Below are positions 1 to 64,000 of a stretch of DNA of 64,000 nt, one piece after another. Source of the stretch: Octopus sinensis (taxonomy: Eukaryota). The translations under genes and the position numbers were made by a program. Under the pieces are notes generated by a model. That model saw nothing but the letters and a program-made list of their open reading frames with translations, did no database searches and was not told where the DNA came from. The first letter of the stretch is position 1. Every line of letters begins with the position of its first letter. The DNA lies in NCBI RefSeq assembly GCF_006345805.1, contig NC_043007.1:5022001-5086000 (forward strand), given 5' to 3'.

Positions 1-132
1 TCAACCCAACAAGCTAGGTTTCTCTAACAAGCCTACAAAACTTCAAGTCACATGGGGTTGAATCAAACTGTTTTTAATAACATTGGTAAATCCTACTACA
101 TGTGCTGTCACTTCCTTTTGTTTGTCCACTCA

Positions 133-173
<41 letters not shown>

Positions 174-629
174 ATATATATATATATATATATACTTCAT
201 TTATGGATTAACAAGGCGACTAATGCTTCCATTTGGATAGGACTCCACAGTTTTCAAGTAATCCATTTGGGAATGTTGGTACTCATCTACATGTTGTTAT
301 TCTGCAAATAAAGAATATCTATCCACCAAGGTGATGTTGGGCACTCATTCTCACCATTCAATACTACACACACACACACACACACAGATAAAAGTTTATA
401 TCAATGTTATGTTACAGTTGGTGCAAATTTTTGTTTCAGGGTTGTGGGTAACACACCCTGTACTTGATGAGCTGCAGAATAAAACCCACTAAAATTGCAA
501 ATGACCTTGATGAATATTAAATATTAAAACATAACGATGTTTTAATAAAACTTGAAGGTTCGATTATAAAATCATTTTATGTTTTGTTTTTTTAAATTAC
601 TAATCTCTAAAAAATATCGATTAAAATGG

Positions 630-741
630 TTATACCAATTTGATAACTAAAACTGAAAAACATGAGCCTACTGCAAGACCAATTGTGACAAATAATGATA
701 GCAAGGTGCCTGTCTGTTCTGCTTCATGGTTTTCAACCAAA
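630..741 (-). CDS. ENT terminal coding exon (TM11; [11 protein letters not shown]...IKLV*)
   Basis: tttccag acceptor; TAA at 632-630; candidate ATTAAA signal at 546-541. Confidence 0.93.
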
Positions 742-3700
742 CTGGAAATAAAATAAAATAAAAAAAGTCATTAAATTCTTTTGTTATATTTCTTTTTTCT
801 TTACTACCCACAAGGGGCTACACACAGAGGGGGACAAACAAGGGCAGACAAATGGATTAAGTCGATTATATCCACCCAGTGCGTAACTGGTACTTAATTT
901 ATCGACTCCGAAAGGATGAAAGGCAAAGTCGACCTCAGCGGAATTTGAACTCGGAATGTAGCGGCAGATGAAATACCGCTAAGCATTTCGACCGGCATGT
1001 TAACGTTTCTGCCAACTCACCGCCTTATCTTATATTTCTGTCGAAATACACTGCTTTCATTTAAATTAATTTTGAAAATTATTAAGAACTTCTGTAAGAT
1101 CAACTAAAAAGGTACTCTATCAAGAGAGACAGAGAAATGAATATTATTTAATGTATACAATATAAAGATAACGTGGCCGTTGCCAGTGCTGCCCCGACTG
1201 GCTTCCGTGCCGGTGGCACGTAAAAAGCACCATCCGATCGTGGCCGTTGCCAGCCTCGCCTGGCCTCCGTGCCAGTGGCAAGTAAAAAGCACCATCCGAT
1301 CGTGGCCGTTGCCAGCCTCGCCTGGCCTCCGTGCCAGTGGCACGTAAAAAGCACCATCCGATCGTGGCCGTTGCCAGCCTCGCCTGGCCTCCGTGCCAGT
1401 GGCACGTAAAAAGCACCCACTACACTCACGGAGTGGTTGGCGTTAGGAAGGGCATCCAGCCGTAGAAACATTGCCAGATCAGACTGGGCCTGATGCAGCC
1501 TTCTGGCTTCCCAGACCCCAGTTGCACCGTCCAACCCATGCCAGCACGGAAAGCGGACGCTAAACGATGATGATGATGATGATAAACTGATAGTTTCCTG
1601 CTGGAGGTTTTTATAACATGCTTTGTGTCTCCAAGCAATCTCAGGCTCTGAGCCTATGGCCTATTTAATTTTTCAAACAGGATGCTGGAAGAAGAGAAAT
1701 TAGAAGAAAAAAATGAGAAGGCAGAAGTGGGAAAATACATGAGAAGAAAAGGAAAGAAAGAGAATTAGAGTTACACACACACATGTTTATGTAGGTACAA
1801 ACAATTTGAGGTATCAAATTGTTGGATCAGGAGATGAAAGTCAGGAAGAGGGTCACAGCCCAACTAATTAGGGAGAGAGAGAGAGTCTAGATGAGATACA
1901 GTTTGGTTTTGTGCCAGGGAGAGCATCACTGGTGCTATATTTCTGGTAAGGCAGCTGCAAGGAAGATAAACCTCTGTACTTGGCTTTTGTTGACTTGGAG
2001 AAAACCTTTGACGGGGTCCCCCGATCCCTTATCTAGTGGTCAGTGTAGAAACTAGGGACAGACAAGTGGTTGGTGAGAGCTGTACAAGCCACGTACAGGG
2101 ATGCTGTCAGTAAGGTGTGGGTTGACGAGTACAGCAAAGAATTCAGGGTATGGGTAGAGGTTCACCAAGGATCAGTCCTCAGCCCCCTCTTGTTCATCAT
2201 AGTCCTCCAGGCATTAACAGAGGAATTTAAGACAGGCCGCCCCTGAGAACTCCTCTATGCTGCTGACCTTGTTCTTATAGTTGAATCACTACCAGAACTG
2301 GAAAAGTTCCCAGCATGGAAGCAAGGCCTAGAATAGAAGGGCCTTAGAGTCAACCTAGCAAAAATCAAAGTTTTAATATGTAGGAAGGTAGACAAATCAC
2401 AAATGCCTTCAGTATTGGCTCTACTCAATCAGTAGAAAAGGCATAGGTAGAAACTCCATAAGATGCACTCGGTGTAAGCTATGGACCCATAAGAGATGCA
2501 GCAAAATCAGAGGAAGATTAAGAGGGAAAATAGCTTTTGTGTGTGGAAGATGCACAGGTAGAATAACTACGGAAAAATGTAGAGAAAATACACTCCATCA
2601 CATGCGAATGGGGTAAGCTAAAGGTAGTCAATAGCTTCCATTATCAAGGTGAGCTTGTATGATGCCAGTGTATGAACAGCCATGCTACATGGCAGTAAAA
2701 CATGAGCTGTGGCAGCCAAGGACATGCGTAGGGTTGAAAGAAATAAAGCCAGTATGCTTTGCTAGATGTGTAATGTCAGTGTGCATGTATGACAGAGTGT
2801 AAACATTTTCATAGAAAAGTTGAGCTAAAGAGGCATCAGATGTGGTGTGCAAGAGAGATGACTGCACTGGTATGGTCATGTGATGTGTATGGATGAGGAC
2901 AGCTATGTAAAGAAATGTCGATCTCTAACTGTGGAGGGAACCTGTGGTAGAGGTAGACCCAGGAAGACATGGGAGGAGGTGGTGAAGCATGATCTTTGAA
3001 CTTTGAGCCCAACACTTGAAAGGAACTCAGCCACTTTGTCTCCATGAGGCCCAATGCTCGAAAGACCTTTACATGCCAGTTATGTGACACCAGCGTTGGC
3101 CATGACTATAATTTCTCTTGACTTGGTGGGTCTTGTTAAGCGCTGCACATCGCCAAGCTAAGCGAAATCGTAGTCATGGCTGATGCTGGTCTCACATAAC
3201 TAGCACCTATGCTAGTGGTACATAAAAAGCACCTCTTGAATGTTGGGCCACATGGAAGCAAAGTGGCCAATGTCGGTGGAACGTGAAGAGCACCTTTCAA
3301 GTGTTGGACCTCATGGAGAGAAATGACTGAGACGTTTGGCTAACGTTTCTGCCAGCTTGCACACACACACACACACACGCATGCACATTAAAGAAAGATT
3401 GAGAGATTCGGGTAACTTACCGTGGTGCAAGCATCATACTTGTGTTACTAATGAAACCATTGCTAAGTCCCAGGAAGAAGATGATTATTCCTGCAGCATA
3501 GTCGTTGTCAAACAATACAGTCATGTGTTCACGTGGTTGCACATTGCACAGCATTATCAGCGGGATGAACACCAGGCGCAGCAGTGCAGTAATTAGGAAC
3601 AACGTCGAAGATTTTGGTTTGAACAACTGAAAGTTAGATTTTTGACATAAAGGCCATTAGATGAGGTATCTACTGTAGTAGTAGTGGTGATGGAAACAGT

Positions 3701-5081
3701 GGTAGTGTAAGTAGAAATGGAGGTAATTGTTAGTAGTAGTGGTAGTAGTTGCAGTAGTGGTAGTAGTAGCAGTAGTAGTAGTGTTGGTTAGTAGAAGATA
3801 ACATAGGAAGAAGAGAGGAAGTTTGTGTATCACAATCCATCTATCATATCAATCAGTCTGTCTGTCTGTCTCTCTGTCTATCTTTCTATATAGCAAGTGA
3901 GAGAGAGGGGAGAGATAGATAGATAGAGAGAGAGAGAGGAGATATAAATAGATAGAGAGAGAGGAGATATAAATAGATAGAGAGAGAGAGAGAAAGGTAA
4001 ATTTCTAGTTTATAAAATCAATACAAAGAAAAAGTTTGATTTTCTTTCTTACTTTTTGAATACTGCTCTATTTAATTATATTTTAATGTAATTAATATTT
4101 TTCTCCTAAAATTTACTATTCATTTCATTATTTTGCTTAAGCACCTACCAATTTGATTAAAGTTAAATCGTAATTATTGTGTGTCTGCCATATTTCCTGA
4201 TATTACTCAGTGAAACAGATGTACACGTTCAGAGTCACTGACACGTAACACTTCAGTCTTTTTATAAAGCTAGAGGAACAAAAATCAACGCATGAGTGGG
4301 CGTAAAGGGTGGCGGCTTGACTCATTGCTAGCCAAAGGGTCGAGAGACACAGAGTGGCACGAGTTTAGAATTTCTTTCCTTTATATAAGGGATGGACCAG
4401 AAGTCCCTGATTTCCACGTAAACCGGAAGCTTCCAGAAAGGTCTCGAACATTCTAGAAGCTCGAGGGAGATTACTCTTATTAAATCCCTTTTCTGTTTTG
4501 CTTCCCATCAAAGCCATTTAAAAAAAATATTTTTATTATTTTTAGAATAAATTTAAAGGAAATCTATGTATTTCAGCAGAAATATGGTTACAAAAGAATT
4601 AAAATAGTAATAAAGCTGATAATGAAGATGATTATTGTTTCGATGGTGGTGGTGATGATGATGATGATGATGATGATAATTCAGTTGATAAATAGATCAA
4701 CTCACAGATAGATGTCTACCTTCAGAAAGACTGATAAGCAATCATTTGGACATAGAAATAGACAGAAAGGCAGACAGATAAACAGTCACACACATATTAG
4801 GCCCATTAAGACACACATGTATGAGCAATGTCTACTTACAAAACGAGTTTTGCCTGCGATGATTCTCCCTAACAAGTCTGTCACGTTGAATACTAAAAAG
4901 TTCACAACTGGACTATAGAACCGTTCTGAAAAGAGAGAGAGAAGAAGAAGAAGAAGAAGAAGAAATAAGCAGATTGACAGAGGGGACTGGCCTACATCAA
5001 TACATTGAGTTAAATTGCTATGTCCAAAAATAGAAGTTAACAATCATTCAGAATAACATTGTTTTCTTGATACAAATTATA

Positions 5082-5155
<74 letters not shown>

Positions 5156-5196
5156 TACATATATATATATATATACATATACATAATATATATATA

Positions 5197-5254
<58 letters not shown>

Positions 5255-5336
5255 ATACATATACATATATACATATGTATATATATATACATATACTATA
5301 TATATATATACATATACATATATACATATACATATA

Positions 5337-5367
<31 letters not shown>

Positions 5368-5471
5368 CATATATATACATATACATATATATAATATACA
5401 TATATATACATATACATATATATATACATATACATATATATACATATACATATATATACATATATATATAT

Positions 5472-5516
<45 letters not shown>

Positions 5517-8500
5517 TATATATATATTATATATCTTCATCATCATAATCATTTAACATCCGCTTTCCATGCTAGCATGGGTTGGACAATTTGACTGAGG
5601 TCTGGCGAACCAGACTCCAATCTGATCTGGCAGAGTTTCTACAGCTGGAGGCCCTTCCTAACTCCAACAACTCCGAGAGTGTAGTGGGTGCTTTTACGTG
5701 TCACCGGCACGGGAGCCAGTCAGGCGGTACTGGCAACAACCTCGCTTGAATGTTTCACGTGCCACCAGCACAAGTGCTAGTAAGGCAATGAGGGAATGAT
5801 CACGCTCGAATGGTGTGTTTGACATGGCATCGGCACGAAGGCCAGCTTGTTGCTCTGGCAACGATCTCACTCGTATGGTATATATATATATATATATACA
5901 TAGTTAATCCAAACAAGAAAGCACAAAAAAACACAACAACGCGCGGACGTGGAACAAATATAGTATTATTGGACGCTCAGGAAAGAAGGAAAGAAGGAGG
6001 GTTTAACGTTTCGAGCGGAGCTCTTTGGCGGAAACATAGGAGAAGGAAAGATCCAGAGAAGGGAAGACAGAGGAAAAAAAATCGCCAACGGTACACACGA
6101 GGTCACATTTTGAAAGACCAGATATATATACACATATATAAGGCACATGCTTGGCTGTGTGGTTAAGAGGTTTGCTTCCAACCCAATCATCTTGGATTTA
6201 GTCCCACTGCATAACACTTTGGGCAAGTGGCATCTACTATAGCCCCAGGTCCACCAAAGTCTTGTGAGTAGATTTGGTAGATGGAAACTGAAAGAAGCCT
6301 GTCATGTATATATATATATATATATATATATACAAGGTGCGGTGAATAAACTGTCATCTAAATTGAGCAAAAATGAAAATAACACTGACATCTCATTTTA
6401 ACAGATATATCAGGTCATCCCATAAGTTCCGTCCGATTTTACCTTTTTTAAAATTGAATGAAATTTAATAGTATTTTAGAATGTCTAATGGAATTAGAAA
6501 TTATTTTTATGCATTTGTGTACAGATAACACAATTAAATATTACTTTACAGAATAATATAATTAAAATTTCTTTGATTAAAACCCTTTTTAACATGGAAG
6601 TATTCAAAGACCATTTAAGGCACATAATGCTTTATGAGTGAAAAAAAGGAAACTCTGCAGCTGAAGCGACTCGAAACATACACTCAGTTTATGGGAAAGA
6701 ATGCTTGAATGAAAGAACTTGCAGAAGATGGTTTTCAATATTTAAGTAAATTTATTCAATAAAGTCGCCATTGGCTTCAACCACAGCCTCCAGACGACTT
6801 TGGAATCTCCTGCAACTCTTATGGATGGTCTCCTTGTTTAAGTTGGTGAATGCAGCCATAATCCTTGCCTTCAGTTCATCTTTGGTGTTACAAGGAATTT
6901 TGTTGGTCATTCACTCAACTGCACCTCAAACATAATAATCAAGGGAGTTAGGTGGCCAGATGTTAGGGATGGTGTGGTCACAGAAATTGTCTGACAGCCA
7001 TGAGTGGCATGGTGCAGAGTCCTGTAGCCAGGCATAGGGTATTCCAGCAGCCACCCACTTCACCCAGGGTAGCACTACTTCCTCCAGGCATTTGATGTAG
7101 GTCACCGTGTTGAGTTTGAGGCCGTGTGGGAAGATGAATGGAGGCATAATGTCATCATCACTCCTGGATGTTCACTGGATGTACTCTCGGTACATATCCT
7201 CAGATTGCACTCTCCTCAAATTGACACTCAAACACTCTGAAATGTTTGTACTGGAGCTTCTGGTGTGAATGCCAAGCAGTACAGCATGTAGTTTTCAAAT
7301 TTCTGGCTGAGTGAATTGCATCATGGTGCTTTTTTGCTCATACATGGTGCCCATCTGACCCTACTATACTGCATAGTCAACAAATCAAAAAAAATAATGT
7401 GCATACATGAAACTAAAAGTACAAAATGGTGACAGTTTACCCATCGCATCCTGTATAGTGTGTGTATGTGTGTGTGCACATGCGTGTGTATGTGTTTGCG
7501 TGTAATGATTGTAAATGAGCATCCCCACCATACAAGCGATGTTGTTTGTTGCCAGGCTTCCAAAGATTACTTTGCTTGGAAACAGGTGAGGGTTGGTGAC
7601 AAGAAGAGCATCCCAGCTGTAGAAAATCTCCTGCAACAAATTCCATATGACCCATGGAGGAGTGCAAAAGTGGACGTTAAGTGATAACGATAATTAAGGT
7701 AACAGATAGGAGGCACCTGTTCCAATGAAATATCTTTGGCAATGAGAACAGAAGTGGGCACAGCCAGTTTTGTATTTATAAACACTCATCAAGGATCACA
7801 TTCTTTATCTCTCAACTGCCACAGTTAAAAATATATCTCACAGAAAATGTAAGCAAACTAGTAAGGACTTAAATAAATTTACATAATGGTATAAAGGCAC
7901 AACCATGGTCAAGTGGTTATGAAGTTGTAGTGACGCTATTTTGGAAGTTTCAGCGCACATGTGCAGAGTTGGATTACTTCCAGTAGGCTGCAGGAAGTTC
8001 CCTCGTGCATGCGCAGGAACTGCAAACTGAAAGCGTTCCCACTAAATCTTTCTTTTTGGAAGAGCAGCCCTAACGAGTGGACATGAAACTTCTCTCAGGG
8101 AAAACCCTACACACAGAGAAGCTCTCTTCAAAGTGGGAACAGAGACAGTATCTTCTTGGCTCACACAAGTGAACATTTATGAACAGTCTTGTGGACTTGG
8201 CTGCCGGTTCGCCCTTAAGGAAAATATATGTATATATTTTTATCTGTGAAACCCGGAAAATCAAGTGTTATTTATTGCTATTGAAGACAGTCGGATTTTG
8301 GTTCTTTCTTCGACAATTGTATGTGACAAGATAAGACAGACACCCCTCAAGTGTTCCTGAGACCATCATCTTGTTACAAAGTTTTTCCATAACCCTTTCA
8401 CATAACCTCCAAAGCAGAAGCAGCATGAATCAGATAAAATCAAATTGATGAGTCTAGTCCAGGTTTGTAGTTTCCATCAATCCAATTTCACTAATTGCCC

Positions 8501-10265
8501 CACGTGGGTCGGAAGAAGAAAAAAAGGGCCTGCCAAATGTGATGCATATTAAGATTGAACATGGGACCTTGTAAAATGCATTGCAAGCATTGTTGGAACT
8601 ACCAAGTGACCAAACTAAGTCAACGGTTGATGAAAATAAAATTTGGTTCTCTTTACATCATGCACCTTGCACACACGCACACAGGTTTTTTTCTGGCATC
8701 AGTTAATTGTAATTATCAGAAATTAATCAAAACCAAAGTACAAACACAGAAAATCAACACATTTTCATAATAGATTGTGGAAAAGACAGATCACATCTCC
8801 CTCTCTCTCTCTCTCTCTGACACTCTTTTACTCCTTCACTTGTTTCAGTCATTTGACTGTGGCCATGCTGGAGCACCGCCTTTAGTCAAGCAAATCGACC
8901 CCAGTACTTATTCTATCATGCTCCTTTTACCGAATCGCTAAGTTACGGGGACATAAACACATCAGCATTGGTTGTCAAGTGATGTTGGCGGGATAAACAC
9001 AGACACACAAACACATACACACACATACATATATATACGACGGGCTTCTTTCAGTTTCTGTCTACCAAATGCACTCACAAGGTTTTGATCGGCCCGAGGC
9101 TATAGTAGAAGGCACTTGCCCAAGGTGCCACGCAGTGGGACTGAACCCGGAACCATGTGGCTCGTAAGCAAGCAACTTACCACACAGCGACTCCTACACG
9201 TTTATAAAGAAAAAATTGCATAATTAGTGCATTAAAATGTTCTGAGAATATTAGAATGTCAATGATATTCTATATCAAATAATTAGCGGCAAATAGTTGA
9301 AAAGCGGCAGATATATCAGACAGAATATTACAAGAAAATAGAAAAAGGTCATAATTACCGAACCAGCCGAGGTCATTGATTGGTTGAATACTAGAGGAAG
9401 CAGCAGGAAAACAACTGAGTGTTACAGCAAAGGTCAACAGTGCTGCAAACCCCCATTTCCAAATCTGAAGATGAGGGGGGGAAAAAAACCAAATAAAACC
9501 AATGAATTAAAGCATAACCTAAAATGTGTGTGTGTGTGTGTGTATGCGCGCGTGTGTGTGAACATGTTCATGCATTTCTATGATGTGCATGCGTGTGTTT
9601 ATGCACACACTTATTCATCATCATCATCATCATCGTTTAGCGTCCGTTTTCCATGCTAGAATGGGTTGGACGGTTTGACCGGGGATCTGGGAAGCCAGAA
9701 GGCTGCACCAGGCTCCAATCTGATCTGGCAGTGTTTCTACAGCTGGATGCCCTTCCTAACATCAACCACTCCAAGAATGTAGTGGGTGCTTTTTACGTGC
9801 CACCTGCACAGGTGCCAGGCGAGGCTGGCAACGGCCACGGTCGGATTGGTGTATTTTATGTGCCACCGGCACGGAAGCCAGTCGAGGCGGTGCTGGCATC
9901 GGCCACGAGTCGGATAGTGCTTTTTACGTACCACCAGACCAGGGATCCTGGCTGGTTCAATTCGATTTCGATCATCATTTTAACATCCCCTTTTCTATAC
10001 TTGCATAGGTCCGATGGAATTCTCTGAGGGAGAACTTTCTATGGATAGACATCCTTCCAGTCACCCACCATCACCCGTTTCTAAGTGAAGAAATATTTCT
10101 GCTAATCCTTTGATCATGAACACCGTAATGGCCAGACAGGGTCTCATGGAACACAGCAAACAGAACGATACTGCCACTTGTATGACTTTGAGGTCTGTCT
10201 ATGACCAGTGTGTAATGCCAAGACAAGGAAACACACACACACACACGTGTGTGTGTATGTATGCG

Positions 10266-10297
<32 letters not shown>

Positions 10298-13200
10298 GAG
10301 GCGCAATGACCCAGTGGTTAGGGCAGTGTACTCGCGGCCGTAGGATCGCGGTTTCGATTCCCAGGCCGGGCGTTGTGAGTGTTTATTGGGCGAAAATACC
10401 TAAAGCTCCACGAGGCTCTGGCAGTGGGTGGTGGCGATCCCTGCTGTACTCTTTCACTCTTTCTTCTGTTGGCCTGCTCACTTAGCCAGCGGGGTGGCGT
10501 CATTTGAAGGCTAATACAATGAGAAGCGCATTGTGTGTAGAAACATCTGATAGCCTGGTCGGTCATGGTGATATATATATATATACATGTATATATATAT
10601 TGGGTGATCCCATGAATAATGTGTTTTTTTTTATACTTATTTTATTTTTCAAAATTATGATAAACAAAGTTCGTTTTTAATCTAAAATATACTCTCCTTC
10701 ATTTTCTGCAATACTTTTCCATCTATCTGGTAGACTTGCAAGGCCCCTCTTCCAAAATTCACTTCCCCGTCATGGAAAATACTCATCTACTACTATTCTG
10801 ACCTCATCTAAGACAACATATTTTTTTTCTGTCCAAATGATTTTGAAGACTGCAGAATAAATGGTAATCAGATGGGGCAATGTCTGGCAGGTGGGCATCG
10901 TTCCCCATTTAAACTGCTCCAGTCTTTGGAATGTGATCCTCGCTGTATGTGGCCGAGCATTATCCTGATGGAAGAACACCTTTTGTCTTGAAACCAGAGA
11001 TGGACGTTTTTCTTCATGTGCTGACTTAAGCCACTCAAGCTGCTCACAATAGATTTCCTTTGTCATCATTTGGTTTAGGTTTAAAAGTTAAAAGTGGACT
11101 AAACCTTTCACATCCCACCAAACAGATAACAATACATTACGTGGGTGAAGACCTTCTTTAGCCTGGGGTGCTAGAAATACTCATTCTGTTTATGGAAATG
11201 AAGCTTTAAGTGTCCAGAAAGGCCAATAAGCATTTGGCTAACTTTGCTTGGAAAATTTTTCTTTTAAAGATTCCCCTTGATCTAGATGACCAAATTTTGT
11301 TAATATGGAGTTTTAGAAAACCATACTTGAGGAAAACCCAAAGCAAACTTTGGGTTAACAAAACAATTCAATTTAAGTCACACTTCAATTATAAAGCACT
11401 TTCATGAACAACGAAATGTGTCTAAACCTATTTCTTTACTACCCACAAGGGGCTAAATACAGAGGGGACAAATAAGGACAGACAAACGGATTAAGTCGAT
11501 TATATCGACCCCAAAAGGATGAAAGGCAAAGTCGACCTCGGCGGAATTTGAACTCAGAACGTAGCAGCAGACAAAATATGGCTACGCATTTCGCCCAACG
11601 TGCTAACCTTTCTGCCAGTTTGCCGCCTAATGTGTCTAAACCTGGTCAGCGGGTTCCTGTGTTGTCTATCTGGACCCTGGCTCTGTAAACTACACCTATA
11701 ATTACACAATCTTGGTCTTTGAAATTACATTTCTGGTTGTTTCCTTCAGTGGTGCCAATAGTTTTGTTTGGTGTTTTTGTGTTATGCTGGTTTATTAGAG
11801 AGGTGAAGTTCTTGCAACAAGAACAGCTAACCTTACAGATTCTTCTATCAAAGATTCTATGGTATTTATGACAAGTTGGAAAATGTCTTGAGACTAAACT
11901 AAAAAGTTTTTTGCCTACATTAATTCAAACAGTAGCACTGAAGTTTCGGTTGAACAACAAAACCTTTCTAGTCCTAATCCTACATGCTCTATTATGGCTA
12001 CAGTCACTACAAATATACTGGATCCCCTCCGAGAATCCACTGCTATGCGGAGCATCATTATAGAAAGGGACAGCATTTTGAAAAGTTACTTTGCCTGAAG
12101 ATAATGATAAAATCCACCTCCCAGTATTACTAACCATATTCCATGGCTTGTAGATGCTAACTTTTCTCTTCTATAAATTTGGAACTTTGTACTCTATCAG
12201 TAAAAATAAGTCACCTACAGAGAATACTCACTGTATGTCTTGTTAACAAAACAGTACTTACTTTTAAAAAGACACTCCAGATACTGGACTGAACTTGGCG
12301 TTTATTGATTATTTTATCATTTTCATGGACATCATAAATATAGGAACTACCTGAAAAAAAAATGATAAATAATAACAACAACAACAATAATAATAATAGA
12401 GGATTTGAAGAGGGAAATACGAAGGTTGTGGTCAATGAGGAAAGTAGACTGAAAAAGATTGGTGAAAGTGTGAAGGTAGAACACCTACAAAAATGAGCAT
12501 TGCTTGGAATTGCAAGAATTCTTCGTAGGATTCTTGAAGCATGACCAGTAAACAAGTGTCACCTGAGTCTGCTGGCTGTGGACAGCTGACACTTTCCATC
12601 ATAACCAGCAAAATAAACTGTGTGTTTTCATATAATAACAACAACAATAAAAATCCTTTCTATTATAGGCACAAGGTCCGAAACTTGGGGGAGGGGGATA
12701 GACAATTACATCAACCCCAGTATTCAACTGGTACTCGTTTAATCGACCCTGAAAGGATGAAAGCTAAAGTTAACCTTGGCGGAATTTGAACTCAGAATGA
12801 AGCAACAGGCGAAATAATGCTAAACATTTCATCCACTGCACTAACAATTCTCTCAGCTGCCTCCTCTTCTTCCTCCTCAACAACAACAACAACAACACTA
12901 ACTCCTCTATGCTGATGACCTTGCTCTAATTGCTGAGTCACTATCAGAACTAGAGGGGAAGTTTCAGGTGTGGAAGCAAGGATTAGAATCGAAGGGCCTT
13001 AGAATAAACCTAGCTAAAACCAAAGTCCTAATAAGTAGGAAGGTAGACAAACCACAAATCCCTTCATGTAGATGGCCCTGCTCAATCTGTAGAAAAGGCC
13101 GAGGTATAAATTCTATAAGATGCACCAAGTGTAAGCTATGGACACATAAGAGGTGCAGCAACATCAAAGGAAGGCTAACTGGGAAGATAGTTTTTGTACG

Positions 13201-16200
13201 TGGCAGATGCTCAGGAGCAATAAATAACACTGAAAATGTGCAGAGAACAACTTCCGCCACATTTCAGGGAGAAAAACTAGAAGTAGTTGACAGCTTCCGT
13301 TACCTAGGTGACCAAGTCAGTAGCGGGTGAGGGTGCCAAAGTCTGCTTTCCATGCTGGCATGGGTTGGACAGTTTGACAACAGCTGGCAAGCTGGAGAGA
13401 TGCACCAGGCTCCATTCATCTGTTTTGGCCCGGTTTCTATAGCTGGATGCTCTTCCTAATGCCAACCACTTTACAGAATGTATTGGGCGTTTCTTTCGTA
13501 GCCCCAGCATGGGCGACTTTTATGTGGGATTAGCATGGGTACTTTTTATGTGGCACCAACCATGTATGAAATGTATATATTCATATATGCAGGAGTTTAT
13601 AAGATGTAATGTATGCATGTGTCTGTGTGTGTGTGGGGGGGAGATAGATATACAAACAAAGAAGGAAATAAAAAAGCTGGCACCCGGGTGGCTGCAGCGA
13701 TCGGCTTTCCAGTTGATTTGATCACCAGAACCACCTGCTTGAGAAATTAATGTGAAAGTGGCTGAGCGCATCACAGACAGGCATACACTTAACATGGTTC
13801 TCAGGGAGATTCAGCGTGATACAGAATGTGACAAGGCTGGCCCCCATTGAATTACAAGTAGAGCACATATTTGCCAGCTGAGTGGACTGGAGCAATATGG
13901 TGCAGCCATCTGGTTCGCCAGCCCTCAGTTAAAATCGTCCATGCTAGCATGGAAAGTGGATGTTAAACGATGATGATGATCATCATCGTCATCATCAGCC
14001 ATCCATTGTCCATACTGGCATTTATAAATATATATGCTTATGTATGCATGCATGTATGTATGTGTATGTGTGTACCCTTGTTCTGAAGACACATGTTCTA
14101 ACGGTTAAGGTGTTTCACTCATGAGAATCAGATTGTCAGTTCAATTCCTAGACCAGGCAATGGGTTGTGTTCGTGAGCAAAACACTTAATTTCACATTGT
14201 TCTAGTGCTGTGTGGTGACCACCATGCCAAAGAATAGATGCAATATTTCCCTTGCACTTCATAAAACCTTCACCACCAACAACAATCCAAACAGACCCAT
14301 GGGTTGCTGAGCACTTCACAGACGGACATACACTTAACATGGTTCCCAGGGAGATTCAGCGGGATACAGAATGTGACAAGGCTGCCCCCCACCCCTGAAT
14401 TACAGGTAGAACACATATTTGCCAGTTGAGTGAACTGGAACAATATGAAATGAAGTGCCGATAGACACAATGCTAGGAATTGAATCCATCACCTTACGAT
14501 TGTGAGCTGAATGCCCTAACAACTACGCTACATGCCTCCACGCACACATGCATGTGCACACACACACATCACATCACATCCAACAGGTTGCTGCATACAT
14601 TCTGCCTGTTAAATGGCCAACTTAAGGCTATGATAGAAAACATTCTGCTTTAGGTGCCATTAGGATATTGAACCTGGAACCATGGAGCTGTGAATGCAAC
14701 TTCTTAGCTACACAGCCATGCCTGCACCATAGGTTTTCTCACTATATTGAAAAAAAATCAATAATGATAATAACGAAATTATTGTATACAGTGCTCAGGT
14801 GCACCACAACTTGTCAAAAGTACATATAAAGCATATGCAGTAATGTACAAATGTCTGGAAAGTGAACAGTGTATGAGTCAGATACATGCTTGCGTGTGTA
14901 TGGAGGGGAGAAAATCAGGTGTAGTGTTGGCGAATCTCAGGAAGCATGGAAGGTTTGAAGGATGCAGTGCTCCAACAACTAACAACTGATGCCGGCAGTT
15001 TGTTCCATGCTTCAGCAACACAGCGTGAAAAAATGTTTCTGAAAGTCATGGGAGCTGTGCTGTTTTCTGACTTTGTAAACATGTCCACGGGTGTTAGACA
15101 GGTGGAGTTTGGAAAGGTGCTCAGAGTTATTGTTTGTAAGATGGTCAATAATTTTATGGGTGTCTGCCAAGTCAGCTGCCAGACGTCGGAGTTTCAGTGT
15201 GTCCATGCCCAGGGAAGTAAGGCGTTCAGAATATGGCAAATGCCTGATGGAGGGTATTCTCTTGGTTGCATGACACTGAACAGCTTCCAGACGATTAATA
15301 TCCTGGGCAAGATAGCAAGCCTTCTTCTTTGCTAGCTTGGCTAGAAACAGATTTTGTTTGTTTGTTGTTTGTTCTGAGACAAAATACTTTTACATGAGAG
15401 TACACAATAAATAAATAACTTAAAAGTGATTTTTTTTAAATGTTTAATTTATTTTGTTAATTATGAATAATTATGAAACTTACCCTCTCTGAATATATAA
15501 TATCTTGAAAATTCCTGAAAAATTTTAATAGATAAATAATTAATAATTCTTTCTAATTTTGGAATAAAATTTTGAAGGGAAAGGGCAAGTTAATTAAGAT
15601 TTTAATTTTGGAACAATTTATTTCAAAAAGTTTAGAAGTATGTCTACCAATTTTATAAATAAAGAGTTCCTAGCCACAGGGTTCCAGGTTCAATCCCACT
15701 GCGTGGCGCTTTGGGCAGGTGTCTTCCGCCACAGCCCCGAACCGACCGAAGCTTTGTGATTGAATTCGGTTGGCGGGAGTTACTGCCGTGTGTGTGTGTG
15801 TGCGTGTAGGCGCTCAGTGCCTCTCCGAAAGAAAGAGAGGGAGTAATTTTTACAAAATAAACACAAAAAAGATAATTGTCTACATCCTCACCATCACTAC
15901 CACAACACACACACCACCACCACCACTTTTTTTGAATAACTTATATTCTATATGTACAAACTAAGCCATTAAAAAAAAGGGAGTAAAAAAAGAAAAAGAA
16001 AACATGCGAAGAAAGAGAAGAAATATGGCAGTAAAAGTAAAAGGAAATGGCAAATTATTGAGATAAACATGACTTACCAATTTGTATAAATAGAAATATC
16101 CAAAGAAGGTTAAAATGGTGACTAGGATAGCAATTATGAAGTATAGGAGAGCACTGTCTGTAACTGAAGGAAGCGTAGCTAATGCCAGGATATTTGCCAA

Positions 16201-17939
16201 AGAAGCAAATGTTCCACCGAGAGCCTTGAAGGAGGAAGAAAAGAAAAAGAAAAGGAAATTAGAGATAATTTGCATTTTTAGATAGAAATATGGATCTTAA
16301 TTATTATTGGTTTCAAATTTTGGCACAAGGCCAGCAATCTTAGGGGAGGGGTTAAATTAATTACAATCACCCCAATGCAGCGTGGAAGGTGTTTATAAGC
16401 CATTTCAGAAACACACAAAAACCATTAGATTCACTTCAACATTTAAATATAATTTGTCAAAATATTTTCGTTGCTTTGAGACCGTGACCTGTTCACTGAC
16501 AAAACTTCGTGCTGCATCAAAATGTTTTGACAAATTAAATTTAAATGTTGAAGTGAATCTAATGGTTTCTTAAATGGCTTATAAACATCTTCCACGCTGC
16601 AATTGTTTTCGTTCCAGCACACGATCTCAGATCAAGTCACTCGCTATGCAAGTGCATCTCCGTAATGACCCCAATGTTTAACTGGTACTTAATTTATCAA
16701 CCTCAAAAGGATGAAAGGCAAAGCTGAACTTGTCAGAACTCTGTAGATGGATGAAATGCCACTACGCATTCTGCCCCAGCGTGCTAACAATCCTATCTGC
16801 TCACCCCCTTCATCTTAACTAAGAGTTTTTGACATCATAAAATCTGATTTTTATAAACTTTTGAGTAAACATGAAATAATTGTGTTTTGGAACAATGGAT
16901 CTTGAAACACACATAAAGACATAAATGGTAGCATTAAATACTGGGTTGAAATCCCTTTTGGATAAGAGAAATTCATGGCTGCCTATTGAAAAAGTGTTTT
17001 TCAACCTAATATTTCCATGTTACGTTTTTATTGCTATCGTTTAACGTCTGCTTTCCATGCTAGCATGGGTTGGACGATTTTGACTGAGGGCTGGCGAACC
17101 AGACGGCCGCACCAGGCCCCAATCTTGATCTGGCAGAGTTTCTACAGCTGGATGCCCTTCCTAACGACAACGACTCCGAGAGTGTAGTGTGTGCTTTTTA
17201 TGTGCCACCGGCATGGTGTCAGTCAGGCGGTACTGGCAATGACCTTGCTCGAATCTTTTTACACATGCCACCGGCACAGGTGCCACTAAGGCGATGCTGG
17301 TAATGATCACGCTCAAATGGTGCCCTTTTATGTGCCACCGGTACGGAGCTAGTTGGCTGCTCTGGCAACGATCACGCTCGGATGGTGCTCTTGGTACCCT
17401 ACTAGCACGGGCACAAGTGCCAGTAAGGTAACAATCACAGCTGTTGCATAATTTAGTTGCAATCCTTCTTGGTTTGATTTCAAATCCCACAGAGGTCACT
17501 GTAATGGGAGATTACACAAAATTGATTTCTAACATGCACAAGTCCCTAACTTTGAAAGAAAGGGTATATGGTCCCTTATAACGATCCCAATACTTGATTA
17601 GTAACAATAATTTGTAGAATTCAACCTCTGAAGAAACTTGAAACCAGAATGTAGAAATGTAAGAAATTATTTGCAAAACATAGTCAGTGGTTGTGCTGTT
17701 TATTGTCACCTGTCTTCATTTGTAAGCTTTTATTGTTGACACTTACCTGTCCACCCATTAAGGCATTGATGTATTTCGTTGGCATTATACTGGCGAAACC
17801 AAGGGCCGTGGCATTCAATACAGCAGATGATCCTGGTAAATAAACAGCAATGATAATGATTAGGTATACTAAAAGGGGAAAAATTATCCATATGTAAAGA
17901 TCTGAAAATAGAGATAACATGAGTGAGGGGCGAAAAAGT

Positions 17940-17978
<39 letters not shown>

Positions 17979-20900
17979 TGATGATGATGATGCTGATGAC
18001 AATGACGACAACATGATGACAGTGGGTAACCTATTTGGAATTGAAAAAGATCTCTATGACAGTGAAAGCTGAAAAACATGACTATGTAGAACAAGAGGGA
18101 ACGAAACAAGAAAGAGTAATAGCTGTGTGAAAAAGTGTCACAGCCTAGCAGTTGCGGGAAACTGTGGAAGAGGTAGACCCAGGAAGACCTGGGATGAGGT
18201 GGTGAAGCATGACCATCAAACATTACGCCTCACTGAGGCAATGACTAATGACCGAGACCTTTAGAATTATGCTGTGGTTGAGAAGACCCGGCAAGCCAAG
18301 TGAGACCATAACCCGTGGCCTATGCCAGGGATGTAACCAGCCCACTTATGTGTTCCTTTCCTTCTTTGGACACTAAACTCTGCTTGCAAAGACCTGTTGA
18401 GGCAAGTGAAATCGAAATCAAATTCAATGACAACACTGCATGACTGGCATCCGTGCTAGTGGAGCGCTAAGAGCACCATCCGAGCGTGATCGTTAGCAGG
18501 GCCGCTGACTGGCTCCCATCCCAGTGGCACGTAAAAAGCATCATTTGAGCATGATCATTACCAGTGATGCTTTACTGGCACCTGTGCTGGTGGCATGTGA
18601 AAAACAACATTTGAGCGAAGTTGTTGCCAGTGCCACTGGACTGGCTCCTGTGCAGGTGACACATAAAAAATACCATTTGAGTGTGGCTGTTGCCAGTACC
18701 GCCTGATCAGCCCTCATGCTAGCTTCTTCTCTCCTTTCCCAGTTGGGCCAACAGCAAGTTATTGTCTCTCTGTTATCCACTTGCCTTTCAACACCTGGCA
18801 TAAAGCCATCTCCCTCAGTCGAGGGACCATGTCTTAAAAGTTACTTGGCAACTGCACTAGTGTTGGTGATACGAGAAAACATCCAGCACACTCTGTAAGA
18901 TGGTTGCGATTGGGAAGGGCATCCAACCATAGAAACAATACCAAAAACAGACAATAGGAGCTTGCTACAGTCCTTTGGATGGTTGGATTTTGTCAAACCA
19001 TCCAATCCATACCAGCATGGAATGCAGATGCTAAATGTTGAAGGTGGTGGTGATGATGATGATGATGATATAAAGCTAGCTCGTTTTCCCACAGATAAAC
19101 AAACATGAGATAACAAAAAAATACTCACCACTTAGAAATATTATTGTCAAGAGAACAATGACGAAAAATGCAGTTTGATCTAGAATAGAAAATGGAGGAG
19201 AAAAAAAAAGACAAAATTATTAATTTAAAATATGCTCTTTATCTACAGAAACTGAATGTGGGAACCTCTAGAATATGAGTCATGAGCAAGTACCAGCTTG
19301 CAGGACTTTCTGAATGGCATACCTAATGGAAAATCACCTTTTAGTAGTGTGGGCCATGTCTCATGTGGTCCACTTCTCAAACAAGAAAGTGTGCATGCCT
19401 GCTCTAAATGGTTGCTCTTGCAAGAAATAGCATCCAAATCTCCCACATATCACACCCTACTGATAAGGCTCGAAAGAAATGAAGCTGGATGTGTAATGTC
19501 AGTGTGCACACACGACTGAGTGTAAGCGCCCTGAGAGAAATGGTAGACATAAGAAGCATCAGATGTGGAATGCAAGAGAGATGTCGGCGTTGGTATGGTC
19601 ATGTACTGCGGATGACGAGGAGAGTTGTGTGAAGAAGTGTCACTCCTTAACAGTGGAAGGAACCTGTGGAAGAGGGAGCCCAGGAAGACATGGGATGAGG
19701 TGGTGAAGCTTGACCTTCGAATGTTGGGCTTCTCAGAGGTAATGACAGAAGACCAAGACCTCAGGCGATATGATGTGACTGAGAAGACCCGGCCAATAAA
19801 GTGAGTCCACAGCTGTAACCTACACCTGTGTCACATAACCAGCCCACTCAAAAGTACCTTGGATTGTAGGGTGACATGCCGTGCTTGAGGAGATCTATTG
19901 GGTCAAGTACATCAACATCAACAGCAATATCAAAATCAAATCAAATGGAAATTGTAGTTGTGAGCCCCCTGCCAGTAACACATAAAAAGCACCATCCGCA
20001 TGTGGCTGATGCCAGAGCCGCCTTGACTGGCTTCTGTACCGTTGGCATGTAAAAAGCACCATCGATTGTGGTCAATGCCAGCTCCTCTGGCCCTTTGTGC
20101 CAGTGGCATGTAAAAAGTTCCCACTACACTCTCAGTGTGGTTGGCATTAGGAAGGGCATCCAGCTGTAGAAACACTGCCAGATCAGATTGGGACCTGGTG
20201 CAGCCTCCTGGCTTCCCAGACTCCAGTCAAACCTTCCAACCCATGCCAGCATGGAAAACGGACGTAAAACGATAATGATAATGATGATGATTAGATCAAT
20301 AACTAATTTGTCTATCTATTTGTCCCTTTTGCCACTACACTTAGTGACGAGAACAGACGAAAAGTGGCTGACATTTAGAGACATTTAAGAGAATGATTTT
20401 GAAAGACATTAATGTCACAAGATAAACAGACAGATTGGAAGCTAGCTAGAGAGAGAGAGAGAGAGAGAGAGAGGGGGAGATGGTTGACACATTTCTGGAG
20501 TGTAAGTCTTCTTTATATATATATATATATATATATATATTTTTTACTTTACAATAGGTTCATTTAAAAAGCTTGCTTCCCAACCATGTGGTTTTGGGTT
20601 CATCCTTGAGAATGTATCTGGCAAACAGAAACTGAACGAAGCCTGTCACAATATCATCATCATAATCATTTTAACACCCACTTTTCTATGCTTGCACCTG
20701 TCAGATGAAGTTTCAGGTAGATTTTCTACAATCAGATGCCCATTGTGTTGCCAATCCTCACCTGTCACTTAGTAAATGTAAATGGAATACAGATCCCAGG
20801 TAAATTACCCTGCAAGACAGGTAAAATACAAATATCCTTTGCAGAGTTATGAGAAATTCAGAGTTTTTGAATTTCACTAATTTTGGGTAGCCTTGATAAT

Positions 20901-23900
20901 GTTGTGTTAACATATATTTTCAAGGATATTAATATTAATTTTAACGTTTTTTAGATATATATGCATATGAGCGTATATATATATATATTTTTTTTTCTCT
21001 CCTTGTTTTTTTCTGTGTCCCTTTCTGTAGAAGAGCGTAGGCTCGAAACGTAAAAGACTTTTTCTATTCCTGAGCGTTATACTAATACATTTGTTTGTTT
21101 GTACTCCACCTGCCTTCGTCTTTTGTTTATTTTCGTAAACTTTCCTTTTATATATATATATATATATATATGCAATAGAAACAATTGTCAGCTTTATAAG
21201 GTGAGATCTATAATCTATATATATATAAAACAAAGGATGTCTGTGTGTGTAATATGCATTTCTAGTTTTCAATTGATTTTCACCAAACTTTACACACACA
21301 TTACTTATATGCCATGGATGGTCATGCACTATAACATTTTGCTTAGAGCTCCCAATTAATGTGGCAAATTGACCAAGAAAAAAATTTCCGTACATGGGTT
21401 TTTCTCAAAAACAAAAAAAAAAGCTGTTTTACAGTCAAATTCTCTCTCTTCGACTTCTGCAGTTTTCAAGCGATTCTCTCCCTTCGACTGTTGTACTTTT
21501 CAAGCAATCATCCCACTTTTTTTTCTCTCTCTCTCTCTATTTATCTCTAATTCTGTTTCTCACTTTCACATATAGATATCTGTTTCTTTCACTCTCTCTC
21601 TCCCTCTGAAAATTGACTTCAGTGTTATTTCATATTTGTCTTCACTGTTTGTACGTCACATTATTTATTTTAAATTTTCTCCACTCAGGCTCCAGTGTCT
21701 GCTTCGGTATGATTATTGTGGTTGTTCCTAATGCCAACCACTTTACAGAATGTATTGAGAGCTTTTTCCATACCAGCAGCCCTAATGATGTCATCGTGCA
21801 CCTTGCATGATGACATCATATGACCCCTGACTGAGAAGCTTTGTGCTAGATGAGGGATAAACGGATGAGAAAAGGGGGAAGAGCAGAACATGTTTTATTG
21901 CTGTAAAGGAGTCACATTTTAAAAAAGAGGGTGTGTGTGTGTGATGGGTTTCTGTAGTTTGCCTCTACCAGGTATGGGTCAACTTGAGGCTATAAAACAA
22001 AATACTTGCTCTGTGTGTCATGCAATGGTGTTGAAGCTAAAACCCGCACAAGCTTTTGGATGTAGGAGAAAAAAAAACATTAGAAGAAGCTTCTTTTTTT
22101 TATAAAAAAAAATTTATTGATACTTACAAGAGTTTGTATTGACCTTCACAAAACTTACAGTCAGCCCAAGCAGTAGCATTATCGATACGAATGACGTAGT
22201 GAAGCGGGTCTTCATGCCAACACTGAAAAAGAAGAGAAGAAAATACTTTATTATTATTATCCCCAATGCCACCATCATGATCATCTTTATTACCTATTTC
22301 TTTGTTACTCACAAGGGGCTAAACACAGAGGGGACAAACAAGGACAGGCAAACGGATTAAGTTGATTATATTGACCCCAGTGTGTAACTGGTACTTAATT
22401 TATTGACCCCGAAAGATGAAAGGCAAAGTCGACCTCGGCAGAATTTGAACTCAGAATGTAATGGCAGACGAAATACCACTAAGCATTTCGCCTGGTGTGC
22501 TAACGGTTCTACCAGCTCACCACATCTTTATTACCATCATCATCATCATCATCATGATTATTAGCTTCACCACCACTACTACAGCAACAAGAACAATATG
22601 GTGGATTGACAGAAACTTTGGAGTTTCAGACAAAATTTTTGCAGTATTTAATTACAGCCTATTATATTCTGAGTTCGAATCCTGTTGGTCATGATTTGAA
22701 ATTCACATAAATCAACCTAGAAGTGGTTGGGAAACAACAGTCATTTTGAAGTCTCTTTGATGTGTCCATAAACTTAGGGACAAAATGGCACCTGTCTGTT
22801 GTTTCTAAATACAGTGATACCCAGCATGGCTTTCGACCAGGTAGGAGCTGCCTGACCCAGCTCTTACAACATTATGACTGGGTGTTGAGGCAGTTACTCA
22901 ACAACTCAAATGTGGACGTAATGCACCTTGATTTTGCAAAAGCTTTTGACAAAGTGGATCATGGTATGATATGCCATAAACTGCGTGACCTTGGCATAGC
23001 TGGAAAACTTGGAGTGTGGTTACATGACTTCCTGAAAGATAGGAGTCAGGCAGTATTGGTTAATGGAGCCACCTCTATGAACACACAAATGCCCGGATAG
23101 CCACTCTGGCAAGCTATGCAGACAATATGAAAGTCTCGCAGAAAATACAGAACCCCAGCGATGTTGCACACCTGCAGCAGGAGTTGGACTCAATCTACAG
23201 ATGGGCTGAGGATAATAATATGCAGTTTAATGCTGAAAAATTCCAGGCCCTGTGCTACCAGCATCCAAAACTGAATATTAAACTTACAGGATACACCGGT
23301 CCACAGGGAATTTCAATTCCAGAGCCTAAGTCTGTGAGGGACCTGGGTATCGACATGCATGATGATACCTCTTTCCAAGTGCACATTGCCAGGATGGCGA
23401 CAAAGTGCAGACGACTGGCTGGGTGAATCCTAAGAACATTCAGAACCAGAGATAAGGAAACCATGATGGTCCTCTGGCGGACATTCGTCCTCAGCCACCT
23501 GAATTACTGCTCACAGCTATGGTCACCCACCAGTGTGAAATTAACAGCGGACCTTGAAGCAATCCAGAGAAGATTCACAAAGAAGATCGTCTCTTTGCAA
23601 CAGCTCAGCTACTGAGAAAGGTTGAAACAGCTAAGACTCTACTTCCTGGAGAGAAGACGGGAGAGGTATGCTGGACCTTTTCCTATCGAGAGTCCCAGAT
23701 GAACCTACCTCACGGCAAGAGGTGCAAATGAGGGTAGCTATATCAAACTCCATTCTTCACCAAGTGCCACATATTAGAAGAGGCTCTCAGTAATAACTGT
23801 AGCAAAACGGTGGTGCACCAGCATGGCCACAGCTCTGAGCTGAAACTACAGAAAAAAAAAAAAAACCAGTATTTTCTGCAAGTAATATTGCCTCAATAAA

Positions 23901-26900
23901 CTTGACATATCTCAACAGAAAATAGTTTCAAAAGTAACATTCCTCAACAAAAGACAGATTGGTGTAGAGAACTGCGTTTTGCATTGTAGATTAATGAAAT
24001 TTTGAGAAGTTTTGTTTGATTTCTGCACTAAAAAGATTAAATACAGTTGTCAGGTACATGATAACAAACTTCAGGTGAAGTATATTCAAATTATCATGAC
24101 TAGTATCAATTTTGGTGCCAGAGATATGATAAATGGTTCTGGTATAAACTTACCTATTTCTTTACTATCCACAAGGTGCTAAACACAGAGGGGACAAACA
24201 AGGACAGACAAACGGATTAAGTCAATTACATCGACCCCAGTGCGTAACTGGTACTTAATTTATCGACCCCGAAAGGATGGAAGGCAAAGTCGACCTGGGC
24301 AGAATTTGAACTCAGAACGTAACGGCAGACAAAATACAGCTACGCATTTCGCCCGGCGTGCTAACGTTTCTGCCAGCTCACTGCCTTTTGGTATAAACTT
24401 ACCGTTTTACAATTATTACCACAATTATATTACAGAGGACGTTTGAGACTGTTGCTGAAACAGCAAGGGAACTTTCAAAGTACTGTTGCAATGGTGTAAC
24501 ATCTGACATGTTGCCGGGCAGTGTTGTGTTTCTTAACTTGAAGTGAAAATACTGCAAAATTCAAAGAGAAATAGAATCGTTAAAAAGTTGCCATTGTTAA
24601 GGCAAAGATAAGTCAGGCAATTTATAAGAATTTACCTTAAAAGCACATTTTAAGATAAACCCTTGTAATAATAATAATAATAATGTAGCTACTATTTTAC
24701 CGTTCATTATTCACTCATACAAACATGGTTTGGACTGGTGCACACTGTATGTTTGCTGTTGTAAAGTTTATTAAGAATGGTGAATGAAGGAGATTTTTCT
24801 GCTGCATCTTTTAGCCGTGAAATAAACTTCTAAACCATAGAACTGTACTCACACAACATGTTTGGCCATGGATTATATGAAACCCAGTACCTCTTACTAC
24901 GGACATGACCAAGCATTCAAACGTCCCACTCCTGTCAGCATGGAAGGTGGGCATTAAACAATGACAATGATGATTGTATCAATTATTTCAGTCAAAACAC
25001 ACTCTTTCCATTCCCAAACAACCCCTCTGGAATCCACCCCCTGCCCATCCTTTTCCTGAAGTTGTCAAACTTTGCTTAACCCATTTGGTACCAACCTGTC
25101 TAAAACCACCTCTGGCTCTGAGTACAAATGTCTTGTTTTCAAAAGTTCTGAATTAAAATCTTCCACCAAACCTTAGTCACAATTTATGCTCCTAATAATA
25201 GCTTAGTGATAACTAAGTTATTTTACTAAATTCTTTGTTATATTCAAAATGAATTGAAAGAAACACAGAGCATCTCGAAATAAATACAGTAACAAACGGG
25301 TTAAAGAGCCTGCAGAAGCTGTGAATACAACCGTTTCCTCCAGACCAAAACCTTAAAAATTAAATGCAGTTTCTAGCTGTCCTTAATCTACCTGAAAGAC
25401 CTGAAAGACAAACAGTACTACTAGCAGTACTCCTGCTGAGGAGGTTAGCAGAAAAAATATTTATTCTAACAGTATAAATGCACACATATTCTCAACCCCA
25501 CAATTAAGGGTTAGGGACCTCACACACAACCTGTTCATTGTGTCTTCAAGATCTCTTCAGGATGAACAGGTTAGTGGGCTTCAAGTTCTCATTTGGCATA
25601 ATTTGCTGTCAGGGTTGACTAACTCAGCCTTTAACTCTTCACCATTAGTAAGGGTTGCCCCTTTTCTTAGTTCGGTTTTCTGTTAAGGTTGCTAAATCAA
25701 AATTGCCTGGAACAGTTTGAATGGGAAATGAAGCCCAACCCCCACATATTCGCCATACATTGCTCCATCTGATTATCATTTATTCCGCAGTCTTCCAAAT
25801 CATTTGGAAGGAAAAAAATATGAATTCTGTAGTTAAGATCGGAACAGAACTGGAGGAGTATTTTATGTCACAGACAAGAGAATATTGGAAGTGGTTTCTT
25901 GCAAGTCTACCAGGTAGATGGAAGAGCATTGCAGAAAACAAAGGAGAGTATATTTTAGATTCAAAAAGAACTTTATTTATCTTTATAAGCCTTTTAAGAA
26001 ACACACAAAAACCGTTAGATCCACTTCAACATTTAAGTTTAATTTGTCAAAATATTTTCGTCACTTTGAGACGGTGACCTGTTCACTGACAAAACTTCGT
26101 GCAGCACAAAGTTTTGACACAAATTAAATTTAAATGTTGAAGTGAATCTAATGGTTTTTGTGTGTTTCTTAAATGGCTTATAAACATCTTCCATGCTGTA
26201 ATTGTTATCGTTCCAGCACACAATCTCAGATCAGGTCACTTGCTATGCAAGTACATCTCTGTAATTTATTTATCTTAATTTTAAAAAAAAACACATTATT
26301 TATGGGATGACCAAATAGAAAGGATTACTAAAGCAGGTGTTTGGAAAATAAATTAGCAAGAGGTTTGAATTGCTTTAACCAGGAAGTTTGTCTGAGAGAA
26401 CTGGATGTGGCATCAGGTACATTGGTAACGAAAGGGTTAAATATACTGCTAAGTGGATAAGCAGTCAGGATTACCAGACAAAAGAACTAATGGCTTTTAC
26501 AATGTCACTAAGTACAGAGATGCACATGGTCCTGTTCCTGTATTATTTAGACTCAGCAATTACAGTATACAGGAATCTCTCTATATATAAATGGCAAAAT
26601 GTCTGTGTGTGTGTCCTTTATACAAATCCACAATTTTTCAGTTAGAGGGCTCGTACTTTCTATGGTCATTCAAAACCATCCAAGGGTGGTCGTGCATATC
26701 TTTACATTTCCCCAGTCACCCCGCAAAGCCATTAAAAAATCAATAGAAGTGACATTTTTGTGAATTTTCTATCCAAAACCCAATCAAAATGCCCGAAACG
26801 TGATACGCCAATTGAATGCCAGCTAGCTGCATGTGATTGGTCGGAGATTTGGACAGTACTCGTGTGTATGTGTGCACGCATGCAGCTGTATATGCATGCA

Positions 26901-28724
26901 CTAGCACTATGACCCGGCAACGCTGGGTCATAGTGCTAGTATTGTATAATTAATGAGTTTTTCATTAGCTTACATTACTGAATTTGAGTTGGAACACTGC
27001 TATGCACATGCACACACACACACACTCGCTCGCTCGCTCACCCACCCCTGATTAAAAACATACTCAAGAGATTATATGAAACTAAGTATAAAGTGTGAAA
27101 TCCTGGCAACAACAACAACAGTGACAATAGCAACAAACAAACAAACAAACCAACCTTTTCTCCTGTGATAAAAAAGTTCCATGGCAAGAGAGTGGTAACC
27201 CCTAACAAATAAGTTATTATATAAACCAAATGATATCTGAAAAAAAGATGATAAAAAAAGGAAATTACCAGATTAATGTGAGAGACAGAGAAAACAATAT
27301 AATACAAAAAGAAAAAAACCACAAAAATAAACATACACTTGCACAAGTATGTTCTTTCTTTTATTCTTTTACTTGTTTCGATTATTAGACTGTGGCCATG
27401 CTGGGGCAGTACTGCCTTGAAGACTCTTTAGTCGAATGAACTGATCCCAGGACTTATTTCAGTCTCTTTTGCCAAACCGCTAAGTTAGAGGGACACATAT
27501 AAAACCAACACTGGTTGTCAAGCAGAGGTGGGGGACAAACACAGACACAAAGACTCCCCTCACCATATATATATATATATATAATATATATATATCAATT
27601 AATTAATAATTTTACCACGTAGATCGGTTATGTTAAAATAACCTTCTTTGGTAAAATTACACTAATATTCTATAATTATAATTAGGGGTCGGCTAATTGC
27701 TTCACCACATACCAATGACGTTTCATCATGTACATATTTAACCCTAGCATTTTCAAATTTTATATCTGAAAAGCTACACTGATGATGAGAAGTAAGTAAA
27801 CACACTTTAATCTCGAAAAGTGTATGTGGCAAATTGGAGTCGTGTGGATTCATTATTTTTCTCTTTGCCTACGTAAAAAAGTGTGTTATTGTCTGAGAGA
27901 TTCTTACGGTAGTAGGAAAGGAATTTTTAACTCCTATTTCTAAATTTGGTACGTGGTGAAGCAATTAGCTGACCCCTAATTATAATTATGCTTATAATTA
28001 TAAAATGTTTGTATATATAATGGTAGAAAAGATTTGTCCAAAGTACCACACACAGGGACTGAACCCAGAATCACGTGGTTCGGAAGCAAATAATTTACCA
28101 CAAAGCCATGCCTACACCTTTCTCCAAGATGTCTCTCCAGTGAAATCACACCCAGAACAGAATCAATTGTAAAGGAAACAGCTTTACTACTACACAGACA
28201 TAACTGCATCCATGGAAGGTAAAAGTTGATCCTGGTGGAATTTGAACTTGAAACTTAAAGTCTAAAATGCCTTACATTTTATTTGCTCCATGCTCAACCA
28301 TTCTTATCATTTCCAGCTAGAAAAAATTCATTTACATAGTGAAGTTGTGATACCTGTGCCGGTGGCACATAAAAAGCACCATCCGAATGTGGCCGTTGCC
28401 AGCGCCGCCCCGACTGGCTTCTGTGCCGGTGGCACATAAAAAGCACCATCCAAACGTGGCCGTTGCCAGTGCCGCCTTGGCTGGCTTCCGTGCTGGTGGC
28501 ACGTTAAAAGCTCCGACCGATCGTGGCCGATGCTGGACCCCCCTGGCACCTGTGCAGGTGGCACATAAAAAGCACCCACTACACTCGCGGAGTGGTTGGC
28601 GTTAGGAAGGGTATCCAGCTGTAGAAACTCTGCCAGATCAGACTGGAGCCTGGTGCAGCCCCTGGCTTCCCAGACCCCGGTCGAACTGTCCAACCCGTGC
28701 TAGCATGGAAGACGGACGTTAAAC

Positions 28725-28763
<39 letters not shown>

Positions 28764-29989
28764 AGTGATATCACACATGCATCTGCACACTCACATAGAC
28801 ACACACACATACAAATTACATGCCAACGAGGATCTTCAATATGGTTGCTTAACCTGTTAGAAATAGCAGTCAAATTTCTTTTAAATCACCACATTAGACA
28901 ATCAGTTCCTGAGTTTTAGTGGCTATGGTTCTGGGTTCGGTCCCACTGCGTGGCACCTTGGGCAAGTGTCTTCTACTATAGCCTCGGGCCGACCAAAGCC
29001 TTGCGAGTGAATCTGGTAGACAGAAACTCAAAGAAGCCCGTCATATATGTATATATATATGTGTATGTATGTGTGTGTATATGTTTGTGTGTCTGTGTTT
29101 GCCTCCCCCAACATCGCTTGACAACCGATGCTGGTGTGTTTACATCCCTGTAACTTAGCAGTTTGGTAAAAGAGACCGACAGAATAAGTACTAGGCTTAC
29201 AAAGAATAAGTCCTGGGGTCGACTTGCTCGACTAAAGGCAGTGCCCCAGCATGGCCGCAGTCAAATGACTGAAACAAGTAAAAGGGTAAAAGGAAAATAG
29301 AGGAATGTGACAGTCCGAATGCCTTGATCACAGAGCTATGTGATAAAGCTTCAACTGAGGCTAAACAACACCCACCCATGTAATTAAGCTAGTTACATTA
29401 GCTATTATTAATGATTGTATAATGGCAAAAGTAATTAAAAATAAATTAGTAATGACCTAATTATTAATTGGTGTTATTGAGGTCGATGTAATTGACTCAA
29501 TCTGTTTGTCTGTCCTTGTTTGTCCTCTCTGTGTTTAGCCCCTTGTGGGTAGTAAAGAAATAGGGGTTTCATTTAGATTTATGTTCTGAGTTTAAATCTT
29601 ATTTTCATCCAGCTCTATAAAATAAGTACCAGCTGTGCACTGGGGATCAATGTCATCAACTATCTCTTTCCCCTAAAATTGTCGCCTTTGAGTCAAAGTT
29701 TGAAATGATTATTATTAGTCAACTAGTTAATCATTTAACTAATTGACTGTTGGATTAATTGTGTGGTTGATCAATCAATCAGTTGAGTTCATCAGAATCC
29801 CGAGTGCAACCCTGATGAAGTTGCAAATGATGGACGAACTCATCTGATTGAAGAATGAATGGCTGAACAATTAAAGAAACACTCCAGAGGTTAATTGGTT
29901 CAATGATTAACGAGAGAAAGGGATTATCTTTCTACTTACTTGTCAATAGGTGTGGGGCCTTGGTTGATTAGAGACTCCGATTCTTCCAT
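630..29989 (-). CDS. SLC29A3: Equilibrative nucleoside transporter (SLC29/ENT family, ENT3-like), 13 coding exons, 429 aa
   Basis: join(29940-29989,27155-27236,24403-24551,22128-22222,19129-19179,17747-17832,16078-16224,15484-15514,12262-12350,9359-9464,4840-4925,3421-3626,630-741) = 1290 nt open frame. All junctions are GT-AG with matching phases, and an in-frame TGA precedes the ATG. ENT motifs: [89 protein letters not shown]. The family is secure; the paralogue symbol is an inference from the dileucine motif. Confidence 0.95.
1165..1583 (+). mobile_element. RTE LINE 3' end with 63-bp tandem array and (GAT)n tail
   Basis: Same 3'UTR follows the RTE coding end ([12 protein letters not shown]) elsewhere in the window. 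Further copies: + ~18120-19068, 19440-20290, 28345-28763, 41512-42191, 43500-43862, 51410-51686, 54710-55020, 55253-55434, 56550-56912; - ~5535-5875, 9615-9960, 17037-17430, 35353-35660, 42863-43083. Confidence 0.85.
1820..3335 (+). mobile_element. Decayed RTE-clade LINE (RT domain and 3' region)
   Basis: [51 protein letters not shown] insert, GRPRKTW; many stops and frameshifts. Other pieces: 12897-13330, 30780-31770, 36640-37080, 37670-38220, 55465-55810 (APE endonuclease), 45745-45915 (-). Confidence 0.9.
3421..3626 (-). CDS. ENT coding exon 12 (TM9-10)
   Basis: ctttcag / CG|gtaagt; matches ORF-track 3417..3626. Confidence 0.95.
4840..4925 (-). CDS. ENT coding exon 11 (TM8; [24 protein letters not shown])
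   Basis: ctcttttcag / gtaagt. Confidence 0.95.
5087..5532. repeat. Compound (TA)n/(TACATA)n microsatellite
   Basis: Directly visible. Confidence 0.98.
5900..6113 (-). mobile_element. Short PLE-derived repeat with degenerate hammerhead-like motif (6035-6001)
   Basis: GTTT-CCGCCAA-A-GAGC(TCC)GCTC-GAAA-CG-TT-AAAC followed by TTCCTGAGCGT..TAATAC, as in the 21 kb and 51.3 kb copies. Confidence 0.5.
6333..7453 (-). mobile_element. Tc1/mariner DNA transposon relic (DD37D/maT-like) with a nested mariner fragment at ~6408-6740 (+)
   Basis: TA-flanked imperfect TIRs; QDSAPCH..WPPNS..DYYV; nested piece [28 protein letters not shown]. Related relics at 38340-38830 and 53490-54080. Confidence 0.85.
7926..8378. 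mobile_element. Solo LTR
   Basis: TGTA...TACA termini with 4-bp TSD AAGT (7922-25 / 8379-82). Confidence 0.75.
8822..9195 (-). mobile_element. tRNA-derived CORE-like SINE family
   Basis: B box GGTTCAGTCCC, then GGCACCTTGGGCAAGTG core. Copies ~6150-6305, 15665-15775, 27360-27550, 28925-29290, 35680-35815, 42310-42460, 51690-51812. Confidence 0.85.
9359..9464 (-). CDS. ENT coding exon 10 (TM7; [21 protein letters not shown]...)
   Basis: cttcag / G|gtaatt. Confidence 0.93.
10297..10572 (+). mobile_element. tRNA(Arg)-like SINE family (GGAGGCGCAATGGCCCAGTGG head)
   Basis: A and B boxes. Copy 60857-61156 (-) has the same tail; copies 44748-45113 and 63400-63753 (-) have a different tail. Confidence 0.85.
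10600..11170 (-). mobile_element. Mariner (DD34D) relic, 3' part with TIR; second copy ~25700-26316 (+)
   Basis: [18 protein letters not shown]-like; TA + TTGGGTGATCCCAT terminus. Confidence 0.85.
12262..12350 (-). CDS. ENT coding exon 9 (cytoplasmic loop; ...SIWSVFLK)
   Basis: tttttcag / gtaagt. Confidence 0.9.
14295..14540 (-). mobile_element. Further tRNA-derived SINE family (partial second copy 13680-13897)
   Basis: Shared GTGGCTGAGCAC..GAGATTCAGCGTGATACAGA..GCTGAGTGGACTGG block; tRNA-like head at the right end. Confidence 0.7.
14765..15330 (-). mobile_element. CR1-like LINE 3' end
   Basis: [42 protein letters not shown]. Confidence 0.85.
15484..15514 (-). CDS. ENT coding exon 8 (31 nt; [10 protein letters not shown])
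   Basis: tttttcag / G|gtaagt; FxRYY motif; required for phase. Confidence 0.9.
16078..16224 (-). CDS. ENT coding exon 7 (TM5-6; [10 protein letters not shown]...SALLYF...YLYKL)
   Basis: long polypyrimidine tract + ttcaag / gtaagt. Confidence 0.95.
16378..16667. mobile_element. Fold-back (inverted-repeat) retroposon, copy 1, inserted in a SINE
   Basis: ~85-bp inverted arms; 9-bp TSD ACCCCAATG (16369-77 / 16668-76); homologous to 25984-26264. Confidence 0.8.
17747..17832 (-). CDS. ENT coding exon 6 ([28 protein letters not shown])
   Basis: ttaccag / CAG|gtaagt. Confidence 0.95.
19129..19179 (-). CDS. ENT coding exon 5 (TM4; [17 protein letters not shown])
   Basis: ttctag / gtgagt; phase 1-1 fits neighbours. 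Confidence 0.92.
21021..21056 (+). ncRNA. Minimal hammerhead-like motif in a short non-autonomous PLE-derived repeat (~20985-21150)
   Basis: CTTT-CTGTAGA-A-GAGC(GTAG)GCTC-GAAA-CG-TA-AAAG; flanks homologous to the 3' end of the PLE at 51290-51410. Confidence 0.55.
22128..22222 (-). CDS. ENT coding exon 4 (TM3; VGMKTRF...FVKVNTNS)
   Basis: tttttcag / gtaagt; VKVNT motif. Confidence 0.93.
22805..23670 (+). mobile_element. Decayed CR1/L2-group LINE RT fragment with internal deletion
   Basis: [61 protein letters not shown]. Confidence 0.9.
24155..24388 (-). mobile_element. tRNA-derived SINE family A (GGCGGCGAGCTGGCAGAA head; ...GGGGTCGATAAATTAAGTACCAG core)
   Basis: 15-bp TSD. Other copies ~795-1025, 11430-11628 (15-bp TSD AATGTGTCTAAACCT), 12655-12860, 16315-16800, 22295-22520, 30427-30657, 58310-58730, 59985-60190; opposite strand 29470-29700, 34925-35110. 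Confidence 0.9.
24403..24551 (-). CDS. ENT coding exon 3 (glycosylated loop + TM2; [10 protein letters not shown]...[11 protein letters not shown])
   Basis: ttttgcag / CG|gtaagt; N-T-T and N-M-S sequons. Confidence 0.95.
25984..26264. mobile_element. Fold-back retroposon, copy 2, inserted in a mariner relic
   Basis: Same architecture as copy 1; 12-bp TSD TTTATTTATCTT (25972-83 / 26265-76). Confidence 0.8.
26576..26939 (+). mobile_element. Non-autonomous Helitron
   Basis: A|TC start, CTAG|T end, terminal hairpin, no TSD. Confidence 0.85.
27155..27236 (-). CDS. ENT coding exon 2 (TM1; [27 protein letters not shown])
   Basis: ttttcag acceptor, AAG|gttggt donor, LLPWNFFIT signature. Confidence 0.95.
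27672..27989 (+). mobile_element. Inverted-repeat element (44-bp arms) enclosing a hammerhead-like core
   Basis: Arms 27672-27715 / 27946-27989 with 2 mismatches; TACA-CTGATGA-T-GAGA...TCTC-GAAA-AG-TGTA at 27775-27824. Confidence 0.6.
29940..29989 (-). CDS. ENT coding exon 1 ([16 protein letters not shown]); exon extends to acceptor at 30041
   Basis: ATG at 29989; donor AA|gtaagt; upstream tttttcag acceptor; PxD motif preceding TM1. Confidence 0.9.
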
Positions 29990-32900
29990 CTTTAATTTTG
30001 ATCAAACTTTTTCGTTATACTTAAAATAAATTAATGGAAAGCTGAAAAACAAAGACAAAAAAAAAATAGAAAATCAAGTGAAATCTTTAAAAATTATTTT
30101 GGAGTTAATACGATTGTATTTGATGGCAAAACAGCCACATGGACATGAAAGATGCACCCCAGTTTCAGCAGACATTATCCAGGAAGAGGAAAAAATCTTT
30201 TTGGGGCATTAACCATTTAGCATTCAGCTTACTCTGTCAAAAGTATTGCTTATTTATTCACATTGTTTTGAATTAATCATGGATTATCTTGTAGCTTTGG
30301 AATTTCAATAAAGGGATTGTTTATTTTTAGAATGACATTGTCAGGTAGGTATGAGAGGCCAGAGCTGACTAGTATGAACATAAAAACAGGTAGAATATTT
30401 GGGTTGGATATGTTAGTTTAAATACATATTTCTTTACTACCCACAAGGGGCTAAACACAGAGAGGACAAACAAGGACAGATAAATGGATTAAGTCGATTA
30501 TATCAACCCCAGTGCATAACTGGTACTTATTTAATCGACCCCGAAAGGATGAAAGGCAAAGTTGACCTCGGCAGAATTTGAACTGAGAACGTAGCGGCAG
30601 ACGAAATACCGCTAAGCATTTCGCCCGGTGTGCTACCGATTCTGCCAGCTCGCCACCAGTTTTAATATCATATTGTTAAAGCATGTAATATGTAAAGCTG
30701 TCTAGCAGTACATTACAAAACAACAGTACAAATAATAATAATAATAATATAATAATAATAATATTATTATTAAATGCCAAGAAAGTATAAAAAATGTCAG
30801 CGGGGGGATCCTTAGAAGTAGTAAACAGTTTCTGTTACTTAGGTGACCATGTTAGAAGTGGAGGAGATAGTTCTGAAAGCGTAGCTGCTACAATAAGAAC
30901 AGGCTGGGAAAGTTCAGGGAGCCACTACCTCTGTTAGTGATGAAGGGCCTGTCCCTCAGAGTGAAAGGCAGGTTGTATGATACCTGTGTATGAACAGCTA
31001 TGCTACATGGCAATGAGACATGGGCTGTGACTACTGAGGACATACAAGGCTTTGGTCAGCCTGTGGCTATAGTAGAAGACACTTGCCCAAGGTGCCATGC
31101 AGTGGGACTGAACCCAGAACCATAGCCACTAAAACTCAGGAACTGATTGTCTAATGTGGTGATTTGAAAGAAACGAAGCCTGCATGCTCTGCTGTCACTG
31201 TGCATATGACTAAGTGTAAGTGATTTGAGAGAAAAGCTAGGGATGTGAGGCATCAGATGTAATGTGCAAGAGAGAAGACTGTGCTGGGATGGTCATGTAA
31301 TGTGTACGAATGGAGACAGATGCATCAAAAAATGCCAATCTCTAATTGTGGAGGGAACATGTAAAAGGGGTAGACTCAGGAAGAGGAAGTGGTGAGAAAG
31401 GATCTTCTGATGTTGGGACTCACAAAAGGGGTGACAGCGGATTGAGACTCCTGGTGGTTTGCTGGAGAAGACACTTAAAAGCTAAGTAAGATCAGGGTTG
31501 CCCTTGCATACAGGCATGTCCCCTGCATCCCACTTCAGCTGATCATTCCTAACTTTGTAGGGTCGTGGGTGCTGGTGCCTCATTAAAAAGCACCTAGTCC
31601 ACATTCTGTAAAGTGGCATTGGGAAGGGCATCCAGCCATAAAAACCCTGCCAAAGCAGACAGCTGGAGTCTGGTGTAGCTCCCTGGCTTGCCAGCTTCTG
31701 TCAAACCATCCAACTCAAGCCAAACCCATCCCAGCATAGAAAATGGATGTTAAATGATGATGATGATGTTAGACAGTAGGGGCCATTTGGACTAAAATTA
31801 GTCTATAATAGTGTCAGGGACAAAATCAGCTTATGGGAGGTCCAGCTTTGCTCATAGGATCTGGGGTGAGTTTTGGAACATTTTTCTGGGAAAAAAGTGC
31901 ATTTTATCTATATATTACTAAAACTTTGTGATTGCTTGTGTTCTTGCTTGCGTGCATGCTTGTCTGTAATTTGATACAGCCAAATCGGTGCATAATGGGA
32001 AAATACTCTGAAAGTACCCCTGAAATGTGAAAACAAATGGAACAAAACAAGTTTTGCATAAATTGGACCATGGGATTCCTGTACCTTGAACTATTGGTGA
32101 ACCAGCAGGTAATCTTGTACATCATTAAATATGGTAAATCAGTTCATCATAACATTATTACCGTTATCACCATGACTATCACTATTTATTTCTAAAATCA
32201 TAAAAACAATTATTATCGTTCATATCAGTTTTATAATTAACCTCATCAAAATTATCATTAACACCATTGCTACAAGCAGTTAGAATTATCAGCACAACAA
32301 TATACTACCAGGTTAATGATAAAATTATCAACACAATTATAATTGAAGTAACAATAATTATATAATAATAATTTCTTTTATTTGCCACGAAAGCAACAAA
32401 TGAGGAGGACATTACAGGGATAGTTTACAGTTTGTGTGTGTCAGTTTACATAAAAAATGAGGGGAGGAACCTAAAACAAGGGTCAATTAAGAAACCCCAC
32501 AGATCTAGGATCGACCTGATCATCAAGGGCACAAACCCTCACCTAACTGTTCCTCATCAATCTACAGGTACATGATTATAGTAGATGTATTACCCATCTT
32601 TTGACCAATGAGGAAGGGTGTCTAGCCTCAATCCTTTCAACCTCTTTCACCAGGTCCACAATACAGAGGAATACTGCCAACCCTGCTTTGTTGAAGGTGG
32701 GTGATGAGGTGAACCTCATCCTACATGTGACACTACATGAGTGAAAGCAGTCTGGTTTTCTCACTCTGTCTGCCTCTTCAGTAGTCCTGCCTGTAGAGTT
32801 TATCCTGAACTAGCAGTGCCCTTTGACAGCACTATCAGGCAAGGGATTTCTGGAAAATTAGTCCCTGAAACAGACCCTCATCAATACCCAGAGTTTCTCA

Positions 32901-33006
32901 CTCACCACTAGATTCTTAAATATTGCAAACATAGAACTTCTACTGACTGCATTGCTCAACCTGTAGAGAACAATGAGTGCCTGATGACATTCCAGGTGCC
33001 ATTAAT

Positions 33007-33055
<49 letters not shown>

Positions 33056-33073
33056 TAGGAATCTTAGAAAAGA

Positions 33074-33438
33074 CTAGCACTATGACCCGGCATAGTGCTC
33101 GTGCATGCATATACAGCTGCATGCGTGCACACATATACGCGAGTACTGTCCAAATCTCCGACCAATCACATACAGCTAGCTGGCATTCAATTGGCGTATC
33201 AAGTTTCGGGCATTTTGATTGGGTTTTGGATAGAAAATTCACAAAAAAGTCACTTCTATTGATTTTTTAATGGCTTTGCGGGGTGACTGGGGAAATGTAA
33301 AGATGTGCATGACCACCCTTGGGTGGTTTAGAATGACCATAGAAAGTGCGAGCCCTCTAACTGAAAAATAGTGAATTTGTATAAAGGGGACACACACACA
33401 CACACACACAGACATTTTGTCATTTATATATATAGAGA
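33074..33438 (-). mobile_element. Non-autonomous Helitron, same family as 26576-26939
   Basis: Reverse-complement copy with the same termini; hairpin loop partly deleted. Confidence 0.85.
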
Positions 33439-33649
33439 TTCTTGTGATTTGATGAAACTTCTGATCACCAGACTTCAAGACAGCATCCCTGCTAAGTAAT
33501 GTAGCATGCAATAACTTTAATGATGATGATGATCAGAAGAATCCTTTCTATTATGGGCACAAGGTAAAAATATTGTTCATGGCAGTGGAGGGATAGAAAC
33601 TTAATAATAATAATGATGATGGTGATGATGATGATGATGATGAGCAGCA

Positions 33650-34190
33650 GCAGTGCCAAGCAGTGGCTCTCATGGCTTCTGATCTTAACTGATTGGAAGT
33701 GTTCTCATGTACATTGTTTTGTCTTGGTATAAAAGATGGGCTAACAACAAATATTCTGCTCAATACCACAGATTTGCTTGTCAGTTGTTTGACCTTAACC
33801 AGTTGAGTATGTCCCTTAGTGGCTGACGATATGTGCATCCCTGATCACGAGCACAAGTAGTAGGGGAGCATCATAGCCATGTGTTGGGAGGGATTCTTTG
33901 GGGTTTGAATAATTCACCTCTGGAAACATGGTTGTTTTGTTCAACATCCTTAAACAACCCTTATTCAGGGACCTTTTGAGTGGGATGGGTTACTCAACCA
34001 GAAGAAAATTCCAACTGGGCCCCACCTACAAGCTCATGGAGCTTTTTATCTTGATATGAGATCACAATGTCGCGCACATATGGTTGTGATGCATGTGCCT
34101 AGTGCACCCTTATCAGACGGGTAATCATAATGGGTATATTTTGTATATTTTACCCCAGTGTCATTTTGATGGCATGCACTGCTCTCTCAC

Positions 34191-34220
<30 letters not shown>
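33650..34220 (+). mobile_element. Unclassified retroposon-like segment ending in (AAT)n
   Basis: Higher-complexity block between microsatellites with a simple-repeat tail. Confidence 0.35.
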
Positions 34221-34249
<29 letters not shown>

Positions 34250-34376
34250 AAGAAGAAGAAGAAGAAGAAGAAGAAGAAGAAGAAGAAGAAGAAGAAGAAG
34301 AAGAAGAAGAAGAAGAAGAAGAAGAAGAAGAAGAAGAAGAAGAAGAAGAAGAAGAAGAAGAAGAAGAAGAAGAAGA
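34193..34376. repeat. (AAT)n followed by ~50 uninterrupted (AAG) units
   Basis: Directly visible. Confidence 0.98.
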
Positions 34377-34512
34377 GAAGTACAATGATGAAGATATATT
34401 GAAAATGAACATACATTTCACCCTTAACCCAATATTAAACACACATTATTCCTACAAACTAATAGTAACATATATTATTCCGACAGGTAACTGCCAAACA
34501 CATTATTCTCAC

Positions 34513-34740
34513 CTGCCTGTTGCCACCAATTATTCTTCCTACCTTATTGTTAAACAGTCTGCATTTAGTTGGCCATGAAAGATACATCTGAATACTACAA
34601 CCAACAATTTTTCATAAGACTTTAATTTTTTGTTGTCTTGTTTGTTCATTGTTTTACAATATCCAACACCATGAAACATAAACTGACAACAGGTAGCTGT
34701 AGTCTCATCAATTAAAAGAGTCTGGCTAGAAACACGCAGC
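34513..34740 (-). other. Probable non-coding 5' exon of the ENT gene (5' limit uncertain)
   Basis: CAG|gtgaga donor at 34512 in non-repeat sequence; coding exon 1 has an acceptor, so an upstream exon must exist. Confidence 0.4.
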
Positions 34741-34769
34741 TCATTACTTTCCTACATTTTTTAGTTGTT

Positions 34770-34843
34770 ATTTGCATTTTTTGGCAATTGGCCTGCATCT
34801 TTTGCATATTTACTGCTACTTCTGGGAATGGTAGTTCACTTCC
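34770..34843 (-). promoter_or_regulatory. Candidate promoter: ZNF143/Staf-like site plus octamer
   Basis: Minus strand ACTACCATTCCCAGAAGT (34835-34818) resembles ACTACAATTCCCAG; ATTTGCAT at 34770-34777. Confidence 0.35.
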
Positions 34844-36576
34844 ACTTACTCTTAGAAATATTATAGTCATCTTAATTATTATTGTATGTGTTATGATCAT
34901 CTCTTTTATTATCACACCTGTGTAAAGCAGCAAGCTGGCAGACTCGTTAGCATGGTGGGTAAAATATTTAGCAGCATTTTGTTCATTTTCATGTTCTGAG
35001 CCCAAATTCTGCTTTCATCCTTTGTATCAATAAAATAAGTACCAGGTGAACACTGTGGTCAGTGTTATTGACTTATTGCTACTCAAAAATTGCTGGCCTT
35101 GTGCCAAGATTTGATATCATTATCACACCTGTAGTGTGTGTTAGTTCAGTTGAACAATTTGATAATAAAATTTTAAGTTTTCCAATTAGATAAATTCATC
35201 AAGTAAATAGAAGATAAAACAGTGATTTTTTTAAATGTTGCATATGACTTCTATTGTTTTTGAATGTTATAATAATCAAGGTTTTTAATGGAAGATGTGA
35301 AATGAAGGAAAGGTGGGACAAGAGAGATGTGAGAGGAGAGAGATGATGATGATCATCATCATCGTTTAACGTCTGTTTTCTATGCTAGCATGGGTTGGAC
35401 GATTTGACTAAGGTCTGGCGAACCAGATGGCTGCACCAGACTCCAATCTGATCTGGCAGAGTTTCTACAGCTGGATGCCCTTCCTAATTCCAACCACTCC
35501 GAGAGTGTAGTGGGTGCTTTTACGTGCCACCGACACGAGGGCCAGTCAGGTGGTACTGGCAGTGGCCATGCTCAAATGGTGCTTTTTATGTGCCACCTGC
35601 CCAGGAGCCAGTCCAGCGGCACTGGCAACGGCCTCGCTCGAATGTTTTTTCACGTGCCAGCAAGGCAATGCAGGTGGGCATGGCTGTGTGGTTAGAGAGC
35701 TTGCTTCCTAGCTACATGGTTTCAGGTTCAGTCCCACTGCGTGGCACTTTGGGTAAGTGTCTTCTGCTATAGCCTCGGGCCAACCAAAGCTTTGTGATTG
35801 AATTTGGTTGGCGGAAGTTAGTGCCGTGTGTATATATGTGTGCGTAGGTGCTTGTGCCTCTCCAAGATGATAGATGACAGAGATGCAATAAGAGAGAGAT
35901 ATGAGATGAAAAAGATTTGAGAGGATAGAGGTGGTAGATGAGAGAAATGAAAGTGGTCTGAGATGTAGGATGATAGAGATGTAGAATGAGAACAATATGA
36001 GATAACAGAGAAGTGAGAGGGGAGAAATAAGAGATAAATGATGAGAGGTGCATCAGAGATATGAGAGATAAAAGAGATGTGATGTGACAGAGATGAGGAA
36101 TGAAGGTGAAAGTGGCATGAGAAGAAAAAGACATGATGACAAGGATGTGAAATGTGAAATGATCAAAGTCTTAAATGACAGACATGAAATATCATAGGAT
36201 ATATGATTACCAACTTCCAAATTTGCATAATGTATTTTCTAGTAGTTCCTATCAGGGCATTCTACTTCGCTTCTGTTGGGGGAAGGTAACAGATCACGTA
36301 GAAAAGTTACCTGCAGCAGACTGGTAACCTACTTCAAGGAAGAATGGTCTTCCCTGGTTTTATGCAGTGAAACTGGGGTGAATCCACAATGGCCCTTACA
36401 AGCCACTGGAAATTGAGGAAGCATTTTATATTACAATGTCAAGTGCTTATGATCCTGTTACGTATAGTTTAATTGGTCTCGCCTCACAAAATGGACGTTA
36501 CCAAGAAAAATGTTCAGATAAGCATCTCTTGTTTGTCCAACCTAGCATACAACTAATCCTCACTTTATAGCCCTCA

Positions 36577-36624
<48 letters not shown>

Positions 36625-37114
36625 CATCATCATCAAGTGTTTCAAATTGCAAGAAAGTGTCTGGGAGAAAATCTCAGCATCATAAGAGAGAAATGTGTCC
36701 TCATGGATAATGTTTCACTTGCATTTAATGAGTCTGCAAAGAAAGATACTTAGAAACACTGCTATGAAAGGCTGCTAAATGAAGGGAATGAATGGGAGAA
36801 GGAGAATCTGCCAATTGTTGGCCCAACTGAGGGACCTGCTATCTGAAACAACAATACCTTGGTAGATAAAGCAATTAAGGATATGAAGTCAAGGAAAGCC
36901 CTCAGCCCAACAGGAATCATTGCTGGGAAGGTTAAAGTATCTGGCAGTGTGGGTTATGGTCTAGTCATCCATATAGTTAACCAGGTGGAACATGAAGGAG
37001 TTATACCCAATGACTGCTGTAGCAGCACCATAATCAACTGCTACAAAGGTAAAGGTAAAAATAATTACAGGTGTATCAAACCATGTACTGTCCTATATTT
37101 AGAATATATGTCCA

Positions 37115-37343
37115 CGGGCATATGGCCTAGTGTTTAAGAGTGCGAGCTATTAACCCCAAGATTCCGAGTTCGATTCCAAGCAGTGACCTGAACAATAATA
37201 ATAATAATAACATCGAAAAATACCTTAGGAATGAGAACCCAGGTTCGAAATTTCCCCAAGACACTTGATGAAGGCTGAAGGGTATATCAGCTGAAACGTT
37301 AACAACAAACAAGATGAGGACAAATATCCGTCAAATGTAAATA
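37115..37343 (+). mobile_element. tRNA-headed SINE carrying a hammerhead-like motif
   Basis: A box TGGCCTAGTG, B box GAGTTCGATTCC; TTGATGA-A-GGCTGA(agggtata)TCAGCT-GAAA-CGTT at 37265-37300; TSD-like ATGTCCA at 37108-14 / 37344-50. Confidence 0.65.
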
Positions 37344-37398
37344 ATGTCCAGAACCATGTAGTTGGAAGGCAAACCTCTTATCACACAACTCTCCTGTA

Positions 37399-37436
<38 letters not shown>

Positions 37437-39017
37437 CAATGCCAATCTGGTCACAGTCCAATGAGTAAAATCAGTTTTTATCAGTTTTTATATTGCTGAT
37501 TTTTTTTTGTTTTTTGTTTTTTAGATAACGTATGAGAATGAGAGTTAATTCCTGGTCTTGGCCTTGAACTTAGCAGAACACTAATGAATGACTTTTTACT
37601 AAAACAGCTTTCACCATGAATGTCTAAAGATTTCCTTGCTATCAATAGTTCTGTAACAATTAATGAATTTCAAGCCTTTGTACTTGGCTTTTGTTGACTT
37701 GCAGAAAGCCTTTGACAGGGTCCCCCGATCCCTTATCTGGTGGTCAATGCGGAAACTGGGGATAGATGAGTGGCTGATAAGACCTGTAGAAGCTCTGTAC
37801 AGGGACGCTGTCAATAAGGTGAGGGTTGGCAACAAGTATAGTGAAGTATTCCGAGTAGAAGTAGGGGGTTGACCAAGGATCGGTCCTCAGCCCCCTCTTG
37901 TTCATTATAGTCCTCCAGGCAATAACAAAGGAATTCAAGACAGGCAGCCTCTGGGAGCTCCTCTATGCTGATGACCCTGCTCTAATAGCCAAGTCACTGT
38001 CAGAACTGAAGTTTAGGGTGTGGAAGCAAGGTCTAGAATCGAAGGGCCTTAGGGTTAACCTAGCCAAAATGAGGTCTTAGTAAGTAGGAAGGCTGTCAAA
38101 TCACAACCCCACTCAGGTGGATGGCCTTGCTTGCTCTGTAGAAAAGGCGTGGGTAGAAACTCCATACAATGTACCTGATGTAAGCTATGGACACTCAAAA
38201 GGTGCAGCAATATCAAATGAATTGGACAGTTTGTGAGGAGCCAGCAGAAGACGTGTTTTGGCAGGGGTTTTATGGCTTGATGCCCTTCTGAACACCAACT
38301 AAGCAGCAGAATGTATAGAGCTACACACCCACACACACAAGTTGGTGAATGCTGGCATAATCCTTACCTTCAGCTCATCTTTGGTGTTACAAGGAGTTTT
38401 GTTGATCTCTTGCTCAACTATGCACCACACATAATAATCAAGGCGGTTGCAGTCTGGAGAGTTAGGTGACCAGATGTTAAGGAAGATATGGTCACAGAAA
38501 TTGTCTGACAACCACAACTGGATTCTCCTGCTTGTGTGGCATGGCGCAGAGTCTCGTTGTCTGACATAGGGTCTTCCAGCAGCCACCCTCTTGACTTCCT
38601 TCAGGCACTTGATGTAGGCCTGTGTTGAGTCTGAGGCCGTGTGGGAAGATGAAAGGAGGTATGACATTACCATCACTAGTAATCACTCCAAACACCATGA
38701 TGTTGATTGGATGTTTGATCTTTATCACTTTCGGTACATGTTTTGAGGACATGGCAAACCAACGGTTGTTCTGTGTTTACCATCTGTTCTTATTGGAGCT
38801 TTCATTTTGCCATAGCACCTTACCATCCGTTTTGTGTGAAGCCTTTAGAATTTGGTCAGCGTTTAACACACATGTAGAAAAGTTTGACTGGGGACTGTTG
38901 GTGCTGCTGTCTACAGTTGCTTTTTGAGCAAGAGAGAGAAAAAGAGAGTTTACTAAGAAGTAGAAGAGAGGGTGAAAATTCCCATGAAGGGGAGAGAACT
39001 GCTTCAGAGTTGATATA

Positions 39018-41356
39018 TCTACTACATACGTGGAAAATTCTGTCTGTGTGTTTGTTTGTGGTGTTGTTAGCTAACTCCTCCTACATTGTTTTATTAATTT
39101 TGATGTCAGTCAGTCAGTCCACCTGTGCATGCCTTCCTTCTTGTGACACTTGTGAAGACCTGTTGAGGCAAGTGAAAATCAAAACAAATCAAAATAGATG
39201 AACATCAATGGAATCTGTATCTTTGTGGTACCAGTGCCGGTGGCACACACTTTGTGGTACCAGTGCCGGTGGCACACAAGAGAACCATCCGAACGTGGCC
39301 ATAGCCAGTTCCGCATCGACCGGCCTCCGTGCTGTGGGCACGTAACAAACACCATCCGATCATGGCCGTTCGCCAGCCTCATCTGGCACCTGTGTCGGTG
39401 GCACATAAAAACACCTTCCGAAGACCCAGCAAGACTAGTCAGTCCACCTGTGCATACCTTCCTTCTTGTGACACTTGTGAAGACCGGTTGAGGCAAGTGA
39501 AAATCAAATCAAATCAAAATAGACAAAATAGATGAACATCAATGGAATTTGTATCTTTGTGGTACCAGTGCCTGTGGCACACAAGAAATCCATCAGTGCT
39601 GTAGTCAGTGCGGTGGGCACATGACAAACACCATCCGATCGTGGCCGTTCGCCAGCCTCATCTAGCACCTGTGTCGGTGGCACATAAAAACACCATCCGA
39701 AGACCCGGCAAGACTAGTCAGGCCATAACCCATGGCCCCTACCTGGGACGTAGTCAGTCCACCTGTGCATACCTTCCTTCTTGTGACACTTGTGAAGACC
39801 TGCTGAGGCAAGTGAAAATCAAAACAAATCAAAATAGATGAACATCAATGGAATTTGTATCTTTGTGGTACCAGTGCCGGTGGCACGTGGCACATAAGAA
39901 AACCATCCGAACGTGGCCGTAGCCAGTACCGCATCGACTGGCCTCCGTGCTGTGGGCACGTAACAAGCACGATCCGATCGTGGCCGTTTGCCAGCCTCAT
40001 CTGGCACCTGTGTCGGTGGCACATAAAAACACCATCCGAGCGTGGCCGTCTGCCAGCCTCGTCTGGCACCTGTGTCGGTGGCACATAAAAAACACCATCC
40101 GAGCGTGGCCGTCTGCCAGCCTCGTCTGGCACCTGTGTCGGTGGCACATAAAAAACACCATCCGAGCGTGGCCGTCTGCCAGCCTCGTCTGGCACCTGTG
40201 TCGGTGGCACATAAAAAACACCATCCGAGCGTGGCCGTCTGCCAGCCTCGTCTGGCACCTGTGTCGGTGGCACATAAAAAACACCATCCGAGCGTGGCCG
40301 TTTGCCAGCCTCGTCTGGCACCTGTGTCGGTGGCACATAAAATCACCCACTACACTCTCGGAGTGGTTGGCGTTAGGAAGGGCATCCAGCTGTAGAAACA
40401 CTGCCAGATCTGACTGGACTGGTGCAGCTTTCGGGCTCCCCAGACCCCAGTTGAACCGTCCAACCCATGCTAGCATGGAAAGCGGACGTTAAATGATGAT
40501 GATGATGATGATGATGATGAAACTCGACATATGAGTAGAACTCATGTCTGGAAACCTCATGACATACTTAGATTGTTGAAAAAAATCAATAATAGGGCCT
40601 CTGGAAGGGATCCTTATATCTACTACATATAACAAATTTATTTTATAAAATAGCAAAGGGAAATAACCCATTTGCTCCTGGAAGGGATCCTTAATATAGC
40701 CAAGGGAAACAACCCATTTATCTTTGTAAATCAATTGGTATAAATCAAATTGAGTATGCTTATTTCTTAGTATTTGAACTGTTAGACTTATTTTCGCAAT
40801 TTATCCAGTACAACCCTTTAACAAGTAAATAGTATTTTCCTAAACAATAGAGTCACTTATTTCAGTTAGTGACTTATTCATGAATATACCAACACTACCA
40901 CCGTTGAGGATAATATCCTATGGGAATGTACAAAAACCCTTTTCAGAGTTATTTACTTTGAATTGTTATTATCTCATATCTGATTAAGCCTGTTATTACG
41001 TAACACACTTCACGATTTTAGTATACATACCTTATTAGTATTTTCTCCTAAGTTTCTATATGCTCTGGGAACGTATTAAAGCCCATTTTGGGGCTACTTT
41101 ATTTGAATTCTTACTATCGGGTAATTAATTTCATGCTATTACATAACTGACTTACAATTTGGGTATTCATAACTTATTGGGAATTCCTAAAAACAAGATC
41201 CTGTGTAAGACAGTTCAGTATTCTATGTAAATGCACAAAAACCATTTTAAGCACTACATACTTTGTACTGTTGTTACTGGATTAGCAAAACAATTCTGAG
41301 AACGGAACCAAGGGATAAGCCCCACTTTCCCGCGAATTACCGGATACATCAGCTAG
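39018..41356 (+). mobile_element. Helitron interrupted by the RTE insertion at 39110-40518
   Basis: A|TCTACTAC start; TTTTGATG|...|AAACTCG rejoins across the insertion; degenerate hairpin + CTAG|T end. Confidence 0.65.
39110..40518 (+). mobile_element. Young RTE 3' end, reiterated three times, with a 63-bp array
   Basis: Block AGTCAGTCCACCTGTGCAT... restarts at ~39112, ~39437 and ~39752; near-identical 63-bp units at 39960-40340; (GAT)n tail. Confidence 0.85.
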
Positions 41357-42235
41357 TATATATATATATATATATATATACACTGTTGTGTCTGGGGAGA
41401 GTCATTCTCTTTTAGTGCCTCATAATTTAACATACTCCCCAGTAAAATATCCACTTATTTCTTTTTTATTTTCAACCTTTTCAATACTTTTGACTCTTGA
41501 AAAGGTTGCAAGATGGAACCTGTAGAAGAGGTAGACCCAGGAAGACATAGGATGAGGTGGTGAAGCATGACCTTCGAACGTTGGGCCTCACAGAGGCAAT
41601 GACAGGAAACTAGGACCTTTGGAGATACACTGTGATTGAGAAGACCTGGCGACTAAAGTGAGAGTGCAGCCATGGCCAATGCCAGTGTTGTATATCCAGC
41701 CCATTTCAGAGTACCTTTGATGTGTTGGGCAATATAATATGCTTGAGAAGACCTGTTGAGTCAAGTAAAACCAATATCATAGCTGTGGCCAGTGCCCCCT
41801 AATAGGCTCCCATGCCGGTGGCACATAAAAAGCACCAACCAAACATGACTGATGCCAGTACCCCTTGATTGGCTCTTGTGCCGGTGGCATGTAAACAGCA
41901 CCATCCGAACATGGCTGATGCTAGTGCCCCTGGACTGGCCCCTGTGCCGGTGGCATGTAAAAGCACTATCCAAACATGACCGATGCCAGGCCCACCTGAC
42001 TGACTCCTGTGCTGGTGACATGTAAAAAGCACCCACTAACTCTCAGAGTGGTTGGTGTTAGGAAGGGAATCCAGCTGTAGAAATTTTGTCTGATCAGATT
42101 GGAGCCTGGTGCAGCCATTGGCTCTCCAGACCTCAGTCAAACCATCCAACCCATGCCAGCATGGAAAATGGACGTTAAACGATGATGATGATATATATGC
42201 GCATATGTACATGTGTGTATATAAATATACATGTG

Positions 42236-42267
<32 letters not shown>

Positions 42268-44145
42268 CATATGTATGTATATATACATGTACACATTTGC
42301 ATAAAGAGACTAGCTTCTTCTAGCTTCTGTCTCCCGAATCCATTTGCAAAATTTTGGTCAGTCTGTGGCTGTGGTAGAAGATACTTGTCCAAGGTGCTAC
42401 ATAGTGGGACTGAACCTGAAACCATGTGGTTGGTAAGCAAACTGATTAACCACACATCCACACCTATGCTTATGACCCTGTAGAACTAAATTGAGACACC
42501 CAGGGTTTATCTTGTGAAGTTTCATCAAACAGGCAAATTTCTTTTTCTTTTGTGTTGGGTGTTCTGCAAATTTTGCAGAAAAATGCAAATAGAGACAACA
42601 CACGAACAACTCAACATTATCAGAAATTTTTCATTCAAAATGGAAATTCTTAGCCAAAGAGGAAAAGAAAAAATTGCACACAGAGGACATTTATTTGTAT
42701 TTAAGTTTAGTTAAAGGGAATTGTTTACAACTTTCAGTAAATTTCTCATTTAATTTTAGCCTTGTATTAAAAATGTATAGTTTGTCAATTACTTTTATTT
42801 GAATTTTAACATTTATGCCATGTATTAAATTAATCTTTTATAAATACCTGATAATGTTATAACATCATCATCATCATCATCGTTTAACGTCCGCTTTCCA
42901 TGCTAGCATGGGTTGGACGGTTCGAGTGGGGTCTGGGAAGCCAGGAGGCTGCACCAGGCTCCAGTCTGATCTGGTAGTATTTCTACAGCTGGATGCCCTT
43001 CCTAACGCCAACCACTCTGTGAGTGTAGTGGGTGCTTTTTACATGCCACCTGTACGGAAGCCAGTCGAGGTGGCACTGGCAACATGAATAAAGTTATAAA
43101 ATGAATAAATTATTTATTTGTCAAATTTCCTGGTATTGAGTTGGTCTTGGTGTTACGTTGGCAGCGTTGAGTTGTCCTGCAGCCAAAAATTGAGAGTTGT
43201 TAACAGTCTTTTCAGCAGATCTATTGTTCCTAGCATGCTCTTTTCATGGAATGATCAAATCCCTACAATTAAAAGGTGGAATTCTTGGACTATATTCCAG
43301 TTACAAGATCTGGACCTGTGTGTGGGTGGGTGGCGGTCCAGTTTGGTAATTTCTCAAAACCTTTTTTTTTTTTTATCCCAGCACTGTGTAATTTATTTCC
43401 CATTATTATTTTTGTTCATCATATTTGCAACAACCTTACACTTGCTCCCCCCTTCGTTAACTGCTTCAGCTTGTCATTTCTTTCTCATTTAGACTTACAA
43501 ATCGAAATCGATCAAAAAGTCAATGGAAATTGTAATTAAGATACCAGTGCCGGTGGCACGTAAAAGAACCATCCGAACGTGGCTGTTGCCAGCGCCACCT
43601 TGACTGGCCTCCGTGCCGGTGGCATGTAAAAAGCACCAACCGATTGTGGCCATTGCCAGCCTCTCCTGGCACCTGTGCCGGTGGCACGTAAAAAGCACCC
43701 ACTACACTCACGGAGTGGTTGGCGTTAGGAAGGGCATCCAGATGTAGAAACTCTGTCAGATCAGACTGGAGCCTGGTGCAGCCTTCTGGCTTTCCAGACC
43801 CTGGTTGAACCGTCCAACCCATGCTAGCATGGAAAGCGGACGTTAAACGATGATGATGATGAATGGCATTCAATTAATTTTTGTGATGACACCAACTTTT
43901 ACAGTCACCATCATCATCATCATCATTCTAATGTGCATTTTTCCATGCTTGCTTGGGCCAGATGGAATTTGTTGGGGCAGATTTTCTCTGGTTGGATGCC
44001 TCTCCTGTCACCAACCTTCTTCTGTTTTCTAGAAACGTAATATTTCCCTATGTCCAGACATGTTTCCATGGAACACTGGAAATGAATAATACTTCTCGCA
44101 TGATGGTAACTTCCGTTTAGAATTATCACATGATGTCAAGACAAA

Positions 44146-44185
<40 letters not shown>

Positions 44186-45269
44186 TTTCAGATTCTGTCT
44201 ATTAAATCCACTAGCAATGCTTTTGTTGGTTGACCAGGGATTATAGTAGAAGATGCTTTCTCAGGGTAGTGGGATTGAACCTAAAACCACATGATTGGGC
44301 AGCAACCTTCTTAACCACTCAACCATGCCAGTACCTTTAAAACGATGGTATCTAAAAAAGCAAAACGGTATGAAACGAACAATCGCAAGTACCACATTCG
44401 ACCAACAGAAAGAAACAACAGCAGTAATGTACAAAGAACACATCAAACCCAACATGGACTACACCAGTTCCACATGTGGCCTTAGTCTTTCCACAACAAA
44501 CCAGTGCAATACTTATTGACAGACTTTGTAAAAGCACAAACCCAGAAACTCTCCCCTACATAAGACAACGAAGTGGGTTCTTACCGAGTTGTAACAAAGA
44601 AACTCCTCTCTAAGGCAGAAACTATTTCTGAAGATTTGAAAGAAGAAGAAACTGAAAATTAAAAAGTATTCTTTCGAATGTGTTTTGCTTTATTCTTTAT
44701 TCGGTTTGCCATTACCCATATTTTGTTACTGTTGATGTTGCTGTCATTGTTGAGCGAAGCGGTCTTCGTCCCTTTAGTGGGAGAAGTCCGAAACGTGGTC
44801 CTTTGCTATTCGTAAGACCCGCAGAAGAGAAAGCAGGTCAACCCCCGACTCACCGAGAGCATTGACAGATGGATGAATGCGCATCCAGTTTCAGTGGTTG
44901 CGTAGGAAGTCGGGGACAAGAAACAGGAAGAAAGAGCGAGAGAAAGTTGGGGTGAAAGAGTACAACAGGGGTCGCCACCACCCCCAGCCGGAGCCTTGTG
45001 GAGCTTTAGGTGTTTTCGCTCAATCAACACACACAACGCCCAGTTTGGGAATCGAAACCGCGATTCTCCGGCCACGAGTCCGCTGTCCTAACCACTGGGC
45101 CATTGCACTTCCACTTATTGTTGATGTCTACATAAGTAAAAGCAAAAACATCACAAAATTAAGCACAGAACTAAACAAGAAGACCAAGTTCACGGCTGCT
45201 CCATGAGAACCAAATGTAGCTGGATTGACCCCTTTAAATACAGACTCAGAAGACAAATACTCAGCATAC

Positions 45270-48200
45270 CATGTGGGGGTGCGGTGGGGGTACATAACCT
45301 GTAAACTGCAAAATGCCAGCAACATTGACAGGAAGAATAGCTTCTCCTGGATCTGTGGTAAGTTCATCACGTCTCACTGAGAAGGCTATGCCTTTGCAAT
45401 CCCAAAACGAAAGATTTAGGCTAAACATCCGATCACTGAGAGACAGATGGTCTCTAAACCTTACACTGTAACAAAAAGTGTTGGTTGTGCCTAACTGTTA
45501 TATCCTTAAAATTTTAGATTGTTATAACACCCACTTCCGTATACAATATACTTAGTAAAACCAATAAGACACGACTATCTCTGACCACCTACTACGTACT
45601 CTCTTTATTCATAATGACTAAGTCATTCCATTCATCACATGGGAGTTGTGTACCATTGTTACTAATTCCCTACAACATCTCCCCTTTTAAGTTTTTCGTA
45701 GGAAGTGTCATTTTATTTAACAATAATATTTTTTATTCACCCCCACCTCCTGCTGCCTTTCTGCTCTTTAAGCTCTTCACGGCTTTGCGAATTTCTGGCT
45801 CGGTGATTTCTCCCGTGTGGATATTGAGCGGGAACCCTGGCCTCAATTCTGGCGGCTCTTGGGGTGGAGGGCGGTTAAGTGTTTCTTGGAAGTGTTCCTT
45901 TCATCTCGCTATACACGCCCAAAGAAATTATGATTGTCGGCGCACTAGGTAATTGACGACGCTATTCTATAGGAACGCCTATATATATTATTACACTAAA
46001 AGATAATGACCATTAACTCTAAATCGTAACAAGCAATCTGACGATAAACAATGAACATAGTGGACCGTGCAATCAGCTGTATCACAGGGAGCCTGTTATC
46101 TCTTCTAAAATTAGTGATTTAAATAGAATTTTCCCACTTTATATAACAGGGGCATTCTTTCGATAAGGGTTATAATGCCGAGAAAGAGAAGAAAAAAAAA
46201 CAACAAAAAAGCAGGTCATCACTTTGTATTGAAAAGTTGGGGCACTGGGAAACCTGTGTAATGGCTATTGAGGCACGCTAGCAGGGTCTTTTCTATTTTA
46301 GATTGGCACTTAGAATAACTTTCAGTATAATTTGCTATGTTACGGACTGAGCAGTTATTTTGGGTGTAAGTGCTTGTCCATACATCTATGTGTATGCATA
46401 TAGGGGGCTAGGGCAGTTTCGAAGCTCTCCTTGGAAAATGCATTAAAAAAAACCTTTTTCGGATTCCTATGTTTTAGATGTCAAGAGATTACGAATATGC
46501 AAAAACAAAATAGATTTTTTTAAAACTTCATCCACCCCGCCTCCTTGACAATTTTTGATTTTGTTTACTTGGATGGTATCAAATTGACGAGCAATAAGCA
46601 AATCGAAATTAAATACAGAGGAAAACATTGAAGTGAAAATAATTTGCGTTTTACTCGTGTTTGCCTTAAATAATCATCGTAAATAACAATTTAATGCAAA
46701 TTAAATATACACCATTTTATGTGAAACAAACATTGATGTTTAATAATTAATGTTGTAAAGTTTAAATAAGGGGCTCAAATCTCACCCTCTCCCTCAATTT
46801 TATATTTTGAACTTTTTCATCCATTTATCTATTTATCCCTGTCCGTTTATTCATAAAATACATTTGTCAACTAAATGTGGCGGTCCTATAGAAGAAGAAG
46901 ACAGTTGTTACTGTTGTTTTTAGCCCCAGGAAGACATTCATATCTATCTCTTTATACACTTTTCTATATGATTATTGAATTTAAAATGTTGAAAACGCAA
47001 TTTCTTGCAATATTCGGAATCTACGTCATCTAAAACATGGGAGGGGGGACTGCATTAGCCCTCCTCCATATATGTACGTGTCTATACTTATGTGTTTATA
47101 AACATAAAGGTCGGAGGTAAAGACAACGGACCGCACCCCCTTTGGGGTGTCTTTTTTTTTTTTTACAGTAACCCACAATATCGAGTGCGAAGATTCCGAA
47201 TCTGCAAAATTTAACCCCCTCCCTTTCCACCACCCCTAAATTTCTCCAATTTTCACTTTAAAAAATTTTTTTCTTGGTGAAATACGTAAAAGAAAAATAC
47301 GGAGATTATAATTACGAGAAAAAATTCTGTAAACTTTCAATTTATCAAATAAATAAATTAATTAAATAAACACCCCACCCCTCCGCCCTGAAGTGAAATT
47401 AAAGTGTTTTGTCTACTAATATTTCATGACGAACATAACCCAACATGTTGTGGCCAGGGTCTTTTGGAATTAAGAGACGTATGTAAAAGTTGGATTTCTA
47501 GCACACACACAGCAAAATGACAAGGAATATACTTTCATTTTGTTGGCAGATTCATTTGTCAGAAGAAAAAAAAAAAGTGTCTTGTAGTATTTGTTCAGGA
47601 CCTGTACGTTATGAATTCAAATTTTGCCGATATTAACTTTATCCTTTCACCCCACCGGAATCGATAAAACAAAATATTAGCCAAGTCCTGGGGCGGATGA
47701 GTTCAATATTATCGCTTAATCACAGGTATGTCATAAACATGTCATAAACAATTACGGTCGTGTAGCTAAATTATAAACAATTATATAACTAGATTTTCTA
47801 TTTGTCATTTTGTTGTTATTCTCTTAACAACAAAATGACAAATAGAAAAAAACAGAAAAAAAGCGATTAATGTAAAGCAAGCACAAATGGTTTTTCGTTT
47901 TTTAAATATATAATGATCAATCGGTGAAGCTATTTTCATCGTAAATAATATAAAAGCGAAATCACATGAAAATTAAAAGAAAACAAATTATCTACAGGGT
48001 GTCCACGAAGTCTGAGTACATGGGGATTAACACATACTTTAAGAAATTATTATTTCTTATATTTAATTCTTTGTTATGATTTTATTTACTCCATGTACCC
48101 ATATAGGGATTAACACATACTTTAAGAAATTATTATTTCGTATATTCAATTATGTTATGATTTTATTTACTCCATCTACCCAGACTTCGTGGACACCCTG

Positions 48201-49117
48201 TACAACAGATCGTAAAGTTTAGTTACTTACAAGACATAAATAAAATCATGAACTGGGACGACATCTGATGAGGTAATTGACATGTCATGTGCCCTGCAAA
48301 ACACTAATTGCTTTCTCTAAGTGCTACTTTCTCTCTAATGTCACACACTCAGCGGAAGTCGAGCAAGCGATGGCGAGCATGTGCGTTGGATCCTCCACAC
48401 TTTGTTGATACACGCCTGGCAAGAACAGCTGTTGTTTATATTTATTATCACTTTTTCCTATTTTTCTGAGATTAAAAAAAAGCCTTATTTCTACAGTCAG
48501 TCGGTTGGGGGAAGCTACAGTTTCGTCAGCAGATGACATATTCGAAGTCATTATACAAAGTAATTCCTATGGAATAACTACATTTCGTGCATTCCTGTAG
48601 AATAGAGTCGGAAATTATCTAGCGTACCCAAAACCGTAATTTCTTTAGGTCTGCATCATTGATATCAAATTAGTGGGAGGAATGGATATTCACCTCCTCT
48701 CTATCTTCGTGTAATTGTTCAGTTTTCATATTTATGCTTTAAACACATGAAATTAGGATTTTTCAAAAATTTACGTTTTTTTGTTGTTTTTTTTTTTATA
48801 TGTATGTTTTAAGCATCCGCTATTTAAGATTCTGCTCCAATCCACCAAAAAGATAGAAAAGAAAAGAAAAGTGGGAGATTCCGCACTCATTTTCCCTAAT
48901 TTTCTTATTTTGACTATCTTTCGAATTTTATTTTTCTTTCTTTCAGATGTTTGCTATTTTTCGAAAAATGTCTAACATTTATGATAAATATACTCAAGAA
49001 CTAAAAAAAATTACAGAAAAGGGGGAAGGCACCCTGTTTTTTTTAATAGGCGCAGGCGTGACTGCGAAGAAGTTTCCTTCCCAACCACATGGCTCACTGC
49101 GTGACAACTTGCGCAAG

Positions 49118-49195
<78 letters not shown>

Positions 49196-52100
49196 TGTGT
49201 GTGTGTAAGGAGTAATTATTATGAAGCATTGTGTAGAATATATTGTATAAAGGATCGTGGGTAGGGCCAAAACCAGGCGAAGTAAATCACAAGAAAACAA
49301 ATATGTGAATTAATGGCAACATACATCAATTTCTTGAAAATGGGGTCATAACCTAGAAATATTGAGTACAAGGTGTGTCTACATTAATTCACATATTTGT
49401 TTTCTTGTAATTTACATTGCATTTACTTCGCATTGTTTTGGCCTTACCCACGACCCTTTATACAATATATATATATATACTGGGGTTGGACAAAATAATG
49501 GCAACACTTTAAAATTTCAAACAAATTTACTTTAAAATGGGGTAACACCATCTTTGGCAGTAATTACAGCTTGAATTCTATGAGGTATGGACTCATACAA
49601 AGTTTGAATTGTTTCCAAAGGAATTTTTGTCCATTCTTCAGCTAAAACAGTATCCACTTCTTGTTGTGAAGATGATGGAGAATATCGACTCCTTACTCCC
49701 TCAACTGCTTCTTGTTCACGGGGGGGGGGGGGTTACCCACAAGTCTCGGGAGTGGCCATGGTAACAAGAATAGGCCCCCAACTATATGAACCTTTTTGGT
49801 GGCTACATTGAGGCCAAAATATTGTCAGGATTCACTGGTCCCACTCTCAAACTATAGACTCGTTATATTGACGACTGAATCGGTGCTACCTCGCTCTCCC
49901 ACGAACAACTACACTCCTTCCTCTCTTTTGTCCAATCCTTCCATCCTGCCTTCGAATCCTCCTGCCCCATTTCCAACACTTCTGTCGCATTTCTCAACAT
50001 TTCGCTCAACATACACAACTCTGCTCTCACCACCTCCATCCACTACAAACACACCGACTCACACTCCCACGTTAACTTCTCCTCCCACCCTACCCACACA
50101 AAGCTCTCCATCCCCTACTTCCAATTCCTCCGTCTGCACAGGCTCTGCAGTGAAAAACATGACTTAGGGACTCAGTCTCAATTCATGGCTCGCCACTTCA
50201 TCCTTCGTGGATACCTCCTGACACAGCCCTTGCCAGAACATGAACCATGGACCATGCCTCTGTTCTCTGTCCCTGCACCCACCCTGGCATTGCCTGTCTC
50301 CCATTTTCCCTCACCTACCGCCCCCTCCAACGCACCATTCTCCAAGCCTTTCAGCAACTCCAGTCTGACATCTCCAGTTCACACATCTTCCCCAACCTAC
50401 CCCCTTGCCTCCTTCAAGCAAACCTACAACCTGCATGACCTCCTGGCTCACAGTTTCTTCCCTACCCCTACCTCCCAACCTGGCTTGCTCCCTCCTGTGC
50501 TGCTGCACTTACTCCTGCCTTTCCAACACCATCATCCTCACAGGCACCCATCACCATCCCTATCACAGGCTCCTCTATCTGCACTTCTAGCAGTGTCATT
50601 TACTGCATCTCCTGCTCTTCTCTGTACATTGGTCAAACAGGACGCCACTCGGTTCACGGAGTGCCTCTGAGACATCAGACTCAGCAATAACACCCTGGTC
50701 ATTCACTGCAACATCTGTCTGTGTTCAGATTGTCTTTGCACAGGAGCCATCTGGACTCCTGCCTTCACCGTGAATAGGAATTAATCTTCTCTCTTCACTC
50801 CTTTGCACCACATAGGTTCAACTCTCCTCCTATCTTCATCTGACATTTACTTCTTCTCTTCACTCCTACCCACCTCTCCTCTCTTCCTCTGACACCTACT
50901 TCCTCTCCTCAGTCCTATACCACTTCTCACTTCGTTGATACCCACCCTACCCCACTCACACCCCTACCCCACCCACACCCCTACCACCACATCACACCAT
51001 CCTACACTAGCACTGACCACTTCCCAGCACCCACACCATCATCCACACACCCACATATTACAGATGCACACACACGCACACATCTATATACGTCAAAGTC
51101 ACTAGCCCCTATTCACACGTACACACACTTACACATTCTTACATTCACATTCATGCACATGTACCTTCGGTATGGGATCACCAATACTTTATTATCTCCC
51201 CTTCTTTCTACCTCTCCTGTAAAACCTTTTTTTTTTCCCAACCAGTCTCCATGCTTGACTGCTAAATCCACAAGTTTTTTTATATTCTGTCTCTATTTAT
51301 TTTCTCTCATTCCTTTCTGTTGAAGAGCTTAGGCTCAAAACATAAAAAAGTTTCTCACTTTCCTGAGCATCAAACTAATGCACCTGTCTTTTGTTTTTCT
51401 GTAAATTTCATGGCGCTGGTCGATGCCAGTGCCACCTTGACTGGCTTCCGTGCTGGTGGCACGTAAAAAGCACCAACCGATCTTGACCGTTGCCACCTCC
51501 TCTGGCACCTGTGCTGGTGGCACGCAAAAAGCACCCACTACGTTCTCGGAGTGGTTGGCGTTAGGAAGGGCATCCAGCTGTAGAAACTCTGCCAGATCAG
51601 ACTGGAGTCTGGTTTGTCAGACCTCAGTCAAATCGTCCAGCCCATGCCAGCATGGAAAACAGACGTTAAACGATGATGATGATGATAAACAGGCGATGGG
51701 CTTCTTTCAGTTTCTATCTACCTAATCCACTCACAAGGCTTTGATTGATCTGTCACTAAAGTAGAAACACTTACCCAAGGTTTCACACCATGGTACTAAA
51801 TCTGGAACCATGTCCCCCCATTGCACGACCAAGACTGCATTCTTACTTTCAATAGAGGGTTTATGTGCAGGTTTGATGAGTCAACTATATTGCTAAGAGC
51901 AATAATAAACATGAAGCCAAAGGTTTCAGACAACCTATAACCAACAACTACATTAAATGTATGGATGGATGGATGCATGCATGCATCAGTTTTATTTCAA
52001 GATTTCTTGTCAATAGAGAAAGAACTGGTTTCTAACCTAGATCCAAGGCTCCTTCATTGGAATTCCAATATCAACAACAGGCTATTTTTGTATGTATGTA

Positions 52101-54683
52101 TATATATGCGGAGATTTGTATGTTTTGTTTTATGCATGTCTTCTCATGCATATCTAGACATGCTCATATATACTTAAATGATAAACTTCTGAAAAGTTTT
52201 ACAGATTTCTACAGTTCCAGTGATGGTTGAATCTACAGCCTTTGAGTCAGCTTTCTCATTTCTATGTTTGAGAAGCCTAATTCCTCTAGATTGGTATTTA
52301 GGCAGTGTCACATATCTGCTACATCCGCACTACGGTTCTGTAGAGGACAGCAAACCTAGCGATGAGACTGACAATATTTTTGAGCTTCCAGCAGATCATC
52401 CAATGGAAATGCTGGAAGAAGTGCCACAAATTCAGAGACTGACCAGACCACTTCTATCCAAAACCAAACCGCTTGTACCAGAGTATGAACCAGACAACTC
52501 AAGACAATCCAAAAGAACACCCAAGCCTAGAAAGAGACTTAGTTATTGATTCTTTTAGTGTAGCATCAGTTTTGGTGGGGAGCTGTTCTGGCAATCACTG
52601 GCCAATAGAATCCAAAGTTCTGGAACTCATAAGAATGTCCACAAGACATCTTAATTGTTGTTTATGTTATTATTAGTCTTGCATTTTACAGTTGGAATAA
52701 ACAGACTTCACACCTATCTAGTGCCCAAATAATTACAGGTATAAACCTGAACTTGTAGTATATATGTATGTCTTTTCTGTATTTAATCATTTAAATTCTC
52801 CTTCTGAAGAAGGAGCTATTTTCTACCAGAGATACTAAGTTCCATCTTTGAAATGTAGATAATGAAAACGATGTCACATTTTAAACCTGAGAGAAGTCTT
52901 GCATAATTTTACCATTCCGCTTACTGATTGTATTTGTAATGTGCGAATCAGTTGGTTTATTCCTTCCTCTGAAAATCCAAGCTTATCCAGACTGACAGTT
53001 AGGCATTTGCTTACAAAATCAAGTGCTCCAAATACTATCGGTATAAATGTAAATTTGTAATCCAGGTAGAGGAGAAGCTGGAGGTCCATAGCTATCTCCT
53101 CTCTCTTTGATTCTCAAAGAGATATTCCCATTAGCAGAACAGCTGACCTCTATGATGGTCCTTACTTTTTCATGTTCAACTCAAACAGTATACGACCTGT
53201 TATGTTTACATTTGACAGATGTTTTGACGGGAATGTTCCACCAGTCTCCCTTGTGCTGGAATTTGTGTATGTTTTCAGTAACAGGACGATTCTCTACATT
53301 TATTCAAGGACAGTCTCAAATAAATGACATTGTGCATTTGGTTTTGTGGTGTCATGTTGCACAGACAAGTACTACCTTGGTATGTATGTATCTATGCATG
53401 CATGAATGTATACTTATATATGTGTGTATACATGATGGACTCTCCTGCTGGATTTGATGCCCAGCACATGCATTCCTCACTGTGTCTCTAGGAAGAGTCT
53501 TCAATCATTTTCTTGATCTTGGTCTTGCAGCCAGAGTGGTTGGTGTGTCTCTAAACCACAACCCACGCCTAATAAATCCATTGGATTACAACTGGAGGAA
53601 TTAGGAGGCCAGAAATCGTGGCTGATGAAGTCACAGAAATGTTTGGTCAACCACATGTCTGGAGGTATAGCAAGGATCCAAAACCTGCTGAGACACATAT
53701 GACCTTCCAGCAGCAGCAGCCCTCTCCAGCCAACGTTTGACCACAATCTCCTGCAGCTTCACACAGCTGCCAGAATTGAACCTAAAGGTCTTGTTCATCC
53801 CTTGTTGGATTAATTCTGGCATACAGATGCAGTTGGGATGCTTGTTGTGTTCCTTTCTGTTGGCGTCATGTCTTCCAGTCTTTACTGTGTTCAAAGAGCT
53901 TTGAGCAACAATCCTGATATTGGCAGTTTCATATCTGCTACAAATCATCATGATACAAAAAGAGACCGATTCAGTTGGCCTCCACTCCTCCATTTCAGCC
54001 ATCTTTCTCTCAACTCCATCTTTAATTTTTATGCTCTCCAACACTGTTCAGTGTTCACCGATACATCATGGTACCTGTAAAAAAAAAAAGGAGATTTATA
54101 CAAGAATCTTTTTTGATCACTACAATCATTTTAACCCATCTCAATAGAGATTCTTGCATCTTCCATCTCTCTCATTAATTACATTCCTAACAAACACTAA
54201 GCCAATGAACATGCTTTACTGGCAAACTATCAGGTGTATTCCATACAATTTATTAAATACTACATATATGTTTGTGTGTGTGTGTGTGTGTGTATTAGCA
54301 TTCTTTCATTTCCATTATGGCAAGTGTCAAGTTTGTCGTGTCAGCTGATTTCCTAACAAATGTCATTTTTAGCAATTTATGGAAATATATTTTTTTTATA
54401 CTTTTGCATTTGACAATGTCATTCATATACTGGAGATTGCCAAACACACACACACACACACACACATATACACGCACATATACATTGTCAAACACAAAAA
54501 TATATAAATACTAAATGCAAAAAATTTGCCAAGAATGATTTCGTGTGTTGGGGAATCATCTGGCACAGATTAGATGCTTACCATACTCGAAATGAAAGAA
54601 TGCCAACCACCAGTGTACGTTTGCATACATCTCCATTATGCAGTGGTGCAGCAGTAAGATACCGAAAGAAGGAGTAATAGGGT
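45270..54683 (-). CDS. Candidate unannotated gene; exons 54582-54683, 48231-48293, 45270-45465 (possibly also 51847-51934)
   Basis: Open, phase-compatible AG..GT segments: PYYSFFRYLTAAPLHNGDVCKRTLVVGILSFRV-W-AHDMSITSSDVVPVHDFIYV-F-VRFRDHLSLSDRMFSLNLSFWDCKGIAFSVRRDELTTDPGEAILPVNVAGILQFTGYVPPPHPHM. Start and end unresolved. Confidence 0.4.
46398..47072. mobile_element. Old non-autonomous DNA transposon with terminal and subterminal inverted repeats
   Basis: GGGCTAGGGCAGT / ACTGCATTAGCCC; ATGTTTTAGATG..GATTACGAATAT versus its reverse complement near 47010-47040. Confidence 0.5.
47794..47849. repeat. Perfect 25-bp inverted repeat with 6-nt spacer
   Basis: TTTTCTATTTGTCATTTTGTTGTTA-ttctct-TAACAACAAAATGACAAATAGAAAA. 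Confidence 0.9.
47995..48200. mobile_element. Tc1/mariner-type MITE with an internal ~80-bp tandem duplication
   Basis: TA TSDs; TIR CAGGGTGTCCACGAAGTCTG perfect at both ends. Confidence 0.9.
49238..49470 (+). mobile_element. Inverted-repeat element (~80-bp arms) with a degenerate hammerhead-like loop
   Basis: Arms 49238-49315 / 49382-49470; loop contains TTGAAAA-TG-GGGT(CATA)ACCT-A-GAAA-TATT. Confidence 0.55.
49690..51410 (+). mobile_element. Decayed Penelope-like element (RT + GIY-YIG endonuclease, 3' hammerhead-like motif)
   Basis: Frameshifted YPQVSGVAM..GPNY..GYIE, RYIDD, HYKHTDSHS..SSHP..SIPY.QFLRLHRLCS, FKQTYNLHDLLAHS, CTSSSVIYCISC..LYIGQTGR; motif at 51313-51348. Confidence 0.85.
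52300..52752 (+). mobile_element. Possible Gypsy 3' remnant (pol tail, PPT, LTR)
   Basis: RQSKRTPKPRKRL pol-tail motif; GGTGGGGAG followed by TGTTC; AATAAA at ~52696. Confidence 0.4.
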
Positions 54684-55964
54684 CTGTTTATATAATTAAA
54701 CTCCTCATCGGCACCATTTGAGTGGGATCATTACTAGCATCGCCTTACTGGCACCTGTGCTGTTGGCATGTGTAAAAAAAAAAAAATTCGACCGAGGTCA
54801 TTGCCAGTACCGCCTGACAGGCCCTCATGCTGGTGGCATGTAAAAAGCACCCACTACACTCTCGGAGTGGTTGGTGTTATGAAGGACATCCAGCTGTAGA
54901 AACTCTGCCAGATCAAGATTGGAGCCTGGTGCAGCATTCTGGCTCGTCAGTCAAAATTGTCCAACCCATGTTAGCATAGAAAGCAGACATTAAACGATGG
55001 TGATGATGATGATGATGATGGTGCACCAGTATGGCCACAGTTCAATGACTGAAAGAAATAGCAAAATAAAATAATGAATGTGCCAAGTATATGCAAATGT
55101 TATTTGTTTTTGATTTCACTTTGGAGTCCATCTTTATATGTAGAATAATAACAAGATTGTCCCAAGACATTGAAAACAACAATTCTGAATGTGCAGAATA
55201 TTTCTGTCTAACTATTTCCTTCACTTACTCTGTTGGTATAAAAATTTATGATCCCTGTGCCGGTGGCACGTAAAAGCACCCACTACACTCTCGGAGTGGT
55301 TGGCATTAGGAAGGGCATCCAGCTATAGAAACTCTGCCAGATCAGATTGGAGTCTAGTTTGCCAGACCTCAGTCAAATCGTCCAACCCATGCCAGCATGG
55401 AAAGTGGACGTTAAATGATGATGATGATGATGATATAATGTATATATAGGTTCCTCTCTATTCATATATAGAATGATGGAGTAGGTGGTGTAGGCATACT
55501 CTTAGCAGAAAAGTGGGTAGGTAAGGTAATTGAGGTAGTCAGAGTATATGATAGGGTAATTAATCTGAGATAAATTAACAGTTAGAGTTATCTCTGCCTA
55601 TGCTCCACAGCCTGGGCTGACTGATGACCAGAAAGACCAATTTTCAGAAAACCAGCCTCCATCACTTATCAGTCTGGTGGGTATATAAGCCAGATTGATT
55701 ACTTCCACATCGGGTAATGAGATAAGCAGATGCTTGTGAATGTGAAGTCTTTCCCAGGTGAAGAGTGTACAACCCGACATAGGTCACTAGTTGGTGACTT
55801 CAGAATTAGGAAGGGCATCCAGCTATAAAAACCCTGCCAAAACAGACACAGGAGTTTGGCACAGTCTTCTGCTTGGCCAGCTCCAGTAAAACCATCCAAC
55901 CCAAGCCAGCATGGAAGGCAGATATTAAACAATGGTAATGATGATACACACACATCATCATCAT

Positions 55965-56335
55965 CATTGTTCAACCGTGGTCGAGATAATGGAATTTACC
56001 ATGTTACGCCAGACTTCATGGTCCATCATAGCATTACGTAGGTCCTGTTGCTGGATGCCTGTATCCCTGGAGATTACATCAGGGTAGGAGAAGTGTACGC
56101 CCTCTGGTATCACGAGCAGATGGCTTCCAGAGGAGAAGAGTAGAAACTACCTCGTTTTCAGCTCTACAACAATGTCCAGCAAACTGGACTCTTCTACCTT
56201 TCACAAGAGGTGATACAGGTGGTAATTTCCCATATATTTGTACTTTGGTTGGATGATGCTTCCACGAGAGATTTTGAGCTCTCATAAGGAGGCGGGTGTA
56301 AGTTCCATCCAACCGCCTCTCAAGCTTCTTTGATA
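55965..56335 (-). mobile_element. 3' end of a second RTE-like LINE family
   Basis: RRLDGTYTRLLMRAQNLSWKHHPT..RRVQFAGHCCR; (GAT)n tail. Confidence 0.7.
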
Positions 56336-56911
56336 ACACACATACACACACACCCACTAAAGGATTCTTTCATAGTTTCTGTCTACTTAGTCCACTCACA
56401 AAGCTTTGGTTGGTCTGAGACTAGAAGAGACCTGCCTAATGTGCCATGCAATGTCCCCGAACCAAATAATATCAAAATATAATAATATCTAAATAATAAT
56501 AATGTTATCAATTTGTGGGAAGAGAGTTGAAATTATTATTGATCCCCATCTGAGCATGATTGTTGCCAGAGCAGCCAACTGGCTCCGTACTGGTGGCACA
56601 TAAAAGGGCACCATTCGAGCGTGATCATTACCAATGTCGCCTTACTGGCACCTGTGTCGGTGGCATGTGTAAAAAGATTCGAGCGAGATCATTGCCAGTA
56701 CTGCCCTGACTGGCCTCCGTGCTGGTGGCATGTAAAAAGCACCCACTACACTCTCGGAGTGGTTGGCATTAGGAAGGGCATCCAGCTGTAGAAACTCTGC
56801 CAGATCGAGATTGAAACCTGGTGCAGCCATCTGGTTCGCCAGCCTTCAGTCAAAATCATCCAACCCATGCCAGCATGGAAAGCGGATGTTAAACGATGAT
56901 GATGATGATGA

Positions 56912-57557
56912 TGTGTGGGAAGAGGGTTGAAAGTGTGACTCACATTGTTAGTGCTTGTGAAAGTCTTGCTCAGAAAGAGTACAAGCGTAGACACGACAAG
57001 GTAGCCTAAAAACCTCCACTGGCTACTATGCCATAAGTATGGATATGAGGTTACAGGTTCTTGGTATACCGGAAAAAGGGGAAGGCAAAAATCCTCTGGG
57101 ACTTTAGCTTCTAGACAGAAAAGGTATTAGAGCCCCAAAGGGCAGATATAGTAACCTTTAGGAGGGACAAACAAGAGTGCCTAATAATTGACGTGGCAGG
57201 GCCAGGAGATCAACATGTTATCATGAAAGAAGGAGAAAAGGTTGATAAATATGGAGACCTGAGAATTGAGATTGCTGAGATGTGACAGGTACGAATAACA
57301 GCTTTATCTCCATTGTCGTGGAAGCACTGGGTTCAATACCACCCAATCTGAAAAAAAACATCTGGAAACTTTAGAAATATTCTACAATCTTGGTGTATTG
57401 CAAAAGTCAGCTTTTCTTGGAACAGCACACATATTGTACTGTCTGTCTGAGGTCCTTGTTGTGACTTGATAAACAGTACAAACCTCCAGTAGACACAATG
57501 TCTTCAATCAACCTCACAATATTGTAGACTGTGCGACGTCTATAATAATAATAATAA
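56912..57557 (+). mobile_element. R4/Dong-type (restriction-like endonuclease) LINE 3' end
   Basis: CGKRVESVTHIVSAC..EYKRRHDKVA, ILWDF, LIIDVA.PGD..EKVDKY, IVV.ALG; (AAT)n tail. Related fragments at 12400-12650 (+) and 52874-53360 (-). Confidence 0.8.
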
Positions 57558-57993
57558 CTTTTGGGAATCTGTTGGAATTCATGTTTCATAAATGCTTTTA
57601 AACTTCATAGCATTTAGTTTGTTAAAAATTTCGCTTTCAATTTTATTCCATAGTGTAGATTGTTAAAAGCATAACACTCAAACTTGTTTCATCATGTTAA
57701 AGATTTTGATTGTGTTTTTGACTTGGTTCCATAGTTAAGGTCATTTAAAGCATAATGCTTGAACACATGACTGCAATAGCAAATAGAATAACATTATAGA
57801 TAATGATTGTAATGATGATGATGATGGTGTCTGATTTGGGCACAAGGTCAGCAGGTACTTTCTTTTACCAAAAGAATAAAAAAAAGCAAAGTTGACCCTC
57901 ACAAGATTTGAACTCAAAATGTAGAGAACCAGAAGAGATGCAAAGCTCTCTAATGATTCTGCTAATCCATATGATAATAATATATTATTATTA

Positions 57994-58220
57994 TTTCCGT
58001 ACACCTAGGGTAGAGAAGCTCATTGCATACATTCCCAGATTACACATGCAAATTCACAGGTAAAATATGTATTTAAAAAATAAATAAATAAATAAATTCA
58101 CAACATCCATTCATGAATTTATTTATTTATTAATTTTTTAAATACATATTTTACCTGTGAATTTGCATGTGTAATCTGGGAATGCATACAATGAGCTTCT
58201 CTGCCCTAGGTGTATGGAAA
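57994..58220. repeat. Long near-perfect inverted repeat (~107-bp arms, 13-nt spacer)
   Basis: 57994-58100 versus 58114-58220. Confidence 0.9.
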
Positions 58221-58261
58221 ACACTTGGCGAGAAACAGAAGAAAATTTGAAGAAAGAAGGA

Positions 58262-58296
<35 letters not shown>

Positions 58297-59587
58297 AACA
58301 TATAGTTTCACAAGGCCTGAAATCATGGGTGGAGGGGGTTAGTCAATTACTTTGACCCCCCCAGTGCTTAACTGGTACTTATTCTGTTGCCCATTCTTCC
58401 CACCAAAAGGCTGAAAAGTAAAATAGGCCTCAGCAGAATCCAACCACAGGACGTAAAGATGGAGAGGCATTTCGTCTGACATTCTGGCAATTCTGTCAAC
58501 TCAGCGCCAATGAGAATGTTGGTTTCAATTTTTGGCAGAAGGCCAGTAAGTTCAGGGGAGGGCTTAAGTTGAATTACAGTGACCCCCAACACTCACTTGG
58601 TTCTTATCAATCCTGAAAGGCAAAGTCAACCAGTCGACCTTGGTGGGATTTGAACCGAGAATGTAATGATGGACAAAGTGCCATTCAGCATTTCATTTGG
58701 TAAGCTAACGATTCTGCCAGTTTGAAGCCTTACCACCAATGATCATATATTGATGATGATGATGAGGATGATGATTATAATACAAATAATAACTGGATGA
58801 AATATACACAATAAATACAAAACTTGATCTGAATTCAGATTAGGACATAAATACCATGTAATTTGCTTTTTTTTTCTTATTTTCTTTTTCCTTTCTTTTT
58901 TTTTTACTGATTGATACAACATAGAATTTCATTTCAGTGAGTCTTCTGTTCTTTTTGTTTTTCATTAAAAAATATTTATAACTATATGCATATATGATAT
59001 TAAGCATGTAAACACATGTTTATCTTTTTTTTTAATTGTTTTTCCGTTCATATACATAGTTGTCTTTATTTTTTATTTTTTTGATTAATTTATTTTGTTT
59101 TATTTTGATTTTTGAATTTCTCTTATGAAAATGTTGTTTGCTGCATGTATGTATAAACAAATATATGTGTATGAAATAAAAATAAATAAAAACCTAAAAA
59201 AAAAAACCAAACAAACAAACAGCTTAGCCAAAAGTTGTTGTTTACGGTAAATAGACTTATTGATTATTTTTAACCCCATCTTTGGACAGCAATCTTAAAA
59301 AAAAAACATTTATATCTACACTATGTTTCAATCAGTTTGATATCTGATTGTCATCGGGTGTTGTATTACAGGATACACACACACACACACACCCATCCAC
59401 ACGCACACAAAATAACAGACAAGACTGATATTCAATTGTTGATATCCACTCAGGAAATATCCAATCATCAGGATATGTATACAGTAGCGGACGAGATTGA
59501 TATTCAATCAATTGATATCTGAACAGTTTGATATCCAATTGTCACCAGGTGTCATATTATAGTATATGTATATAGTAGCAGACCAAA

Positions 59588-59790
59588 TTGATATCAGATC
59601 AGTTTGATATGTGATCAGTTAATATCTGATCAGTTTGATATTTGATCAGTTAATATCTAATCAGTTTGATATCTGATCAGTTGATATCTAATCAGTTTGG
59701 TATCTGATCGGTTAATATCTAATCAGTTTGATATCTGATCAGTTTAATATAAGATCAGTTGATAACTCATCAGTTTGATATCTGATCATC
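59588..59790. repeat. Minisatellite of ~15-17-bp units GATATCTGATCAGTT(T)
   Basis: About a dozen tandem units; looser copies back to 59330. Confidence 0.85.
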
Positions 59791-60409
59791 GTCATTTACA
59801 GCATAAATATATAATAGCAGAACAGATTCAGCAGCCTAGTGGATAAGAGCATCATAATCCTTAGTTTAAAAATAAAAGTTACTGGTTCAAACTCAGGCCA
59901 GTATTATGTACAGGTTCAGGAGTAAGACACCTGGTGGCGATTGGAGATCAAACTGAATGAAATGTAAATATTTCTTTTTTTTGTTTCAACATAGGCACAA
60001 GGTCATAATTTTCAAGGAGTGGGCACAATCGATTATATTTAGCCCCAGTACTCGACTGGTACCATATCTTATCGACCCTGGAAGGATAAACAGCAAAGAT
60101 GACCTTGGTGGGATTGGAACTCAGAACATAAAGGGACATAACTAAACACCACAAAGCGATTTGCTTGAAGCTCTAGCGATTCTGTCAATGCAGTAAGTAT
60201 TTGCTTTTTTTAAAAAAAAACCTCTTCAATTCCAAAGATGGCATTAGTAGTTTGATGAATAACTATTTGATTGATCACTCATCACTCTTGTAGAATTTTG
60301 ATGCTTGACACTTTTGTTTAAGATGAAGTCTGTATGTATATCCCTTCCTGACCATCACCCACAATTTTTTATAATAATAATAAAAAAGAATTTTTTTGTC
60401 ATGATGACA

Positions 60410-60661
60410 TCAGCAGTGATTATCATTATCTGAAATAGCATAAGCCACATTTTCATCGAATCTTAACGTTTGACTCCGCTGGATATGTCTTTTGTGTGGA
60501 GAAGACTTTGGTTGGGATATTGCTGATGACACTGGTGAGGAAGACGAGGATGAAATGGATCCAGAAGAGGGTTCCGGACAGGCCCAGCCGCCTGCAGAAC
60601 CTGCTGTGTGTATACTTTGGTAGCATTCTTCTCGATTCAATAAGGCACCGAAAATGTAAGG
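60410..60661 (-). CDS. GRAMD4: Terminal coding exon of a GRAM-domain protein, GRAMD4-like (rest of gene beyond window)
   Basis: Poly-T tract + tttcag acceptor, phase 0: PYIFGALLNREECYQSIHTAG... resembles, from memory, the GRAMD4 GRAM C-terminus (PLVFGAMVHRDEAFETI); Ser-rich tail, then TGA. Confidence 0.75.
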   Translation of the reverse strand, partial: PYIFGALLNREECYQSIHTAGSAGGWACPEPSSGSISSSSSSPVSSAISQPKSSPHKRHIQRSQTLRFDENVAYAISDNDNHC

Positions 60662-61195
60662 CTGAAATAAAAAAAAAAAAAATGTGTTTCAATTTGGGTG
60701 AAATTCTCATGAAAATAATGAAAAGGTGTAAGAATGTGATGCTATATGCACAGACACATTCACACAAGAAAAACCTTCAAATGAATACAAAAGCTTGAAA
60801 TGATGTGATGTAATATATGAGTGTGTATATGTATGTATGAATACATATATATATATCACTGTGACCGACCAGGCTATCAGATGTTGCTACACATCGCTGG
60901 TCACAATGCGCTTTGCACTGTTGTAGCCTTCAAATGACGCCACCCCACAGGCTAAGCGAGCAGGTCAACAGAAGAAAGAGTGAGAGAAAGTTGCGGCGAA
61001 AGAGTACAGCAGGGATCACCGCCACCCCCTGCCGGAGCCTCATGGAGCTTTAGGTGTTTTCGCTCAATAAACACTCACAACGCCAGGTCTGGGAATCGAA
61101 ACCACAATCCTACGACTGCGAGTCCGCTGCCCTAACCACTGGGCCATTGCACCTCCACACACACACACACACACACAAGAGAGGGACAGACACAG

Positions 61196-61232
<37 letters not shown>

Positions 61233-62269
61233 TACATACACACACACACACATATGTATCCACCTTTATGCAAAAATACATGCATCTTTGCACACACATA
61301 TTTATGTGTGTATTTGCATGCAAATAAACATATATGTACATTCATACACACACATACATACATGTACATAGAATTTCTTCTGGGACTATACAAAAGTTTA
61401 TATCATAATATACGTATAGCTACACGCATGCACAAAAAACACCCATACATACAAAAATACACATAAAACAGTTCTTGAGTGATTGCAAAAGCTTATATGA
61501 TATATGCAAACACGTGTGTGTGTGTGTGATGCAAATGAATAAATATGAATTGGAACCTTTATACGTGTGACAACATTAATTCAAAGTAACTCAATAAAAT
61601 TTTAGTTGCGTTTCACATGCACCCCATTTTGTGTTAATTGCTATAGCATGCTGTGACACGGAGAGTTAATTGCAGTAAAATGCTATTAAAATAAATGAAA
61701 CTCATTTGATAATAGAACACAAGAAAAGAGAATAAAACCATACTCAAAAGGCATTAGAAGAATATCAGAGACTTCATAAATCAAGTGGTTAACTTTTTAT
61801 AATAAATGCCACTCACACACACACACACACACATTTAGTGAAGGCAAGGAACAAAAAGAAAAAGGAGGCGGGACAAGTGTTAACAAACATTGTATTAATT
61901 TAGTACTTAAAAAGAAAAAGAGTTTTAACATTTTGGACACTAGTCCTTTGTCAGTGGAAAAGTAAAAAGATTGTGGATGAAGAAAAGTGGACATATATGC
62001 ATATATTTGAATATATGTGTGTATGGAAGTCTGTTTACAAATACATATGTACAGAAAATTAAGTTAATCAGTTACCATTCAATTAAATATCTCTGTATTA
62101 TTGAAGGTGTAAAACACAAAGCTAATATATCCTGATATAGAAATATGCACACACACAGTATATTCATTATACATATGTGTATATATATATATATGTCTGT
62201 ATATATGAATTTTTTGTGTAATGAGATAAAAAAAACCAAGGCTGTGTAGATATTAGAACATTTATAGAT

Positions 62270-63100
62270 AGAAGGTCTTACAGCTGTTTCCAGGATATTT
62301 ATTAATTATATCCCTTCATCGGAGACGGTGTGAGAGGAAAAGTTAAGACATAGTTAGTTTCGTCTGTATATATATCTATAAATGCATATATATACATATA
62401 TGTCTGTATATGCATTTATATGTATATATATTTTTACATACAGTTCAATATATGTCTGGTTATAGAGTGAGAATGATTTTGCATTCCTAGAGTGCTTAGC
62501 TTTATATATGATTTGTTAAACTCTGACGGCAGAGGATATATAATCCCTCTTCAAACTGGAGGTAGAAATCTGGTATGGTCAGTTAATTTGTAAAAAAAAG
62601 GATAAAAATACCTTTTGAGGTTTAGACAAGATTAGTTATCTCCCTTAGACCAGTTCTGTTGACAAACAGGGAATCTGTGCCCTTTGGCTGTTTCCAGCCT
62701 CTGAGGATGTCTTCTGGTTCGAATCAATAAATGGGGGATCTCATGCTTGCAGCAGGTAGCAATTGAAAATGGGGGCTGGGGATATAGATATCATGTTTAA
62801 AATTTAAGAGAAAACTGGGTCCAGGGAGTCTTTAAAGATACTTATTTGCTCTGCTATGCAAAGTTTGCTTTGTCCCTTCCTGTTTATTTAGGACCCTGGC
62901 TGCTCTATGATCCTCCATTTAATTTTGTATGGGGTTCTCTCATCCTTAAGGCACCATACATGGCTGGCCAGGGATGAGATGTAACAGACTGTCTTTCCAC
63001 AATCCTGAAAGAGGACCTATGGTTGTATAGGTCCTGCTTAAGAGCAGTTCCTGCTGACCTGATATACCTCCAGACTTGAGAGCTGGTTGTGTTCACACAT
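62270..63100 (-). mobile_element. Decayed Penelope-like element 3' part (GIY-YIG endonuclease + downstream hammerhead)
   Basis: YIRSAGTALKQDLYNHRSSFRI / SHVWCLKDERTPYKIKWRIIEQ..KLCIAEQISI..LLNFKHDI fits the PLE GIY-YIG pattern (YIG..FK.R..H..SF; IKW.I; C.LC..EK; LLN). Confidence 0.7.
62275..62326 (-). ncRNA. Type I minimal hammerhead ribozyme motif
   Basis: GTCT-CCGATGA-A-GGGATAT(aattaataa)ATATCCT-G-GAAA-CAGCTG-TA-AGAC: stem I GTCT/AGAC, 7-bp stem II, palindromic stem III, GUA cleavage triplet; U4C core change. Confidence 0.7.
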
Positions 63101-64000
63101 TTGGGTGTATCTTCTGTTGGCCCCAGGCTTGCAGTTGTTGCTGATGCTGTTACAGGAGCCGTCATTGGTGCTGTTATTAGGGGTCTGGTGATATTGCTGT
63201 CGATGATGTCATTGCAGAAGTAATCCCTGGCTGTAGTCCTGGTGTTGTGACTGCCATCTCTGCTAATACTGGGTGTGGGACTGGTATTTTTGCTTGTGCT
63301 GCTGCTGCTGGTATGGACATCATCTCTGGTCATAGCACTGGTGTTGGTGCTGCGGCTGTTGCCATCGGGGCTGGTGCTTCTACTTGTGCTGTTTGTTTGT
63401 TTGTTGAGTGAAGCAGTCTTCGTCCCAGTGGGAGAAGTCCGAAACATGGTCCTTTGCTATTCATAAGACCCGCAGAAGAGAAAGCAGGTCAACCCCCGAC
63501 ACCATCGACGGATGGATGAATGCGCATCCAGGCTCAGTGGTTGCGTAGGAAGTGAGGGACAGGAAACAGGAAGAAAGAGTGAGAGAAAGCTGGAGCGAAA
63601 GAGTACAACAGGGGTCACCACCACCCCTGCCGGAGCCTCGTGGAGCTTTAGGTGTTTTCGCTCAATAAACACACAGAACGCCTGGTCTGGGAATCGAAAC
63701 CTCAATCCTCCGACTGGGCGTCCGCTGCCCTAACCACTGGGCCATTGCACCTCCTGTTGTTGCTGCTGCTGCTCGCCTACCACGACCACCACCAATATTG
63801 TCACCATAACTGTACACCTGCTTTTCCATACTGGCATGGATCGGATGGGTTATTACAGTTCCTGTCCATCCTGAATGGGCATTACTGCTCACAGAAACAA
63901 ATTGAATTGGGGACCATTTGGGTGTTACATTTTGGCACAGTTTCTGCAAGTGGAAGTCTTTCCTATTGCCATCCACTTTACAGAGTGTAAATGGTACATT

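Follow-up and report, generated by a model that had tools for sequence, protein, structure and literature searches.

The window analysed here, 64,000 nucleotides of Octopus sinensis contig NC_043007.1, carries nine motifs that are, with a probability of about 85%, mostly decayed minimal type I hammerheads at the 3' ends (pseudo-LTRs) of Penelope-like elements (PLEs). They would represent six families of coding PLEs and one non-coding family, likely copied by a Penelope-type RT with GIY-YIG, and the fold is predicted to cleave weakly, as a dimer or with the help of protein. All nine motifs were found where the initial annotation had placed them. They belong to seven genome-wide repeat families, at least five having been proposed: A (6001), B (21021 and 51313), C (16450 and 26043), D (27775), T (37265), E (49334) and F (62275).

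Table 1. Features identified in the window.
Feature	Position	Strand	Details
Family A 3' end of Neptune-type PLE	5915..6122	-	ends in (TA)n
Family A minimal hammerhead	6001..6035	-	family core C3 C4 G5 A6 C7 G8 A9 (U4C), U17
Family C insertion	16376..16666	-	forward arm 16518-16376; inverted 5' arm 16519-16666, ~58-nt tail
Family C hammerhead	16453..16503	-	G3-C8 swapped core; stem II broken in copy
Family B 5'-truncated 3' end of Neptune-type PLE	20991..21165	+	in (TA)n
Family B hammerhead, intact fold	21021..21056	+	core CUGUNGA (A6U fixed, N7 free), A17
Family C insertion	25982..26265	-	forward arm 26106-25982; inverted arm with tail 26112-26265
Family C hammerhead, intact fold	26043..26093	-	G3-C8, 7-bp stem I, AAUAUU palindrome, U17
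Family D insertion	27582..28019	+	inverted arm with tail 27582-27713; forward part 27725-28019
Family D hammerhead	27775..27828	+	canonical family core, ACGCGU palindrome, C17/A17; palindrome broken in copy
Family T solo pseudo-LTR, Penelope/Poseidon-type PLE	37112..37353	+	tRNA-like head, (AAT)n, ORF start, hammerhead, tail-less end
tRNA-derived head of T	37112..37190	+	A-box and B-box motifs; copies align best to own-genome tRNA-Arg(TCT)
Family T hammerhead, within first PLE ORF codons	37260..37304	+	C3U, C11.1U in copy
Family E insertion	49209..49470	+	inverted arm with tail 49209-49312; forward pseudo-LTR part 49313-49470
Family E hammerhead	49329..49368	+	U3-A8 core; stem II damaged in copy
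Decayed Neptune-type PLE	49698..51400	+	RT 3' half, cysteine linker, GIY-YIG to ~50844
Family B-type hammerhead	51313..51350	+	CUGUUGA; G12 and palindrome lost in copy
Family F short 3' end of probable PLE	62195..62362	-	in (TA)n
Family F hammerhead	62275..62326	-	U4C, non-Watson-Crick first stem II pair, 8-nt ACAGCUGU palindrome, A17
Old GIY-YIG-like relic, separate family	62400..63150	-	copies 71-78% identical

Hammerhead fold and core variants

All seven families have the core, both stems I and II, and a stem III that is a perfect palindrome; stem I ranges from 3 to 7 bp. Regarding the layout first described, the stems and the palindrome hold, while its (C/T)TGANGA core does not fit A, B, C, E and F, whose real cores are CCGANGA (A and F), CTGTNGA (B), GTGAACA (C) and TTGAAAA (E). 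The reference core, C3 U4 G5 A6 N7 G8 A9 ... G12 A13 A14, is canonical in D and T. Elsewhere the departures keep the 3-8 pairing: the pair is swapped in C and E, U4C occurs in A and F, and A6U in B, in agreement with the earlier remark that several cores are non-canonical. Families A, B, D, F and T have C-G at positions 3 and 8, whereas E has U-A and C has G-C; this tertiary pair covaries between families through three Watson-Crick states. The G10.1-C11.1 pair is found in six families (A, B, C, D, E and T), F having no G-C first pair, and an extra base between positions 9 and 10.1 is the rule (missing in four of 20 D copies, ambiguous in F). Position 7 of family B is T in 12, A in nine, C in six and G in three cases (n = 30). 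Among the 25 family C loci that could be parsed, from 30, loop II takes 13 forms and 21 have the G3-C8 core. The same fold recurs in related PLEs from metagenome contigs, several of them with U17. Judged from sequence, all seven families have the PLE-type minimal type I layout, an identity given to the motifs from the start and agreeing with features described in PMC4209133.

Exact genome matches to the family motif patterns number 3,524 for A, 15,150 for B (whose A6U was set by the search pattern, which still matched that many places), 1,277 for C, 11 for D, 3,900 for T, 82 for E and 452 for F, and reversed-pattern controls gave no match for any family; family D had 1,722 first-look candidates against its 11 exact matches. 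An intact-fold descriptor, composed after the families had been seen, found no strict and two relaxed intact folds in the window (21025+ and 26086-) and none in 40 shuffles, so that two of the nine motifs pass it. Six of the nine are decayed, as had been said of most copies; the 6001 copy has lost A6 and G8, and in the 37260..37304 copy a 5-nt deletion takes out the 3' strand of stem I. The 62275 copy has the usual family F form and fails the descriptor's G10.1-C11.1 rule. The proposed Rfam check gave no hammerhead among 108 window matches at E<=10, none of the nine motifs being called, and a genome-wide search with Rfam Hammerhead_1 gave seven matches, of which the five inspected are other motifs.

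Lower activity is expected for U4C and A6C core changes as described in PMC3088659. In our families U4C, A6U, U17 and the mismatched first pair of F are all expected to lower activity, and for this reason some families may be catalytically dead. When dimers of natural copies were folded with ViennaRNA, the palindrome helix formed only for F, one of eight sequences folded. RNA ends at the cut sites had been suggested as a further check; in three raw mRNA-seq runs, a library type uninformative for cleavage, read ends did not accumulate at the predicted site of family T.

Coding partners and structure of the insertions

In at least two loci each of families A, B, C, E and T, and in one locus of F, sequence coding for RT, GIY-YIG or both lies upstream in the same orientation. 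These links indicate that the six families are 5'-truncated ends of protein-coding PLEs, and of the non-autonomous, retrozyme- or SINE-like set that had been proposed only the non-coding, tandem family D stands. Family A is young (best copies 96-99% identical), and its link, seen in two of six extended loci, crosses 1.7-2.7 kb of CA-rich sequence; one of these loci (L555) has RT, linker and GIY-YIG. Family B is linked in four of 30 loci and in the window relic, with the Neptune linker present. RT with a C-terminal GIY-YIG is found in L063, L077 and the same relic, in which a long pyrimidine-rich 3' region is followed by the B-type hammerhead, and the 51313 motif is indeed the 3' end of this RT and GIY-YIG relic (~49.7-50.8 kb), as first suggested. 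The coding part linked to C (five distinct loci among 30), E (two of 30) and F is GIY-YIG only. Coding sequence lies within 1.5 kb in only one of 55 hammerhead-anchored C loci, and C copies usually start 15-30 nt upstream of the core. The second pairing suggested, of the 62275 motif with the GIY-YIG-like relic at 62.8-63.0 kb, had to be abandoned, F being a separate neighbouring insertion: none of 19 other F loci matches the relic, and 19 further relic-family copies are all without an F sequence following in line; one of these has a partial F match, inverted and distant. The Neptune label for A and B follows the linker motif, and the Poseidon label for T follows motifs and homologue lengths.

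An inverted 5'-truncated copy and an optional 3' tail occur in T, C, D, E and F, and both family C insertions of the window are bordered by a short direct duplication. The sampled A and B loci showed no evident inverted 5' copies or optional tail, and copies of A, B, E and F start at continuously varying points, like ordinary truncation. The inverted 5' arms, the optional tails and the (TA)n targets uphold the proposal that PLE machinery is the mobiliser. By analogy with PMC11167929, the PLE protein would bind the element RNA directly 3' of the hammerhead and nick AT-rich DNA, and cDNA synthesis would start from either of two internal sites, which would account for the optional tail. Published PLE work further suggests that cDNA would mostly halt after 100-300 nt and often fold back, and consequently most copies would be the hammerhead-bearing end only.

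Family D is the sole non-coding, retrozyme-like tandem unit among the seven. It is arranged head-to-tail with a period of ~540 bp, the tail-to-head junction being present in L123, L124 and L552, and no PLE ORF match was found in its loci (20 + 11 loci and three extended loci). This arrangement would also fit a wider scheme in which the families are independent non-autonomous retrozyme- or SINE-like elements using PLE proteins, as would the mostly short copies in every family, the usual start of C just before its core and the tRNA head at which 27 of 30 head-bearing T copies start; retrozymes derived from pseudo-LTRs have been proposed in bioRxiv 10.64898/2026.07.22.740005. We consider the scheme improbable, as six of the seven families have same-strand upstream coding in at least one locus and the 5' ends in A, B, E and F are spread continuously, although independent non-coding source genes may exist inside A, C or F. 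That the motifs are chance look-alikes within AT-rich, palindrome-rich repeats is very improbable and largely refuted: Rfam calls none of the nine, six copies are broken and the descriptor was written with the families already seen, but the full layout recurs in seven unrelated families with three Watson-Crick 3-8 states, 40 shuffles gave no match, and the motifs lie at the known position of PLE hammerheads, with the same fold in metagenome-contig PLEs.

The tRNA-like head of family T

Family T resembles a SINE because of its tRNA-like head. The possibility of a tRNA-SINE separate from its partner element was rejected, as the head belongs to the coding element. Among 30 T ORF loci, 19 continue straight into the head, which begins only ~25 nt after the stop codon. 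In L295 the ORF is open from an ATG upstream of the hammerhead, through the tail and into the RT. The pseudo-LTR is repeated, an arrangement shown for T: L292, L295 and L307 pass from it in frame into the ORF, and the ORF end joins the same pseudo-LTR. The coding evidence includes L236, with an open piece of 551 aa, and the T protein has homologues of 825-850 aa with RVT_1 and PF26215, some being annotated as GIY-YIG; a Pfam scan of three ORF pieces returned no families. The 3' ends are bimodal, 18 of 30 being without tail, 12 having a ~30-nt tail and none lying between, and an inverted pseudo-LTR is found at the 5' break in 14 of 30 T ORF loci.

Compared with 35 distinct genome tRNAs, the T head reaches an alignment score of 64 (shuffle mean 35, maximum 51, with 0/300 reaching the score), and 30 related PLE 3' flanks score 33-46 against tRNAs. 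No tRNA was called in the head by ARAGORN or Rfam. No alternative tail was seen behind the head in 30 loci, of which 23 run into the hammerhead body and seven stop within the AAT run or directly behind it. The head forms the 5' end of the coding PLE and is a possible promoter. Transcription of T would start at the head, most likely by the internal A and B boxes, in which case cDNA reaching the RNA 5' end would give SINE-like solo units.

A competing view, to which we give close to even odds, is that the head is a tRNA-SINE fragment caught in the PLE 5' UTR, with Pol II or read-through transcription and an RT that stalls on the head structure. It is favoured by a head too decayed for ARAGORN and Rfam, by the spread of 5' ends in head-bearing copies (-14 to +41, with 16 of 30 within -5..+12) and by three raw RNA-seq runs, in which depth is equal on both strands, 75-80% of the reads extend into unlike flanks and there is no pile-up at the beginning or end. 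Besides, a protein-coding Pol III transcript would be uncapped. The same ends can be read in the opposite sense, since 27 of 30 head-bearing copies start in a 55-nt head zone, against five of 30 ORF-anchored copies (Fisher P 1e-8). The near-full-length copy L292 starts in the head, the A and B boxes are retained at tRNA spacing, and the ~25 nt after the stop codon leave little space for another promoter. Likewise, the T column majority has no T4 run over ~2.6 kb, and only one of 32 T-matched related PLE ORFs (mean 2.57 per kb) is free of them, but the absence of runs lacks significance when set against a dinucleotide null (P 0.25 for one half and 0.23 for the other), and in synonymous shuffling of one T copy 904 of 2,000 shuffles were at or below the observed value. 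The most far-reaching proposal is doubtful: T would be a Pol III-driven coding PLE of ~2.7 kb without terminators, its solo pseudo-LTR would be a self-promoting SINE moved by the PLE protein, and the G3-C8, A6U and U4C cores would be active and selected. No PLE bearing a tRNA-derived end or a Pol III promoter came up in our searches.

Significance and comparison with known systems

In the sole reconstituted PLE system, hammerhead cleavage requires protein and the hammerhead is dispensable for insertion. In this genome, with tens of thousands of copies, the source elements kept the fold with the 3-8 pair swapped three ways, and changes expected to weaken catalysis were fixed, even in a young family. 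Such a natural mutagenesis series could tell a need to cleave from a need to fold and to bind protein. The usual partners of SINEs are LINEs; if the Pol III proposal were true, T would offer a path by which SINEs arise from PLEs, and would itself be a coding retroelement transcribed by Pol III. As a caution, many of the short repeats of octopus type that carry an unclassified SINE label may in fact be PLE ends.

The minimal hammerheads described in metazoan PLE pseudo-LTRs (Cervera and de la Pena 2014, PMC4209133) share with ours a short stem I, the extra 9/10.1 base, G10.1-C11.1 and a palindromic stem III, occur in many families within one genome, for the most part as single copies derived from truncated PLEs, and include a U3-A8 variant as in family E. 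The family-fixed cores G3-C8 (C), A6U (B) and U4C (A and F) do not appear in the Results and Discussion of that paper, and its supplementary alignments or Lunse et al. 2016 may hold them. Families A and B are like the Neptune-clade PLEs of Craig et al. 2021 (PMC8557442) in RT, cysteine linker, GIY-YIG, (TA)n microsatellite targets and a hammerhead near the 3' end, and differ in their fixed non-canonical cores, U4C (A) and A6U (B), the clade being assigned by the linker motif. Like the metazoan non-LTR retrozymes described in PMC7229834 and bioRxiv 10.64898/2026.07.22.740005, family D is non-coding, low-GC and head-to-tail with one type I hammerhead per unit, whereas its hammerhead is minimal instead of canonical, its unit is ~540 bp, it has PLE inverted arms and a tail, and only partial dimers were seen. 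The schistosome SM-alpha SINE-like repeats (PMC6765202) resemble solo T in that one short repeat holds a type I hammerhead together with a promoter of Pol III type, putative in T; SM-alpha is non-coding with a canonical hammerhead, whereas the head and hammerhead of T are the end of a coding PLE. As reported for the Poseidon element PAc of Anolis (Frangieh et al. 2024, PMC11167929), PAc and T share a hammerhead that overlaps the ORF start, two discrete 3' ends with an optional tail within the ORF, tandem and inverted copies, and a lack of RNA-seq ends at the cut site, and T differs in starting with a tRNA-derived A/B-box head. The C3G/G8C swap, engineered in PAc with partial rescue, is the natural state of family C.

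Nine hammerhead motifs and their core variants

All nine hammerhead-like motifs proposed in the initial annotation are present in the window, which belongs to a 2.72-Gb animal assembly. Microsatellites and short repeats crowd the window, and its repeat types suggest an octopus-like host. They had been placed in at least five families; that there are multiple families was correct, and sorting gives seven (A to F and T). Copy numbers were bounded from below by exact genome matches to each motif pattern. A descriptor of the intact fold, composed after the families had been seen, found no strict match and two relaxed matches in the window (21025+ and 26086-), and none in 40 shuffles. Most window copies are thus degenerate, as had been suspected: two of the nine pass the relaxed descriptor, six are damaged, mainly by CpG decay or a small deletion, and the 62275 copy is equal to the usual, aberrant form of family F. 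Rfam returned no hammerhead among 108 matches on the window, and neither a hammerhead nor a tRNA on the window plus the T loci; ARAGORN called no tRNA. Elsewhere in the genome, type I hammerheads with a canonical core pass Rfam RF00163 (loci L478-L482), and three of them resemble one further family.

Features of the window, with the palindrome of each family and the exact genome matches to its motif pattern (lower bounds on copy number; reversed control 0 in every family)
Feature	Position in window	Palindrome	Exact genome matches
Family A motif	6001	ACGU	3,524
Family B motifs	21021, 51313	ACGU	15,150
Family C motifs	16450, 26043	AAUAUU	1,277
Family D motif	27775	ACGCGU	11
Family T motif	37265	ACGU	3,900
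Family E motif	49334	AUAU	82
Family F motif	62275	ACAGCUGU	452
Family T unit	37112-37353 (+)
Family T head	37112-37190 (+)
Splice-donor-like AG|GTAAGT behind the E hammerhead	49370-49385 (+)
RT and GIY-YIG relic, Neptune-type	~49.7-50.8 kb
Older GIY-YIG-like relic	62.8-63.0 kb
Second repeat family with tRNA-like head	10282-10599, 44747-45126, 60826-61171, 63401-63768
Very abundant short repeat, internal 62-67-bp tandem units, ending (GAT)n	1170-1586, 28345-28750, 39887-40520, 41774-42192, about 15 more
Presumed decayed LINE RT fragments, RTE-like and CR1/L2-like	1968-2652, 12900-13311, 37672-38221; 22750-23423; 14925-15389
Presumed decayed Tc1/mariner-like transposase fragments	6840-7162, 38339-38677, 10773-11087, 53634-54047
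~390-bp pair, 89% identical, inverted orientation, 6 kb apart	26569-26949, 33064-33445
Tandem array, 31-bp period	59588-59788
(AAG)54 run	34220-34380
~60-bp hairpin drawing weak microRNA-model matches	47792-47855

In every family a stem I of 3-7 bp leads into a core of seven bases, as a rule with one extra base behind it, and then come stem II, GAAA, a perfect palindrome and U-H. These features match the list given for the minimal hammerheads of Penelope-like elements (PLEs) (PMC4209133). ViennaRNA dimer folding formed the palindrome helix in one of eight sequences. Several cores are non-canonical, as first noted. The tertiary 3-8 pair, tallied for covariation family by family with loop lengths too unlike between families for automatic alignment, is C-G in five families and swapped in two: family E has U-A, family C has G-C. 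The swapped C core is kept in 18 of 25 loci found by homology and in 21 of the 25 loci that could be parsed from an upstream-pattern search (5 of 30 were unparsed), among which loop II takes 13 forms. U4C occurs in 30 of 30 family A loci and in most family F loci, and in family B, which carries A6U, any base may stand at position 7 (12 T, 9 A, 6 C and 3 G; n=30). U17, at the predicted cut site, predominates in A, C, E and T, and is not special because related PLE hammerheads on metagenome contigs have it too. Natural hammerhead variants reported previously include U3-A8, U4C and A6C (PMC3088659), and C3G/G8C is an engineered change with partial rescue (PMC11167929); a natural G3-C8 or A6U core was not found in the main text of the hammerhead literature searched.

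Coding parents of the families

The motifs had been read as belonging to non-autonomous elements, which holds for one family of the seven (D); A, B, C, E, F and T have coding parents or links. Among six extended family A loci, one (L555) has RT, linker and GIY-YIG 2.7 kb upstream and another (L558) the nuclease 1.7 kb upstream, both on the same strand and over CA-rich sequence. For family B, whose genome copies were found by pattern search, RT or GIY-YIG lies upstream in 4 of 30 unbiased loci, with the Neptune-type cysteine linker. Two motifs had also been placed directly 3' of GIY-YIG relics. One placement stands, as the Neptune-type relic is a B-type element that terminates in the 51313 motif; a copy of the (GAT)n-ending repeat lies directly behind that element. 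The other was rejected: the relic adjoining the 62275 motif is of another, older family (29-36% protein identity), and F is not behind it in 19 other copies. Family F itself has a GIY-YIG end ~1.1 kb upstream in one locus, within 99% identical inverted arms, and family E has one just upstream in 2 of 30 loci. Most family C copies start 15-30 nt ahead of the core, and 1 of 55 has coding sequence; an upstream-anchored search placed a GIY-YIG ORF end 1.0-1.4 kb upstream in five distinct loci of 30, and with coding parents found, C was dropped as a small non-autonomous element. Family D gave no ORF match, and in three loci its tail is joined to its head with a ~540-bp period; D is therefore retrozyme-like.

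Insertion marks of PLEs, namely an inverted 5' arm with variable break, an optional tail, short duplications and (TA)n targets (PMC8557442), can be recognised plainly in families T, C, D, E and F. Different hammerhead-bearing PLE families often have pieces that adjoin or nest in one another (L292, L143, L445, L090, L124), which suggests shared insertion targets. The splice-donor-like sequence behind the E hammerhead recurs in most copies (L428-L457). Introns are known to be retained in PLE pseudo-LTRs (pLTRs). About 25 nt 5' of the C core, a stretch resembling a branch point, pyrimidine tract and AG is followed by ATG (L567-L596; 437 exact matches), and most C copies begin at this stretch.

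Family T and its tRNA-like head

The 37.1-kb unit is the pLTR of a Penelope/Poseidon-type element. Its ORF gave 3,194 first-look genome candidates, of which 150 were scored. Of 30 ORF loci, 19 have the head ~25 nt beyond the stop codon and 14 have an inverted pLTR at the 5' break. One copy (L292) begins in the head and continues into the ORF; another (L295) is open from an ATG ahead of the hammerhead, through the tail, towards RT, the same arrangement as reported for PAc (PMC11167929). The 3' ends fall into two discrete classes (18 and 12 of 30). Pfam assigned 0 families to three ORF pieces and PDB gave weak RT matches only, so domain labels were taken from the precomputed Pfam annotation of homologues. 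T had been considered a pure tRNA-SINE, a candidate dropped when coding parents turned up.

The T head is collinear with tRNA-Arg(TCT) of this genome (score 64; shuffle mean 35, maximum 51; 0/300 reach it), and for the window copy the head reaches 58, with tRNA-Cys as its best match (0/300 shuffles); the isotype is tentative because the reference set of 35 distinct genes spans only seven amino-acid types. Scores are 43-60 in diverged T copies and 33-46 in thirty related PLE 3' flanks. Neither ARAGORN nor Rfam calls a tRNA in the head, and 50 related PLE loci whose 3' flank was long enough showed no A/B-box pair there. A partial head slice of the second repeat family with a tRNA-like head scored 49 against tRNA-Lys (1/300 shuffles). 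Published octopus SINEs include OR1 and OR2; PMC4758252 classes OR2 among the CORE SINEs.

It is about equally likely that the head is a working promoter and that it is a SINE fragment, taken up by the element, where cDNA synthesis ends. Among 30 loci anchored on the head, the end falls in the range -14 to +41 in 27, a widely spread set that includes some fold-back junctions, and three continue into the ORF; within 55 nt, 5 of 30 ORF-anchored copies end, versus the 27 of 30 (Fisher P 1e-8). The column majority of family T has no T4 run over about 2.6 kb, against 1 of 32 T-matched relatives free of such runs (mean 2.57 per kb); the lack is unremarkable under a dinucleotide null for each half (P 0.25, 0.23) and non-significant under a synonymous null. 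Reads from three raw RNA-seq runs of one study on a perhaps different species, sampled at about 6% of each run, were aligned to one T copy (L005). Depth is high and strand-symmetric, 75-80% of reads pass into unlike flanks, and there are no pile-ups of read beginnings or ends on this copy. At the head start depth drops 2.4-3.2-fold, with 308-393 loose ends, a pattern as attributable to where genomic copies end as to transcripts. The T reads are passenger transcription, which speaks neither for nor against a short Pol III RNA. Solo T units may arise by initiation inside the 5' pLTR of full-length RNA, or they may derive from Pol III transcripts of their own. At the start of many T copies (L002-L030, L597-L626) stands a fold-back palindrome made from the copy's first 15-100 nt; RNA-seq reads show such fold-backs too, joining opposite strands where the head begins.

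Proposed mobilisation and relation to known elements

Folds, variants, ORF links and ends come from the present analysis; for the remaining steps we extrapolate from PMC11167929 and PMC4209133. On that basis, the PLE protein would bind RNA just 3' of the hammerhead and nick AT-rich DNA, and cDNA would begin at one of two internal sites, mostly halting early and often folding back. The hammerhead would cleave weakly, as a dimer or aided by protein, and may be dispensable for insertion.

Minimal hammerheads of PLEs as scattered single copies are already known, and the derivation of retrozymes from pLTRs has been proposed (PMC7229834; bioRxiv 10.64898/2026.07.22.740005); the accessible text of the latter mentions neither tRNA nor octopus. 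A Pol III promoter together with a hammerhead is known in schistosome SINE-like repeats (PMC6765202). A 2026 octopus repeat annotation describes Penelope families that are active, as well as 893 SINE families left unclassified, with no mention of ribozymes in its accessible part (PMC13282606). In searches of the open-access literature, no PLE turned up that has a tRNA-derived end or a Pol III promoter. The nine-motif feature is real and mostly of a known kind; apparently new are the family-fixed G3-C8, A6U and U4C cores and a coding PLE with a tRNA head.

Follow-up and report, generated by a model that had tools for sequence, protein, structure and literature searches.

Inverted pLTRs with a one-sided tail are standard, published PLE anatomy. 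In the EN+ PLEs (Craig et al. 2021, PMC8557442; Arkhipova et al. 2013, PMC3846280), a 5'-truncated pLTR lies head to head with its partner, pLTR and tail hold the first ORF codons, TATA-like and initiator-like signals are present, insertions occur in (TA)n targets, and the joints can be palindromic. These features recur in the repeats described here, with a tail of ~60 nt versus 30-40 nt in the published elements. Two published accounts of the arrangement are considered here, namely sequential nicking, with a variable target-site duplication (TSD) that is ascribed to a second nick after TPRT (PMC8557442), and self-priming on an antisense template, which is favoured in PMC3846280.

The Penelope/Poseidon-type element PAc (Anolis Poseidon; Frangieh et al. 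2024, PMC11167929) is comparable in that two reverse-transcription start sites in the ORF start bound its tail; its cleavage is AT-rich, both strands are cut and extended in vitro, and hammerhead cleavage is unneeded. In the parts of that report drawn on here, neither the use of a single start site on each strand of an insertion nor a fixed stagger is described for PAc. With regard to ribozymes, metazoan PLEs carry minimal hammerheads, which are reported to work as dimers and of which opposite-strand pairs 100-700 bp apart were already noted (Cervera and de la Pena 2014, PMC4209133). Animal non-LTR retrozymes are likewise PLE-derived, hammerhead-bearing and non-coding at the locus, and consist of direct tandem units (bioRxiv 10.64898/2026.07.22.740005).

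The window analysed here comprises 64,000 nt of the Octopus sinensis genome (assembly GCF_006345805.1, contig NC_043007.1, positions 5,022,001 to 5,086,000). It contains two repeats that are short pieces of a very abundant PLE and form no independent hairpin element. The architecture itself is not new; the useful addition lies in quantitative constraints on the PLE inverted-pLTR mechanism, which supply numbers for a biochemical assay: a single start site for each strand, a stagger of 12 bp, a common source for both arms, and a defined RNA 5' end.

The two repeats and their parent element

Two related fold-back repeats, as proposed in a preliminary description of the window, are present at 16376-16666 (copy 1) and 25982-26266 (copy 2) (Table 1), and the minus strand of copy 2 forms a long hairpin (fold z = -12.9). 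The common right end claimed for them was confirmed, and in full elements the ORF continues beyond this "fixed" end. The left ends do differ, that of copy 2 being ~16-20 nt shorter, but copy 2 is exceptional in this respect within the family (see below). The inversion centre originally quoted fits copy 2, in which a short fold-back is followed by a jump, whereas the arms of copy 1 meet in a different, blunt joint. As for the reported TSDs of 9 and 12 bp, the latter is exact, while that of copy 1 can be read either as an exact 9 bp or as 13 bp including one mismatch and is thus ambiguous; the family peak is at 12 bp.

Table 1. Positions of the features of both repeats, counted from the first base of the window
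Feature	Position	Strand	Remarks
Copy 1 left TSD	16365..16377	+	9 bp exact (16369-16377); 13 bp with one mismatch
Copy 1 tailless arm	16376..16518	-	pLTR positions 0-142, end at site 1; BLAST of natural pLTR reference
Copy 1 minimal hammerhead	16453..16503	-	G3:C8 core intact; two mismatches in stem II
Copy 1 tail-bearing arm	16519..16666	+	positions 50-207, 10-bp deletion
Copy 1 PLE ORF start codon	16574	+	inside tail-bearing arm
Copy 1 tail	about 16607-16666	+	
Copy 1 right TSD	16664..16676	+	target is a SINE-like repeat with further occurrences at 22373 and 24233
Copy 2 left TSD	25972..25983	+	12 bp exact
Copy 2 tailless arm	25982..26106	-	positions 2-126; end ~20 nt inside usual site 1
Copy 2 minimal type I hammerhead	26043..26093	-	predicted cut between 26050 and 26049
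Copy 2 centre	26097..26119		left arm end folds back briefly, then jump into right arm beyond ribozyme core
Copy 2 tail-bearing arm	26112..26266	+	positions 56-208
Copy 2 PLE ORF start codon	26173	+	inside tail-bearing arm
Copy 2 tail	about 26206-26264	+	
Copy 2 right TSD	26265..26276	+	12 bp exact

Judging from sequence, the arms in the window are the pLTR and the first ~30 codons of an RT + GIY-YIG PLE that is present whole elsewhere in the genome (locus L251). The search for an autonomous PLE sharing the arms, suggested in the preliminary description, was thereby successful, and the kinship with inverted PLE pLTRs proposed there is supported. The ORF, which has the same sense as the hammerhead, was reached via loci with the upstream sequence. 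L251 has the order pLTR-ORF-pLTR with a direct pLTR pair and one frameshift, the ORF (2657-5871) lying in two frames. Three-pLTR forms that include an inverted pLTR were found at L253, L254, and L096, the first two with direct plus inverted pLTRs; L096 has an ORF of 722 aa, and a further locus (L338) an open frame of 1,042 residues without a start. The ORF can be carried by either arm (L094 versus L253). In both window copies, the right arm translates to the start of the PLE ORF, and the tail corresponds to codons ~11-31.

RT, CX3CXXC linker, and GIY-YIG motifs are visible in the translations, as is, by eye, the CCHH motif, in which two cysteines lie between GIY and YIG (as defined in PMC8557442). 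Pfam gave a GIY-YIG match on the L094 fragment (E 3.6e-5) and no significant match on the two long PLE proteins; 277 homologues were found, and Atlas neighbours bear RVT_1 and GIY-YIG. Several traits of EN+ PLEs are thus combined: a single ORF with RT and C-terminal GIY-YIG, direct and inverted pLTRs, and a tail at one end that lies in the ORF start. Neptune and Nematis are characterized by a CX2-5CXXC linker between RT and EN and a (TA)n preference (PMC8557442). By these criteria the CX3CXXC linker, which sets the protein apart from PAc, points to a Neptune or Nematis type, with motifs that read DKS and PKF here versus the DKG and GxKF/Y of that criterion; a (TA)n-type preference is seen in 30 of 127 two-armed copies, in which both flanks are dinucleotide microsatellite. 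An assignment to the non-LTR retrozymes was rejected: the arms are inverted stumps of an autonomous, coding PLE and not direct tandem ORF-less units, and one local 64-nt tandem (L093) is without the cleavage segment.

The minimal hammerhead

The hammerhead-shaped stretch claimed on the minus strand (26093-26043) was confirmed by a descriptor with one match in the window and none in 30 shuffled windows. In copy 2, it comprises a 7-bp stem I, G3-U-G-A-A-C8-A9 plus one extra G, a 5-bp stem II, GAA, the palindromic AAUAUU, and U17. U17 makes a weak cleavage site. Like the metazoan PLE minimal hammerheads, it is of type I, lies in the pLTR, and has an extra base between 9 and 10.1, a G10.1-C11.1 pair, and palindromic 15.2-16.2 positions; it differs in its core pair, which is G3:C8, while the natural 3:8 pairs reported for that group are C3:G8 and U3:A8 (PMC4209133). 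The core had been called atypical, and it does depart from the usual one, but by a compensatory swap found in 62/64 arms (exact core in 53/64, exact GAA-palindrome block in 50/64). Descriptor matches, sense to the ORF, are also present in both L251 pLTRs and at L252 and L338, and full elements carry G3:C8 too. The junction is best classed as a minimal dimer-type type I hammerhead with a natural G3:C8 swap, for which cleavage is predicted only; a modelled dimer pairs through the palindromic stem III.

In the anole PLE, engineering the G3:C8 double swap brings back part of the cleavage activity (PMC11167929), and G3:C8 is also an engineered variant in PMC3884650. Literature searches yielded no report of a natural G3:C8 pair; such cores may be listed by Lunse et al. 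(PMC5785218), and the supplementary alignments of PMC4209133 could also bear on this. Such a natural hammerhead would escape descriptors written for C3:G8. In PLE families of ~40% identity, the descriptor found no hammerhead at 19 loci, several of which may lack their pLTR, and covariation was seen in no divergent relative; in so young a family, conservation by itself does not demonstrate selection.

The restriction of the ribozyme to one arm holds for both window copies, neither of which has a hammerhead in its right arm, but not for the family: among the 40 two-armed copies of the position-ordered sample (see below), the hammerhead start is retained in both arms in 13, in one arm in 22, and in neither in 5. 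The left-arm bias among the top BLAST matches (29/29) reflects selection by the query. The idea that hammerhead cleavage truncates the right arms was rejected, since arm starts do not accumulate where the cut is predicted: only 3 tail arms of 114 begin at 59, and the starts range over 37-65 and further without a peak there.

Ends, targets, and joints across the family

A 24-base arm pattern has 9,199 exact matches in the genome, which therefore holds at least 9,199 arms. Positions are numbered on L252, with position 1 as the A of the ATG that follows AG upstream of the hammerhead. Loci were sampled in five ways (the 30 best BLAST matches, 30 by hammerhead core, 30 by upstream sequence, 90 by 5' start, and the first 100 listed of the 9,199 places, all on contig 1, termed the position-ordered sample). 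Removal of duplicates left 127 head-to-head pairs and 99 single-armed loci, with multi-match loci without such a pair excluded.

The arms end at two sites inside the PLE ORF, site 1 at ~147 (141-150) and site 2 at ~207 (204-209). When ends at 135-160 and at 190 or beyond were taken as classes, site 1 was paired with site 2 in 113/127 two-armed copies and in 38/40 of the position-ordered sample; like-with-like pairs (147+147 or 207+207) numbered 0/127, and one or both ends lay elsewhere in 14/127, copy 2 included. The single-armed copies end at site 2 in 58 cases, at site 1 in 31, and elsewhere in 10. Because they end at site 1 as well, this site behaves as a start site in its own right, and both outer ends are, as far as sequence can tell, reverse-transcription start sites. 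The earlier picture of one fixed and one variable end fits the two window copies, while family-wide both outer ends fall at two preferred sites. The pair of sites matches the two internal reverse-transcription starts that bound the tail of the anole PLE, whose start sites are alike on both strands in vitro (PMC11167929), from which alone strict pairing is not predicted. Primer-template pairing averages 1.7 nt (site 1) and 1.3 nt (site 2) versus 0.5 in the control, an excess partly due to the way TSDs are called (~0.9 expected by reasoning), so that extended pairing was rejected and only weak microhomology is claimed.

TSDs outside microsatellites were called in 61/127 pairs, with lengths of 12 bp in 26, 13 bp in 13, 14 bp in 5, longer in 4, and shorter in 13; 44/61 are therefore of 12-14 bp. 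Mismatched flanks (n = 300) gave calls in 56, 50 of them of 7-9 bp and 2 of 12 bp. In a hand tally of 42 exact TSDs of at least 10 bp, 22 were of 12 bp, and the 36 of at least 12 bp fit 12 bp plus chance extension (p 0.13-0.89). The TSD sequence is 84% AT, the targets being AT-rich or (TA)n. Single-armed copies have no clear 12-bp peak (3/23 at 12). The peak of 12 bp differs from the variable TSDs of PMC8557442 and the 8-10 bp cases of PMC3846280, and we infer that a near-fixed stagger suits paired nicks better than a second nick after TPRT. The 13/61 calls below 12 bp and the want of a clear peak in single-armed copies count against paired nicks.

With regard to the 5' boundary, 1,776 exact matches (tandem matches included) reach the AG before the ATG; the native TC continues in 634 and not in 1,142, in which the base before AGATG is G in 751, A or T in 267, and C after A, C, or G in 124. 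A further 803 matches lack the AG. Many copies stop sharply at one A with a G added, which in several single-armed copies is common to the target, and a TATA-like run lies ~30 bases upstream. The sharp stop with its G suggests a capped short transcript, of which the cap or an added C would end the cDNA. It is known that reverse transcriptase can copy the RNA cap. A Pol III origin was rejected by reasoning because of several internal T runs. Splicing may be another cause of the sharp 5' end. The boundary resembles a splice acceptor, and sequence like an acceptor and a branch point is located just upstream of the hammerhead; no spliced copy or common upstream exon was seen among the 90 loci chosen by 5' start, and no joint at the boundary AG among those listed from the contigs of four runs, which are guessed to be RNA and cannot show starts.

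The arms of one insertion are 93% identical, versus 89% between insertions. At eight non-CpG diagnostic subfamily sites, their concordance is 0.84-0.92 versus 0.33-0.65 expected, whereas at the CpG sites 9, 10, 33, and 46 it is at chance expectation, which argues against continuing gene conversion. Rare variants are common to both arms in 35/233 versus 71/9,150, counts that include eight near-identical passenger copies and may be inflated by them. The own partner is the closest arm in only 14/113, so that a common source is supported and not a single molecule. Both arms of an insertion thus appear to be of one source, for which one RNA and two RNAs of one locus are indistinguishable.

The position-ordered two-armed copies have 34 different centres among 40, and 114 joints comprise 28 overlaps, 28 blunt joints, 46 short fillers, and 12 long ones. 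Many joints are palindromic or hold a short fold-back filler, and some overlaps fall in hammerhead stem I or the palindrome. The single recurrent centre occurs in at least 8 near-identical copies, which also have their flanks in common and are therefore passengers inside another repeat. Among 35 independent position-ordered pairs, 17 have a tailless arm that extends further 5' than the tail arm and 12 show the opposite, with 6 ties, a bias that is not significant (p 0.46); the 12 count against paired nicks and are explicable by fold-back too. In the 17, the tailless arm has 5' sequence absent from the tail arm and each arm is unique in part, so that, barring further deletion, neither was copied from the other. 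Tailless arms stop exactly at the sharp 5' boundary (position -1) in 8/40. What is copied is not the hairpin as a whole.

Two primings as the probable mechanism, and the competing explanations

The inverted copies are probably the product of paired nicks ~12 bp apart, two cDNAs templated by sense RNA from two fixed sites, and the joining of their 3' ends, each window repeat likely having arisen anew in place from two reverse-transcription events. The proposal of a target-primed hairpin RNA in the preliminary description is supported as to target-primed retrotransposition but not as to a fixed hairpin unit, since centres vary and both outer ends lie at two preferred ORF sites. In such a process, the RT-EN protein, probably as a dimer, would nick both strands, and each 3' OH would prime a cDNA on sense RNA of one source, one at each start site, so that the 60-nt tail equals the distance between the sites. 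The cDNAs would run toward the RNA 5' end, often the capped start just upstream of the hammerhead, and their 3' ends would be joined by microhomology, fold-back, or filler, sometimes via hammerhead stem I or the palindrome. The ribozyme would come along with the pLTR to which it belongs, without its cleavage being required. In L1 twin priming, too, both target nicks prime cDNA and the inner ends are joined by microhomology, but the two cDNAs take neighbouring stretches of the RNA that do not overlap, while those proposed here share the same ~145 nt. Title and abstract searches turned up no paper on PLE twin priming. It is a more tentative idea, to which we give somewhat less than even credence, that the priming is concerted, a protein dimer with one capped RNA making a fixed 12-bp cut and starting cDNAs 60 nt apart, so that tail, inverted pLTR, and TSD would be one footprint, and that thousands of copies carry an active natural G3:C8 hammerhead.

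Fold-back of a singly primed cDNA, or of an antisense template as in PMC3846280, followed by self-priming and later erosion of the centre by deletions, would account for the frequent short fold-back fillers and palindromic joints, for variants common to both arms, and for the tail arm being more complete in 12/35. We consider it unlikely, given that each arm has sequence absent from the other in 17/35, that tailless arms often stop at the sharp 5' boundary, and that the ends of single-armed copies fall at site 1 and not just at site 2; the contents of the arms fit two primings better. Within the paired-nick model, the templates could also be two RNAs of one locus, dimerised via the palindromic stem III and copied one per nick. 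The conserved AAUAUU, through which the model dimer pairs, and the reported activity of PLE minimal hammerheads as dimers (PMC4209133) speak for this variant, which is nonetheless improbable, as a symmetric dimer gives no reason for the complete lack of like-with-like pairs.

It is still less probable, indeed very much so, that a fixed SINE-like, non-autonomous hairpin RNA was retrotransposed whole, primed at its right end and 5'-truncated at its left: outer ends cluster, the centres of position-ordered copies are mostly distinct, the right end runs on into the ORF in full elements, and the copies with an identical centre, which might seem to favour it, ride inside another repeat. A fold-back DNA transposon, or a MITE, with TSDs of 12 bp would also produce inverted arms, ends that cluster, and TSDs of nearly constant length, and the combination of fixed ends and constant TSD length named beforehand as the mark of a DNA transposon is nearly realized here. 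Yet the element is a retroelement with an RT parent: the arms are unequal by the 60-nt tail, centres vary, single-armed, direct-repeat, and ORF-bearing forms exist, and an RT-GIY-YIG ORF begins in this sequence. A DNA transposon is accordingly hardly credible, and the initial judgement that the repeats are not MITEs stands. Rfam returned five sub-threshold matches, with no hammerhead family among them (E <= 5). The best is a miRNA family, and PLE stumps of this kind can readily be mistaken for MITEs or miRNA hairpins in annotation.

Tandem units and passenger copies

The tandem units at the centre of the two-armed Penelope-like element (PLE) insertion L093 each comprise the initial ~55 nt of the PLE RNA, including the leading G, and a short inverted piece; the template looks to have been re-entered repeatedly.

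A single two-armed PLE insertion has been multiplied as a passenger within another dispersed composite repeat (loci L025, L042, L045, L234, L249, L277, L302, and L305), and accounts for 5 of the 40 position-ordered pairs. The right flank of this passenger unit resembles a Helitron-type end. The pLTR fragments at L091-L092 are likewise passengers, in this case of a tandem segmental repeat that lacks a PLE ORF.

Coordinates of features in the window and at other loci
Feature	Position	Details
Tandem 64-nt units	L093:1892-2538 (G000:C2:187272407-187273005)	~10 units
pLTR fragments	L091-L092 (G000:C2:2027102-2038662)	n=5; spacing 2.5-3.2 kb
Fold-back	L096:2320-2400	~38 bp, near-perfect; at ORF arm's 5' truncation point
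ORF of different PLE	L252:8271-9347	RT thumb, linker, GIY-YIG-like end
~66-bp unit arrays	window 18441-18704, 19957-20117	
Inverted relatives of ~66-bp units	window 17126-17411	
Inverted repeats	window 27672-27989	44 bp, 95% complementary, 230 bp apart
Open frame	window 12902-13330	142 residues; starts with RT-type YADD motif

Other PLEs in the genome

A second abundant PLE group (L339-L357) shares about 40% protein identity with the window's PLE family, and some of its members carry asparagine-rich N-terminal stretches; a hammerhead descriptor search of this group gave no match. The ORF of a different PLE at L252 adjoins a full-length copy of the window's family.

Other repeats and frames in the window

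The ~66-bp units belong to an abundant host repeat family. The 44-bp inverted repeats are a MITE-like candidate, and the YADD-bearing open frame is probably a LINE fragment.
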